Part shown: positions 1 to 40,000 of the stretch, in pieces
Layout: each line of letters begins with the position of its first letter
Position numbering within the stretch: the first letter of the stretch is position 1
Assembly: GCA_023386445.1 (NCBI GenBank)
Contig: JAEWJR010000087.1
Span: 1-40,000 of the forward strand
Source of the DNA: Bacillota bacterium
Lineage (GTDB): Bacteria > Bacillota > Clostridia > Acetivibrionales > DSM-1351
Length of the DNA stretch: 40,000 nucleotides
Direction: 5' to 3'
Made by a program: the position numbers and the translations under genes
Notes under the pieces: generated by a model
What the model was told of the DNA's origin: nothing
Databases searched by the model: none
What the model saw: only the letters and a program-made list of their open reading frames with translations

Positions 1-355
1 TTGGAAAGGGGAATCCCCTTCCCGGTTTCAGGAGGGTGCTCAGAAATGTGAAACATTTTGTCGAAGGGAACCTAGGGTTCCCTAGCGAACAAGATAATTT
101 GCGTAGCATGGCAGAGTACTTGAGTGGACGCGAAGCGGATTTGCGAAGCAAATTTCTTGCAATGAATTGAGGCTTTCGGGATATTGACAGGTTCCCGGAG
201 GTCTTTGTTTTAATGTTAAGGAAATAATTTGCTCAGCGGCTGCGTTGAAGCCGCTTGCAAGGCACAAAGCCTTACTGCACGTCTTTGCCTTACCGCAAGC
301 CAAGGACGACGACAAAGAAAAGTGGAAAAATAGCCGGCGTGAGGCGTGTTATACA

Positions 356-383
356 TTGTCAATAGAGGATATTGTGTTATAAT
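356..383 (+). promoter_or_regulatory. sigma-A type promoter with extended -10
   Basis: TTGTCA at 356-361, a 16-nt spacer, then TGT and TATAAT (378-383). It lies about 50 nt upstream of ATG 435. Confidence 0.5.
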
Positions 384-434
384 ACCGATATCGGTAAATA
401 CATAAGTAAATTCGAATCATATGAGGCACAGGTT

Positions 435-1013
435 ATGGAAAGCATCTTCAAAAGACGGCAGGGAAACAAATGGGCAGCTATAGGGTTATCTATATTATTG
501 GTATTAACTGTGTTGTTTAAAATTGCTTTGGTTATACTGTCAAGGAATTATATATATATGATAACTGCCGACTTTTGCCGGCATATACTTAACCCCGCTA
601 TAAATGTTATTATTGTTTTATTACTGATTATGCTTGAAGTAATTTTAATACGGAGAGTTTGGCTGATAGTGCTGACTACCATTGCAGGTATATTGGTTTT
701 ACTTTTGATCAGCTTCTTTGGTTTTATTGACAGTACGGATTCAAAATATTTTTATTTTAATTCCCCGGATAATTCAACTACTCTTATTGTTGAGGAAAAT
801 ACATGGCTTTTCTCCGGTTGGAGCGATTTCTATGTTAAAGATAATGTAATTTTTATAAAAAGAATCAATGCAAAAATACTTACCGACAATGGCCACAGAC
901 CGTTCACAAACAAGGACTATATATTGACTTGGATAGATAATAATACAGTGGAGCTTACCTATGGGTATGGTAAGAATGGAATAGTCGAAAAACAAACAAT
1001 CAGGCTCCAATGA
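435..1013 (+). CDS. membrane protein of unknown function (3 N-terminal TM helices plus a soluble C-terminal domain)
   Basis: ORF 372..1013 trimmed to ATG 435, which has GAGG 8 nt upstream. The 372 start lies inside the predicted -10 box. There are three long hydrophobic stretches. No family recognised. Confidence 0.6.
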   Translation: MESIFKRRQGNKWAAIGLSILLVLTVLFKIALVILSRNYIYMITADFCRHILNPAINVIIVLLLIMLEVILIRRVWLIVLTTIAGILVLLLISFFGFIDSTDSKYFYFNSPDNSTTLIVEENTWLFSGWSDFYVKDNVIFIKRINAKILTDNGHRPFTNKDYILTWIDNNTVELTYGYGKNGIVEKQTIRLQ

Positions 1014-1030
1014 ACTATATAAGCATATTC

Positions 1031-1528
1031 CTAGTAAAATGTTCTTAATACGCCGAGGGGCTCAAAGTAAATTATGTATTTGCCTAAGACCTTATATATC
1101 CCATACTTTCCTTTATAATTGCAGATACACTCCTCCAGAAATTCTTCGGTGACATCAAGAAACTGGGAGAGTTCATAACTGTTCCGGATACCATTATTAT
1201 AAGCTTCAATAAACTTTTCCAGGGGAATAAGTTTTTCAAAAGCCCATCTTCTTGCTCTGCTTTCCTGCTGCAGTACGACGATCCTGTCGGTATCCCCGGA
1301 CAGCAGATTTCCGCATGAGGTATGATAATGCCCAAGTTCCTCCGCAATTACACAACAGAGTTCGGATTGGGTATCAATACTTGGATTCAAAGTGATTACC
1401 GGTTCTGTTTCACTGTCAGAATAGTAAAGACCCTTTACGTTATCCGGGAGGGGATTGGAAACTACATTTATCCCAAGTTCTTTGCATTCATCAAGCAGTG
1501 TTTCTTTCTTATCGAGGGTTTTTATCAT
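1031..1528 (-). CDS. ImmA/IrrE-family zinc metallopeptidase (XkdA-like anti-repressor protease)
   Basis: 165-aa ORF with an HEXXH motif (AEELGHYH). Its start overlaps the stop of the upstream XRE gene, the classic ImmR/ImmA pairing. Confidence 0.85.
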   Translation of the reverse strand: MIKTLDKKETLLDECKELGINVVSNPLPDNVKGLYYSDSETEPVITLNPSIDTQSELCCVIAEELGHYHTSCGNLLSGDTDRIVVLQQESRARRWAFEKLIPLEKFIEAYNNGIRNSYELSQFLDVTEEFLEECICNYKGKYGIYKVLGKYIIYFEPLGVLRTFY

Positions 1529-1842
1529 TTATTGTCCTTCTTCTTATATTTGACCTTAAGATAGTCAATGTAATTTTTTAATTCTTCCTGTGCTTCGGGG
1601 GGCAGATCATCACCATATCCATCTGTACGGTGAGCGGCAACCGTGGCTGAAATATCCCGTCCTAACAGATAATCCGTAGTTACATTAAAATAATCTGCAA
1701 CCTTAGCCAATCTGTCACCGGAAGGAACAGTATTAGACCACTTTCTAATACTGCCGTTAGCCAAACCTGTTTCCTGCTCAAGCCGAGCTATTGAAACATC
1801 TTTTTTTTCACAAAGCAGTTTAATCCTATCAAGCAAGTTCAT
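1525..1842 (-). CDS. XRE-family helix-turn-helix repressor
   Basis: ORF 1525..1875 trimmed to ATG 1842, with GGAG 7 nt upstream. The N-terminal HTH_3-like sequence is LCEKKDVSIARLEQETGLANGSIRKW. The gene is divergent from the activator gene. Confidence 0.85.
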   Translation of the reverse strand: MNLLDRIKLLCEKKDVSIARLEQETGLANGSIRKWSNTVPSGDRLAKVADYFNVTTDYLLGRDISATVAAHRTDGYGDDLPPEAQEELKNYIDYLKVKYKKKDNK

Positions 1843-1876
1843 ATATAGACTCCAATCTAAAATTACGGAAATCATA

Positions 1877-1905
1877 TTGACTTATTAGCCTACAGTCTAT
1901 ATAAT
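1877..1905 (+). promoter_or_regulatory. consensus sigma-A promoter reading rightward
   Basis: TTGACT (1877-1882), a 17-nt spacer, TATAAT (1900-1905). The spacer contains the half-site AGTCTAT (1894-1900), which is also found in the 2014-2031 palindrome. Confidence 0.5.
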
Positions 1906-2011
1906 ATTTCTATAGCTAAATAAATCGACAAAAGTTATATTTAAATTAATAAATTAAAAGACAGTACCCTGACAACATGTTTATTGTTTTGCATAAAAAG
2001 GGTATATCTTT

Positions 2012-2040
2012 ATCATAGACTATAGTCTATGAATTGTCAA
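2012..2040 (-). promoter_or_regulatory. sigma-A promoter reading leftward toward the repressor gene
   Basis: On the minus strand: TTGACA (2040-2035), a 17-nt spacer, TATGAT (2017-2012). The 18-bp palindrome sits inside the spacer. Confidence 0.45.
2014..2031. promoter_or_regulatory. perfect 18-bp palindrome, candidate repressor operator
   Basis: CATAGACTATAGTCTATG is a perfect inverted repeat. It lies in the divergent control region between the XRE gene and the activator gene. Confidence 0.5.
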
Positions 2041-2101
2041 TGCTTTTAGCTTTAAATTGAAATAATTCAGGCACAATGTAAAACAATTTTGGGAGGAACT
2101 T

Positions 2102-2533
2102 ATGAATAAAGAACGGCTCAATGAAATTATAAAATTAAAAAAAGAAGTGGAACAGCTTAGAGAAAAGCTCAGGGAATTAAGCTACGGAGATAATGAAAAA
2201 ATCGTTACTGACAAGGTCCGGGGGAGTATGGCACAGTTTCCGTATCTGCCACGGTCGTTTACATTGGTCGGCTGCGAGCAGATGTCTGAAGAGTGTATCA
2301 GGAAAAGAGATGCAATAGGAAAAAAGATAAGTGATAAATACCATGAACTTTATAGCAGGATCGACGAAGCTATAGATTTTATACAAAGTATTGATGACAG
2401 CGAGGTAAGACAGATACTTACATATAAATATATAGACGGTCTTACCTGGGAGCAGATAGGGCAATGCATGAACTATGGAACATCCTCGGTAAGATTGAAG
2501 CATGATAAATTTATGAAAAGTATAAATGATTAG
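2102..2533 (+). CDS. sigma-70 region-4-like late-gene activator (PBSX Xpf-like / ArpU-RinA-like)
   Basis: 143-aa ORF with a GGGAGG RBS. It has an N-terminal coiled-coil and a C-terminal segment ILTYKYIDGLTWEQIGQCMNYGTSSVRLKH resembling a sigma region-4 HTH. It occupies the same position as xpf in PBSX. Confidence 0.6.
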   Translation: MNKERLNEIIKLKKEVEQLREKLRELSYGDNEKIVTDKVRGSMAQFPYLPRSFTLVGCEQMSEECIRKRDAIGKKISDKYHELYSRIDEAIDFIQSIDDSEVRQILTYKYIDGLTWEQIGQCMNYGTSSVRLKHDKFMKSIND

Positions 2534-2636
2534 CACCCATTAGCACATCAAAAGCTATATAATTGTATTATTAAAAAATATACATTCAAGGACTAGATTA
2601 GGAGACACACGAAAGCAGCGTATAAATAGCGTGTTC

Positions 2637-2665
2637 AGGAGAGTTGAAATATACTCTCCTTTTTG
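2637..2665 (+). terminator. intrinsic terminator after the activator gene
   Basis: AGGAGAGT / ACTCTCCT 8-bp stem with an 8-nt loop, followed by TTTTT. Confidence 0.6.
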
Positions 2666-2990
2666 CTGCTCAAAATTTGAACAAACAATTTGAGATAAAT
2701 GCCGAAGCGGCAGTGAATAACTGGTAAAGCCTGCAAGGTTGAATGACTGTTACAAATGCATCCCCGGCTGAGGATAATAATTCAGCTTTATTTAATATAG
2801 AACTGATCAGGAAAAGCTTGAGCTTGAAAAAATAAAAAGGAGGAGAAAGAAAATGAAAAACAGACTTGAAAAATAATTGGTATTGAAAGAGTTGCATTGA
2901 CCGGGAACACCATTCAAAGAATTATGTTCTGTTACCGGGGATGAACAGAATAAGGGAACAGAGAACTAAAACCGCTGGGAGGTGATAAAC

Positions 2991-3578
2991 ATGGAATTAG
3001 CCAGCAATGCATTAACAACTGCTGAAACAGTAAGAAATAATCTTAACGGATGCCTGGTTGATATAAACGATGACCTCATTAACCAAAAAATCAACGAGGT
3101 TTCACAATTCATTGAAACCTATACGGGAAGAAAATTCAAAAATGAGATCAGGGAGGAAAAGCTTGCGGGAACAGGAACCGACGATTTGCAACTCAAGCAT
3201 TATCCGGCGGGAGAGGTGCTGTCGGTACTTATTGAAGGAAACGAAATAGACATAGGGGAGTTGGATATGGAGAATAACAGTGAGACCGGCACCGCTGTTT
3301 TATTCAGGGAGCCTGGTTGGCCTGCAAGCGACAGAAGAAATATTTTGGTGAAGTATGAGTCTGGATATATTCTTCCCAAGGATCAATCGGAAGGACGGCC
3401 CAGAACTCTGCCATATGACCTGGAGGGTGCCTGCATTGACCTGACAACAATGAAATATCTGAACAGGGATGCTGAAGGACTGGCAGAGCGCAGAGCGGGA
3501 GATTTTGCCGAGAAATACCTGAACGATTTACCGGCTTCTATAAAACTTATACTTGACCTGTACAAAAAAAGGGGCTGA
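2991..3578 (+). CDS. gp6-like head-tail connector protein (XkdH position)
   Basis: ORF 2982..3578 trimmed to ATG 2991, with GGGAGG 8 nt upstream. The N-terminus TTAETVRNNL...DDLINQKINEVSQFIETYTGRKF resembles the Phage_connect_1 family pattern, recalled from memory. Confidence 0.6.
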   Translation: MELASNALTTAETVRNNLNGCLVDINDDLINQKINEVSQFIETYTGRKFKNEIREEKLAGTGTDDLQLKHYPAGEVLSVLIEGNEIDIGELDMENNSETGTAVLFREPGWPASDRRNILVKYESGYILPKDQSEGRPRTLPYDLEGACIDLTTMKYLNRDAEGLAERRAGDFAEKYLNDLPASIKLILDLYKKRG

Positions 3579-3583
3579 AGAGG

Positions 3584-3946
3584 ATGAGATACAATCAAAA
3601 ATGCATTATTTACAGGAGTGTGACAGATGTAGGATATTTAAACCGGCCTGATACTGTCGCAATTCAAAAAGGACCTTATCCGTGCTGTACAAGCCTGCCA
3701 TGGCCCTGGAAGAAGAGGGGACGCTACAGTCAGAAGATTCCGCAGGCAGAAATAAGTATTGAACTGGTTTTGTACGGGCCTGAGGAAATGGACATCAAAG
3801 CAGGTGATATTGTTTGTATGCCGGTAACAGTTGACGAAACCACCAAAGAGGTCATAATGACGGGCTCTGAAAAGTACATTGCTTCAATGCCCTACAAAGT
3901 CCGGGGTCACCAGGAATGCGTCATTTCGTTGAAAAGGAGTGTTTAA
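3584..3946 (+). CDS. head-tail adaptor / head-closure-like protein (XkdI position)
   Basis: 120-aa ORF with a GAAGAGG RBS. It is tightly packed between the connector-like and tail-completion-like genes. The assignment rests on size and synteny only. Confidence 0.45.
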   Translation: MRYNQKCIIYRSVTDVGYLNRPDTVAIQKGPYPCCTSLPWPWKKRGRYSQKIPQAEISIELVLYGPEEMDIKAGDIVCMPVTVDETTKEVIMTGSEKYIASMPYKVRGHQECVISLKRSV

Positions 3947-4401
3947 TGATTACTATTGAAGATATCATGGATGCAATTAATATTTCTCTGCTGTCCGCAT
4001 TTCCTGAACATGGTTTTTTTATAGAAAATATACCTCAAAACTTTAAAAGACCTTCTTTCTTTATTCAGTTAATATCTGATACCTGGGAGGATTCCAACAG
4101 AGCAGCAACAAAAGAAAGGGCATCCTTTCAGATTATATATTTTGGAACACAAAACGCCTACGGAATCACCGGGATAACTGAAAAGTTAAGTGTATATGAA
4201 ACTGTAAAAGGCCTTTTCAAGAACGGATTTATACCGGTAAAAAATCAGGCGGTAAAGCTTTCGGAGAAAGGCTTCGGAGCAGAGCTAAGAGAAAATGAAA
4301 TCAATTTTACTGTGGATTTTGAATATTTCAATTTAAGAGAAGAAAATGTACAAAATCTGCAGAAAGCAAAAGAAATCATAATAAATGTAAGGGAGGATTA
4401 A
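3946..4401 (+). CDS. tail completion / tail terminator-like protein (XkdJ position)
   Basis: ORF 3916..4401 trimmed to ATG 3946, which forms a TAATG overlap with the previous stop and has a GGAG RBS. It lies immediately upstream of the sheath gene. Confidence 0.5.
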   Translation: MITIEDIMDAINISLLSAFPEHGFFIENIPQNFKRPSFFIQLISDTWEDSNRAATKERASFQIIYFGTQNAYGITGITEKLSVYETVKGLFKNGFIPVKNQAVKLSEKGFGAELRENEINFTVDFEYFNLREENVQNLQKAKEIIINVRED

Positions 4402-4405
4402 AAAG

Positions 4406-5476
4406 ATGGGATTACCAAACATAAGCATAGCATTTAAATCAGCAGCAATAAGTGCAATAAAAAGAGGGGAGAGGGGCATAGTTGCTCTAATCATGAAGGA
4501 CAGCACAAATAATGGCTATAAGGAGCTTCTGACCGTTGTGGATATACCTTCTGATCTGTCCGATGCCAACAAGGCTGCCATTCAATTGGCCTTTACCGGA
4601 GGAGTAAAGCCTCCGTCAAAAGTACTTGTTTATGTGCAGCCTTTAGCAAGTACAGATTACACCGAGGCACAGGCATATCTTGAAACGGCCAAGTGGGACT
4701 ACCTGGCGGTAGTGGGCATAGAGTCAGATGAGATGGCGGGAATTGCAGCCTGGATAAAAGCTCTCAGAGAGAGCCTGAATAAAAAGGTAAAGGCTGTTTT
4801 ACCAGGAATAGCGGCAGATTACGAGGGAATTATAAACTTCACAACCGGGACAATAAAGGTTGGCTCCACAGCATACACCAATGTGCAGTATGCGCCGCGT
4901 ATAGCCGGATTGCTGGCAGGAACACCGCTCAACATATCAGCTACATTCCAGGTGCTGCCTGAAGTTACCGATGTTTCACCAAGGCTTACCAAAACACAGC
5001 TGGATACCGCCATTGACAGCGGCAAATTTGAGATATTCAACGATGGTGAGAAGGTAAAAGTGGCAAGAGCGGTAAATTCACTTGTAACCACTACCGCCGA
5101 CAAAGGTGAGGTTTATAAAAAGATCAAAATAATTGATATTCTTGACCTGATCTACAGTGATATAAAGAGAACGGCCGAGGACAGTTATATAGGCAAATAT
5201 CCCAACAGCTATGATAACAAGATACTTCTTATTACCGCAATCAACGGATATCTGGAAGGTCTTGCGGCAGACCAGCTATTGGATAGCAATGCTGAAAATT
5301 CCGCCAATATAGATATCGCCGCCCAAAAGATATACCTGAAATCAATTGGAGTAAATACAGATAACCTTACCGACCAGGAAGTAAAGGAGTACAACACAAA
5401 TGACAAGGTATTTCTGGGAGGGGCTATAAAACCGCTGGATGCCATTGAGGATATATCACTGGTAATGGCTATATAA
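4406..5476 (+). CDS. contractile tail sheath protein (XkdK-like)
   Basis: 356-aa ORF with a strong RBS. The N-terminus MGLPNISIAFKSAAISAIKRGERGIVALI is typical of the PBSX-type sheath family. The tube gene follows. Confidence 0.9.
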   Translation: MGLPNISIAFKSAAISAIKRGERGIVALIMKDSTNNGYKELLTVVDIPSDLSDANKAAIQLAFTGGVKPPSKVLVYVQPLASTDYTEAQAYLETAKWDYLAVVGIESDEMAGIAAWIKALRESLNKKVKAVLPGIAADYEGIINFTTGTIKVGSTAYTNVQYAPRIAGLLAGTPLNISATFQVLPEVTDVSPRLTKTQLDTAIDSGKFEIFNDGEKVKVARAVNSLVTTTADKGEVYKKIKIIDILDLIYSDIKRTAEDSYIGKYPNSYDNKILLITAINGYLEGLAADQLLDSNAENSANIDIAAQKIYLKSIGVNTDNLTDQEVKEYNTNDKVFLGGAIKPLDAIEDISLVMAI

Positions 5477-5503
5477 ATAAAGAGGAGAAGAGGTGACTGA
5501 CAT

Positions 5504-5932
5504 ATGGATGCATCAAAAGTAATGAATGGAAGCTGGGGAGAAGTGTGGATGGATGGAGAGAAGATTTCCGAATGTACCGCTCTTCAGGCAAAAATTGATA
5601 TTAAAAAAGAAGACGTTCCCATGTGCGGCAGAGCTACACCGGGTAAAAAATTATCCGGCTGGGAAGGTAAAGGCTCTATGAAGTTAAATAAAGTTAATTC
5701 CCGTATGGCAATAAAGATCGGCAATCTTATAAGAACGGGCCAGGAGCTCAAGGTGACTATTGTTTCAAAGCTGGCAGACCCCGCGGCATACGGTGCCGAA
5801 AGAATCGTACTGAGGAATGCTTCATTCGATGATTTGACTCTTGCGGATTGGGCTGCTCAGAAAAATGGGGAAGTTGACTGCCCGTTTACATTTGAAGACT
5901 ATTACTTTATGGACGTAATAGTACCGCAATAA
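5504..5932 (+). CDS. tail tube protein (XkdM-like)
   Basis: 142-aa ORF directly after the sheath gene. The sequence VMNGSWGEVWMDGEKISE is typical of XkdM-type core tail proteins. Confidence 0.85.
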   Translation: MDASKVMNGSWGEVWMDGEKISECTALQAKIDIKKEDVPMCGRATPGKKLSGWEGKGSMKLNKVNSRMAIKIGNLIRTGQELKVTIVSKLADPAAYGAERIVLRNASFDDLTLADWAAQKNGEVDCPFTFEDYYFMDVIVPQ

Positions 5933-5980
5933 TGTGAGGGATGCCTCAAAATGAGAGAATTGCAAATAATCAAATACCCA

Positions 5981-6114
5981 TACCAGTGCGCGAGTACAAC
6001 TTCGATAGATGGGAAGCTCTGTTAAAAGTGCATGTCTGAAATTGTGGTGAACCATACAAATTTCAGACATGTACTTTGTGAGCAATCCATTTGTTGAAGT
6101 TAGTATGGGAGCAC
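5981..6114. repeat. structured repeat element, copy A (candidate ncRNA or MITE-like element)
   Basis: It shares 15-nt identical blocks with copy B: CGCGAGTACAACTTC (5989-6003) and TTGAAGTTAGTATGG (6094-6108). Smaller shared blocks include AAAAGTGC, GTGAACC.TAC and CTTTGTG.GCA. A 15-bp closing helix and a 13-bp internal hairpin are visible. Confidence 0.6.
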
Positions 6115-6182
6115 TATTTCAATTTTGTCAGGTTTGCGGCACCACCTTTATTAAACTTTATATAAAGACGGAGGGAAAGACA

Positions 6183-6575
6183 ATGAAAAATGTAATGGAT
6201 ATATTGCTCACAATGGATGAAAGCAGGCTTGAGGCATCAACCCGGGATATTGAAATAAAAAGGCTCTCTGAAGAAACCGGGGAAAAGGTGGTATTCACCT
6301 GCCACAGTCTTTCAATGGACAAGTACATTCAGATAAAGGAAAACGCAACAAACGGTGATGAGATTGACACACTTGAGCTGCAGATATTTGCCATCATCGA
6401 AGGTGTAAAAAACCCTAACTTTAAAAGTGACGAGCTCATAGGCAGGTTTAAGGCTGCAACACCCAAGGAACTGGTGAAAAAGCTGCTCCGCCCCGGAGAA
6501 ATAAACAGGATATTTGAAATCATATCTGAACTGTCCGGTTTTGGAGGAGATACGGTACAAGAAATAAAAAACTGA
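6183..6575 (+). CDS. tail assembly chaperone (XkdN-like), short form
   Basis: ORF 6069..6575 trimmed to ATG 6183, with a GGAGGG RBS. It sits between the tube and tape-measure genes. The sequence IEIKRLSEETGEKVVF is typical of XkdN-like chaperones. Confidence 0.75.
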   Translation: MKNVMDILLTMDESRLEASTRDIEIKRLSEETGEKVVFTCHSLSMDKYIQIKENATNGDEIDTLELQIFAIIEGVKNPNFKSDELIGRFKAATPKELVKKLLRPGEINRIFEIISELSGFGGDTVQEIKN

Positions 6576-6742
6576 TAAGGACGGATGGACGGACCAGCTT
6601 AATGTACTATTGCTGGAAAAAAGACAAAAGCATTCGTCCATCTGTCTTCTGGAACCAGTCCGAGGCTGATTGGCTTGTAATAGATGCGTTTGCCAGGCAG
6701 GAAATAGAGGATGAAAAAAATTCTCATATAAATGTTCTTTAA
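6183..6742 (+). CDS. tail assembly chaperone, -1 frameshift-extended form
   Basis: The slippery heptamer A AAA AAC (6566-6572) lies just before the stop. The -1 frame stays open for 57 more codons (..LIRTDGRTSLMYYCWKKDKSIRPSVFWNQSEADWLVIDAFARQEIEDEK..) and ends at TAA 6740-6742, immediately before the tape-measure RBS. Confidence 0.55.
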
Positions 6743-6756
6743 AAGGAGGTGACATT

Positions 6757-8745
6757 ATGGCAGATGAAGTAAATAACATAGCTGCACTGAAAGACAATTT
6801 TACATCGGCGCTCAATAATATGATGAAGCAGCAAAAAAATTTTAAAAGGGAGACTCAGGAACTGTACAAACAACTGGGAATGCTATATGGGAACAGGATG
6901 CAGCTAAAAGTTGATACAAAGGCGGCAGGAAAGAATCTGACAATGACCTTAAGGGAGGCTCAGAAAGAATATGAGAAAATGAATAAACAAATTCGTGCCG
7001 AGGCTTCAAAAAAAATCAAGTTACAATTTGATACTTCTGACACAAATAAAAATATAAAAAAATTTGAAAAAGATATTAAAAAAGTAGAAACAGATATAGA
7101 TAAAATCAACAAAAAGAAAGTAGACACTCAAGGTATGTCATCCGGAAGCGGAAAATCAATATTTGAGCCTATAAAAGGGATTGCCGGCAAAATATTTAAT
7201 ATCTTCAGCTATGTGACAGGAGCCGTAAACAGTGCTGCAAATACAGGTATATCGACGCTTAATATTGCAGGGCAGTTGGAGCAAACGCAAACAATTTTTG
7301 AAATGATGCTCAAAAACAACAAAAACGGGCAGAAGATGATTGAGGATTTAAAGGATTTCTCCATAAAATCACCTTTTGAATTTGGAGATCTGGCAAAGAC
7401 AACTCAAACTGCACTTTCCAAGGGATTTAAGCAGAATGATATGATAAGTCTGCTGCAGGATGCCGGTGATGCGGCCTCTGGTACTGGAAAAGGTCAGGAA
7501 GGTGTTGACAATATAATCAATGCGCTGGGTCAGATGCAAAGAAAAGGCAAGGCTTCAGCTCAGGAAATGGATATGCTGACCGATAACGGAATTGATGCAT
7601 GGGAATATGTGGCTAAGGGTATAAAAAAATCGGCTGACCAGGCAAAAAATCTTGCGGAAAAAGGGTTATTACCGGCCGATAAGGCAATTCAGGCAATCCG
7701 GAATGGTATGAGACAGGATTTCAGCGGCAATATGAATAAACAGTCAACAACGTTATTAGCTACGTTCGCAAAAATAAAGAAGTTTGTAACTTTAAATGTT
7801 CTGGGATCCTTCGGAGAAGGTATACGGCAGGGCATACTGCCAAGTCTTCAAAGGTTTACCGACAAGCTGGCCAAAAACGGGGCCGGAATGAAGTTGTTCA
7901 AACAGAATATCCAGAATGTTGGGAAATCGATAGGAGAATTTCTAGGAAACAATGCCGACAGGCTGGTAAACTTTTTTGAAAAGCTATTTAGCGATGAGCA
8001 GTTTCAAAAAGCGGATTTTGGAGAGAAAATCAAAATGACATTGGACAAGATTTATATCTCAATAAAAGCATGGTTTGATGGAGAGGGCGGAAGCAAGATT
8101 AAGGAAGCCTTTAAAAGCATGGCGGACGGTGCAATGCAAATTATATTAGTTGCAGCTACTGAATATATTCCTAAGTTTGGAGATTTGGGTTTGCAAATGG
8201 GTGGGGCAATGATTGAGGGGATAGCTTCAGCTTTTGATAGAAATTTCCCTGGATATGATTTTAGAGAATGGCGAAGGGAAAAATCAGCTCAACTAGATCA
8301 AAAATTATTTGATTCACTTAATAATTCTGGAATAGAAGAGTGGTTGCAAAAAAGAGACCCTAGTAGAAAGCAAAAACAAATTGAGTTAGTTCGTAAAAAG
8401 TTAAATAATCCTAAAGTTAGTAAAGAGGAAAAAGAAGATATAAAAAAATTCTATCCAGAGGCATACCAGATAGTAACAGGCAATACACCCTCCTCAAAAA
8501 ATTCAAAGTCTATGCCATATGCATTCGGCGTCAGCAGGGTTCCATACAACAATTACCCTGCACTGCTGCATGAGGGGGAGAGGGTTCTCACAAAGCAGGA
8601 AGCTAACAAAACGGCTGGGTTCTCCATAAACATTGCAAAGCTTGCCGACCATTTGGTAATAAGAGAAGAGGCCGACATTGAAAAAGTCACCGAAAGATTG
8701 GCTCTAAAGCTGTATAAATATAGCCTGAACACAGGAGGGGTATAG
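6757..8745 (+). CDS. tail tape measure protein
   Basis: 662-aa ORF with a coiled-coil N-terminus and a TP901-type core (FEFGDLAKTTQ...NALGQMQRKGKASAQEMDMLTDNGIDAWE). It is in the canonical position. Confidence 0.9.
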   Translation: MADEVNNIAALKDNFTSALNNMMKQQKNFKRETQELYKQLGMLYGNRMQLKVDTKAAGKNLTMTLREAQKEYEKMNKQIRAEASKKIKLQFDTSDTNKNIKKFEKDIKKVETDIDKINKKKVDTQGMSSGSGKSIFEPIKGIAGKIFNIFSYVTGAVNSAANTGISTLNIAGQLEQTQTIFEMMLKNNKNGQKMIEDLKDFSIKSPFEFGDLAKTTQTALSKGFKQNDMISLLQDAGDAASGTGKGQEGVDNIINALGQMQRKGKASAQEMDMLTDNGIDAWEYVAKGIKKSADQAKNLAEKGLLPADKAIQAIRNGMRQDFSGNMNKQSTTLLATFAKIKKFVTLNVLGSFGEGIRQGILPSLQRFTDKLAKNGAGMKLFKQNIQNVGKSIGEFLGNNADRLVNFFEKLFSDEQFQKADFGEKIKMTLDKIYISIKAWFDGEGGSKIKEAFKSMADGAMQIILVAATEYIPKFGDLGLQMGGAMIEGIASAFDRNFPGYDFREWRREKSAQLDQKLFDSLNNSGIEEWLQKRDPSRKQKQIELVRKKLNNPKVSKEEKEDIKKFYPEAYQIVTGNTPSSKNSKSMPYAFGVSRVPYNNYPALLHEGERVLTKQEANKTAGFSINIAKLADHLVIREEADIEKVTERLALKLYKYSLNTGGV

Positions 8746-8747
8746 TT

Positions 8748-9362
8748 ATGGAATTTTGGTTGTCATACAATAACAGGGAAGAGATTTTACGGCTGCCTGT
8801 ACCGCCTCAGGAATTCCAAATAAGCCATGGAACAAATGTCAATGTGCTTGATATTAACACCTTTGGCGAAATTGCCGTAATAGGCAGGGGGAAATTAGCC
8901 GAGCTTGAGATTTCGTCCTTTTTTCCGGCACAGGAATACTCATTTTGTGTATATAAAGGTCTTCCTGAACCCTATGACTGTGTGAACCTTATTAAAAAAT
9001 GGAAGGATACCCGGCGGCCCATAAGACTTACTATAACAGGAACAAATGTAAACCTCGCCTGTGCCATAGAAAATTTCAGCTATGGAGAGAAGGATTGTAC
9101 CGGGGATGTTTATTTCACTCTAAACTTAAAGGAATACAGGTTCCCCGGCGCTCCCGGTTCAAAAATCATACCTGAATTAAAGGCCGCCAAGAGACCGGCT
9201 GAAAAAGCAATTCCGAAGAAATACACTGTTAAAAGCGGGGATTGTCTCTGGGCAATAGCAAAAAAGCTATATGGGGATGGGAGTAAATACTCCATATTGC
9301 TAAGTAAGAATAAAATACCTGACCCAGATTTAATTTATCCAGGTCAGACATTGGTGGTGTAA
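8748..9362 (+). CDS. LysM-domain tail protein (XkdP-like)
   Basis: 204-aa ORF with a C-terminal LysM motif, YTVKSGDCLWAIAKKLYGDGSKYSILLSKNKIPDPDLIYPGQTLVV. Confidence 0.85.
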   Translation: MEFWLSYNNREEILRLPVPPQEFQISHGTNVNVLDINTFGEIAVIGRGKLAELEISSFFPAQEYSFCVYKGLPEPYDCVNLIKKWKDTRRPIRLTITGTNVNLACAIENFSYGEKDCTGDVYFTLNLKEYRFPGAPGSKIIPELKAAKRPAEKAIPKKYTVKSGDCLWAIAKKLYGDGSKYSILLSKNKIPDPDLIYPGQTLVV

Positions 9363-9365
9363 AGG

Positions 9366-10376
9366 ATGAAGATTTTCGTTAAGAATTCCAAAACCAGCAG
9401 AGACATAACGGAACTTGTTGTTCGCATTACATGGAGCGGTTCATATTCACAGGTGGCAAGAAAGCTTGATATAACGGTTGCGTCATCCTGGACAGATTAT
9501 TATTTGCCGAAGGTTAATATTGAACTTGGTAATATTATTGAACTTCAACTTGGAAATAGTGTACTTTTCCAAGGGTACGTATTCGTAAAAACAAGGTCAG
9601 GCAAAGGAGATGCGCTTGAAATAACAGCTTATGACAGTGCCATATATCTTTTAAAAAACAAAGCTTCCTACAACTTTAAAAGGACCACGGCAGAACGTAT
9701 AGCAGCCGGTATATGCGCTGATTTCGGCATACAGGCCGGGGAATTTGCAGGCACAGGAATAGTACAAAGCTTTATTCCCATCGGTGAAACCTGCTATGAC
9801 ATAATAATCAAAGCATACAACAAAGCTTCCGAACAAAACGGTAAAAAATACATGGTTATAATGGACGGCAATAAGCTTTCTGTTATTCAGAAGGGCAGCT
9901 TGGCAATTGACTGTATACTTTATGACAGCAGAGACATAACAGACAGTACCTATAGCGAAAGTCTCGAGGATATGATAAATACCGTAAAAATAGTTGACGC
10001 AAATGGAAACCTGTCCGGGACGGTAATTGAAGCTGAATGGGTAAAAGCCTTCGGGCGTCTGGAGGATGTTTACCGGAAAGAAGAGGGTACAAATCCAGCT
10101 GTGGCTGCCAAGGCAATGCTTCATGGAATTACAAGAACCGGAACCGTAAATGCTGTTGGAAATGTTGACTGTATAACCGGGTACCTGGTTGGAGTAAAGG
10201 ATATATATTCGGACACCATACAGGGCTTTGTTATAGATTCCGATACCCACACCTGGGAAAATGGAGCATACACCATGCAGCTTGAATTGAATTTTGATGA
10301 TGTTATGAATGAAAAAACGTATATGAGTAAAAAGAAGAAAAAAAGCTCCAATATTTCTAAGCATTGGGACATGTGA
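9366..10376 (+). CDS. baseplate hub / late-control-D-like protein (XkdQ-like)
   Basis: 336-aa ORF. Size and synteny match xkdQ, after the LysM protein and before the small baseplate genes. Confidence 0.7.
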   Translation: MKIFVKNSKTSRDITELVVRITWSGSYSQVARKLDITVASSWTDYYLPKVNIELGNIIELQLGNSVLFQGYVFVKTRSGKGDALEITAYDSAIYLLKNKASYNFKRTTAERIAAGICADFGIQAGEFAGTGIVQSFIPIGETCYDIIIKAYNKASEQNGKKYMVIMDGNKLSVIQKGSLAIDCILYDSRDITDSTYSESLEDMINTVKIVDANGNLSGTVIEAEWVKAFGRLEDVYRKEEGTNPAVAAKAMLHGITRTGTVNAVGNVDCITGYLVGVKDIYSDTIQGFVIDSDTHTWENGAYTMQLELNFDDVMNEKTYMSKKKKKSSNISKHWDM

Positions 10377-10386
10377 GGGTGAAAGA

Positions 10387-10647
10387 ATGGATGATCCTTT
10401 TAAATTAATAATTGATGTAATGAGGAAGGAGGGGAGTATATACAACCCTCCTTCAGTGATGCTGGGGAAAGTAATAAACCCGGCTCCCGATTTATTGATC
10501 AGTGTCAACGGTCTGCAGCTTGACAAGGATGATCTGAAAGCTGCGGAATACCTGACAGGCTCTTTAAAAAACGGTGATGAGGTGGTAATACTCCCCGCGG
10601 CAGACAAAAAAGTATTTCTTATAATATGCAAGGTGGTGAGTTTATGA
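10387..10647 (+). CDS. small baseplate protein (XkdR-like)
   Basis: 86-aa ORF with an RBS. The assignment is by synteny with xkdR. Confidence 0.6.
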   Translation: MDDPFKLIIDVMRKEGSIYNPPSVMLGKVINPAPDLLISVNGLQLDKDDLKAAEYLTGSLKNGDEVVILPAADKKVFLIICKVVSL

Positions 10648-11069
10648 GTATATTTCCAGCTGTAGAAGAAGGGCAGGCGGAGGAAGTTCAGGAAATAGCG
10701 GATAGCGTTGTTTTAAGGGAGTATGCCTGGGACTTTATACGTAATGATTTTATATTTGAAAACGGCAGACAAAAGATTGCAGAAGGCCTGGAGGCATTAA
10801 AAATATGGGCGTACAAGGCTTTGGTAACAGAAAGGTATAAGTACCTGGCATATAGCTGGGATTATGGGCAGGAGATTGCAAATTTGATTGGCAGCAATAT
10901 ATCTTCAGAATTTGTTAAAAGTGAAGTGAAAAGGTACATCGAAGAAGCATTTTCGGTCAACCCGCATATCAAGGGAATAAAAAATCTCTCAACAGCAATT
11001 GAAGAGGATACAATCTCCGTTGATTTTACAATTTTAAGTGATTTAGGGGAGGTGGATATAAATGTATGA
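10644..11069 (+). CDS. baseplate wedge protein (XkdS-like, gp25/W-like)
   Basis: ORF 10626..11069 trimmed to ATG 10644, which forms an ATGA overlap with the previous stop. It lies directly upstream of the baseplate J gene. Confidence 0.65.
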   Translation: MSIFPAVEEGQAEEVQEIADSVVLREYAWDFIRNDFIFENGRQKIAEGLEALKIWAYKALVTERYKYLAYSWDYGQEIANLIGSNISSEFVKSEVKRYIEEAFSVNPHIKGIKNLSTAIEEDTISVDFTILSDLGEVDINV

Positions 11070-12111
11070 AGCCCAAACAGAGGAAGCAATAAAGCAAAGG
11101 ATGTTAGGCAGGATCAGCACTGATATAGACAAATCGGAAGGATCTTTTGTAAATGATGCGGTTGCACCTGTTTCTGTGGAACTGGCTCAAAGCTATATAC
11201 AGCTGGAAAGATTGCTGGCGCTGGCTTTTGCACAGACCTCATCAGGAAACTATCTGGACATGAGAGCCGGGGAATACGGGATAAGCCGTAATATGGGGGC
11301 AAGAGCAGCCGGTAGTGTCAGGTTTACAGGGAATAACGGAGTAGAAATACCTGTCGGCACTCAGATACAAACCGGCGGAGGACTTATCTATACAACAACC
11401 GACAGTGGAATTTTAACAGAAGGAATACTGGATTTGCAGGTTACTGCCGAGGATATAGGGATAAAATACAATGTGCCGTCAGGAAGCCTGATTCAATTGC
11501 CTGTACAGGTAGTAGGAATAACCGGGGTAACAAATATTGAACCAATTACAGGCGGAAGTGATATAGAAAGTGATCAGAGCCTGCTGCAAAGATTGTTGAT
11601 TAAGGTTAGGATGCCTTCAACATCCGGGAATGCCAACGATTATAAGTTGTGGGCTTTAAGTGTGGGCGGTATAGGTGACGCAAAAGTATTTCCCGTATGG
11701 GACGGCCCCGGAACAGTGAAAGTAATTGTTATTGATACAGAAAAGAAGCCGGCTAATATGAATCTTGTGTCAAGTGTTTCCGGGGTGATTGAAAACAACA
11801 GGCCTATTGGTGCCAAAGTAGATGTAGCTGCAGCACAACCGCTTATCATAGATATCAATGTTACAGTAGTAAAAGATTCCTCCCCTATCTTGGAGCAGAT
11901 AAAAGCGGAAGTTGCTGTAAAAGTCGGCGATTATTTAAAATCAATTGCTTTCAGACAGAGCTACGTGAGCTATGCACAGGTCGGTAATGCCATAATGCAG
12001 AGCAGCGGTATTGAGGATTACTCAAACCTGTTGGTAAATAACGGTTCTGCCAATATAACAGTAGGAGCAGAAGAGGTAGCAATTGTCGGGATGGTGACTG
12101 TAAATGAATAA
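11062..12111 (+). CDS. baseplate J-like protein (XkdT-like)
   Basis: 349-aa ORF. The N-terminus MYEAQTEEAIKQRMLGRISTDIDKSEGSFVNDAVAPVSVELAQ is typical of the Baseplate_J family. Confidence 0.9.
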   Translation: MYEAQTEEAIKQRMLGRISTDIDKSEGSFVNDAVAPVSVELAQSYIQLERLLALAFAQTSSGNYLDMRAGEYGISRNMGARAAGSVRFTGNNGVEIPVGTQIQTGGGLIYTTTDSGILTEGILDLQVTAEDIGIKYNVPSGSLIQLPVQVVGITGVTNIEPITGGSDIESDQSLLQRLLIKVRMPSTSGNANDYKLWALSVGGIGDAKVFPVWDGPGTVKVIVIDTEKKPANMNLVSSVSGVIENNRPIGAKVDVAAAQPLIIDINVTVVKDSSPILEQIKAEVAVKVGDYLKSIAFRQSYVSYAQVGNAIMQSSGIEDYSNLLVNNGSANITVGAEEVAIVGMVTVNE

Positions 12112-12643
12112 AGCTGATACTTTAAAATCCTATATACCTGAGCTTATTCTTAAGAGTAAGGTATTTAATGAAATATATGATACTCAAGGCACCGAGCTTG
12201 ATTCCTTGTGGGAATCAATTAACAGCATCCTGGACCAGTGTTTTGTTGATAAAGCTACCTGGGGACTAAAATTCTGGGAGGAATTTCTCGGTATACCTGT
12301 TGATGAGACAAGGGAGACAGACTTCCGGCGCGGGGTGGTCAAATCGAAAATACGTGGGGTTGGTACCGTAACAGTAAAACTGATGCAAACTGTTGCCCAA
12401 AGCTATGATAACGGAGAAATAAATATTATCGAAAATGCTGGTGAATACAGCTTTACAGTGAAATTTACCGGCATCAAGGGTATCCCTCCCAATCTGGACG
12501 ACCTGAAAAAAGCAATTGAAGAAATAAAGCCGGCCCATTTGCAAGTTATGTATACATTCAAATACAACATGTGGGATTATGTAAAAACACTGACATGGAA
12601 GCAAGTAAAAGAAAATACATGGGAAAACCTGAAAGTGAGGTAA
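12104..12643 (+). CDS. tail protein XkdU-like (DUF2313-type)
   Basis: 179-aa ORF overlapping the end of the baseplate J gene. The motif LPELIL..KVFNEIYDTQGTELD..W and the synteny both fit. Confidence 0.7.
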   Translation: MNKADTLKSYIPELILKSKVFNEIYDTQGTELDSLWESINSILDQCFVDKATWGLKFWEEFLGIPVDETRETDFRRGVVKSKIRGVGTVTVKLMQTVAQSYDNGEINIIENAGEYSFTVKFTGIKGIPPNLDDLKKAIEEIKPAHLQVMYTFKYNMWDYVKTLTWKQVKENTWENLKVR

Positions 12644-12647
12644 TGAG

Positions 12648-14066
12648 ATGTCGACAAACACAACCAATTATAACCTTGAAAAACCCGGCCTCAATGAGAC
12701 TGCCGATATTGAAGTAATCAATCAAAACATGGACATAATTGACACCGGCCTGAAAAATGTAAGTGATAAGGCCGACGGAAAAATCAGCAAGTCCCTGGCG
12801 ACTGCTGCAAATCAGTTCCTGCTGTCATCCTCGGTAGGACAGTTTGTTGTAAAAACTGTTGATGAAATAAAGTCTTTGCTTGGACTGAAGGGGGCAGCAG
12901 AGAAGGAATTTAACTCTGCTGGTGGTGTCGCTTCATATGATGCAGTTCAATCGCATTTGTCGGATTACGTGAGGCAGCCGGGGTATGCAATAGCAACAGG
13001 AAGTGTCAATTCATATGCTGTAACCTTAAGCCCGGCACCGACATCCTACATAGATGGAATGGGCATAGTTGTAAAAATCAGTGTAGCTAATACGGGTGCT
13101 GCGACAATCAATATTAATGGTCTTGGGGCAAAGCCTATGGTTGATGGTAAGGGCAATACTCTTACTTCCGGCAAGCTCAGGCTGAACGGTACCTATTCGC
13201 TCAAGTATAATTCCACATCAGGAAATTTTATATTACAGGGTAGCGATTCTTCCGGCGATGCTACTCCTGCTGATTTACTTGCCGGGAAAACTGCGAGCAC
13301 GGATGCAGGAGATATAACAGGAACAATGGCGTATAAAGCAGGTGCTTTTCCCGGTGGTGCGGCGGGAACTGATGGCAATGGCAATGTATCAATACCCATT
13401 ACCTCTGATGGGTACTATCCGGTTGGAGCAAGTGTATACTCATGGGATGGTGATTTTATCGCAGCAAATATCAGAGCAGATAGAAATATATATGGGTTAC
13501 AGGGTTCTATTCCTGTCAGAACCAATACCGATACAGGAGGCTCATATCCAGCAGCTGTAAATGATAGTGTTTACGACAGTAATATATATCTGATGCCTCC
13601 CGCAGGGTATTATGATGGCAACGTATGGGTGCATAGAGAACTGCCTGGATTAATAGCTGCAAACATTCGCCAAGGTGTTACAATTGGTACTGGTGGCAGT
13701 GGCAAGATTGTGGGAAGCTTTGCAGGCAAATCATGGTATCAAGGAACGGCAACAGCTGTTGGCAACATGGTTTTTTGGTACAATGATAATTCCTCTATGA
13801 ATGGGGCTGGTATAGAAGTACCGTTGAATTTGACATTTACTCCCAAAACTATACTTTTATGGCAGGCAAGTGGCCCGCAGGCGGGACAGCTTTGGTCTTT
13901 TTCAACAGATGAAGCAATCTACACAAATGGTAGATATCCTGAGGTAATGGCAAGATGGGGACGAGGATTTGCACGCGAAGGCACATATTGTTATATGGTG
14001 AGTACAGGTATTAGATTTCCTACTCCATCAGCAGGCTTTGAATATACATTTTTATTAATTGGTTAA
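12648..14066 (+). CDS. tail fibre / receptor-binding protein
   Basis: 472-aa ORF. The N-terminus TTNYNLEKPGLNETADIEVINQNMDIID is typical of phage fibre anchors. The middle is Gly/Ser/Thr-rich and the C-terminal domain is distinct. Confidence 0.75.
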   Translation: MSTNTTNYNLEKPGLNETADIEVINQNMDIIDTGLKNVSDKADGKISKSLATAANQFLLSSSVGQFVVKTVDEIKSLLGLKGAAEKEFNSAGGVASYDAVQSHLSDYVRQPGYAIATGSVNSYAVTLSPAPTSYIDGMGIVVKISVANTGAATININGLGAKPMVDGKGNTLTSGKLRLNGTYSLKYNSTSGNFILQGSDSSGDATPADLLAGKTASTDAGDITGTMAYKAGAFPGGAAGTDGNGNVSIPITSDGYYPVGASVYSWDGDFIAANIRADRNIYGLQGSIPVRTNTDTGGSYPAAVNDSVYDSNIYLMPPAGYYDGNVWVHRELPGLIAANIRQGVTIGTGGSGKIVGSFAGKSWYQGTATAVGNMVFWYNDNSSMNGAGIEVPLNLTFTPKTILLWQASGPQAGQLWSFSTDEAIYTNGRYPEVMARWGRGFAREGTYCYMVSTGIRFPTPSAGFEYTFLLIG

Positions 14067-14084
14067 TAAAGGAGGATGAATATT

Positions 14085-14369
14085 ATGCGAACTTTAGTAA
14101 TTTTTGATGAGGCAGGCTTTATAGTTAACCAAATGCGAGGTAGCGATTTAAGGGAGCCTGTCGGAATACCATTTTTATGGATTGAAATACCCGAAGGAAA
14201 ATATTTAAAAAGTATTGACGTAAGCGGAACAGAACATAAACCAGTATATGTGGATTTACCAAAATCAGAAACGCAAAAGCTACAAGAACTGGTCAACCAG
14301 CTAATAGTGGACAATCTGAACATGCAACAACAGATTGATACCTTAATAACAACAGGATTGGGGGTGTAA
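14085..14369 (+). CDS. hypothetical protein in the XkdW position
   Basis: ORF 14076..14369. ATG 14085 has better spacing from GGAGG (14071-14075). The C-terminus is a coiled coil. The assignment is by position only. Confidence 0.45.
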   Translation: MRTLVIFDEAGFIVNQMRGSDLREPVGIPFLWIEIPEGKYLKSIDVSGTEHKPVYVDLPKSETQKLQELVNQLIVDNLNMQQQIDTLITTGLGV

Positions 14370-14371
14370 AA

Positions 14372-14488
14372 ATGTTTGAGAGACTGAATTATTTATATCA
14401 TGCAGGTAAGCTTACGGCAGAACAGTTAGACATAGCAGTATCAAAGGTTTGGATTACAGCAGAACAAAAAACAGAAATAATCGGATAA
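14372..14488 (+). CDS. XkdX-family small phage protein
   Basis: 38-codon ORF not in the supplied track: MFERLNYLYHAGKLTAEQLDIAVSKVWITAEQKTEIIG. It matches my recollection of the XkdX pattern (Y...G..T.EQ......G.IT.EQ..EI.G) and sits in the XkdX position. Confidence 0.7.
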   Translation: MFERLNYLYHAGKLTAEQLDIAVSKVWITAEQKTEIIG

Positions 14489-15160
14489 GGATAATATAGC
14501 GAAATAAAAGGAGGTAGTATAAGTGACAGAACATATTAACAAAGGAAGCGAATCAACAGAAAAAGGAATGGCTGTCCTGGGTAGAGCAGAAGAACAGCCA
14601 ACAGTAATAAATTTTTCAACTAATATTACTATGAATACAGAGATCTCTTTAAGTAAGATAGTAAACAATATTAGTCTCGTGCTCCAAAGGAAATTCCTAC
14701 AATGGTCTGTAAATAAGATGAGAAATTTTATTTTTGACCGACTATTTGTGTTTGCATAGGGTGTAATGATTGCATTTTGGAGGACAATCGCTGAGGAATC
14801 ACTTATTAGTTTGAGATCTTTATTCTCTCCCGATAATTTCTCAATTTGATTGTTTCTACCAATAAAGCAATTTTCAATTATAATTTTGGTTATCGTTGCA
14901 GATGGGTCAGAAGGTATTTCATCATCCTTTACGTCGGATAAGCCAATTATCTTTCCTTCAATCATACCGAAATTAGTAAATATCATTACAGTTGTATCAG
15001 CAGATGTTGAAAGGCCTTCTATTTTACCAGATGTTAAGGTGTTTATAGTTACATTTATACTATCTAATGTAATAGATTTTAAATCTATGCGGTCTTTTAA
15101 TAGTTTAGGTAACTCATTTTTATTCACAAGTATCACTTCCCTTCCAGAAAATTCTATCAC
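14441..15160 (-). CDS. hypothetical protein on the opposite strand to the tail operon (uncertain extent)
   Basis: 239-aa ORF. The N-terminal 135 aa or so look protein-like and beta-rich (SINVTINTLTSGKIEGLSTSADTTVMIFTNFGMIEGKIIGLSDVKDDE). The C-terminal 100 aa are F/C/L-rich and overlap XkdX and the + ORF. It has a GTG start with no recognisable RBS. The segment is AT-rich. Confidence 0.3.
   Translation of the reverse strand: MIEFSGREVILVNKNELPKLLKDRIDLKSITLDSINVTINTLTSGKIEGLSTSADTTVMIFTNFGMIEGKIIGLSDVKDDEIPSDPSATITKIIIENCFIGRNNQIEKLSGENKDLKLISDSSAIVLQNAIITPYANTNSRSKIKFLILFTDHCRNFLWSTRLILFTILLKEISVFIVILVEKFITVGCSSALPRTAIPFSVDSLPLLICSVTYTTSFYFAILSLSDYFCFLFCCNPNL
14523..14759 (+). CDS. hypothetical small protein (uncertain; conflicts with the antisense ORF)
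   Basis: GTG start with a strong AAAGGAGG 7 nt upstream. 78 aa with a hydrophilic N-terminus. It overlaps entirely the 3' part of the minus-strand ORF 14441..15160. Confidence 0.3.
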   Translation: MTEHINKGSESTEKGMAVLGRAEEQPTVINFSTNITMNTEISLSKIVNNISLVLQRKFLQWSVNKMRNFIFDRLFVFA

Positions 15161-15296
15161 TAGGGAAGGAATTCGACAATGTGAAGATTAATAAAATGTG
15201 TAATTAATGTATAAAATTTAAAAGCACGGACTAAAAGGATTACTCAATAATGGGTAGTCCTTTGTTTATTACAAAAATCATGAAAGGGTGAGACAA

Positions 15297-15983
15297 ATGA
15301 AACAAGAAGGCAAATTCATTTTAATGGACCGGGATGAACTCAGGGTTTACATTGAAGGGCTGAAGGGAGCTAAGACCTTCAAAACTATCCAGCAGCATCA
15401 TACGGCAAGTCCGGCATATAAGGACGTTAAAAACAACCATTTTCAGTTAATGAAGGGTATGGAAAATTATCATGTCGGCACACTGAAAATGAGTGAAATA
15501 GCCCAGCACTTCAGCGCATTTCCTGATGGAACCATATGTGCAGGCCGGCCGCTTACAAAAGATGGCGGAGGGTTCCTGAATCCACTTAATAAGGACTCAA
15601 TAACTACTGAGAACGTTGGGAACTTTGATTCTGATATTATGACAGAGGATCAAACGCAAAGTATCATATTGCTGAATGCTCTTCTGTGCAAAAAGTTCAA
15701 TATAGTTCCTTCCACTTCAACGCTGATATATCATTGCTGGGTGCAAAACAAGTCGTGCCCGGGACTGAAATGGTTCGAAGGAAATACCAGGACAGCTGCG
15801 GAGAGATATTTTATACCTCTTATAAAAGCGGCAATGGAAGAGCCCATGACTTTTGAGCAAGCATTAGACATTGTTTCAAGGAAAGTAAATACGGTATATC
15901 CATACTGGCTTAAAAGAAGGGATATAGATCCGGCATTTTCAGCCTTAATTATAAAAGTTGCAAAAGCGTTTGGAGGTGAGTAG
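15297..15983 (+). CDS. N-acetylmuramoyl-L-alanine amidase (Amidase_2/PGRP-type endolysin)
   Basis: ORF 15288..15983, with ATG 15297 preferred. The motifs QQHHTAS, TENVGNFD and IYHCW..NKSCPG fit the amidase_2 fold. The holin gene follows. Confidence 0.8.
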   Translation: MKQEGKFILMDRDELRVYIEGLKGAKTFKTIQQHHTASPAYKDVKNNHFQLMKGMENYHVGTLKMSEIAQHFSAFPDGTICAGRPLTKDGGGFLNPLNKDSITTENVGNFDSDIMTEDQTQSIILLNALLCKKFNIVPSTSTLIYHCWVQNKSCPGLKWFEGNTRTAAERYFIPLIKAAMEEPMTFEQALDIVSRKVNTVYPYWLKRRDIDPAFSALIIKVAKAFGGE

Positions 15984-15984
15984 C

Positions 15985-16452
15985 ATGGAAAAGATTAATA
16001 CTTTTAAGGCTTCAACTGTTGCGTTATCAGCAAGTGTGTCAGCCGTGTTAGGGTGGTTCGGCTGGTTGGTCATAGCTTTTGTAGCATGCATGTCTGTGGA
16101 TTGGATTACCGGATCTATGGCTGCTTGGAAAAGAGGAGAGTGGGAAAGCAGGATTGCACGTGAAGGTATATGGCATAAAACAGGCAGTATTATAGCTGTT
16201 TTGGTAACATTAATACTTGATGCGGTTATTGGCAATGTAATAAATAATATTCCAAGTGTCTCACTGCCGTTTACCTACACAGTTCTTTTAAGTCCGGTAG
16301 TTATAGTATGGTACATACTCACCGAGCTTGGCAGTATAATTGAAAATGCGGGCAGGATGGGAGCTCCTGTACCTGGTTTCTTACAGAAGGCTATTGCACT
16401 TTTAAAGGAGAGTATTGATGCAGCAGGAGAGAAGACTACAGAAAATAAATAA
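15985..16452 (+). CDS. phage holin (holin_4_1 / toxin-secretion-lysis holin family)
   Basis: ORF 15958..16452 trimmed to ATG 15985, with a GGAGG RBS, right after the amidase stop. It has several TM helices and the motif DWITGSMAAWKRGEWESR. Confidence 0.85.
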   Translation: MEKINTFKASTVALSASVSAVLGWFGWLVIAFVACMSVDWITGSMAAWKRGEWESRIAREGIWHKTGSIIAVLVTLILDAVIGNVINNIPSVSLPFTYTVLLSPVVIVWYILTELGSIIENAGRMGAPVPGFLQKAIALLKESIDAAGEKTTENK

Positions 16453-16580
16453 TAGACAAGCCTTTATCTTTTTGGGATGAATAAGCTTGGCCGATGCATT
16501 AAATATAAAATTTTATTTGAACTATATATGATTTTTAAAAATAAATTATAATTGATTTAATTAATTCGGAGGTTTTAACA

Positions 16581-17030
16581 GTGAAAGAGGAAAAATCACT
16601 AATATTAGGGATAATCGGGGTAGTTTCAACAATTGTATCTGAAATAATAACATGGATAGGAAGAATTACCGGATTGGCAAATTATAGCGATTATGAGCTG
16701 AGCAGCCTTGTTATAACAGGAAACAGACCTTCAGCGCCTATAGGTTTTGTTGTTGAGAGTTCAATCGGTGTGATAATATCAGCTGTACTTTATAGATTGG
16801 TTAAGGAAACCGGAGAGAAATACATTTTATTAAAATCTGTAATCACCGGCATTATAGCTTGGATTATCATCGAGATATTAATTACCGCAATAATAGAGGG
16901 AAAAACGGTACCCTATAGGGAAGTAAGCAGTTATTATACTCACTTGATCGGGGCTATTGGATTTGGTATAACACAAGGCTTGTTATTTAAAAGATATATA
17001 TTAAAGAAAGTTAATGTAATAGACCGATAA
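16581..17030 (+). CDS. membrane protein (about 4 TM), unknown function
   Basis: 149-aa ORF with a GTG start and GGAGG 7 nt upstream. Hydrophobic helices run throughout. It is the last co-oriented gene after the lysis cassette. Confidence 0.6.
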   Translation: MKEEKSLILGIIGVVSTIVSEIITWIGRITGLANYSDYELSSLVITGNRPSAPIGFVVESSIGVIISAVLYRLVKETGEKYILLKSVITGIIAWIIIEILITAIIEGKTVPYREVSSYYTHLIGAIGFGITQGLLFKRYILKKVNVIDR

Positions 17031-17471
17031 ATTTATTATAGGCCTTTAGTATCAAATGCTGAAATTTGAGCAAAAAGCATTGTAATTCTATGGGCATGAT
17101 GATTTTGGGTAAATACAAATTATGGGGGTTAAACTATATCATATGTCCAAATTCAATATTGATAATCCTGCCTTCTACGCCATTACTGGTAACAGGCTGG
17201 ATATGTTGTGTTATGGGTAGATGGTTAGGTATAGTCATTGCATATATTATTATTTTCATAAAAAGAAACAGGGTAAATCAATACATAATAAATTTCCCTT
17301 AAAAACACCGCTCATGGTACCTCCTTATCCAGCCTGAGTCCGTTAAACCCAAAGGCTTATGGGGAAAGAATAAGCGTCGAAATGGTGAAAAAAGATTTTT
17401 TTATCCATGCTCTCTAATTGGAATATTTTTTACTATTTTTGGTAAACTATAACCGTTGGGAGGTGTTACGC

Positions 17472-18473
17472 GTGAATATGGGCTTTGATGAGGTGTATTA
17501 TGAGCCGGGTGTGCTTGATTATAAGCTGGGGCAGATGCTGCAGCGCAAATACGCAAGCCTGCCTTGGAGACAGATAGAAAATCACAACCGCATAACGGAA
17601 ATGACAGCGGCGGACAACGAAGATTTTCCAAAACTAAAAAAACATCTGATCATCGGAATCAGAAAGACACACCGATATGTGCCGAATAATAAGGTTTCCG
17701 ACTGGCTAGTGCCCTACACATCCTCAGGCTGCAGGGCGATGTGCCTATACTGCTATCTGGTATGCAATTACAATAAATGTGCATATCTGCGCCTGTTTGT
17801 CAACCGCGAGCAAATGCTGGACAGGCTGCTTAAAAAGGACGCTGCAGCTCTCGTACCGCAAACCTTCGAGATTGGCAGCAACAGTGATTTGCTGCTGGAA
17901 AACACAATAACGGATAATCTGCACTTTACAATAGAGCGTTTTGCACGTGAAGGCCGCGGTAGCCTGACGTTTCCGACAAAATTTGATATGGTAACTTCGT
18001 TGCTTAATCTTGACCACCGTGGGAAGACCATATTTCGTATGAGCGTGAATCCCCAGGAAATAATAAGTCGCATAGAGATGGGCACTTCTCCGCTGCCTGC
18101 AAGAATCCGTGCGCTAAACGACATGGCGGAGGCGGGATATCCGGTGGGGCTGTTGATTGCACCCGTGATTCTTCTTCCGAATTGGAAGCGCCTGTACGGG
18201 GAACTGATAGAGCGCCTGGCAGACGAGCTGAGCGACAAGGTTATGCAAACTGGCTTTATAGAAATTATACTAATGACGTACAGCTTCGTACAAAATGCTA
18301 TTAACACAGAGGCTTTCCCAAATGCCGTACAGCTTTTAGACCGGGAAACCATGACCGGACGTGGGCGCGGCAAATACTGCTATCGAAACAATATCCGTGC
18401 AGAGGCCGAGTCCTTTTTACGGGAAAAGCTTTCTCGACAGTTAGGAACTATGTCGATACTGTATATTTCATAA
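17472..18473 (+). CDS. splB: spore photoproduct lyase (radical SAM)
   Basis: ORF 17418..18473 trimmed to GTG 17472, with GGGAGG 8 nt upstream; ATG 17478 is an alternative. It carries the radical-SAM cluster motif CRAMCLYC. The upstream sequence GAATA-17nt-TAAACTA (17421-17449) weakly resembles a sigma-G promoter. Confidence 0.9.
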   Translation: MNMGFDEVYYEPGVLDYKLGQMLQRKYASLPWRQIENHNRITEMTAADNEDFPKLKKHLIIGIRKTHRYVPNNKVSDWLVPYTSSGCRAMCLYCYLVCNYNKCAYLRLFVNREQMLDRLLKKDAAALVPQTFEIGSNSDLLLENTITDNLHFTIERFAREGRGSLTFPTKFDMVTSLLNLDHRGKTIFRMSVNPQEIISRIEMGTSPLPARIRALNDMAEAGYPVGLLIAPVILLPNWKRLYGELIERLADELSDKVMQTGFIEIILMTYSFVQNAINTEAFPNAVQLLDRETMTGRGRGKYCYRNNIRAEAESFLREKLSRQLGTMSILYIS

Positions 18474-18491
18474 CACTTTTCGAAAACCCCC

Positions 18492-19412
18492 TTACTTATC
18501 AGTACAGGTACCAATTAGCTGCTTATATGGAACTCTTGCAGAGGGGACTAACTTGGAGGCAGGTTCTGTATGTGCCGTTTGATCATCAAAGAAAATATTA
18601 GCACCAAAGGCCTTTAATACTTTGCTTTTTTCAATCCCACCTAAGAAAAATGCTTCATCAATACGAACATCCCATGCTCTAAGTGTTCTGACAACACGCT
18701 CGTGGGCAGGCGCATTCCTGGCAGTTACAAGTGCCGTACGAATAGGAGCTAATTCTTTAGGAAAACCTTTTTGAATAATGGAAATAGTTTTCAAGAGTTT
18801 TGCAAAAGGCCCTTCTGGCAACGGATTTTGCGCGTTTATTTTTTCGTGCTCTGCAAATGCCTGCAGCCCTTCAGTTTGAAAAATGCGCTCCGATTCGTCA
18901 GAGAAAATAACTGCATCTCCGTCAAAAGCTATTCTAATCTGTTGCACATCATCCTCTGGGTTGATGGGCCATTCTGAATGTGAGCAGATAATACCAGCCG
19001 CGACATTGGCGTTAATTGCCTCTTGTACGTCCGATTCATTTGCGGATAAGAATAAATCTGTTTTGAAAGCATCCAAGTACGGTGAGATTGATTCACCCCC
19101 TACAAGAGCAGCTCTGCTAATATCAAGTCCATAGTGCTCTATAGATTTGAAAATTCGCAAACTTGTGTCCGCACTGTTTTTAGACATAACAATTATTTCT
19201 GTAAGATGTTGACCATCTGTATTGAGTCGATGAAGTGCTTTTATAAGAGGAAATGCTGTACCTGGCATTAAAACATCATTTTCATGTTCAATCTGATATT
19301 CAGAGTATGCTTTTAGACCTTCCTGTTCATATATTATATTCTCTCTTTCCAAATCGAATAAGGCACGAGAGGAGATTCCCACTACCAATTTATTATCTAA
19401 AGCAAGTGCCAT
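18492..19412 (-). CDS. 5'-nucleotidase family protein (PF06189-like, HAD-type)
   Basis: 306-aa ORF. The blocks IAFDGDAVIFSDESERIF, IRTALVTARNAPAHERVVRTLRAWDVRIDEAFFLGG and IFFDDQ match my recollection of the PF06189 family. Confidence 0.7.
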   Translation of the reverse strand: MALALDNKLVVGISSRALFDLERENIIYEQEGLKAYSEYQIEHENDVLMPGTAFPLIKALHRLNTDGQHLTEIIVMSKNSADTSLRIFKSIEHYGLDISRAALVGGESISPYLDAFKTDLFLSANESDVQEAINANVAAGIICSHSEWPINPEDDVQQIRIAFDGDAVIFSDESERIFQTEGLQAFAEHEKINAQNPLPEGPFAKLLKTISIIQKGFPKELAPIRTALVTARNAPAHERVVRTLRAWDVRIDEAFFLGGIEKSKVLKAFGANIFFDDQTAHTEPASKLVPSARVPYKQLIGTCTDK

Positions 19413-19501
19413 ATTTACAACCTTCTCTCCATCAACTAAATTTACTATTAGTGCTATAATACGAACCTTTATGAGGTTTTTACAAGTCTTTCATTTATCT
19501 G

Positions 19502-19530
19502 ATTATACCAAATATCGCTGATACCATCAA
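19502..19530 (-). promoter_or_regulatory. sigma-A promoter for the 5'-nucleotidase gene
   Basis: On the minus strand: TTGATG (19530-19525), a 17-nt spacer ending in TGG, TATAAT (19507-19502). Confidence 0.45.
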
Positions 19531-19544
19531 TGGAACTAGGTTAG

Positions 19545-19724
19545 GATGATGGTGAGTGGAGTTCTAAAAGGGGAAGAGAAGGAAGTTGGAATAAAGCCGG
19601 AGGCATAGTTGTTTTAGTCGCTTCGGTGCTGGATGGTGTGGTCGGAAGTATGGTCAATAAGGCTATTGCACTATTCAAGGGTGCCGTTGAAATCGCTGCA
19701 ATCTGCTTGGATAATTTGCATTAG
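19545..19724 (+). pseudogene. holin remnant (N-terminally truncated, internally deleted paralogue of 15985..16452)
   Basis: The open frame translates as DDGEWSSKRGREGSWNKAGGIVVLVASVLDGVVGSMVN-KAIALFKGAVEIAA. This aligns with RGEWESRIAREGIWHKTGSIIAVLVTLILDAVIGNVIN and QKAIALLKESIDAA of the intact holin. There is no start codon or RBS, and about 45 residues are missing in the middle. Confidence 0.65.
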
Positions 19725-19756
19725 CTTAAAAAAAGTGCTTGTAATAATAACATAAA

Positions 19757-19783
19757 GGGCATTCGGATGACATCCAAATGCCC
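19757..19783 (-). terminator. intrinsic terminator downstream of the SH3b gene
   Basis: GGGCATTCGGATG / CATCCAAATGCCC hairpin, followed on the minus strand by a T-rich tract. Confidence 0.55.
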
Positions 19784-19819
19784 CAAAGAACATATTAGTT
19801 TTAATCTGATTGTAAAATA

Positions 19820-20164
19820 CTAGATTGCGTCTCCATATTCGTCTATTAAATAGCCCCTTGCGATATATCCTGTTTTTCCACTATAACTGACTTTATACCA
19901 ATCTGAGAGCACGCTTGTAATTGTAACTTTAGTTCCTTCAGGAATTTTAGCTAATATAGTAGAGCTTGTGCTTTGCGATTCTCTAAGATTAACTCCTACT
20001 CCATCGTGAGTACAAACCCAACCGTAAGTAACTGCCGCTACAACCATACTTTGATCTGAATTTTCGGTGGTTTCCTTTGTTGCTGCACTAGCACCTATCA
20101 CTAACGTAGTACAAACTGAAACTACTAATGCTAACCCTACAAATTTTCTAAATACGTTTTTCAT
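19820..20164 (-). CDS. secreted SH3b-domain protein
   Basis: 114-aa ORF with a strong AAGGAGG RBS and a signal peptide (MKNVFRKFVGLALVVSVCTTLVIGASA). The SH3_3-like sequence is GVNLRESQSTSSTILAKIPEGTKVTITSVLSDWYKVSYSGKTGYIARGYL. Confidence 0.75.
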   Translation of the reverse strand: MKNVFRKFVGLALVVSVCTTLVIGASAATKETTENSDQSMVVAAVTYGWVCTHDGVGVNLRESQSTSSTILAKIPEGTKVTITSVLSDWYKVSYSGKTGYIARGYLIDEYGDAI

Positions 20165-20288
20165 AAAAAACCTCCTTAGTTATTTTATTATAAGTAAATA
20201 GTAACATGAAAAATATAAAAAATATGTAAAATTATGGTTTTTGAGAGATATGTGCCCTAAAATGTGCCCTGGAAGATTAAATAAAAAT

Positions 20289-20318
20289 ACCGCTCACTGT
20301 ATCATACAGTTAAGCGGT
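20289..20318 (-). terminator. intrinsic terminator after tRNA-Arg
   Basis: ACCGCTTAACTGTA / TACAGTGAGCGGT hairpin on the minus strand, followed by ATTTTTAT. Confidence 0.6.
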
Positions 20319-20324
20319 TTTCTC

Positions 20325-20401
20325 TGGTACGCCCGACACGATTCGAACGTGCGACCTGCGGTTTAGGAAACCGACGCTCTATCCTACTGAGCTACGGGCG
20401 C
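20325..20401 (-). tRNA. tRNA-Arg (anticodon CCT), CCA encoded
   Basis: The hand-folded 77-nt cloverleaf reads GCGCCCG-TA-GCTC-AGTAGGATA-GAGC-G-TCGGT-TTCCTAA-ACCGC-AGGTC-GCACG-TTCGAAT-CGTGT-CGGGCGT-A-CCA. The anticodon loop has U33 and A37. Confidence 0.9.
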
Positions 20402-20427
20402 GTATAATAAATTTCCGACGTTTTTAC

Positions 20428-20455
20428 ATTATATCACGAATGGTGAAAAAGTCAA
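20428..20455 (-). promoter_or_regulatory. consensus sigma-A promoter for tRNA-Arg
   Basis: On the minus strand: TTGACT (20455-20450), a 16-nt spacer, TATAAT (20433-20428), about 27 nt upstream of the tRNA 5' end. Confidence 0.6.
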
Positions 20456-20528
20456 CGGGGTAAGGTACAATTAACATTGGAAGTTAGGATAATTCGCGAC
20501 GGATAAAGAGATACCTGCAAGCCCACGC

Positions 20529-20839
20529 TTAACACCAAACCTCACTGTCATAATACTGTTCCTGAAAGTAAATTTGTTTTTCAATTTCATCCTTTGTAAA
20601 CAGCATTTCAGTTGGTGCCACCACCCATTTCTCTTCAATGTCATCATTACGATGAACTATGGCTATTATTTTACCTGTAAACTCTTTAACCGGCTCTGAT
20701 ACACCCAAAATATAGGCATCCTGCTCTTCACCGTCCGGTGCGGGGATACCTTTGATACGGGATAATACAAATTCGGATGTTCAGGATGATATGTTCCCAT
20801 TGCTCTGTCAATTGTTACAGTTACAATATCCCCAAGCAT
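20529..20839 (-). pseudogene. frameshifted small pyrophosphatase-like gene
   Basis: Frame a reads MLGDIVTVTIDRAMGTYHPEHPNLYYPV. A second frame continues protein-like from about 20766: IKGIPAPDGEEQDAYILGVSEPVKEFTGKIIAIVHRNDDIEEKWVVAPTEMLFTKDEIEKQIYFQEQYYDSEVWC-stop. Homologues as I recall them read YYP.NYGYI.G, so a short deletion appears to have removed NYG and shifted the frame. Confidence 0.6.
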
Positions 20840-21175
20840 AATAATCCCTTTCAGAGTTAAAATTTTGTGCAATAACATATCAGGAGAAAGTAAAAATGTA
20901 CAGATATTGCTATATATTCTATCATGTTTTCAGCAATGCACTATACATAACTAATATATAACTAATATATGTACTTACGTAACAAAAACCGTATCTAAAA
21001 CAAATTGCGGAATGGAGAAGGTACCAACATACTTCGGCCTGACTTGTCTTTGAAAAAAGTTGTGGGTGAAGAATGGCAGGAATGCATGTACGATGATGCC
21101 GTGGATAATCTGAGGTTATATTATCTGGGAGCTGACGGAAGCACAGCATCAAGCTTTCCGTTTTGTCATTTATAT

Positions 21176-22327
21176 CTATCTGCCGGTGTACATACTTATG
21201 AGGAAATAGCATAAAGCCGTTAAAGCAAGAATACCTGCAGTCAGCAAGGCTATTTTCCACGGTGATAACGGCGACTTTCCGTCAACCCTGCCGGTTTGTC
21301 CATTGATCATATAACCGTAATTCTTATCCTTGTATTTAAAGGAGGAAAACCACAGCGGCAGCAGAATGTGTTTGTATTTTTTATTGCTGTAGGCTGTTTT
21401 AAACCTTAAATTACTTATTTCATCAGCATTGATCTGTGTCTCTATACCTCTGGCTATAAAGCTGGAGAGCCGTTTCTTCGCTGTTTCCCAGCCGGTTTTA
21501 AGGTCCACCGAATAGCGCTCGGCCTTGAAGCCGGAAAGAAATTCGGGCTTATATGGAGTCAGTTCCTCCATATTGTAGGGAAGGATATGAGAGTACATAT
21601 TATCATCAATATGTACTGAGGAGTCTACTACATAGTTTCTGAAGTCTTCAACATACTGGCCCGATACGGGATACCAGCGGGTACGCATTTCCTGATGAGC
21701 CACCTGTTCGGTCTTACCGTCCCTGACTTCGGTTCTGTATACGGTAACCCAGTAATGTTCTCCGGCCATAGCCGTATAAAAGGAGCTTGTATCGGCATCA
21801 AAGGACCAGCAGGGAACATACATGCCGGTAAGCTGGACATGTTGGCTGTTAACACCCTTTCTGAGCTTTGACGGCGCCAGCCATTTTCCCCTCAGCCACT
21901 TTTTATACAGGCCGACAGCGGCTTCAGAATTTATTTTAAAGGGAATGATGCTCTCGGGCATTATGCCTGTGGTAATTACTTCCTCCTGTATGTTGCTGTT
22001 GCCGCAGAAAGGACACCTGTCAGCCACAATAAAGGCATCAAACACTGTCTCGGCACCGCAGTTTTTACACTTCACGGCGTGGCTTTTTTCACCCCAGACC
22101 TGCGGTTCCAGTTCATGGTCATTGTCAAACCCGTAAGCAGTGGGATGCTGGAGGGTATCCTCCATACTGATTATATGTTTGCAGTATTCACATTTCAGAT
22201 TCTGGGACTCTGGATCAAAAACCATTACCCCTCCGCAGGAGGGACATTTAAAAGAGGTGGCCGATGTTTGGGGCACACCATCCTGATTTATCCGTGAGCC
22301 GGACTTGCCGGTATTTAATTCGCTCAT
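21176..22327 (-). CDS. double zinc-ribbon protein with C-terminal TM anchor (YdjG-like)
   Basis: 383-aa ORF with a GAGG RBS. It has CPSCG...CEYC and CKNCG...CPFCG ribbons and a C-terminal helix, WKIALLTAGILALTALCYFLISMY. It lies downstream of the SPFH gene, as in the B. subtilis ydjGHI region (recalled). Confidence 0.7.
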   Translation of the reverse strand: MSELNTGKSGSRINQDGVPQTSATSFKCPSCGGVMVFDPESQNLKCEYCKHIISMEDTLQHPTAYGFDNDHELEPQVWGEKSHAVKCKNCGAETVFDAFIVADRCPFCGNSNIQEEVITTGIMPESIIPFKINSEAAVGLYKKWLRGKWLAPSKLRKGVNSQHVQLTGMYVPCWSFDADTSSFYTAMAGEHYWVTVYRTEVRDGKTEQVAHQEMRTRWYPVSGQYVEDFRNYVVDSSVHIDDNMYSHILPYNMEELTPYKPEFLSGFKAERYSVDLKTGWETAKKRLSSFIARGIETQINADEISNLRFKTAYSNKKYKHILLPLWFSSFKYKDKNYGYMINGQTGRVDGKSPLSPWKIALLTAGILALTALCYFLISMYTGR

Positions 22328-22372
22328 ATATGTGACCTCGTATTTGTAAAGTCCCGGATGCTGTTATTCCTG

Positions 22373-22420
22373 AAGTCAATTACATTTGGAAGCCTTCGGC
22401 TTTCAAACGTAATTGACTTT
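22373..22420 (-). promoter_or_regulatory. long intercistronic hairpin between the SPFH and zinc-ribbon genes
   Basis: AAGTCAATTAC...GTAATTGACTT forms 11 perfect bp, extended by an inner TTTGGAAGCC/GGCTTTCAAA stem with a TTC loop. There is no U-tract on the minus strand, so it is not a canonical terminator. Confidence 0.5.
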
Positions 22421-22456
22421 GGTAACAGATTTTCTGATACGGGAGGAGCTGTATAT

Positions 22457-23533
22457 CTATTGCTGCTTCTGACCGCATTCGGGACAGAACTTGCTGCCGC
22501 CCGGCAGCTCATTTCCGCAACCTGCGCATTTAATAATGTCTGGTGATACCTTGTTTCCGCACTCTATGCAGAATTTCGCCTGTGCCGCCAGCTGAGCACC
22601 GCAGGCAGAGCATTTTATGGTGCCGGGCTCCTGGGCGGGTGCAGCGGTTTTGGGTTCAGCAGACTTTTGCTGTCCTGCCGAAAAGGCTTCTGCAAATATG
22701 CTGCCCAGACCCATTCCTGCTCCAAGCCCCACTCCTACACCGGCAGCTCCCCCGGAATTTTGGGCGGCATCCCTTATGGATTCCGCAGCCTGATATTTAG
22801 TGTATTGATTCAGACTATCACCTATGATACCCATGGAGGTGCGCTTATCAAGTACTTTTTCTACCTCCTCAGGGAGAGAAATATTTTCAATAACAAGTGA
22901 CGACAGGGTCAGGCCCAGCTCTGCAAAGGCATTATCCAGCTTGTTCCTGGACATTGCTGCTATTTCGTCATATTTTGAAGCCAGGTCCAGGGCCGGAACA
23001 GCCGCCTCTGCCAGAAGATCGGAAATACCTGAAACAATCTTGCTTTTAAGCTGTCCGGTGATCCCTTCGACGGTAAACAAACTTGCAGTTCCAAAAACTT
23101 CTCTCAGGAAAACCGATGGGTCAACTACCTTGAAGGAGTAAGTTCCGAACATTCTTATACGGAGCATTCCGAATTCCGCATCTCTCATCATTACAGGGTT
23201 CGTAGTCCCCCACTTGCAATTTGTATACTGCCTGGTATTAACAAAATATACCTCAGATTTGAAGGGAGAATTAAAACCGTACTTCCAGGACTTAAGTTTG
23301 GTCATTACAGGTAGATTCCTGGTATCGAGAGTATAGCTTCCCGGGGTAAAAACATCCGTAAGCTGACCTTCGTCAACAAAAACTGCCATCTGTGACTCTC
23401 TGACAGTGAGTTGAGCCCCCATTTTAATTTCCTTATTTTCAACAGGGAACCGATATACCATAATATTTGAGCTGTTATCGGTCCATTCTATTACTTCTAT
23501 AAATTGAGACTTGATGAAATCAAATAAACCCAT
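22457..23533 (-). CDS. SPFH/Band-7 domain protein with C-terminal double zinc ribbon (YdjI-like)
   Basis: 358-aa ORF with a GGAGG RBS. The N-terminus MGLFDFIKSQFIEVIEWTD is typical of the YdjI/virion-core-like SPFH family. A Gly/Ala-rich linker precedes CSACG..CIECG..CAGCG..CPECG. Confidence 0.85.
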   Translation of the reverse strand: MGLFDFIKSQFIEVIEWTDNSSNIMVYRFPVENKEIKMGAQLTVRESQMAVFVDEGQLTDVFTPGSYTLDTRNLPVMTKLKSWKYGFNSPFKSEVYFVNTRQYTNCKWGTTNPVMMRDAEFGMLRIRMFGTYSFKVVDPSVFLREVFGTASLFTVEGITGQLKSKIVSGISDLLAEAAVPALDLASKYDEIAAMSRNKLDNAFAELGLTLSSLVIENISLPEEVEKVLDKRTSMGIIGDSLNQYTKYQAAESIRDAAQNSGGAAGVGVGLGAGMGLGSIFAEAFSAGQQKSAEPKTAAPAQEPGTIKCSACGAQLAAQAKFCIECGNKVSPDIIKCAGCGNELPGGSKFCPECGQKQQ

Positions 23534-23742
23534 GGTTACCTCCGGATATCTAATTAATCCAAAATCAGTGTTTCTTTACCCTTATACTTTATCATAAATT
23601 CTTTTATTTGTGATATTTAACGGATAATTTATCGTTTTGCGCCGGTTTTAATTTATGGTTATCCTGGCGATAAATGGTATTTGCCAAAACAAAGGTTTTG
23701 CCACACAGGGAGACAGCTTTATAGTTGAATTTGTTATAGATT

Positions 23743-24015
23743 ATACCGGTACGCGAGTACAACTTCAAGCAATGGATAGCTCGGTAAAAGTGCTTTATGA
23801 AATTTGTAGGTAAACAACAGGTATTTTAGCCGGCAAAGTGACAGGAGGTCCCAGCTTGACTATCATGAAATTCATTCTAGTCAAGCGGAGCATCACGCGA
23901 GACCCGGATGGTCGAGTCGATACGACGGCAATAAATACTTGTTGTGAACCGTACTATTTCAAGCAAGCGCTTTGTGTGCAGCCATTGCTTGAAGTTAGTA
24001 TGGAAGTACCGGTAT
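23743..24015. repeat. structured repeat element, copy B (candidate ncRNA or MITE-like element)
   Basis: It has the same terminal blocks as copy A (23752-23766 and 23989-24003 are identical 15-mers). There is a perfect 15-bp closing helix AACTTCAAGCAATGG/CCATTGCTTGAAGTT plus an outer 10-bp helix ATACCGGTAC/GTACCGGTAT. An extra insertion of about 150 nt contains its own hairpins. Confidence 0.6.
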
Positions 24016-24259
24016 AAGCAGTACAATTTTTTACTGGTAATATTGATTAACCCAGTAGCACAACGCGTTAATTTTAAGGAAATCCGTGGAATTTATTTTA
24101 CCGATGTTCTATAATTGAATATAAATGATTTCTCAAACATTATATATGCAAGTTTTTTCAGAAAAAATGATAAACTAATAACTGAGTTTGTGAAAAGGGA
24201 TTTAAATTTTGGCGTATGTAATACAACGCAGCAAATTAATAATGACGGAGGTAGAAAAT

Positions 24260-26065
24260 ATGGCTTCAAACAAAGCGTTACCAAAGAGACAGGATATCGA
24301 CTCCAAATTCAAATGGAAGCTGGAGGATATTTATAGCGACAGCTCCTTATGGGAGCAGGACTTCAAAAAGGTAAAGGAACTGGCGGAGCAGATAAAGGGC
24401 CTGCAGGGCAAGCTGGCAGAGAGTGCACAAAGGCTGCTGGAATGCTTCAAAAAAAGTGATGAACTGTTATCGCTGAATGATAAGGTGTTTGTATACGCCA
24501 GAATGAAGAGGGATGAAAATAACGGGGATGCAGCCTATCAGGCTCTGACAGAGAGAGCGTCCTCACTGGCAACCGAGGTTTTTGCGGCTATTTCCTATAT
24601 AGTTCCTGAAATGCTCAGCATTCCTGAGGAGACACTGCTTTCATATGTAAACTCGGATAAGGAACTGTCTGTCTACATGTTCTCAATTAAAGAAAATTTA
24701 AGGCAGAAGGAGCATATCTTATCCGAAAAGGAAGAACATATACTGGCCATGTCGGCTGAAATATCCGATACCGCCGGAGATGTGTTTACAATGTTCAATA
24801 ACGCCGACATCAAATTCCCCTACATAAAGGATGAAGAGGGGGAAGAGATTGAGGTAACCAAAGGAAGATATATCGCATTTCTGGAGAGCAAGGACAGAAG
24901 GGTGAGAAAGGATGCTTTTGAGGCTGTTTACAGTTCCTATAAAAAGATGAAGAACACATTGGCTGCATCTCTGACAGGCAATGTCAAGAAAAACAGGTTT
25001 TATTCACTTGTACGCAAATATCCCTCTGCATTGGAGGCCTCACTGGACAATGACAATATTTCAGTGGATGTTTATACAACACTTATAGATACAGTCAGCA
25101 AGAATTTACCCTTGCTGGACAGATACCTGAAACTGCGTAAGAAGGTCCTGAAGCTTGACGAACTTCACATGTATGATCTATATGTTCCCATGGTTGAGGA
25201 ATTTGACAAGAAGATACCCTATGAAGAGGCCCGCACTATAGTGGCAGAGGCTTTGAAGCCTTTGGGAGAAGAATATGTAGGATATCTGCAAAAGGGTATG
25301 AACTCCGCATGGATAGACGTGTATGAAAATGAAGGTAAGACCAGCGGCGCGTATGCATGGGGGGCTTACAAGACCCATCCGTATGTTCTGCTCAACTACC
25401 AGGATAAAATAAATGATGTATTCACGCTTGCACACGAAATGGGGCATGCACTGCACTCCTACTATACCAATATGACCCAGCCCTATGTGTATTCGGAATA
25501 TAAAATATTTGTAGCAGAGGTGGCTTCAACAGTAAATGAATCTCTTCTTATGAGATACCTGCTGCCCAGAGCTTCAAGCAAACAGGAAAAGGCTTATTTA
25601 TTGAACCACTACCTGGAGGAATTCAGAGGAACAGTATTCAGACAGGTAATGTTTGCGGAGTATGAAAAAATCATACATGAAAAGGTAGAACAGGGAGAGG
25701 CTTTGAATGCGCAGGAACTCAGCGACATTTACTACGGACTCAACAAAAAATATTTCGGTGAAGCTGTAACCGTTGACGAGGATATAGCAATGGAATGGTC
25801 CAGGATACCTCATTTCTACAGCAGCTTCTATGTATATAAATATGCTACAGGCTTCTCCTCACCGACAGCCATAGCAGAAAAGATCCTTACCGAAGGAAAG
25901 CCGGCGGTTGACAAGTATCTGCAATTCCTGAAGAGCGGCGGATCAAATTACCCCCTGGAGCTGTTAAAGATTGCCGGCGTGGATCTCTCAACTCCGCAGC
26001 CTATCCAGGATGCACTGAATGTGTTTGAAAAGACGCTGGATGAACTGGAAGAACTCTTAAAATAG
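24260..26065 (+). CDS. pepF: oligoendopeptidase F (M3B)
   Basis: ORF 24209..26065 trimmed to ATG 24260, with a GGAGG RBS. It has the HEMGH zinc motif, and the N-terminus LPKRQDIDSKFKWKLEDIY is typical of PepF. Confidence 0.9.
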   Translation: MASNKALPKRQDIDSKFKWKLEDIYSDSSLWEQDFKKVKELAEQIKGLQGKLAESAQRLLECFKKSDELLSLNDKVFVYARMKRDENNGDAAYQALTERASSLATEVFAAISYIVPEMLSIPEETLLSYVNSDKELSVYMFSIKENLRQKEHILSEKEEHILAMSAEISDTAGDVFTMFNNADIKFPYIKDEEGEEIEVTKGRYIAFLESKDRRVRKDAFEAVYSSYKKMKNTLAASLTGNVKKNRFYSLVRKYPSALEASLDNDNISVDVYTTLIDTVSKNLPLLDRYLKLRKKVLKLDELHMYDLYVPMVEEFDKKIPYEEARTIVAEALKPLGEEYVGYLQKGMNSAWIDVYENEGKTSGAYAWGAYKTHPYVLLNYQDKINDVFTLAHEMGHALHSYYTNMTQPYVYSEYKIFVAEVASTVNESLLMRYLLPRASSKQEKAYLLNHYLEEFRGTVFRQVMFAEYEKIIHEKVEQGEALNAQELSDIYYGLNKKYFGEAVTVDEDIAMEWSRIPHFYSSFYVYKYATGFSSPTAIAEKILTEGKPAVDKYLQFLKSGGSNYPLELLKIAGVDLSTPQPIQDALNVFEKTLDELEELLK

Positions 26066-26137
26066 CAGGCAATGGATTATTAGCATTAAAATAGATCGAT
26101 ATACCAAAAAAATTTAATATTTATCGGAGGAAAGGTT

Positions 26138-27253
26138 ATGAAAGATCCGCGTATAGAAAAACTTGCAGAGAATCTTATAAATTACTCCTGTGAATTAAAA
26201 CCCGGAGAAAAGATTCTTATTGAAAATATAGGGAATGAAGTACCACTGTCAAGGGCACTGATCCGTGAGGCTTATAAGGTTGGTGGGATACCATACCTCA
26301 CTGTCAAGAACCCTGAGCTGGAGAGAGTGCTTCTGGAGCAGTGCACCGAGGAACAGATGAAGGATATGGCCAGATACGAGCTGGCACGCATGAAGGACAT
26401 GGATGCATATATCGGAATCAGATCCGGTGATAATGTCAGTGAAAAGGGGACTGTTCCATCAGAAAAGATGAAAATTTACATGTCTCTCTTTAATAAGCCG
26501 GTCCATTCGGAGCAGAGAGTAAACCATACCAGATGGGTCGTTATGAGATATCCCAGTCATTCAATGGCACAGCTGGCCAATATGCCGACAGAATACTTCG
26601 AGGATTTCTATTTTAATGTCTGCAATCTGGATTACAGGAAGATGTCTGTCGCAATGGACCCATTGGTAAAAATGATGGAATCCACAGACAGGGTAAGAAT
26701 CACAGGCAAGGGTACAGATCTGACCTTCTCAATTAAAGGTATCCCTGCAATAAAATGTGACGGAAAACTGAATATTCCTGACGGGGAAGTATATACGGCA
26801 CCGGTAAGGGATTCGGTCAATGGAGTTATAACCTATAACTGCCCTGCCGTATACCAGGGAGTAACCTTTGAGAATATATGTTTTGAGTTCAGGGACGGCA
26901 GAATAATCAAGGCAACAGCAAATAATACCCAACGCGTTAATGAAATACTTGATACTGACGAAGCTGCCAGATATGTCGGTGAGTTTGCAATAGGGGTGAA
27001 TCCGTATATTGATACACCCATGAAGGATACTCTCTTTGATGAAAAGATAAGAGGCAGCATACACTTTACTCCCGGCAGCTGCTATGGAGATGCGCCAAAC
27101 GGAAATAAATCTTCCATTCACTGGGATCTGGTATTTATTCAGAGACCGGAATACGGCGGAGGAGAGATCTGGTTTGACGACAGGCTCATCAGGAAGGACG
27201 GACTCTTTGTACCCGAAGAATTACAGGGGCTTAATCCCGAAAAATTGAAATAA
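26138..27253 (+). CDS. M29-family aminopeptidase (AmpS/PepS-like)
   Basis: 371-aa ORF with a GGAGG RBS. The motifs GEVYTAP, EFAIGVNP, HFTPG and IHWDLV are characteristic of peptidase M29. Confidence 0.85.
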   Translation: MKDPRIEKLAENLINYSCELKPGEKILIENIGNEVPLSRALIREAYKVGGIPYLTVKNPELERVLLEQCTEEQMKDMARYELARMKDMDAYIGIRSGDNVSEKGTVPSEKMKIYMSLFNKPVHSEQRVNHTRWVVMRYPSHSMAQLANMPTEYFEDFYFNVCNLDYRKMSVAMDPLVKMMESTDRVRITGKGTDLTFSIKGIPAIKCDGKLNIPDGEVYTAPVRDSVNGVITYNCPAVYQGVTFENICFEFRDGRIIKATANNTQRVNEILDTDEAARYVGEFAIGVNPYIDTPMKDTLFDEKIRGSIHFTPGSCYGDAPNGNKSSIHWDLVFIQRPEYGGGEIWFDDRLIRKDGLFVPEELQGLNPEKLK

Positions 27254-27268
27254 GCAGGCCTTATTTTA

Positions 27269-30200
27269 TTAAATTTCAAACAGCTCTGTCAGTTCCTGCT
27301 GTGTCATTTTGGTAAGAAGGGTTTCTCCGGACTGGATTACGGCATCCACCAGCTGTTTTTTCCTTTCCTTGAGACTCAGGATCTTTTCCTCAATGGTACC
27401 GTGGGTGACCAGTTTCATGACATGAACCGTTTTGGTCTGACCTATCCTGTACGCACGGTCGGTTGCTTGATCCTCCACTGCGGGATTCCACCAGGGGTCG
27501 TAATGGATAACGGTATCGGCGCCGGTGAGGTTCAGCCCCGTTCCCCCGGACTTGAGCGAAAGCAGAAATATATTGCCTTCTCCGCTGTTGAAGCTGCGAA
27601 CAAGCTTCATTCTTTCATCAGCCGGAGTTGCTCCGTCAAGGTAAAGGTAATTGATTCCTGTTTCCTCAAGCCAGCCCCTGATTATACCAAGCATTGAGGT
27701 AAACTGGGAGAAAAGCAGTATTCTATGGCCTGCTGTAAGGGAATCCTCCACTACCTCCATGAGCAGCTGAAGCTTTCCGCTGTCACCCTCATAGTCTTCT
27801 ACAAACAAAGATGGGTGACAGCACAGCTGACGCAATCTTGTGAGGATAGAAAGAATTTTGATCTGGCTTTTTTCAAAGCCCTTTTCTTTGATCTCACTAA
27901 ACAATTCACCCTTAGCCTCTTCAAGATATGCGACATAAAGTTTCTTCTGCTCCTGGGTAAGTTCTGCTTCAATAATATGCTCGATTTTCTCAGGCAGCTC
28001 CTTTAAAACATCCTGCTTCAGTCTTCTTAGGATAAAAGGCCGGATCTGCCTGCCAAGGCTTGAAAGCGATGAGGTATCCCCTTTGGATATGGGAGTCTCA
28101 TATTTTTCTGCAAATTTTGAATGTGAGCACAGATAGCCGGGAAGTATAAAATCAAATACCGACCACAGTTCGGTGAGATTATTCTCCATGGGTGTGCCGG
28201 TGAGGGCCAGTCTGTGTTCCGATGCTATCTGCTTTACAGCTTTTGATGCCTGTGAAAGGGGATTCTTTATGTGCTGAGCCTCATCCAGGATACAATATCT
28301 GAAATTATAGGGCGTATAGTCATCTATATCCCTCCTGATCAAAGCATACGAGGTTACCACAAGATCTGATCCGATACCTTGCCGTATCAGCTCCTGGCGT
28401 TCAGTTTTATTACCCACGACGGCAGTTACAGACATATCCGGAGCAAACTTGTGAATTTCCGAGCACCAGTTGTATATTAAAGAAGTGGGAACTATAACAA
28501 TAGATGGACGACTGCCTGACGATTGCTTGTCAAATTCCAGCAGGGTAATAACCTGGAGTGTTTTGCCAAGCCCCATGTCATCGGCCAGTATCCCGCCCAG
28601 ACCATAATGGGAGAGCGTTTTCATCCATTTGAAACCAAGTTTCTGGTAATCTCTCAACGTTCCTTTGATGCTTCTGGGTATTTTGTATTCTGTTTCAGCG
28701 GGGTCCTGAATATCATGAATCAGGTCCTTTAAAGCCGTATTGCGTTCAAAGAATTTCATCCCGCTCTCTTTAAGCATATTATCTATGTACAGTGCCCTGT
28801 ATTTGGGCAGCTTTATAAAATCCCCTTCAATGTCGGAGGAACTCAGATCCAGCTGCTCCAAAATCTCTGCCATATTCAGCAGACTTTCCGCTTCAAGAGT
28901 CAGAAAAGCACCATCCTTCAGGCGGAAATACTTTTTTTTCTGCCTGATACTGTCAAAAATGTTTGGCAGCTCCTCACGTTCGACACCTTCAATATTGAAA
29001 TTGAATTCCAGAAAGCCGTTCAAACTGTTCAATCTCAGAAAGCCTGAGAAAGAAAGCTGCTTCTTAAAGCTCATGGCTTTAAAGCTTTCCGAATAATATA
29101 CCTGCGCATGCTCCTGAAGCTTGGGTATGACATAATTTACGAAATCAAATATTTTTTCCTCTTCGTCCAGGTAGATTCTGTTGCTGCTGACTTTACAATC
29201 TGTCTCGGCAAGAATGTCCAATATATTACTCTCGGCCTCAAGATTTCTTATGAGTATCTTATCAAAAGAGGGCTTGGCTCTGTCGGCAGAAAAGGGATTT
29301 ATAACCCGGTCTCCATACTTAAATTTCACGTCGGCCGTTATAATATATTCAAACCTGTCAAGATAAATTTCCGGCTCAAATTCGGGCCTTTCGACCAATG
29401 CCTGGAGTTCTTCGTCAATGAATACTTTGCCGGTTTTTTCGATAAAAGGTAAAATCTCAGTAAACAAGCGCTCTTTATCGTTGTCCAGAAAGCTGATCCT
29501 GTTATTATTTTCTTTTTGCACATATTGAATAAACGGCTTGAGATATTCCTTTTGATACTGCGAAACCTTACAGATGCTATTTTTATATAGAAAATATTCA
29601 CAATCTGAAGTTGCCATGTGAAGAGGATATTTTGTATCAATGCCCAGATCCACAGTGCTGGCATTTTTAGTTAACGTAAAGTCAACAGGTATGTCCAGGA
29701 CCTGAATTACAACATTTTCTAATGTTTTCCCGTCTGTTATTACGTTGAAGGAAAGAGGGGACAGCAATTCCAACAATCTCTTAAGAGCTCCGTCTGATAA
29801 AAATATTTCCTTGTCCCTGAAAATACTTTGCTTTTTTATGTCACCGGTCAGATAATCTATAAGATTTTCATTTTGCCACATTTCCGACAGGTAAGAAATA
29901 ATGGCCTGGTCTTTCTCGTCAAAATTATGAATAACGGGGTCAAAGGAAAAACCTTTTCCATAGACCAACTCTTTATCATTTTTGAAGCACTCCAGCAGTT
30001 CGCCTACATTTCTGACAATATACAGTCTATCTGTACCTATCCGCAGTGTCAGTGCCGCCGCAGGCCCTCTTTTTATATTGGAAACCTTTGTTTTAAGCAG
30101 CTCCAGGGTGTATTCAACCTTTATAGCCGTTTTCATATTTCCTGTTTTATTGTTAAAAAACTCGAAGATTTCTTTGGCAGCTTTTTTCTGAGAGGCAGAA

Positions 30201-30502
30201 TTAAAGAACCCTTGCTCATCCTTTGACTTAATTAGCAGCAAAACTGCAGTGATATGCTTGCAGCAGCTTTCAGTACGGGTGTTATCGGTACAGGTACAGG
30301 AATAATCCTTTATCCGGCCTTCTTTGCCGAATTGGATTTGTACGTTATATGGATGGGTACCAATAACCGTTGCATCGAAAAGCATAAGCTCTTCATTAAA
30401 GGAGACGGACTTTACTCTGTTTGAACTATAATATTCCATACCCTTTTTAAATTTCATAGGGGTAGAGAGGTAGTATATACTGTCTTTTGAAATTTGAAAC
30501 AT
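27269..30502 (-). CDS. SNF2-family helicase with N-terminal SWIM zinc finger (YwqA-like)
   Basis: 1077-aa ORF. It has a SWIM-like CTC...CCKH near residue 70, a DEAQHIKN (DExH) box, helicase motifs LTGTPMENN and QATDRAYRIGQ, and a long middle SNF2-associated region. Confidence 0.9.
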   Translation of the reverse strand: MFQISKDSIYYLSTPMKFKKGMEYYSSNRVKSVSFNEELMLFDATVIGTHPYNVQIQFGKEGRIKDYSCTCTDNTRTESCCKHITAVLLLIKSKDEQGFFNSASQKKAAKEIFEFFNNKTGNMKTAIKVEYTLELLKTKVSNIKRGPAAALTLRIGTDRLYIVRNVGELLECFKNDKELVYGKGFSFDPVIHNFDEKDQAIISYLSEMWQNENLIDYLTGDIKKQSIFRDKEIFLSDGALKRLLELLSPLSFNVITDGKTLENVVIQVLDIPVDFTLTKNASTVDLGIDTKYPLHMATSDCEYFLYKNSICKVSQYQKEYLKPFIQYVQKENNNRISFLDNDKERLFTEILPFIEKTGKVFIDEELQALVERPEFEPEIYLDRFEYIITADVKFKYGDRVINPFSADRAKPSFDKILIRNLEAESNILDILAETDCKVSSNRIYLDEEEKIFDFVNYVIPKLQEHAQVYYSESFKAMSFKKQLSFSGFLRLNSLNGFLEFNFNIEGVEREELPNIFDSIRQKKKYFRLKDGAFLTLEAESLLNMAEILEQLDLSSSDIEGDFIKLPKYRALYIDNMLKESGMKFFERNTALKDLIHDIQDPAETEYKIPRSIKGTLRDYQKLGFKWMKTLSHYGLGGILADDMGLGKTLQVITLLEFDKQSSGSRPSIVIVPTSLIYNWCSEIHKFAPDMSVTAVVGNKTERQELIRQGIGSDLVVTSYALIRRDIDDYTPYNFRYCILDEAQHIKNPLSQASKAVKQIASEHRLALTGTPMENNLTELWSVFDFILPGYLCSHSKFAEKYETPISKGDTSSLSSLGRQIRPFILRRLKQDVLKELPEKIEHIIEAELTQEQKKLYVAYLEEAKGELFSEIKEKGFEKSQIKILSILTRLRQLCCHPSLFVEDYEGDSGKLQLLMEVVEDSLTAGHRILLFSQFTSMLGIIRGWLEETGINYLYLDGATPADERMKLVRSFNSGEGNIFLLSLKSGGTGLNLTGADTVIHYDPWWNPAVEDQATDRAYRIGQTKTVHVMKLVTHGTIEEKILSLKERKKQLVDAVIQSGETLLTKMTQQELTELFEI

Positions 30503-30660
30503 TCATTTACTCCATGGTCATTTTTTAGCTTATCATTTTATTATAACCAAAATTCATACCGATTACCATTATTTGATTATTGATTTTGATGGTACAGACC
30601 GCTAAGAGCAAAAGCAAATAAATTCTGTAGCTGACCATGGAATAAACAGATTCGTACAGG

Positions 30661-31995
30661 TCAGACAACAGCCGGTAGGGTCTTTGCCGTACAGGAGATA
30701 AGAAATTCCGTCAATTCCTCGGTACTATTTATTTTTATGTCCCCGTTACAGCGTGCAAGTTCATTTTGAACGATGCTGAGTCCAAAGCCTCTTGTTTTGG
30801 AGGGATTGTCCTTTGTAGAATATCCGGCGTTGAATATTTTACTTCTATCCGATTCCGGTATCATGGGGCCATTATTTGAAATGGAGATAACATAACGTTC
30901 TTCCTGTATATAGGTCTGAAGGTGAACGAATTTATTTTCCTTTTCAATACTGTTCATAGCTTCAAAAGCGTTCTCTATTATATTGGAAATGATGGTAACA
31001 GCCATATCTTCCGCAAGACCTGCTGAAGACAAAGGTTCCTCAAAATCTGCTCTTAACTCGATACCTTTTCTGAAAGCATTGTTATACTTTACGTTAATAA
31101 TTGCATCTACAAAATCATTGCCTGAATCTATGGATATATTTTTGGTAGAGCTGTTGTTTGCAAAATTATTTATATAGTGCTTGATCCTATCGATAGAATC
31201 GGATTTGTTAAGCGTACAAAGGCCATAGATGGTATTCAGGTGATTTTTGTATTCATGGCGTTCCTTGGCCACCATTTCATTAAAATCAAGGAGCTGGCGG
31301 ATGCTTTCCTTTTGCATTTCGTTTGCATACTGAAGGAGCTCAAGCTTTGAACCTTCCCGGAAGGCTGAAAACATGGCAACCATCAGAACTAAATAGATAA
31401 TAAATGAAAACAGGTTAAAAAGGTATGCTTTTTGGGGCTGGCCTGATAGAAAGATATTAACGAATACGAAAAATATTAATACGGTTGATATTATAACCAG
31501 TATTTGTTTATATTTTGACTGATAAGGGTTACTGTCGCTCAGCCATGCCAGATTGACAGGTTTTTTATAAAAGGCGAATAATCCAAGGACTTCAACTGTT
31601 TTGCTAATAATACTGCATATTAATACATAAAGGTTATTTTGCAGCAGTTCGTTCATAGGAATACTGGTAACCAACATGGCAAATGTTGCTACAATTATCT
31701 CGACTATAGTTACATAAGTTGTAATTAAAAAAACTTTTATCAGGCTTTTATATATTTTTCCATTAAATACATAGTTTAATGCAGCTACGGTAAGAATCAA
31801 TATGAGTACGGTATGAAAACCTGCCGGAATAAACAGTGATATCCAATAAGCATATATTGTATAAATTGTAATAAAAGATATGTATTTAAACTTCTTTTTA
31901 ATTATATTTTCCTTAAACCCGGATAACAAGGAAAATGCGTATATTATGATAAAACCCTCTAAAACAGTAAATAATACTTCACTGGCAGTAAACAC
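30661..31995 (-). CDS. agrC: AgrC-like membrane sensor histidine kinase (GHKL)
   Basis: 444-aa ORF with a GTG start and AAGGAGGG upstream. It has about 6 N-terminal TM helices, an H-box ERHEYKNHLNTIYGL, an N-box ISNIIENAFEA and a G-box GFGLSIV. Confidence 0.8.
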   Translation of the reverse strand: MFTASEVLFTVLEGFIIIYAFSLLSGFKENIIKKKFKYISFITIYTIYAYWISLFIPAGFHTVLILILTVAALNYVFNGKIYKSLIKVFLITTYVTIVEIIVATFAMLVTSIPMNELLQNNLYVLICSIISKTVEVLGLFAFYKKPVNLAWLSDSNPYQSKYKQILVIISTVLIFFVFVNIFLSGQPQKAYLFNLFSFIIYLVLMVAMFSAFREGSKLELLQYANEMQKESIRQLLDFNEMVAKERHEYKNHLNTIYGLCTLNKSDSIDRIKHYINNFANNSSTKNISIDSGNDFVDAIINVKYNNAFRKGIELRADFEEPLSSAGLAEDMAVTIISNIIENAFEAMNSIEKENKFVHLQTYIQEERYVISISNNGPMIPESDRSKIFNAGYSTKDNPSKTRGFGLSIVQNELARCNGDIKINSTEELTEFLISCTAKTLPAVV

Positions 31996-32023
31996 TTCGT
32001 ATTATCCCTCCTTACATAGATAC

Positions 32024-32067
32024 GAAAAAAGCCATAAATATATATACGGCGTACATATGTTTATGAC
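32024..32067 (-). terminator. hairpin plus U-tract between candidate agrD and agrC (attenuator or terminator)
   Basis: The minus strand reads GTCATAAACATATGTACGCCGTATATATATTTATGGC followed by TTTTTT. Confidence 0.45.
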
Positions 32068-32102
32068 TTTTCCCAGACTTGATTTCAAATTAATTAGTGA
32101 GG

Positions 32103-32207
32103 CTATTCTTTAGGCTCGTAGAAAAATATCAACTTCAAAACACCGACGCCTAACCCTGCAACATACGAAGAAAATAAACCGACTGACTTCAATAAATGTT
32201 TTTTCAA
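32103..32207 (-). CDS. agrD: candidate AgrD-like autoinducer propeptide (non-canonical, no Cys)
   Basis: 34-codon ORF not in the track, with a TTG start and GGAG 8 nt upstream: (M)KKHLLKSVGLFSSYVAGLGVGVLKLIFFYEPKE. It sits between agrB and agrC and ends in an E-P-K-E tail reminiscent of AgrD. Confidence 0.4.
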   Translation of the reverse strand: MKKHLLKSVGLFSSYVAGLGVGVLKLIFFYEPKE

Positions 32208-32289
32208 TAGAATCACTCCATTTTCGACATTTTATATATAAATAATCCCTCTAATTGACATGAAAGTCAATGGCTTTTTAAAAAATATA

Positions 32290-32856
32290 CTAAATTTCGT
32301 TAAAAAGTTTATTTTTGAACAGTTGGTACAGAGACAGCAAATAAATTATAGTTACAGAAACAAGCACTATTTGAGCTGGTATATAAAAATAATCAAGCAG
32401 TAATAGTGCAGGTGTTAAAACAGCCGCCAGTATTCTATAAGCTGCCTTTCTTTCATCCACCCTCCTGGTTCTGACAGGAGCAATAAATGCACCGGTTACC
32501 GTAAGAGCTATTACAAGTACAATCTGTACAGAGCCTGGGATTGCATCTGCTCTTCCGGCAAAAACGTTTATTGCCATTGTAATAAAGGATACGGCAAGGC
32601 AGACAAACTCGCTTTTTGCATGGTAGCCTCCTAAAATGGGACGAAGCAATAGTATAACTGCAAAAGCCAGCAGATATTCCAATGCAGCGGAGAACAGGGC
32701 AAAAACTATCAGCAGCAGGAGAAATTTATACAGATCGGAAAAAATACAAACAAGACCATACCGTATTCTCCTGGCTTCAGTCTCTGAGTATTCGGCATTG
32801 GAGATGACTGCTTCGGCGACTTTGTTTGCAAGTTTTCTGTAGAAGGTTATTTCCAT
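32290..32856 (-). CDS. agrB: AgrB-family autoinducer-processing membrane peptidase
   Basis: ORF 32290..32877 trimmed to ATG 32856, which has GGAGG upstream. It has multiple TM helices and the conserved block RPILGGYHAKSEFVCLAVS containing the catalytic His/Cys pair. Confidence 0.8.
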   Translation of the reverse strand: MEITFYRKLANKVAEAVISNAEYSETEARRIRYGLVCIFSDLYKFLLLLIVFALFSAALEYLLAFAVILLLRPILGGYHAKSEFVCLAVSFITMAINVFAGRADAIPGSVQIVLVIALTVTGAFIAPVRTRRVDERKAAYRILAAVLTPALLLLDYFYIPAQIVLVSVTIIYLLSLYQLFKNKLFNEI

Positions 32857-32946
32857 AAGGCCTCCGGCAATACACATTATAATAAAATGCTACCATATCA
32901 TAAGGCATAAGTGAAGAACAATTTGCGTTTTAGATGTCACAGACTG

Positions 32947-33918
32947 CTAAAGGGAAGCTTCAATAACTTTGCAGGGTAGGTCATCAAACAGTGGACTGAT
33001 TGAATCATGATTCTGAATTCTGATGATACTTTCAGCAAACAGAGGTGCAGCCGAAATCATACGGATTTTTCCGCTTCCATCGATAATTGGGCTTTGAACA
33101 GTATCTGTTGTTACTATTTGTTCAATACAGCTCCGGCTTATGCGGTTAAAACCTGTAGTATTCAGGAGAGTATGGGATACACAGGCAAATATTCTTTTCG
33201 CTCCATGGGCTTTAAGCATGTTTGCAAGATCAATAAGCGTGCCGCCGCTTATAATGAAATCATCTACTATAACCGCATCTCTATCCTTGACGTCACCTAT
33301 TAATTCCAGGATCTTTGCATTTTCACTATGATCATTCCGGGTCTTATCACCTATTACAGTGGGAACGTTCAAATATTTTGAATAAGCCCTTGCCTGCTTT
33401 GCAAACCCGGCGTCGGGTGAAACTATAACATAATTCTCCAAATTGAGGGATTTTATATACTCACAGTGCAGGGGCATTCCCAGCAGGTTGTCCACAGGTT
33501 TTTTAAAAAAACCCTGTACCTGGGGACTGTGAAGATCCATGGTGACGATCCTGTCGGCACCCGCCAGTTCAATACACTCGGCGCACACTCTGGCACGGAT
33601 GGATACCCGAGGCTCATCTTTTTTATCACCCTTTGCATAGCCGAAATACGGAATTACTGCTGTTACTGATTTTGCACTTGCACGTTTAAATGCATCCAGC
33701 CAGAAGAGAATTTCAACAAATTCATCATTGGGACTGAGGCCGATTGATTGAATCAAATAGACATCCTTGCCCCGGACCGGTTCCTCAACACGTACAAAAG
33801 TATTGCCTTCCGAAAACGTTCTAACGGTGGATTCTCCGAGCCTCAGGCCGATGTAGCTGCAAACCTTTTCTGCAAAATCCCTGCCCGAACTGCCGCAAAA
33901 TATCTTATAGTTATTCAT
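32947..33918 (-). CDS. prs: ribose-phosphate pyrophosphokinase
   Basis: 323-aa ORF with an N-terminal FCGSSGRDFAEKV...FSEGNTFVRVEEPVRGKDVYLIQS and a PRPP-binding loop VIVDDFIISGGT. Confidence 0.9.
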   Translation of the reverse strand: MNNYKIFCGSSGRDFAEKVCSYIGLRLGESTVRTFSEGNTFVRVEEPVRGKDVYLIQSIGLSPNDEFVEILFWLDAFKRASAKSVTAVIPYFGYAKGDKKDEPRVSIRARVCAECIELAGADRIVTMDLHSPQVQGFFKKPVDNLLGMPLHCEYIKSLNLENYVIVSPDAGFAKQARAYSKYLNVPTVIGDKTRNDHSENAKILELIGDVKDRDAVIVDDFIISGGTLIDLANMLKAHGAKRIFACVSHTLLNTTGFNRISRSCIEQIVTTDTVQSPIIDGSGKIRMISAAPLFAESIIRIQNHDSISPLFDDLPCKVIEASL

Positions 33919-34017
33919 TGTTCAGCCTCCCGACATTTATAGTCAATCCAATGTGATTTTAAACTTTTATTTGGGAAATAGGTAATACATATTATTTATA
34001 GGTCATATAAACTAGGA

Positions 34018-34905
34018 TTATCCGGTGGCGATTAAATCCACAAAACGCTTTGCTGCGGCGGTGAGCGGTACACTGCGAAGCTTTATAATCCCTATCTGCC
34101 TCGGAGGTATTTTTTCCTTCAGCCGGAGTTCAAATAAACTTCCATTTCCGATATCCTCTTCGGCAAAGTTTCTGACTACGCAGGAAATGCCGAGCCCTCG
34201 CCTTGCAAACTGGACAAGAAGATCACTTGTTGCCAGTTCGATTTCGGGTACGATTGAAAGGGAATGGGCCGACAAATAATTATCAATGTATTTTCGGGTG
34301 CTCGTATTCTTCTCCAGCATTATTATAGGATACCCTGAAAGCTCGCAAATAGAAATTTCTCTCTCTGATAAGACACCAAAACGGTAGTTTGACACAAAGC
34401 AGTCCTGGATTTCCATTGCTTCCATCACATCAAGCGATCGGTCATTGGCCAGGGGCAGGCTTGCAACTCCAAAGTCGATGAGGCCGCTTTTTAAACAGTC
34501 AATAGTCTCGGGTGTAGTTCCGTTAGTCACTTTAATGCGCACTTTGGGATGCTGTTTGTGAAATTCCTCCAGGTGGGGGAGAAGAAAGTATTTCAGAGTC
34601 ATATCGCTTGCACCGATTCTTATAACTCCGGCCTCAAGATTTATAGTCTCCGAAAACTTGGTTTCTGCCAGCATAATCAAATTATATCCCTGTTCGATGT
34701 ACTTATACAGGACCTGTCCTTCAGGAGTGAGAGTTATCCCTTTAGGTGTCCTGTAAAACAGCTGGCCGCCAAGCTTTGATTCAAGCTGCCTTACAGACTG
34801 GCTCACCGCCGGCTGAGAAATAAAAAGCTCTTGAGAGGCCTTTGATATGCTTCCGGTTTGAACTACATGATAAAAAACTTTATATAAGTCAAGATTAATA
34901 TCCAT
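34018..34905 (-). CDS. LysR-family transcriptional regulator
   Basis: 295-aa ORF with an N-terminal HTH (FYHVVQTGSISKASQELFISQPAVSQSVRQLE) and a C-terminal substrate-binding domain. Confidence 0.9.
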   Translation of the reverse strand: MDINLDLYKVFYHVVQTGSISKASQELFISQPAVSQSVRQLESKLGGQLFYRTPKGITLTPEGQVLYKYIEQGYNLIMLAETKFSETINLEAGVIRIGASDMTLKYFLLPHLEEFHKQHPKVRIKVTNGTTPETIDCLKSGLIDFGVASLPLANDRSLDVMEAMEIQDCFVSNYRFGVLSEREISICELSGYPIIMLEKNTSTRKYIDNYLSAHSLSIVPEIELATSDLLVQFARRGLGISCVVRNFAEEDIGNGSLFELRLKEKIPPRQIGIIKLRSVPLTAAAKRFVDLIATG

Positions 34906-35049
34906 ATAAGGACTCCTTATATAAAAGGCATATAATATAATACAATATTATATCACTTAACAGTTGGAAAAGAAATGAAACCATAGTTTCTTTTTGCGCG
35001 TATATTAAAATGACAGTTCAAACAGGAGGAATACAATGAATAATCTAGA

Positions 35050-35089
35050 AGAGCCCGCAATATCCTCTCAAGGTATACCTGCGGGCTCT
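35050..35089. terminator. GC-rich hairpin downstream of leuS (probably bidirectional)
   Basis: AGAGCCCGCA / TGCGGGCTCT 10-bp stem. It is followed by TTTTAAACTTT on the plus strand and lies 25 nt beyond the leuS stop on the minus strand. Confidence 0.55.
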
Positions 35090-35113
35090 TTTAAACTTTA
35101 ATTAAAATGAAGA

Positions 35114-37558
35114 TTACTTTGCTACAATATTTACAAGTCTGCCTTTAACAACAATAACCTTTTTAACTTCCTTGCCTTCAAGGAACTGTTTGATTTTTTC
35201 GTCTGCAAGTGCTGCCGCCTCAGCTTCGCTGTTATCAGCATTAGCAGATATCTCGATTTTACCTCTGACAGTACCGTTGATCTGAACAGCTACTTCTATA
35301 GTATCTTTAACAAGAGCTTTTTCGTCAAATGCAGGCCATTTCTGATTGAAAACAGAGTATTCATAGCCAAGCTGCTCCCACATCTCTTCTGCAAAGTGCG
35401 GTGCAAAAGGAGATACAAGCTTTACCAAATCAAGGATTGTTTCTTTAAACAGCCTGATATTCTTTGTCTTAACCTCGGCATCATATTTGTATAATGCATT
35501 TACCAGCTCCATGCAGCGGGAAATTGCGGTATTGAACTGGAATCTTTCGGTATCCTGTGTTGCGCCCTTTATAGCATTGTGGCGGACGAAATTCAATTCC
35601 TTATCGTCCCTGTCAAAATCTGTTCTGGCCTGGTTGGATTCCTGTTCGGCAAGGCTCTCCACAAGACGTTCAATTCTTGAGGTAAAGCGTGATATAGCCT
35701 TTATGCCGTCATCACTCCAGGGGCCGCCGTCAACATAGTTGAAGCCGAAGCCAAGATACATTCTGAAAATATCCGAGCCATATTTCCTTACGTAATCATC
35801 AGGAGAAATGGTATTTCCCTTTGACTTGCTCATTCTGTTTCCGTCAGGACCAAGGATGGTACCCTGGTGCACCAATGAGAGGAAAGGTTCATCAAAGTTC
35901 AGATGACCAAGATCTCTCAGTGCTTTGGTTATAAATCTTGCATAAAGCAGATGCATTGCCGCATGTTCAGCTCCGCCGACATATTTGTCAACCGGCAGAA
36001 GCTTGTTTATCCATTCGGTGTCAAAAGCCTTTTCACTGTTTTTGCTATCTGCATATCTCAAGTAATAGAAGGAGGAGCAAACAAAGGTATCCAGAGTGTC
36101 AGGGTCTCTTTTGGCAGGACCTCCGCACCTGGGACAGGTTGTGTTCATAAACTCTTCACTCTTCTTGAGAGGTGATTCTCCGTCGGGAGCAAACTCAACA
36201 TCGTAAGGCAGCAATACAGGAAGATTTTCCTCAGGGACCGCAACCTCACCGCAGTGTTCACAATAAACCACAGGAATGGGGGAGCCCCAGTATCTCTGCC
36301 TGGAAACCAGCCAGTCTCTGAGTCTGAAATTTATCTTTAAACTGCCTTTGTTATCTGCCTCCAGTTTTTTGACAATTGCAAGTTTTCCATCGCTGGAAGG
36401 CATGCCGTCAAATTCGGCGCTGTTTACCAGGACACCGTACTCACAGTATGGGAGTTCATCGCTTGAACCGTCAGCACTTTTGATAACCCGTCTAATAGGA
36501 AGATTATATTTTTTGGCAAATTCATAATCGCGTTCATCATGGGAAGGAACTGCCATAACACATCCAGTACCATAGCTTGCAAGTACATAATCCGCTATCC
36601 ACACGGGTACCTGTTCACCGGTTATGGGATGAACAGCATAGGCGCCGGTGAAGACACCTGTCTTTTCCTTGACGGTTGAAAGTCTCTCGATTTCGGTCTG
36701 CTTCTTTGTTTCCCTTATATAATTTTCCACCGCGTCTCTGTTACCGGCAGTAGTGATTTTGTCCACTATGGGATTTTCAGGCGCCAGCACAACATAGGTC
36801 ACACCGTAAAGAGTATCCGCTCTTGTTGTAAACACCTTGAAATCTATATCCTGGCCGGCTACCTTGAAGCATATCTCGGCTCCCTCGGAACGTCCGATCC
36901 AGTTGGTCTGTATTTTCTTTGTCTTCTCCGGCCAGTCTATGGTGTCCAGTTTGTCCAGCAGTTCCTGAGCATAGGCGGTTATCTTGAAGAACCATTGTGT
37001 CAGGTCACGCTTGGTTACTTCGGTGTCGCATCTTTCACAGGCGCCATCGATAACCTGCTCGTTGGCAAGAACTGTATTACATTTTGGACACCAGTTTACA
37101 GGCGCATTTTTCCTGTAGGCAAGGCCTGACTTGTAAAGCTGAAGGAATAGCCACTGCGTCCATTTATAATAGTCAGGCGTACAGGTCTTGATCTCATAAT
37201 TCCAGTCAAAGGTAGCTCCCATTTCCTTGAGCTGGCCTTCCATGGTTTCTATGTTTTTGAGTGTAGAATCCTGAGGATGTATACCTGTTTTGATTGCGTA
37301 GTTTTCTGCAGGCAGACCGAAAGCATCAAAACCCATGGGATGGAATACCTCGTAACCCTGCATTCTCTTCATTCTGGCCCAGGAATCGGTCAGGCCGTAG
37401 TTATACCAATGCCCAACGTGCAAATTGGAGCCTGAAGGATATGAAAACATTTCGAGACAGTAGAGCTTCTTGTCTATGTTTTCGGGATTAAACCTGTAAA
37501 TATCGGTATCTGACCACTTCTTTTGCCACTTTTTATCTATATCTGCTGAGTATGGCAT
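35114..37558 (-). CDS. leuS: leucyl-tRNA synthetase
   Basis: 814-aa ORF with a class I HIGH-type motif (LHVGHWYNY) and a KMSKS motif (RMSKSKGN). The N-terminus KKWQKKW is typical of LeuRS. Confidence 0.95.
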
Positions 37559-37589
37559 TTAATCAACTCCTTTAAAATAATTTTCTACT

Positions 37590-37885
37590 AATATATAAAA
37601 CCCGCCTCTAAAAAGAGACGGGTTAATCCGCGGTACCACTCTTGTTAGCCTTTGGTTCCAATATATCAACCGGTATTCCTACTGTACTGAGTAAACAGAC
37701 CAGTGATATTGCTCGGTTGTCCAAAGCTCACTTGATATCTTGTAACGTAGATATACGGCTGTTATTAGCAGCAGCTCCACGGCGAGTTCAAAGTATGCAG
37801 CCTGCCGCACTTCCACCGTCGCATATGCGTTGTGCAGCTCTCTGGAGGTTCATCATCTCTTACTATTCCGCTTCATAACCTGTTC
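37590..37885 (-). promoter_or_regulatory. T-box riboswitch leader (Leu specifier) of leuS
   Basis: The minus strand carries the T-box core AGAGTGGTACCGCGG (37642-37628). A terminator AACCCGTCTCTTTTTAGAGGCGGGTT plus TTAT follows. Stem I has an AGAGA element. A CUC triplet (37786-37784) sits in a plausible specifier loop, GAACUCG. Confidence 0.85.
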
Positions 37886-37960
37886 TTATAACTTATAAAA
37901 TCCTTATTAGAGTATCATATATGAGAAAATTTTTCAACTGCCTTTATTTACGTTGTTTCC

Positions 37961-38302
37961 TCATACTTTTGCAAAGAAAATAACTCCTGTCAGAATAAGA
38001 ACGGTGCCTATTATTTTGGATGGAGTTATTGCTTCATGGAAAATATAATACCCGGCGAAGAGGCTGAAGGCATAAGTTGTACTTGTAAGAGCATATGCAA
38101 TTGAAAATGGTATTTTTGACAATATATAAAGCCAGAGCACCGTTGCGAGGCCGTATGCTGCAATCCCTGAAATAACATAAGGATTTATCAGCAGCCTGTA
38201 GGTATAGCCTGCAGGCTTCATAACGGCCAGCTTCCATAGAACCTGTCCAAAAATGGTTATTGCAGAGTTCAATATTGTAAGAATTATATATTTAATGGGC
38301 AT
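37961..38302 (-). CDS. small EamA/SMR-like membrane transporter (ArnE/ArnF-like)
   Basis: 113-aa ORF with 4 TM helices, adjacent to the dTDP-sugar genes. Confidence 0.55.
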   Translation of the reverse strand: MPIKYIILTILNSAITIFGQVLWKLAVMKPAGYTYRLLINPYVISGIAAYGLATVLWLYILSKIPFSIAYALTSTTYAFSLFAGYYIFHEAITPSKIIGTVLILTGVIFFAKV

Positions 38303-38449
38303 AGTTGTATCCTTAATGAATTATTGTGATAGTATGCCCAAAAACAAAAAATCATTATTCATCAGCCTTTTTATTGAATTATGTATGGGAGCAAACAAAT
38401 ATGAAATATGGCTCCATATTTGTAATACCCCCTCGTGAAATTTGAATAT

Positions 38450-39433
38450 CTAAGTTTCCCACCAGGATTGATTTTCCTTATACCATAAAACTGTTTCAAT
38501 AAGACCTTCCTTCAATTTATATTTGCTGGAAAAGCCCAGTTCATTTTTTGCCTTGGTGCTGTCTATTGCATAGCGGTTATCATGTCCTAATCTGTCACTG
38601 ACATATATATAAGAGTCTTGTGATTTGCCAAGAATATCAAGAATCATCCGCGCCATATTGGTATTGGAAACTTCTTCGCCACTGCCGATATTATAGACTT
38701 CTCCGGCCGAACCTGAAAACAATGCTTTGATAATTGCTTCCGAGTGATCGGACACGTGGATCCATTCCCTTACATTGGAACCATTTCCGTATATGGGTAT
38801 GGGCTCATTATTAAGAGCTTTTGAAATGCAGGTTGGAATAAATTTCTCCCTGTACTGGTTAGGGCCGTAGTTATTGCAACAACGAGTTATGATTACCGGT
38901 AATCCATAAGTTTTGTAAAAAGACCTTACCAGTAAATCAGCACCTGCTTTAGAAGCAGAATACGGGCTGTTGGGCAATAAATCCGAACTCTCTGTGAAAA
39001 AACCGGTATTGTTTTCCAGACTGCCGTAAACCTCATCTGTAGAAATTTGAAGAAGCCGCTTTTGGGCATAATTGTTTTTACTCCAGAAGTTATGGGTACA
39101 TTCCAGTATATTCAATGTTCCAATCATATTTGTCTGACCAAAAATGAGCGGATCACTGATGCTTCTGTCAACATGGGACTCAGCGGCAAAATTAATTATA
39201 TAGTCCGGATCATATTCGTGCAATGTTTTATTAAATTGTATACTATCACATATATCACCTTTAACAAAGTGATAGTTCGGCAGTTCTGCCACTTCCTTCA
39301 AATTTTCAAGATTACCTGCATAAGTGAGTTTGTCATAATTTACAACAACAAAATCTTTGTATGCATTCATGAAATACTTTATGAAGTTACTACCGATAAA
39401 ACCTGCTCCGCCTGTAACCAGTAAAACTTTCAT
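38450..39433 (-). CDS. rfbB: dTDP-glucose 4,6-dehydratase
   Basis: 327-aa ORF with a Rossmann motif TGGAGFIGSNF and a catalytic YSASK, typical of the RmlB family. Confidence 0.9.
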   Translation of the reverse strand: MKVLLVTGGAGFIGSNFIKYFMNAYKDFVVVNYDKLTYAGNLENLKEVAELPNYHFVKGDICDSIQFNKTLHEYDPDYIINFAAESHVDRSISDPLIFGQTNMIGTLNILECTHNFWSKNNYAQKRLLQISTDEVYGSLENNTGFFTESSDLLPNSPYSASKAGADLLVRSFYKTYGLPVIITRCCNNYGPNQYREKFIPTCISKALNNEPIPIYGNGSNVREWIHVSDHSEAIIKALFSGSAGEVYNIGSGEEVSNTNMARMILDILGKSQDSYIYVSDRLGHDNRYAIDSTKAKNELGFSSKYKLKEGLIETVLWYKENQSWWET

Positions 39434-39468
39434 AATAAAACCACCTCCTTGATTTTTGTATAATTAGT

Positions 39469-40000
39469 CTATAGATATAGTTCACTGCAGTCACCTATAA
39501 GAAATGAGTTGGAAAAGGGTCTATTACCTGCAGATCTGATGGATACGTTTTTTCCGATCAGGCTGCCGCTGATCCTCTTGGTGATACCTTCCAATTGGGC
39601 ATTCTCCAGAATAATGCAATTATCAACCTCACAGTTATTAATAACAACTCCTTTTCCTATGGATGAATAAGGTCCTACATAACTGTTGATGATAACCGCG
39701 TCCTCATCAATTGCAGCAGGACCTGCAATAATGCTGTTTTTTATATTGGCACTTTTACTGATTGATAACCTTCCCATATAAACTGCATTATCTTTTGGTA
39801 AAGCCTGGTTAAGCGTATCAATTTCATCTAGAATTAACCGGTTGGCATCCAAAATATCCTGTAGTTTTCCGGTATCCTTCCACCACCCTTGTAAAATCTC
39901 AAAAGTAACATTTCCGCCCGTACACAGCAGTTCCTGGATGGCATCGGTAATTTCCAGTTCACCTCTTGATGAAGGGGAGGTATTGTCAATTGCTTTAAAA
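39469..40000 (-). CDS. glucose-1-phosphate thymidylyltransferase, long form with LbH C-terminus (5' end outside window)
   Basis: The reading frame stays open to the window edge. The sequence ..SSRGELEITDAIQELLCTGGNVTFEILQGWWKDTGKLQDILDANRL.. is followed by a hexapeptide-repeat domain. Confidence 0.75.
   Translation of the reverse strand, partial: FKAIDNTSPSSRGELEITDAIQELLCTGGNVTFEILQGWWKDTGKLQDILDANRLILDEIDTLNQALPKDNAVYMGRLSISKSANIKNSIIAGPAAIDEDAVIINSYVGPYSSIGKGVVINNCEVDNCIILENAQLEGITKRISGSLIGKNVSIRSAGNRPFSNSFLIGDCSELYL

Follow-up and report, generated by a model that had tools for sequence, protein, structure and literature searches.

A probable diffocin-like R-type tailocin locus in Ruminiclostridium that retains two head-completion genes

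Judging from its genes alone, a Ruminiclostridium of the R. cellobioparum group, a cellulose degrader, probably carries a chromosomally fixed, inducible locus for an R-type (contractile) tailocin. In the window (the whole 40-kb stretch of DNA that was analyzed), HMM and profile searches place an ImmA peptidase and an XRE repressor divergent from a late-gene activator between positions 1031 and 16452, followed by a gap, a contractile tail module, an amidase, and a holin (Table 1). Nothing needed for a contractile tail, a regulatory switch, or lysis is missing from the gene set, and the locus is most likely a diffocin-like tailocin of the Gram-positive R-type kind, with its own switch and lysis genes. 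A preliminary description of this DNA had named most of these genes at the places where the searches now find them, and had noted their tight coupling: adjacent genes overlap or are spaced 1–10 nt apart.

Table 1. Features of the putative tailocin locus and its surroundings (positions in the 40-kb window).
Feature	Position	Strand	Evidence or remark
192-aa multi-pass membrane protein abutting ImmA	435..1013	+	element membership uncertain
ImmA/IrrE-type metallopeptidase (XkdA-like anti-repressor protease)	1031..1528	-	PF06114 (Peptidase_M78) E 8e-13
XRE-family repressor	1525..1842	-	HTH_26/HTH_3; RstR-like
Switch region	1846..2040	.	3 operator-like sites, 2 face-to-face sigma-70-like promoters
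Operator-like site TAGACTCCAATCTA	1846
Operator-like site TAGCCTACAGTCTA	1886
Operator-like site TAGACTATAGTCTA	2016		perfect palindrome
Predicted rightward promoter	1877-1905		promoter scan 11/12
Predicted leftward promoter	2040-2012		promoter scan 11/12
Late-gene activator, sigma-region-4-like (ArpU/RinA/Xpf-type)	2102..2533	+	Sigma70_r4 E 0.003; phrog_36 E 5e-20
457-bp non-coding leader	2534..2990	+	fills position of head module
Terminator-like hairpin in leader	2637-2660		hairpin scan
Conserved strong RBS and 7-codon mini-ORF in leader	2853-2876
Head-to-tail adaptor (gp6/gp15/YqbG class), retained	2991..3578	+	PF05135; phrog_442 E 5e-23
XkdH/gp16-like stopper (head-closure), 120 aa, retained	3584..3946	+	profile A5
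Tail terminator / collar	3946..4401	+	PF20765 E 8e-15
Contractile sheath, short 356-aa class	4406..5476	+	PF04984, PF17482
Tail tube	5504..5932	+	PF09393 E 2e-48; dN/dS 0.04
Inserted, highly structured repeat element between tube and chaperone genes	5942..6144	.
Tail assembly chaperone (XkdN-type), -1 programmed frameshift	6183..6742	+	PF08890 E 2.5e-23
Tape measure protein, 662 aa	6757..8745	+	PF20155; dN/dS 0.22
Baseplate block including LysM/XkdP-like	8748..12643	+	Pfam E 1e-11 to 8e-67
LysM/XkdP-like protein	8748-9362	+
YqbQ/XkdQ hub, DUF2577/XkdR, gp25-like sheath initiator/XkdS, Baseplate_J/XkdT, Mu-gp48-like/XkdU	9366-12643	+
Tail fibre / receptor-binding protein	12648..14066	+	phrog_28171; tail-protein match
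Fibre accessory genes: 97-aa ORF (XkdW position), 38-aa XkdX-like ORF	14076..14488	+
Strain-specific antisense ORF, 239 aa	14441..15160	-	ORF list; AT-rich part of variable cassette, GC 34 %
N-acetylmuramoyl-L-alanine amidase (endolysin, Amidase_2)	15297..15983	+	PF01510 E 4e-11
Holin	15985..16452	+	PF05105 E 2e-35
149-aa membrane protein	16581..17030	+	77–85 % identical in L100–L104; present with element in all relatives
tRNA-Arg(CCT)	20325..20401	-	ARAGORN, Rfam; 3' end faces element

No head genes were found with the tail. In tblastn searches, TerL, portal, protease, and capsid proteins of four related prophages gave no match in the 40-kb window, in agreement with the earlier reading that the head and packaging block is absent. 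A terminase-portal-capsid block immediately left of position 1, which that reading had singled out as contrary evidence, was not present either: no head genes were called in the adjoining 9 kb (read from contig L003, 99.99 % identical over 11.5 kb), a stretch of sugar-metabolism genes that includes aldolase, FGGY kinase, isomerase, GntR/LacI regulator, YjbQ, SfsA, desulfoferrodoxin, and DeoC genes. Head genes are thus absent for 9 kb leftward and 23 kb rightward of the locus; the search covered the window and this left flank, and head genes could lie elsewhere in the genome. The replication genes reported missing are indeed lacking, as no ORF between 1 and 17.4 kb has an integrase or replication domain.

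What the locus has lost is shown by the gene order in its four nearest sheath relatives (72–76 % identical), all from head-bearing phages (L057, L186, L058, and L185). In L057 and L186 the order is activator, terS, TerL, portal, protease, capsid, adaptor, stopper, gp10-like, terminator, sheath; the head block of L058 and L185 matches this one, but a single fused neck protein of 210–213 aa, which contains Phage_HCP, takes the place of adaptor and stopper, and no activator was detected upstream. Compared with these phages, the element appears to have lost terS through capsid together with an HK97-gp10-like neck gene, which in all four separates stopper from terminator, and to have kept adaptor and stopper. 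The head block had been noted as absent between xpf and xkdH, but the second deletion was overlooked. The place of the gp10-like gene in these four phages, and the parallel with gene S of P2 in the BceTMilo case (PMC5411513), make its product a likely head-tail joining component. Since the sheath is 72–76 % identical to those of head-bearing prophages and 45 % to that of diffocin (CD1363), head loss was probably independent of diffocin. The comparison suggests that the ancestor was a temperate PBSX/diffocin-type myophage integrated beside tRNA-Arg(CCT), which would have lost the terS-TerL-portal-protease-capsid block, the gp10-like gene, and any integration and replication genes, leaving the repressor/protease switch, late activator, whole tail, fibre cassette, and lysis genes.

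The two retained genes are well conserved. The AF2 model of the adaptor (pLDDT 88.5) has its best Foldseek matches in the adaptors of T5, DT57C, phage 812, RcGTA, and Mycofy1; the protein is 54 % identical to the L057 prophage adaptor and preserves a C-terminal Y-basic motif that is invariant among phage homologues. For the stopper, profile A5 matches PBSX XkdH (PDB 3F3B; E 1.3e-9), and the broader profile A4 matches SPP1 gp16 and the RcGTA stopper. It is 47 % identical to a 105-aa gene product of L057, and the A5 alignment reveals a lineage-specific insertion of ~14 aa. Constraint on the adaptor (pN/pS 0.22, p 3.5e-7 vs neutrality) and the stopper (0.29, p 7.5e-4) is as strong as on the essential collar (0.25), and because both are under purifying selection they are probably still used; one possibility is a cap or an assembly factor at the collar end. 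Conserved head-completion proteins sit awkwardly with a pure tailocin, having no known role in a headless particle. Their presence had been called unusual, and this was borne out: diffocin lacks both, as do all other headless clusters identified (two or three).

The position of the head module is filled by the 457 bp of non-coding DNA that had been noted behind the activator. This leader is ~90 % conserved between species, with indels at 2591 only, bears no resemblance to head genes or to other loci, and presumably contains the late promoter. Upstream of it, the divergent arrangement of XRE and ImmA relative to an Xpf-like activator stands as first described, but orthology to Xpf is not demonstrable: the activator is region 4 only and matches ArpU/RinA-like proteins (phrog_36 is a transcriptional regulator; the PF05263 match is weak). 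The head-bearing phages L120, L123, and L162 have homologues of it before the terminase, 8.4–8.5 kb upstream of the sheath; in L018 and L052 the distance to the adaptor, which lies downstream, is ~8 kb. Identity of ImmA to its counterparts is 31 % in the diffocin locus and 46 % in the headless locus L140, and XRE is 51 % identical over 70 aa to the XRE of the diffocin locus; dN/dS is 0.06 for ImmA and 0.05 for both XRE and the activator. With ≤3 mismatches allowed, the operator-like sequence occurs nowhere in 40 kb except at these three sites; all fall inside the switch intergenic region, and they keep their positions in L012, L011, and L001.

Among the tail proteins, the sheath aligns over its full length with the diffocin sheath (CD1363, 8v3t; E 1e-84), and the collar shares a Pfam family with diffocin collar CD1362, a pair undetectable by BLASTP. 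The frameshifted chaperone was recovered by three-frame reading, with an ORF at 6183–6575, a canonical slippery heptamer A_AAA_AAC at 6566–6572, and an extension frame to 6742; a 46-aa ORF downstream of it is conserved in all relatives. The repeat element between tube and chaperone is foreign to the ancestral operon and absent from R. cellobioparum. Related copies occur at 23743–23804 and 23939–24009 of the window and at 1138–1204 of L012, and the 250-nt interval that contains it (5933–6182) has an MFE of -92 kcal/mol. Tape measure lengths across relatives are 642, 658, 662, or 679 aa; the baseplate genes are all intact (dN/dS 0.06–0.14), and the amidase gene has 87 % nucleotide identity among relatives.

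The fibre has a conserved N-terminal anchor of ~200 aa and a C-terminus that, like the accessory genes, differs by swapping between strains. Its N-terminal 42 % is 90–93 % identical to sister-strain fibres (567–737 aa) with unrelated C-termini, and nucleotide homology with relatives ends at 12872 or 13241. The protein is 63 % identical to the fibre of the head-bearing prophage L103, and the pair of genes after that fibre matches the 97-aa and 38-aa ORFs at 82 % and 89 % identity; fibre modules are thus exchanged between strains and with a head-bearing prophage. The XkdX-like gene reported here is present, though the match of the 38-aa ORF is weak (TIGR01669, E 0.007), whereas the XkdW label of the 97-aa ORF, which has no HMM match, reflects position only. 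The antisense ORF has no Pfam, NCBIfam, or PADLOC match and no homologue in any fetched locus, and sister strains carry group II introns and other cargo in the fibre-lysis interval.

The isolate genome of R. cellobioparum DSM 1351, MAG OH_PBB_181, and ~15 metagenome contigs share both the headless layout and its chromosomal site, and the synteny thus extends across species. Against R. cellobioparum and sister strains, all 17 genes examined are intact (0/17 with a disabling mutation). Element dN/dS is 0.04–0.25 and dS is 0.24–0.59, against a dS of 0.38–0.62 in flanking host genes; because the two dS ranges are the same, the head deletion predates the split from R. cellobioparum. Cross-species synteny, host-like dS with low dN/dS, and exchange of the receptor-binding cassette support the earlier suggestion of domestication rather than random decay.

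The content given for the element, 1031–16452, agrees with our results, but its right end probably lies at ~17285, since the conserved 149-aa membrane ORF accompanies the element in all relatives; nucleotide homology to relatives continues as far as 17285. At the left, the 192-aa protein has no significant family match in HMM and profile searches, and although every relative has it, it evolves more quickly than its neighbours (80 % against 95 % aa identity with R. cellobioparum; dN 0.10, dN/dS 0.16). The tRNA-Arg(CCT) gene, which flanks the element in L100–L102 and lies ~280 bp past its end in L101, is the likely ancestral integration site. A search for att repeats found none, nor did a genome with an empty site turn up, so the boundaries are approximate.

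By analogy with diffocin, PBSX, and ICEBs1 ImmR/ImmA, the gene set suggests how the locus may work. XRE bound to the three operators (1846–2029 region) would repress the rightward promoter until DNA damage (a presumed SOS link) or another signal activates ImmA, which would inactivate XRE. The region-4-like activator would then be made and turn on the putative late promoter in the leader. The tail would be built on the baseplate to a length set by the 662-aa tape measure (~25–26 sheath layers, by scaling from diffocin) and capped by the collar, and holin and amidase would lyse the producer cell. Binding of the fibre to a surface receptor of related strains would trigger sheath contraction, with the tube puncturing the envelope, and the killing spectrum would be set by the swappable fibre C-terminus and accessory genes.

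Three other readings were weighed against a tailocin. The locus could supply tails alone, as half of a split PBSX/GTA-like element or as a tail donor, with heads from a separate locus or other prophage that the retained adaptor and stopper finish for docking onto the window's tails. We regard this as unlikely. It would account for the adaptor's apparently bona fide portal-adaptor fold (modelled), its kept Y-basic motif, and the collar-like constraint on both genes, whose SPP1 counterparts act only at the portal, once the head is filled (PMC9701221). However, the gp10-like gene, likely a joining component, is deleted, head genes are lacking for 9 kb on the left side and 23 kb on the right, the stopper's insertion suggests an altered function, and fibre swapping among strains suits a killing device.

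It is very unlikely that the locus is a decaying prophage remnant with no functional particle, its intact look owed to a recent deletion: the deletion is older than the R. cellobioparum split, yet 17/17 frames were kept, dN/dS is ≤0.25 (p down to 1e-7 vs neutrality), and the -1 frameshift signal and extension ORF are preserved. Loss of the head module, the lack of att repeats, the repeat element within the operon, and the introns and other cargo of sister strains would fit decay, but all insertions are intergenic. An extracellular contractile injection system (Afp/PVC/AlgoCIS-like) delivering a protein toxin to eukaryotic or bacterial targets is extremely unlikely, since Pfam and profile searches found no AAA+ ATPase, Afp-type duplicated tube/sheath genes, or recognizable toxin cargo, and holin and endolysin genes, an XkdN-type chaperone, and a PBSX-type baseplate are present; the headless contractile cluster with its terminator cap and the unknown ORFs in the variable cassette (14441–15160) would suit such a system, but the tail is 72–76 % identical to ordinary temperate myophage tails.

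For the tailocin reading, the closest known system is diffocin (Clostridioides difficile, CD1359–CD1376; structures 8V3T etc.) rather than PBSX, to which the locus had first been likened. With PBSX and the skin element of Bacillus subtilis it does share an XRE and XkdA-type peptidase switch, a late activator, an XkdH homologue, an XkdN-family chaperone, YqbQ, an XkdR/S/T/U-type baseplate, an XkdX-like ORF, and a terminal lysis cassette. In PBSX the terminase, portal, protease, and capsid are still present, and 13-kb host DNA is packaged; that block is absent here, as is the XkdI-type gp10-like gene. Diffocin and the window locus are both Gram-positive headless contractile tail loci with the order ImmA(-), XRE(-), activator(+), non-coding gap, collar, sheath, tube, XkdN chaperone, TMP, LysM, hub, gp25, J, gp48-like, and their short sheaths (~355 aa) align end to end. 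Diffocin differs in lacking an adaptor or stopper gene, its collar directly following the activator, and in having an extra Cro-like gene, an 826-aa TMP, and a 509-aa hub; activator and collar show no detectable pairwise homology between the two. The window's tail proteins are 31–50 % identical to those of diffocin and 46–72 % to those of head-bearing L057, and because head-bearing phages are closer, the locus is not a diffocin orthologue. Dehalobacter sp. DCM (L059) and metagenome contig L140 carry headless clusters with the same sheath family; in both, a terminator-sheath-tube-...-fibre cluster devoid of head genes adjoins a repressor or ImmA, and host genes lie upstream. Unlike the window locus, both lack adaptor and stopper; L059 has a LexA-like repressor, an M23 peptidase, and a 364-aa TMP, and the sheaths (60 % identical to the window's in L059, 47 % in L140) are no closer than phage sheaths. 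BceTMilo of Burkholderia cenocepacia (P2/KL3-derived) arose by a clean head-gene deletion from a temperate myophage at the head/tail module border (PMC5411513), the origin also proposed here. It is Gram-negative with a P2-type tail, and its breakpoint removes head-completion gene L, whereas the window locus kept both adaptor and stopper; by the P2 gene S analogy, the loss in BceTMilo parallels that of the gp10-like gene.

The element carries a complete contractile-tail gene set together with its own regulatory switch and lysis cassette, and the genes named in the preliminary description agree nearly item by item with the ORF listing and HMM searches; its observation of a headless tail cluster is confirmed, and its interpretation as a tailocin is supported. 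Every tail component is matched by Pfam or PHROG families (terminator, sheath, tube, chaperone, tape measure, hub, spike, gp25, J, gp48-like, and fibre). The frameshift site is also present: the 3′ end of the chaperone gene has a textbook −1 slippery heptamer (A_AAA_AAC, 6566-6572) that opens a 57-codon extension ending at 6742, and a 46-aa ORF matching this extension is called in every relative. The switch consists of ImmA and XRE (whose reading frames share 4 nt), the activator, and their operators and promoters, while lysis is represented by Amidase_2 and holin_4_1. Integrase and replication domains are absent from all ORFs between 1 and 17.4 kb, and no match was obtained when the whole locus was compared by megablast with 50,697 phage records.

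Predicted features of the element and their positions in the window
Feature	Position	Strand	Basis or remark
ImmA/IrrE metallopeptidase	1031-1528	-	PF06114
XRE repressor	1525-1842	-	ORF listing, HMM searches
xre-activator intergenic region, 259 bp	1843-2101		
Activator, 143 aa	2102-2533	+	weak Sigma70_r4; phrog_36 E 5e-20; DUF722/ArpU-like matches in precomputed tables
Non-coding stretch, 457 bp	2534-2990		precedes uninterrupted plus-strand operon
Adaptor (gp6-like)	2991-3578	+	
120-aa protein (stopper)	3584-3946	+	
Tail terminator (collar)	3946-4401	+	
Sheath	4406-5476	+	
Tube	5504-5932	+	
XkdN-type chaperone	6183-6575	+	PF08890
Tape measure, 662 aa	6757-8745	+	
LysM protein	8748-9362	+	
YqbQ hub	9366-10376	+	PF24032
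DUF2577	10387-10647	+	
gp25-like sheath initiator	10644-11069	+	
Baseplate_J	11062-12111	+	
Mu-gp48-like	12104-12643	+	
Fibre	12648-14066	+	
97-aa ORF, then 38-aa XkdX-like ORF	3′ of fibre	+	XkdX match weak
Amidase_2	15297-15983	+	
Holin (holin_4_1)	15985-16452	+	

No tblastn match to the TerL, portal, protease, or capsid proteins of four related prophages was found in all 40 kb. Because ImmA lies just 1 kb from the left end of the window, an exact-protein look-up of ImmA was used to reach the left flank; it yielded a contig (L003) that is 99.99% identical to window 1-11528 and extends 9 kb further left. This flank encodes a class II aldolase, FGGY kinase, sugar isomerase, GntR/LacI regulator, YjbQ, SfsA, desulfoferrodoxin, and DeoC. 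Since these are host sugar-metabolism and other genes, there is no head block just left of position 1, the place where the preliminary description had considered that one might lie, and the tailocin interpretation stands. Downstream of the lysis genes, a spore-photoproduct lyase, a 5′-nucleotidase, an SH3 protein, and tRNA-Arg(CCT) are followed by ordinary host genes to the window end, such that host genes fill 23 kb to the right of the element, and host metabolism 9 kb to its left.

The first three of these downstream genes (the SH3 protein being of the SH3_3 type) form a ∼3-kb insert (17286-20247) between the element end and the tRNA. The insert is missing from the Ruminiclostridium cellobioparum-type relatives L100 and L101, and a third relative (L102) has other cargo at this position (a Big_2/fn3 protein and DUF2569); the junction nearest the tRNA is a hot spot for insertions. 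Remains of another lysis cassette are suggested by a holin-like fragment of 22 nt (19659-19680, 91% identical to 16387-16408). No convincing att-type direct repeats join the tRNA-Arg to the left end. Further downstream, an Agr-type quorum-sensing pair (30661-32877, minus strand) comprises AgrB (32290-32877) and a GHKL/SpoOB-type histidine kinase (30661-31995), and adjoins a stand-alone SNF2/SNF2_assoc helicase (27269-30502) that matches DpdE/ZorD models only via the generic helicase core.

The adaptor is 90% identical to its homologue in R. cellobioparum DSM 1351 and 93% to that of MAG OH_PBB_181, and these homologues indicate a Ruminiclostridium host. Both of these genomes and ∼15 metagenomic contigs share the headless layout and its chromosomal site, which is flanked by the aldolase-kinase-isomerase operon and tRNA-Arg. 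The element is fixed in the chromosome, in that this site is occupied in the genome of an isolate and across many metagenome strains. In comparison with R. cellobioparum, all 17 element genes covered are intact and have no internal stops, and their lengths are essentially equal save for the tape measure. Nei-Gojobori estimates of dN/dS against this species are 0.04-0.25 across the 17 genes, and their dS (0.24-0.59) falls in the same range as that of flanking host genes (0.38-0.62); therefore, the head was lost before these lineages split. The remaining genes have been kept by purifying selection since that split, which counts against recent decay.

Within the operon, divergence is greatest in the tape measure (68-79% amino acid identity, dN/dS 0.22-0.44 among the window and the relatives L001, L100, and L102), which occurs in four lengths (642, 658, 662, and 679 aa) that differ by steps of less than one sheath layer. 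The stopper of another relative, L002, whose flanks are those of the window's species, is nearer to R. cellobioparum (15 differences) than to the window (28 differences), and dS across the adaptor-sheath interval (0.24-0.29) is lower than in the rest of the operon. Because of these two features, the neck/sheath segment may have recombined between lineages.

The regulatory region contains a 14-bp palindrome, TAGACTATAGTCTA, and two degenerate copies. No further matches occur in the 40 kb, and the three sites, which are conserved in relatives, are confined to the interval separating xre from the activator gene, where they overlap a pair of strong sigma-70-like promoters that face each other. By analogy with ImmR/ImmA, PBSX Xre/Xpf, and diffocin, ImmA would inactivate XRE, the activator would then be expressed, and the late operon and lysis genes would be turned on. 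The 457-bp leader is ∼90% conserved; within it are a terminator-like hairpin, close behind the activator gene, and a conserved strong ribosome binding site with a mini-ORF, which could be the vestige of a first late gene. Neither tblastn nor blastn detected similarity of this leader to phage head regions, to prophage L057, or to the corresponding gap of the diffocin locus, and nothing was matched outside the clade. A second non-coding feature, a structured palindromic repeat of ∼200 nt (5942-6144), lies between the tube and chaperone genes, in an interval (250 nt) with a minimum free energy of −92 kcal/mol. The repeat is not found in R. cellobioparum, and it resembles a small mobile repeat of the MITE/REP type, as diverged copies are present elsewhere in the window (23743-23804 and 23939-24009); another is found in the relative L012 (1138-1204). 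Following the highly expressed sheath and tube genes, it might also act as an attenuator.

The fibre gene is organized as a conserved anchor joined to an exchangeable module. Its first ∼200 residues are 90-93% identical in sister strains, while the C-termini are unrelated and overall lengths vary (277, 414, 567, 580, and 737 aa); nucleotide homology to relatives ends at 12872 or 13241 and restarts at 15234, just before the amidase gene. The window's cassette has a counterpart in a head-bearing prophage, L103 (fibre 63%, 97-aa ORF 82%, and XkdX-like ORF 89% identity). L104, a sister strain from the window's species, has two group II intron reverse transcriptase/maturase genes, along with a 413-aa Big_2/fn3 protein, in the interval from the fibre accessory genes to the amidase (12367-17041). 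A strain-targeting weapon would be expected to combine a conserved anchor and an exchangeable receptor-binding module, as this fibre putatively does.

Several small ORFs accompany the element. A 239-aa antisense ORF (14441-15160, minus strand) lies where the fibre-lysis cassette has a GC content of 34%, and shares 48 nt with the XkdX-like gene; neither a family match nor a homologue in any fetched locus was found for it, and it could be a moron, an immunity gene, or a chance ORF. A fast-evolving multi-pass membrane protein of 192 aa (435-1013, plus strand) abuts ImmA and is 80% identical between species, compared with ∼95% for its neighbors. The diffocin locus (L060) likewise has a small membrane protein beside ImmA (1895-2311, minus strand), and this position may reflect an exclusion or immunity function, or coincidence. 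Neither the antisense ORF nor the 149-aa and 192-aa membrane proteins match NCBIfam or PADLOC models.

The retention under selection of two head-completion genes is the unusual feature of the element. The four nearest sheaths (72-76% identity; L057, L058, L185, and L186) are all from head-bearing phages, which are near enough to reconstruct exactly which genes went. In L057 and L186, the order is activator-like, integrase-like, terS, TerL, portal, protease, capsid, small ORF, adaptor, 105-aa protein, HK97-gp10-like, terminator, and sheath; L058 and L185 have the same head block, with a fused 210-213-aa Phage_HCP-containing neck protein replacing the adaptor and the separate 105-aa protein, and with no upstream activator detected. 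Relative to these phages, the element lacks the block from terS through the small ORF after the capsid gene, and the gp10-like gene that separates the 105-aa protein from the terminator has also been lost; the adaptor and the 120-aa protein remain. In a structure search, the model of the adaptor (pLDDT 88.5) matches solved structures of the head-to-tail adaptors of T5, DT57C, phage 812, RcGTA, and Mycofy1. A subfamily profile of the 120-aa protein matches PBSX XkdH (3F3B, E 1.3e-9), which is classed as a gp16-type stopper (PMC9701221), and a wider profile matches the stoppers of SPP1 (gp16) and RcGTA; its single-sequence AF2 model was unusable (pLDDT 46). Only the profile and structure searches succeeded; PDB sequences gave nothing useful when queried by phmmer with the adaptor, stopper, and terminator. 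As a side observation, residues 168-257 of a Desulfotomaculum prophage capsid (L013, 8216-9355) weakly resemble the central adaptor (window 3048-3320; tblastn E 1e-4 in a small database, 31% over 93 aa), which may be chance or a shared small domain.

Both genes are as constrained as that of the essential collar (pN/pS 0.25), with pN/pS of 0.22 for the adaptor (p 3.5e-7) and 0.29 for the stopper (p 7.5e-4); in binomial tests for departure from neutrality, the neck genes have p values of 1e-3 to 1e-7. In SPP1, the portal of a filled head is the binding site of both proteins (PMC9701221). The Burkholderia tailocin BceTMilo lost its head-completion gene by deletion together with the head (PMC5411513). 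None of the other headless clusters found keeps an adaptor or stopper, which bears out the earlier remark that retained connector genes are unusual. The loss of the gp10-like gene while the adaptor and stopper are kept is the one puzzling feature. The two proteins may have been recruited to the headless particle, for example as a collar cap or plug, or may belong to a split system with heads from elsewhere, but we regard this pair of readings as rather unlikely. Under recruitment, a lineage-specific insertion of ∼14 aa in the stopper might replace the lost gp10-like bridge; in the candidate split system, heads encoded elsewhere or derived from another element would be completed in trans by the adaptor and stopper. 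Either reading, if true, would make this a tailocin or GTA-like element of new architecture. These head-completion proteins have outlived the head, and offer an entry point to adaptor and stopper function without a portal.

We surveyed 120 loci of the window's sheath family by transitive phmmer, a search blind to head families unrelated to the seeds, and several loci called headless were therefore checked by hand and proved to be phages with SPP1-type portals (e.g., L105). Most loci with sufficient flanking sequence have TerL, portal, or capsid genes upstream; those without a head are diffocin, a cluster in Dehalobacter sp. DCM (L059), metagenome contig L140, and possibly L170. Given these further clusters in the sheath family (Dehalobacter and L140), head loss seems to be recurrent in Clostridia. 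No headless lineage is closer to the other headless lineages than to phages, and therefore the head was lost several times, with the Ruminiclostridium element as an independent case. The Dehalobacter locus (CP092282.1, 3471790-3492854) is an independent headless tail cluster; it has a LexA-like repressor, a region-4/GerE-like regulator, and an M23 peptidase upstream of the terminator, and its tape measure of just 364 aa predicts a tail about half as long. In L140 (Ga0209467_1000137, 7815-11060), another headless cluster of diffocin-like type, ImmA is immediately preceded by molybdopterin-dehydrogenase genes (FAD-binding and Fer2 subunits), and small ORFs, the terminator, and the sheath come after it.

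The remaining candidates for the identity of the locus are PBSX-like defective prophages, extracellular contractile injection systems (eCIS), and diffocin. Xkd-type tail and neck homologues are shared with PBSX (XkdH via 3F3B, the XkdN-type PF08890, YqbQ PF24032, and DUF2577/gp25/J/gp48); in contrast, the XkdX match is weak, an XkdI-type gene is absent, and no terminase, portal, or capsid gene lies between the activator and the xkdH-like gene. An Afp/PVC-type eCIS was rejected, as no ORF of the locus encodes an AAA+ ATPase, multiple tube/sheath paralogues, or toxin cargo.

Diffocin has been described as the only widely recognized, well-documented R-type tailocin of Gram-positive bacteria (PMC10538166); it is SOS-inducible (PMC6088184) and underlies engineered Avidocin-type antibacterials (PMC4453579). 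Its locus was fetched from IMG/VR (100% identity) with the CD1363 sequence rebuilt from a PDB alignment, and is arranged as ImmA and XRE (both minus strand), a Cro-like gene, a 146-aa activator, a 248-bp spacer, the collar CD1362, sheath, and tube. The regulatory architecture is thus common to both loci (XRE 51% and ImmA 31% identical), and the window sheath aligns end-to-end with the diffocin sheath CD1363 (PDB 8V3T, E 1e-84). Diffocin has no gene between activator and collar, where the window has the adaptor and stopper, and this difference, along with a sheath identity of 45% to CD1363 versus 72-76% to the four head-bearing phages, led us to reject orthology. Window tail proteins are likewise 31-50% identical to diffocin and 46-72% to prophage L057, and diffocin itself also finds its best matches among phages. 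A diffocin particle measures 146 nm in length and comprises 32 layers (PMC10996793); scaling from its tape measure ORF (826 aa), the 662-aa protein here would give ∼25-26 layers and ∼115-120 nm. The locus also offers a natural series of swappable fibre cassettes and length-variant tape measures. In an environmental cellulolytic clostridium, the same solution was reached independently, with the ImmA/XRE switch, activator, tail, and lysis genes kept and the head deleted. We therefore predict that this locus is an independently derived Gram-positive R-type tailocin, which would work like diffocin and is not its orthologue.

Follow-up and report, generated by a model that had tools for sequence, protein, structure and literature searches.

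The tail operon in the window (the whole 40,000-nt stretch of DNA analysed here) raises a simple question: what occupies the 250 nt of non-coding DNA between the tail tube gene and the tail assembly chaperone gene (5933-6182)? The gene coordinates agree with this gap as first described. The tail module is PBSX-like, with a sheath gene (4406-5476), the tube gene, an XkdN-like chaperone gene and a tape measure gene (6757-8745). Its other junctions had been given as 0-30 nt. Most are overlaps or at most 27 nt long, but the chaperone and tape measure genes lie 181 nt apart. That second junction contains a 46-codon ORF, which is called in identical contigs. By homology to L127:4098-4238 (loci used for comparison are cited by L numbers), this ORF lies at 6602-6742 of the window, and its position fits the usual frameshift-extension partner of tail assembly chaperones.

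The tube protein is 96% identical to that of Ruminiclostridium cellobioparum, which places the window beside this species. Most probably, the spacer is a decayed member of a family of dispersed palindromic repeats in R. cellobioparum and its relatives; it can probably no longer move, and is present in the tail mRNA as a passive hairpin. This copy is called copy A, and a second one in the window is called copy B.

The surroundings hold several further features. In the same tail cluster of one metagenome strain, the position of the tail-terminator gene, immediately before the sheath gene, is taken by a DDE_Tnp_1 transposase gene (L202:1-404); it carries no ends of the repeat family, and its end has no similarity to that family. 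The tail genes are followed by an amidase gene (15288-15983) and, ~4 kb further on, by a tRNA gene (20328-20401, minus strand, 63.7 bits) that might mark an attachment site. An agr-like locus is found at 30661-32877 on the minus strand, with AgrB at 32290-32877 and a GHKL histidine kinase at 30661-31995, near a large SNF2/SWIM helicase gene (27269-30502).

Structure of Copy A

The two helices of the preliminary description can be read off the sequence. The 15-bp closing helix with three G-U pairs is formed by AACTTCGATAGATGG (5998-6012) and CCATTTGTTGAAGTT (6087-6101), and the perfect 13-bp hairpin by CATGTCTGAAATT (6031-6043) and AATTTCAGACATG (6059-6071). The hairpin loop is present as well, with a length of 15 nt (GTGGTGAACCATACA) and not 14. 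It folds further, into GUGG/CCAUAC with a UGAA cap. The fold of 5970-6125 reaches -66.8 kcal/mol, compared with -31.9 ± 4.1 kcal/mol for shuffled sequences (z -8.5; 0 of 200 shuffles), and that of the whole gap -92.1 kcal/mol (z -8.3). The element had been delimited at 5981-6114. It does lie there, but homology and pairing span 5938-6146, nearly the whole gap (Table 1). In the fold, copy A possesses the large P1 closing stem that is a feature of the TwoAYGGAY RNA, and the same rod helices covary across 36 relatives.

The minimum-energy prediction gave a different three-way fold, in which GUGC-GCGA-GUAC forms a tetraloop hairpin and CCCAUAC pairs with GUAUGGG. It was rejected: its outer helix is disrupted in L127, a near-identical variant, and its small hairpin in L164 and L140, both of which keep the rod. 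A 13-codon ORF on the 5' strand, with its ATG at the ATGG block, was also discarded: it has no ribosome-binding site, and indels shift its frame between subfamilies.

Table 1. Features of the two repeat copies in the window and of the genes flanking copy A.
Feature	Positions	Strand	Evidence and remarks
Tail tube gene	5504..5932	+	Pfam PF09393, E = 2e-48; upstream neighbour of copy A
Left outer arm, copy A (A-type, GGGATGCC TCAAAATGAGAGAATTGCAAATA...)	5938..5984	+	Homologous to left arms of unrelated A-type L163, L189 and L167; pairs with 6116-6146 in the fold
P1 rod 5' strand (AGTGC, GCGA internal loop, GTAC, AACTTCGATAGATGG, CATGTCTGAAATT)	5985..6043	+	nhmmer family-profile positions 3-67, E = 1e-13; fold
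Deletion cap GTGG-TGAA-CCATACA	6044..6058	+	Alignment with full-length A-type L163 and L167; site of the 104-nt TwoAYGGAY module in full-length copies
P1 rod 3' strand (AATTTCAGACATG ... CCATTTGTTGAAGTT A GTAT GGGA GCACT)	6059..6115	+	nhmmer profile positions 167-243, E = 2e-17; fold
Right outer arm, copy A (..TTTCAATTTTGTCAGGTTTGC GGCACCACC)	6116..6146	+	~21 nt shorter than in full copies
U-rich tract TTTATTAAACTTTATATAAAG	6147..6169	+	Common to the insert-free allele (DSM 1351 alignment), there directly 3' of a 10-bp GC-rich hairpin
Shine-Dalgarno GGAGGG of chaperone	6170-6175	+	Intact despite the insert; start codon also untouched
XkdN-like tail assembly chaperone gene	6183-6575	+	PF08890; unchanged by the insert
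Copy B core (B-type)	23741..24016	+	nhmmer E = 4e-68; fold z = -10.5; alignment with full B-type copies
~32-nt insertion in module hairpin 1 of copy B	23847..23879	+	Alignment with full B-type copies
Right outer arm, copy B, ending in family terminus GCACAACGCGTT	24017..24069	+	Homology to B-type copies

A Dispersed Family of Palindromic Repeats

The exact pattern GCGAGTACAACTTCNNNNNATGG was scanned over 185,579 species genomes and gave 64 loci. Twelve of these are chance matches in unrelated phyla, while 52 are true and belong to two R. cellobioparum genomes and seven related Bacillota metagenome-assembled genomes (MAGs). In this single scan, ~15 loci were found in CT1112 (R. cellobioparum subsp. 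termitidis), ~13 in R. cellobioparum DSM 1351 and ~15 in MAG OH_PBB_181, the remainder being spread over six further Bacillota MAGs. A profile search with nhmmer counts ~62 copies in the 52 true loci; the copies first noticed belong to a family of at least 60 members found across related genomes. BLAST searches of copies A and B and of full-length A-type and B-type elements against phage and plasmid collections gave nothing, and exact-pattern scans of IMG/VR with two conserved blocks returned chance matches only.

All copies are intergenic and non-coding. The flanking genes are convergent in 15 cases, tandem in 21 (12 co-oriented with the element, nine opposite) and divergent in one, the distribution expected if the element is tolerated at the 3' ends of genes. 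Elements are often adjacent, head-to-head or tail-to-tail within a few hundred bases (L147:6092-6811; L139/L150; L168; L133). A chimeric copy in MAG OH_CBB_158 (L157:2235-2581, minus strand) consists of a truncated full-length element fused to a far more diverged short relative (GUGAGCACAGCUUUUG...CAAAAGUUAGUGCGGGAG), which indicates that the family reaches beyond what the exact-pattern scan can catch.

Homology and inverted-repeat symmetry extend 50-70 nt past the element as first noted, on both sides. The full element is therefore an imperfect palindrome of ~330-370 bp. Two subfamilies can be distinguished, an A-type (..TATAGTGC GCGA GTAC..) and a B-type (..TATACCGGTAC GCGA GTAC..). In the consensus of 36 distinct full cores, the sequence folds into a long rod that is interrupted by small internal loops, themselves conserved (GCGA facing GGRA is one example), and topped by a three-way module. 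In these cores, 97.2% of the cells are paired, compared with 31-39% with slid partners, and compensatory changes occur at 28 of 68 pairs; the observed values were reached by none of 500 shuffles. The two hairpin loops of the module read (C)AGGA(U/G/A) and (C/A)(C/A)GGAU in the relatives, the GGA of hairpin 1 being CGA in four of the 36 copies.

In most copies the conserved blocks are 218-222 nt apart; copy A, with 118 nt, belongs to a short minority. It matches the full A-type copies along both arms, with a 104-nt gap exactly at the module, flanked by the direct repeats TTGTAGGTGAA / TTGTGGTGAA (10-11 nt). As the alignment shows, copy A has lost the module by deletion between these repeats, together with part of its right arm. 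Having no module, it displays no GGA hairpin at all.

The second copy, reported 18 kb away, was located at 23741-24016. Its P1 rod is intact and its TwoAYGGAY module is disrupted. Compared with copy A, its closing helix shows compensatory changes (U-G to G-C and A-U to C-G). The ~32-nt insertion listed in Table 1 takes part in a local hairpin of its own, which is nearly perfect (CAGCTTGACTA...TAGTCAAGCGG). On the left, copy B has lost its outer arm (~55 nt) or has other sequence in its place. In the replacing sequence, ~15 nt upstream of the core, a promoter-like TTGCCA-16-TATAGT is found (10 of 12 matches; 23698-23725, plus strand). Copy B may have a transcript that runs in the direction of the oligoendopeptidase F gene (24261-26065). 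The nhmmer profile search detected no third copy in the window. A "75% third copy" at 38367-38394 is a chance match with neither a partner block nor an nhmmer hit. Copies A and B are both fossils of the family.

Ends, Target Duplications and Polymorphism

One of the original suggestions was a mobile structured element. The family is indeed multi-copy and dispersed, with presence/absence, inversion and deletion polymorphism, and one subfamily has terminal inverted repeats together with target-site duplications. This is the B-type, whose inverted repeats are AACNCGTTGTGC...GCACAACGNGTT. Its copies are flanked directly by AACTT/AACTT, AAGTT/AAGTT or AAATT/AAATT at six independent loci. At all six, the central base of AANTT is repeated directly and not as its complement; the flanks are thus target duplications of the palindromic site TTAANTTAA. 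The duplication is 5 bp long if the element end is AAC, in a range of 3-9 bp for this palindromic target. Such ends with a duplicated palindromic target are the hallmark of MITEs, non-autonomous DNA transposons that depend on a transposase acting in trans. The A-type copies end in GGATGYC-YAAAA...TTTGC-GRCAYCC, copy A included (GGGATGCC / GGCACCACC), and no recognisable target duplication was found for them, copy A again included.

Sister genomes reveal in situ deletion of the module, short and full forms being present at the same locus (L139 vs. L150 and L190 vs. L173). At one convergent-gene locus, the element is inverted between CT1112/DSM 1351 (L136:4715-4979) and MAG OH_PBB_181 (L144:2314-2579); the elements are 94% identical and the flanks ~84%. 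There are two ways to explain the opposite orientations: recombination between the arms flipped the element, or separate insertions struck the same hot spot. L168 (CT1112) and L170 (DSM 1351) differ by the deletion of most of one element, and by another element that is present in CT1112 and absent from DSM 1351. This diverged element (L168:2683-3013 vs. L170:~7540) is flanked by a ~19-24-bp imperfect host duplication (..TCCATTGAGGCTGTT / ..TTCATTGAGGCTGTT), far longer than the 5-bp duplications of other B-type copies. No autonomous partner with the same ends was found in the family loci, where the scan for transposon-sized end pairs was too permissive to be informative.

Relation to the TwoAYGGAY RNA

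The preliminary description also considered an unclassified non-coding RNA. This is contradicted by the full-length relatives, since the RNA that they carry is already present in Rfam. Three A-type copies exceed the gathering score (43 bits) of RF01731, the TwoAYGGAY RNA: L163 with 49.6 bits (E = 3e-7), L138 with 48.0 bits and L167 with 47.3 bits. The B-type L162 reaches 34.6 bits (E = 7.5e-4), below the gathering score. The aligned region comprises the inner rod plus the module, both GGA-loop hairpins included.

Copies A and B give no match to RF01731 even at E-values up to 10, and the Rfam matches that they do give are spurious, of miRNA type or Pistol. Rfam is silent on the window because both copies are decayed. 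For copy A, the diagnostic module is gone and a direct search finds nothing, but an existing Rfam annotation does apply in part, via its full-length relatives. Its tie to TwoAYGGAY rests on the homology of the flanking rod and arms.

The TwoAYGGAY RNA has been on record since 2010, when it was reported in gut metagenomes, Clostridiales and gamma-proteobacteria, with a P1 that is often very large (at least 24 bp). It was judged to be probably an RNA and not cis-regulatory, and its codes in the table of that study are "COV nc loc", not "rep" or "tson", so that no repeat or transposon flag was given (Weinberg et al. 2010, PMC2864571). A later study suggested that it is an sRNA that binds (sequesters) CsrA in Clostridia, and that one of its stems contains tandem G-A pairs (Gardner & Eldai 2015, PMC4333381). 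In the part of the original alignment considered here, at least seven copies come from one genome, that of Psychromonas ingrahamii, and the five Psychromonas rows examined share conserved flanks. RF01731 is assigned to the Rfam clan CL00106, the clan of the Csr/Rsm sRNAs. The stem-loop ACAGGAUGU is identical to the core of the CsrA SELEX consensus, RUACARGGAUGU. Another structured RNA, a glycine riboswitch aptamer in R. cellobioparum CT1112 (L147:114-204, plus strand, 58.7 bits), is unrelated to the repeat.

Strand Bias of the Core

A long palindrome can fold on either strand. In 47 of 48 copies, the plus strand of the element gives a more stable fold than the complement does, with a mean difference of 15.5 kcal/mol, and its folds contain 255 G-U pairs versus 89. 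This bias was divided between core and arms by fold-based counts; a crude arm-versus-arm mismatch count was dropped, being too noisy from internal loops. For the core alone, the plus strand is favoured in 40 copies versus three (170 vs. 44 G-U pairs). The outer arms alone show no bias (14 vs. 14 copies; 85 vs. 93 G-U pairs). As the bias is limited to the core and the arms are symmetric, the arms are considered to be inverted repeats at the level of DNA, and the core to be a structure under selection on a single strand.

The sequences around the core are asymmetric as well. The sense T-run after the core is longer than the mirrored A-run in 26 copies, the reverse being true in four. A sense TAnnnT hexamer is located 3-22 nt before the core in 28 of 40 copies, compared with 10 of 40 for its mirror. 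Copy A has no such sense -10-like hexamer. Scans for canonical sigma-70 (-35/-10) promoters and for terminators gave nothing above the shuffle expectation for either window copy.

The strand-specific fold of the core could instead be used as single-stranded DNA, for example in a transposition or replication intermediate, and the supposed RNA motif would then be a DNA structure. This alternative is less likely than the RNA reading of the core, and we regard it as unlikely. The elements are mobile, the orientation in tandem contexts is unbiased (the 12 and nine copies given above), the scans recovered no canonical sigma-70 promoter, and G-T wobble pairs are tolerated in DNA hairpins, all of which would suit a DNA structure. 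However, target duplications are typical of double-strand DDE transposition, for which no internal fold is needed, and the asymmetry is confined to the core and absent from the arms, which would be the substrate of the transposase. The T-run and the TAnnnT hexamer are sense-specific, and the core matches the covariance model of a family judged "probably RNA".

An intact member is therefore best described in two layers. The outer arms behave as DNA-level inverted repeats. The ~245-nt core is selected for the fold of one strand only, most probably as an RNA of the TwoAYGGAY type (RF01731), with a very long P1 rod containing conserved internal loops and a three-way module whose two hairpins display GGA.

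The Insert-Free Allele and the Role of Copy A

The gap between the tube and chaperone genes is only 59 nt long in six contigs whose tube protein is 96% identical, one of them from R. cellobioparum DSM 1351. It reads TAA GAGGGACGGATAATCCGTCCC TTTATTGAAC..., and forms a hairpin (-18.2 kcal/mol) with a U tract (TTTATT) directly 3' of it. In the window, the same flanks enclose the element between GGGATGCC and GGCACCACC, followed by TTTATTAAAC. A comparable hairpin, GGGAGCC..GGCTCC TTTT, exists in the more distant cluster L203, and the L204 and L205 clusters have a 23-nt junction without a hairpin. The gap had been described as an insertion, and the insert is indeed absent from DSM 1351, but the spacer there is a short terminator-like hairpin. 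The 59-nt gap with its hairpin indicates that the insert sits in, or replaces, an ancestral hairpin. The insert-free hairpin has a stem (GGGACGG/CCGTCCC) similar to copy A's own outer stem (GGGATGCC/GGCACCACC). Since the two stems resemble each other and A-type copies have no target duplication, insertion and replacement both fit: the element may have entered the hairpin loop or replaced the hairpin, or the short allele may be a remnant of the element.

Copy A occupies the place that an intrinsic-terminator-like hairpin holds in the nearest relative. In the tail mRNA, it would be only a very stable hairpin next to the old U-rich tract. Partial termination, protection of the 3' end of the sheath-tube message, or cleavage by RNase III would be possible outcomes, and an attenuator role is conceivable. 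A consensus terminator scan of 5400-6700 (plus strand) called none; by eye, GGCACCACC is followed by TTTATT in the window.

It had been suggested that the element is a processing or stability element setting the stoichiometry of the tube versus the downstream proteins. As a dedicated function, this finds no support, since the orthologous DSM 1351 cluster does without the insert and has a simple hairpin instead; a passive effect on stoichiometry is possible. We consider it improbable that copy A is a dedicated cis-acting RNA of the tail operon, selected for processing, stability or attenuation. Such a role would agree with its position, exactly where related clusters (DSM 1351, L203) have a terminator-like hairpin. 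It would also agree with the GC-rich basal stem kept beside the same U-rich tract, with its co-orientation with the operon, and with the presence of the insert in all six contigs with an identical tube protein, in which it is fixed. However, the insert is absent from an orthologous cluster whose tube protein is 96% identical, copy A is a deletion derivative, the L204/L205 junction manages with 23 nt and no hairpin, and the same sequence family is found at ~60 unrelated intergenic sites. The insert-free allele and these ~60 sites make a dedicated role unlikely.

A functional trans-acting sRNA of the TwoAYGGAY, or CsrA-sponge, type is highly improbable for copy A. The resemblance of the family core to RF01731, predicted to sequester CsrA (PMC4333381), would speak for it, but copy A is without the module and its GGA hairpins, which effectively refutes this function; it also lacks the sense -10-like hexamer and any Rfam match, and is located inside a polycistronic operon. 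An ordinary diverged spacer or a chance palindrome, for which only the AT-rich context can be quoted, is already refuted by the fold z-scores of -8.3 to -10.5 (0 of 200 shuffles), the ~60 homologous copies and the covariation, and its probability is practically nil. We infer that copy A is neither a dedicated regulator nor a functional TwoAYGGAY RNA.

Implications

For the window, the spacer is best seen as a fossil mobile repeat in a permissive terminator site of a PBSX-like tail cluster, to be annotated as a repeat and not as a regulator. For the RNA family, the consequences may be broader. TwoAYGGAY has been an orphan motif since 2010, and it is found here inside an element with defined ends and target duplications, at no fewer than 13-15 loci per genome. 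The family gives a testable picture of how these RNAs spread, and its natural variants (full, module-deleted, module-disrupted and inverted in place) can be used to test the role of the RNA.

Tentatively, and with low confidence, we propose that miniature transposons, at least in Ruminiclostridium, carry TwoAYGGAY RNAs as cargo, in the form of small-RNA genes. The inverted-repeat arms would supply mobility, through the ends and the target duplication, as well as a minimal expression cassette, with the sense-only -10-like hexamer before the core and the sense-only U-run after it. The core would be a putative two-site GGA decoy on a long rod, possibly for CsrA. If so, the dose of a protein-sponge RNA would evolve by transposition, and copies A and B would be fossils scattered through operons. 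No published statement was found in the literature searched of TwoAYGGAY RNAs riding on a MITE-like element, or of a split in selection between arms and core; searches for the organism with MITE or repeat, and for CsrA with MITE, gave nothing relevant. The RNA family and the MITE kind are each known by themselves.

Comparison with Known Systems

Compared with an intercistronic intrinsic terminator or attenuator, copy A is similar in its location right after the major tube gene and in its GC-rich basal stem followed by UUUAUU. It differs in its size, with a stem-loop of ~210 nt, and in its origin from a repeat; in addition, CCACC (five bases) may separate the firm stem from the U tract.

The likeness of the family to TwoAYGGAY includes the very large P1, the two GGA-loop hairpins, the occurrence in Clostridia, the absence of a tie to 5' UTRs and the presence of several copies per genome. 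Apparent tandem G-A pairs are also seen by eye in the aligned copies (CGAGAC...GUCGAG). In contrast to TwoAYGGAY, the loops of the family read A-GGA-K, one base shorter than AYGGAY, the core is nested in inverted-repeat arms with target duplications, the B subfamily scores below the threshold, and copy A has no module. With the sponge sRNAs CsrB, RsmY and RsmZ, the family core shares the display of GGA in hairpin loops, but each family RNA has only two such GGA sites, and copy A has none.

Comparable bacterial elements, which are MITEs or palindromic intergenic repeats whose RNA folds stably, include ERIC/IRU of the enterobacteria, Correia/NEMIS of Neisseria and bcr1 of the Bacillus cereus group. 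Like the family described here, they are non-coding, 130-370 bp long, present in dozens of copies and imperfectly palindromic over their whole length. They likewise occupy gene 3' ends and operon interiors, and have size variants that arise by internal deletion or insertion. A short AT-rich target duplication is also known from bcr1 (5 bp, TTTAT), and the co-transcribed hairpins of such repeats can change mRNA stability. The likeness to these repeats is one of features, and no similarity of sequence is expected. Unlike them, the present family contains a three-way module that is not palindromic, shows covariation and corresponds to a curated RNA family, and its unbiased arms contrast sharply with its strand-biased core.

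Follow-up and report, generated by a model that had tools for sequence, protein, structure and literature searches.

Two worn copies of a dispersed intergenic repeat of R. cellobioparum and its relatives, with a putative TwoAYGGAY RNA motif at the apex of intact members

Introduction

Two intergenic sequences in the window, by which we mean the whole 40,000-nucleotide stretch of DNA that was analysed, share conserved blocks and stay base-paired where they differ, which raises the question of whether they are a structured RNA, a mobile repeat, or both. The first (copy A) is found in a PBSX-like contractile-tail cluster, where it separates the tube gene from the chaperone gene, and the second (copy B) lies in the gap between an SPFH-protein gene and pepF, which is 726 nt long (23534-24259) as originally predicted. 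The original prediction treated structured RNA and mobile repeat as alternatives. Here we show that the family to which both copies belong is both a structured RNA, or at least a structure of one strand, and a spreading repeat: it is multicopy, varies in presence and absence, has conserved ends and includes decayed copies. The coordinates of the elements and of their neighbors are collected in Table 1.

Table 1. Features of copies A and B and of the flanking genes (window positions)
Feature	Position	Strand	Basis or remark
Copy A, whole element	5936..6148	+	Subfamily-2 alignment, apex absent; boundaries from the empty site in L205
Copy A core	5980..6119	+	Profile positions 2-65 and 165-241 only (nhmmer)
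Contractile-tail tube protein (DUF2001, XkdM-like)	5504..5932	+	
XkdN-like tail assembly chaperone	6183..6575	+	
SPFH/Band-7 protein gene	22457..23533	-	Pfam families of the identical product in L197
Left outer arm of B	23690..23742	+	Flank comparison; break in homology to relatives at ~23676-23689
Copy B core	23743..24015	+	Subfamily-1 member, near full length, plus 37-nt insertion
GCGA, 5′ half of conserved 4x4 internal loop, B	23753..23756	+	Partner GGAA at 24002-24005
Apical domain of B	23829..23929	+	Homologous to the TwoAYGGAY three-way junction (GCCGGC ... GACGGC), via alignments of relatives
B-specific 37-nt hairpin insertion CCAGCTTGACTATCATGAAATTCATTCTAGTCAAGCG	23851..23887	+	Against closest relative L175 and 36 other full copies
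Right outer arm of B	24016..24071	+	Ends in family end sequence GCACAACGCGTTAA (24058-24071)
Oligoendopeptidase F (pepF)	24260..26065	+	98% identical to R. cellobioparum pepF

Results

Copies A and B share sequence and keep their pairing

The original prediction described identical 15-mers at both ends of the two copies, and these were found: CGCGAGTACAACTTC stands at 5989-6003 and 23752-23766, and TTGAAGTTAGTATGG at 6094-6108 in A and 23989-24003 in B. The internal blocks AAAAGTGC, GTGAACC.TAC and CTTTGTG.GCA are also present in both. As had been claimed, the closing helix differs between the copies and remains paired, with CTTCGATAGATGG/CCATTTGTTGAAG in A and CTTCAAGCAATGG/CCATTGCTTGAAG in B. 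Going from A to B, two pairs are altered on both sides (U-G to G-C and A-U to C-G), and two further pairs change from G-U to A-U. The second helix is likewise paired in both copies, AAAGTGC facing GTACTTT in A and GCGCTTT in B. The outer helix of B, ATACCGGTAC/GTACCGGTAT, is seen in the sequence, and A has a shorter, covarying counterpart of it (AGTGC/GCACT).

Folding gave -66.8 kcal/mol for A (z = -9.5 relative to shuffled sequence) and -118.9 kcal/mol for B (z = -9.8). The opposite strand folded less well in each case, with -44.9 kcal/mol for A and -108.5 kcal/mol for B, so that the + strand is better by 22 and 10 kcal/mol, respectively. A third, weak repeat at 38367-38394 was considered and rejected, as it had neither a 5′ partner nor a profile match.

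The coordinates first given, 23743-24015 for B and 5980-6114 for A, take in the cores alone, and the paired arms reach beyond them, to about 23690-24071 in B and about 5936-6148 in A. Because the arms of B extend past the predicted boundaries, the TA beside B, raised as a possible target-site duplication, is internal to the longer stem and so is no duplication of the target.

A and B belong to a dispersed repeat family

When species-representative genomes were scanned with the pattern GCGAGTACAACTTCNNNNNATGG, 64 loci were returned, most of them from two strains of Ruminiclostridium cellobioparum, subsp. termitidis CT1112 and DSM 1351, and from several Bacillota MAGs. The 3′ motif lay 205-209 nt after the 5′ motif in most of these loci, which sets the usual core at ~245 nt. 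Within the 0.51 Mb of DNA that was fetched, nhmmer identified 66 copies or fragments, comprising 49 full copies, 8 copies with internal deletions whose end points are all different, and 9 fragments, and the family divides into at least four subfamilies. The three best-sampled genomes carry at least 22, 17 and 16 copies, which are lower bounds from the fetched DNA. Proteins identical to those of the window are encoded on a 139-kb ENA metagenome contig. Scans of viral contigs with a 14-mer and an 18-mer gave chance matches only, none of which had the partner motif and the inspected ones of which lay within coding sequence, and BLAST of A and B against phage genomes gave no meaningful match. We conclude that A and B are worn copies from an intergenic repeat family that is dispersed in R. 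cellobioparum and its relatives.

The intact element is a long hairpin with a covarying core

In the intact element the ~245-nt core sits in a hairpin of 330-390 nt, with paired arms that run 45-75 nt past the core on either side. A full subfamily-1 element (L163:775-1136) folds into a single hairpin of -170 kcal/mol (z = -18). Above its outer arms is a helix, GGTAC/GTACC or AGTGC/GCACT; the element further contains a conserved 4x4 internal loop in which GYGA faces GGRA, and three more helices set apart by the conserved unpaired blocks UAAAAG, GGUGAA, UGAAC and CUUUGUGUGC. The tip is formed by a three-way junction, GCCGGC-AAAGUGAC-AGGAKG-GUCACUUU-GAGCAGC...CGAGACC-CGGAU-GGUCGAG...GCUGC-GACGGC. 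The 3′ half of the internal loop is GGRA in 33 of 37 copies and the helices that flank it covary; the invariance of the 5′ half is uninformative, since that half was fixed by the scan pattern.

That the helices are held by compensating changes, as proposed from A and B, was borne out in a larger alignment. In the alignment of 37 full cores, pairing holds in 97.2% of cells, and double changes occur in 28 of the 68 pairs, a level of covariation that was matched by 0 of 500 shuffles, and controls in which the pairing was slid had 31-39% of cells paired. G-U cells outnumber A-C cells 125 to 23, indicating that the selected structure belongs to the + strand; as the structure was predicted on that strand, the count is somewhat biased toward it. 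The unpaired nucleotides of the core and the non-palindromic apex are the most conserved parts of the element. GGA is kept in loop 1 of 33 and loop 2 of 36 of the 37 full copies, in hairpin loops ~30 nt apart, and some copies have CGA or UGA in a loop in place of GGA.

Copy B is near full length and copy A is a deletion derivative

When searched with the profile of 37 full copies, the core of B scored 221 bits (E = 3.5e-66; nhmmer) over profile positions 2-243. In its left arm, the inner 25-40 nt show homology to the L148 and L175 arms, and the outer end of that arm is degenerate, reading GGTTTTGCCAC where the family has TTAACNCGTTGTGCCAG; on the right, homology to relatives breaks at ~24062-24067. 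In the apical domain both loops have GGA, at 23844-23846 in loop 1 and 23906-23908 in loop 2. Hairpin 2 is kept (GACC-CGGAU-GGUC) with one mismatch in its lower stem, and it carries the tandem G-A (CGAGACC/GGTCGAG, 23898-23915) that is also found in full copies. Hairpin 1 retains its loop GGA, and a 37-nt insertion stands in place of its 5-nt 3′ arm (A[C/T]TTT). The CTTGACTA/TAGTCAAG stem, which the original prediction had counted as part of a gain of ~150 nt, turned out to be this B-specific insertion, which breaks a conserved hairpin. The underlying idea that B is A plus a ~150-nt insertion has the polarity reversed, with B close to the standard length of the family and A a deletion derivative of it.

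Copy A gave two matches, of 44 and 57 bits, that flank the missing apex, and ~100 central profile positions are deleted from it. Full copies have two GGTGAA repeats, and comparison with L157 places the deletion junction between them, near 6045/6046; A has lost its whole apex, including both GGA hairpins, by deletion between these repeats. A short form identical to A is present in L172 and L191-L193. The other seven short forms have different end points; the short forms are independent decay events and do not represent a conserved "mini" form. The arms of A, GAGGGATGCCTCAAAATGAGAGAATTG and CAATTTTGTCAGGTTTGCGGCACCACC, are mutually paired, and the fold of A with its arms (5933-6150) reached -90.4 kcal/mol (z = -9.7).

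The apex of intact copies matches the TwoAYGGAY RNA model

According to the passages on it in Weinberg et al. 2010 (PMC2864571), TwoAYGGAY RNA occurs in human gut metagenomes, Clostridiales and gamma-proteobacteria, has several copies in Psychromonas in their alignment, was rated as probably an RNA and not cis-regulatory, and has a P1 stem that is "often very large". In their account of the motif, Gardner and Eldai (PMC4333381) proposed CsrA binding on the basis of its two GGA loops and described tandem G-A pairs in one hairpin stem. Our literature search found no later functional work on TwoAYGGAY, a statement that does not extend to 10.64898/2026.09.22.753630 (September 2026), in which RF01731 is named nine times.

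The gathering score of the Rfam model for this RNA, RF01731, is 43 bits. It is exceeded by L157 (49.6 bits) and L161 (47.3 bits) but not by L163 (40.7 bits), and the whole model is covered in these matches. Neither A nor B matched RF01731, whether at the gathering threshold or with E relaxed to <= 10, and searching the whole window against Rfam returned chance-level matches only. In the Rfam searches the family was recognized only through its intact relatives. With Rfam default filters, 1 of ~20 copies in 18 loci was reported; most copies are under the threshold or are dropped by the filters, which places the Ruminiclostridium lineage at the edge of the RF01731 model. Copies A and B are homologous to the members that pass, as L157 and L161 are included in the 37-copy nhmmer profile that both copies match. 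By these model matches and alignments, intact copies carry a predicted TwoAYGGAY RNA motif (RF01731) at their apex. We conclude that A and B are a new sighting of a known, functionally uncharacterized RNA family and not a new class.

Copies lie mostly at gene 3′ ends and are gained and lost between close relatives

Copies of the family are intergenic, with 18 in convergent and 2 in divergent contexts, copy B being one of the latter. Co-directional contexts contain 19 copies in gene orientation and 11 in the opposite one, with orthologous copies counted twice; outside convergent and divergent contexts, orientation to the neighbors is weakly informative. The cores stand 40-90 nt off stop codons, so that the arms often begin right after the stop codon.

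The site of copy A is empty in R. cellobioparum DSM 1351, which has a 96% identical tube protein and a spacer of 59 nt, as compared with 250 nt in the window. On the left the alignment of the flanks runs to GAGGGA, and on the right it resumes at TTTATT; the intervening sequence is 15 nt of a terminator-like hairpin in DSM 1351 and an element of ~205 nt in the window. The DSM 1351 hairpin, AGAGGGACGGAU-AAU-CCGUCCCUUU (GGGACGG-AUAAU-CCGUCCC-UUUAUU), folds with -17.9 kcal/mol, and a more distant relative, L210, has GGGAGCC...GGCUCC-UUUU at this site. Copy A occupies the place of the hairpin and retains a basal stem and UUUAUU. Comparison with the empty site showed no target duplication at A and 15 nt of hairpin replaced. 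A simple terminator scan called no terminator in A or B, and promoter- and terminator-like matches around both copies were at chance level.

At the other locus, the ~380 nt of copy B (about 23676/23690 to 24062/24071) are missing in L202 and L203, where pepF is 95% and 92% identical, respectively, and the comparison of filled and empty sites showed no clean target duplication. DSM 1351 has at this position a 65-nt stub that ends in the end-like sequence CCGGTATAACGAGTTA. Copy B would be an older insertion, most of which sister lines have deleted. CT1112 carries a subfamily-3 copy that DSM 1351 lacks; this copy has a 13-bp direct repeat on its flanks, a truncated end and 11 extra bases. We conclude that copies of the family are gained and lost between close relatives and that they decay by deletion between short repeats.

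Subfamilies 1 and 3 share their ends, and the fetched DNA holds no insertion sequence with such ends

Subfamilies 1 and 3 have the ends TTAACNCGTTGTGC and GCACAACGNGTTAA in common and have diverged in their interiors. Subfamily 2, which includes copy A, combines the same core with other ends, GGATGTCNCAAAA and TTTTGCGACATCC, and copy B retains the right end only. About 9-10 of the 16 two-ended copies are surrounded by AT-rich direct repeats of 7-11 nt (TAANTTA-like), the central base of which is the same on the left and right (G/G, C/C, C/C) and not complementary. A consistent fixed-length target duplication was absent from the three comparisons of filled and empty sites, and an insertion sequence with the same ends was absent from the 0.51 Mb of fetched DNA, in which matches to the end sequences all lay within the repeats apart from ~ten scattered solo ones (the chance expectation). 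The original prediction had named two signs of a plain MITE, target duplications at the boundaries and ends shared with an insertion sequence; in the fetched DNA we found no clean fixed-length duplication and no matching insertion sequence. One candidate partner, a DDE_Tnp_1 insertion sequence in L209, was rejected for its unrelated ends. No helper gene recurs beside the copies; only common paralogues do (sensor kinases, ABC transporters and chemotaxis receptors).

Discussion

We propose that the family is a spreading and decaying repeat that carries a structured RNA, colonizes hairpins at gene ends, is co-transcribed with its neighbors and, where the apex is intact, binds a protein, a reading that we regard as rather probable. 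The element would be copied into, or would replace, hairpins at gene ends. It would then be transcribed with the upstream gene and would form a highly stable 3′ or intercistronic structure. Selection at the RNA level, probably for protein binding through the two GGA loops, would maintain the fold of intact copies. CsrA, the published guess, is also our leading candidate for the protein that the GGA loops may bind.

Several other explanations were weighed against this one. A classical MITE would be a non-autonomous deletion derivative of a DDE-transposase insertion sequence, mobilized in trans through its terminal inverted repeats, with the inner structure incidental or tolerated. This is consistent with a multicopy family that differs in presence and absence, with the ends TTAACNCGTTGTGC and GCACAACGNGTTAA common to subfamilies 1 and 3 despite their diverged interiors, with the AT-rich direct repeats of matching central base, and with the insertion that has a 13-bp direct repeat. 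However, that insertion has a truncated end and extra bases, copy A replaces part of a hairpin without any duplication, and none of the three filled and empty comparisons shows ends together with a fixed-length duplication. One core with two kinds of ends is the reverse of the usual MITE, which has common ends and a variable interior, and the best conserved parts are the core and the non-palindromic apex, not the ends. The lack of clean duplications, the two end types on one core and the conservation of that core thus weaken the MITE explanation, against which also stand the absence of an insertion sequence with such ends in 0.5 Mb and the excess of G-U over A-C, and we consider it unlikely. 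We see only a slight chance that the element is a palindrome acting at the DNA level, either a REP/BIME-like protein site or a cruciform, with arms kept by templated quasi-palindrome mutation and no RNA function. The element is mostly an imperfect inverted repeat, its REP-like placement is at gene ends and between convergent genes, and its recurrent loss of sequence between short direct repeats is what unstable hairpin DNA typically shows, all of which would suit such a palindrome. The strand asymmetry, seen both in the G-U excess and in the better fold of the + strand of A, and an apex that forms a three-way junction of two unlike hairpins with conserved loops and tandem G-A, weaken a purely DNA-level account, and the match to the covariance model of an RNA family is a further point against it.

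The remaining explanations concern what the RNA would do. If the copies were free-standing small-RNA genes, each with its own promoter and terminator and multiplied by gene duplication and not by mobility, they would together be a distributed sponge for CsrA or for some other protein that binds GGA. Two GGA hairpin loops conserved at a spacing of ~30 nt in intact copies fit this, and the loop sequence ACAGGAUGU of subfamilies 2 and 3 is close to the CsrA SELEX consensus. The same two-GGA feature is behind the CsrA proposal in the published account of TwoAYGGAY (PMC4333381). Yet there is no conserved promoter upstream and the flanks are unrelated past the arms, the copies sit tight between stop codons or inside operons, the GGA domain is lost in many of them, and some loops have CGA or UGA, so that a sponge of this kind seems improbable. 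Copy B precedes pepF on the same strand and copy A lies between two co-transcribed tail genes, positions that could suit a leader or riboswitch acting in cis on pepF and on the tail genes, respectively, but dozens of other, unrelated genes have this element next to them, in most cases at the 3′ end, and it is missing at the loci of relatives with 92-98% identical pepF and with a 96% identical tube protein. These empty orthologous sites exclude a leader for pepF, and we find the leader explanation as a whole barely tenable. A further conjecture, to which we attach little weight, is that TwoAYGGAY elements are a distinct mobile structured RNA that enters or replaces terminator hairpins without a classical transposase signature (e.g. 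by a hairpin-templated or RNA-mediated route), scattering dual-GGA modules over 3′ UTRs as a possible genome-wide buffer for CsrA or a similar regulator.

Returning to the spreading and decaying repeat, many of its copies are not under selection, as is evident from how often the apex (8 internal deletions) or a whole copy has been lost, and for this reason the covariation may reflect the needs of spreading and not a service to the host. In all likelihood A and B are both relics, with at most the role of a stable hairpin, although copy A may still serve as an attenuator or terminator hairpin between the tube and chaperone genes. Since both copies look like relics, the biological weight of the window alone is small. 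The family as a whole offers more. TwoAYGGAY entered Rfam in 2010 and still has no assigned function, and R. cellobioparum is a culturable host with ~20 or more copies per genome. Natural knock-outs are on offer in the form of copies without an apex, copies with one GGA hairpin broken and strains with empty sites, and the habitat to which the copies point is the 3′ ends of genes and terminator hairpins. Because most copies escape the Rfam model, intergenic "structured elements" of the Ruminiclostridium lineage will recur as apparent novelties.

The family resembles several known systems in part. REP and BIME sequences are palindromic repeats at gene 3′ ends and between convergent genes that can stabilize the upstream mRNA, and REPs are ~35-40 nt long and tied to RAYT transposases. 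Going by general descriptions, our family is like them in being palindromic and in its placement at gene 3′ ends and between convergent genes, but its elements are ten times longer, strand-asymmetric and equipped with an RNA motif of an Rfam class, and no RAYT-like gene was seen to recur near copies in the loci that were fetched. The bacterial MITEs Correia, RUP, ERIC and bcr1 are a few hundred bases long, have no ORF, occur in many intergenic copies and form a long hairpin; they have size variants from internal deletion or insertion, vary between strains and are often co-transcribed with their neighbors. Again by general description, size, the lack of an ORF, copy number, intergenic position, hairpin, size variants and strain variation are shared with our family, which differs in its two unrelated end types and its complex, non-palindromic RNA apex with conserved loops, and for which the fetched DNA showed no partner insertion sequence and no uniform duplication. 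Sponge RNAs of the CsrB/RsmZ type likewise present GGA in hairpin loops, with CsrA binding proposed in the case of TwoAYGGAY (PMC4333381). They are encoded by one or two dedicated genes, whereas our family is dispersed and decaying, has two GGA sites per copy and shows no sign of a promoter of its own.

The closest likeness is to TwoAYGGAY itself, as it is described in the passages on this motif cited above. Adjacent hairpins with GGA loops, tandem G-A in one stem and a very large closing stem are common to it and to intact copies of our family, as are several copies per genome, occurrence in Clostridiales and a function that has not been assigned. The differences are that the loops of our family read CAGGAKG and CCGGAUGG or ACAGGAUGU (NGGAK) and not AYGGAY, and that the window copies do not match the model, with the apex absent from A and hairpin 1 broken in B. 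Relative to those published passages, the family extends the known architecture by a basal module, made up of the GYGA/GGRA loop and three covarying helices, and by the outer arms, and it adds a link to terminator sites together with insertion and a series of stages of decay.

Neighbouring copies and nested insertions

We observed that subfamily 3 and subfamily 1 copies of the TwoAYGGAY-type repeat adjoin on opposite strands, 130-240 nt apart, at three independent loci. Such side-by-side pairs were seen in four loci fetched from relatives (L133, L141, L144 and L162), of which L133 and L144 are orthologous, and a fourth opposite-strand pair of the same two subfamilies is present in L156 with a spacing of 1.3 kb. 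The pairing suggests either insertion beside existing copies or a common target.

In two MAGs, TwoAYGGAY-type elements are themselves interrupted by small insertions nested within them, each bounded by inverted ends of its own; these insertions may make up a second repeat family of tiny elements. In copy B, the subfamily 1 copy of the window, the 37-nt insertion (TTGACTA...TAGTCAA) has a similar look; its arm order, however, is reversed relative to the nested insertions.

Features of the window and related loci

Features of the window and of loci from relatives
Feature	Location	Strand	Detail
Example pair, subfamilies 3/1	L144:3312-3536	-
	L144:3772-4014	+
Nested insertion	L170:about 5100-5290		inside repeat copy; ends AGTCAATTAC...GTAATTGACT, then TTGG
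Nested insertion	L174:about 1150-1230		inside repeat copy; ends AGTCAATTTCT...AGAAATTGACT, then TTGG
Tail cluster, first genes	window, within 1031-16452		in order: ImmA/IrrE-HTH regulators, connector, tail terminator, sheath, tube, XkdN-like chaperone
Tail cluster, later genes	window, within 1031-16452		in order: tape measure, LysM, YqbQ, sheath initiator, baseplate J, Gp48, amidase, holin
tRNA-Arg (CCU)	window 20325-20401	-	Rfam/ARAGORN match
GHKL sensor kinase	window 30661-31995	-	agr-like pair, adjoins AgrB
AgrB	window 32290-32877	-	agr-like pair, adjoins GHKL sensor kinase
Glycine riboswitch aptamer	L141:114-204		RF00504, 58.7 bits; R. cellobioparum CT1112
DDE_Tnp_1 insertion sequence	L209:1-380		one metagenome contig

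The window carries a PBSX-like contractile-tail gene cluster at 1031-16452. Genes for a capsid or for packaging are not seen within the 40,000 nt, so this cluster could represent something tailocin-like instead of a complete prophage. In L209, a DDE_Tnp_1 insertion sequence takes the place of the tail-terminator gene immediately upstream of the sheath gene, and its end is unrelated to the TwoAYGGAY-type repeat ends.

The sole Rfam or ARAGORN match across the window is the tRNA-Arg (CCU), which has the tail cluster side on one flank and the SPFH operon on the other. An agr-like gene pair occupies 30661-32877 on the minus strand. The glycine riboswitch aptamer found in L141 is unrelated to the TwoAYGGAY-type repeat finding.

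Comparison with known TwoAYGGAY RNAs

RF01731 occurs nine times in the preprint 'Coevolutionary mining of prokaryotic non-coding elements with a genome language model' (bioRxiv 10.64898/2026.09.22.753630), which may bear on the function of this family. In the supplementary alignment of PMC2864571, the closing arms of the human-gut example hgutS7/S8_177709 end in AGGGUGUCAAAGG and CCUUUUGACACCCU. These arm ends resemble the subfamily 2 repeat ends GGATGTCNCAAAA and TTTTGCGACATCC. The outer arms may be conserved across distant hosts.
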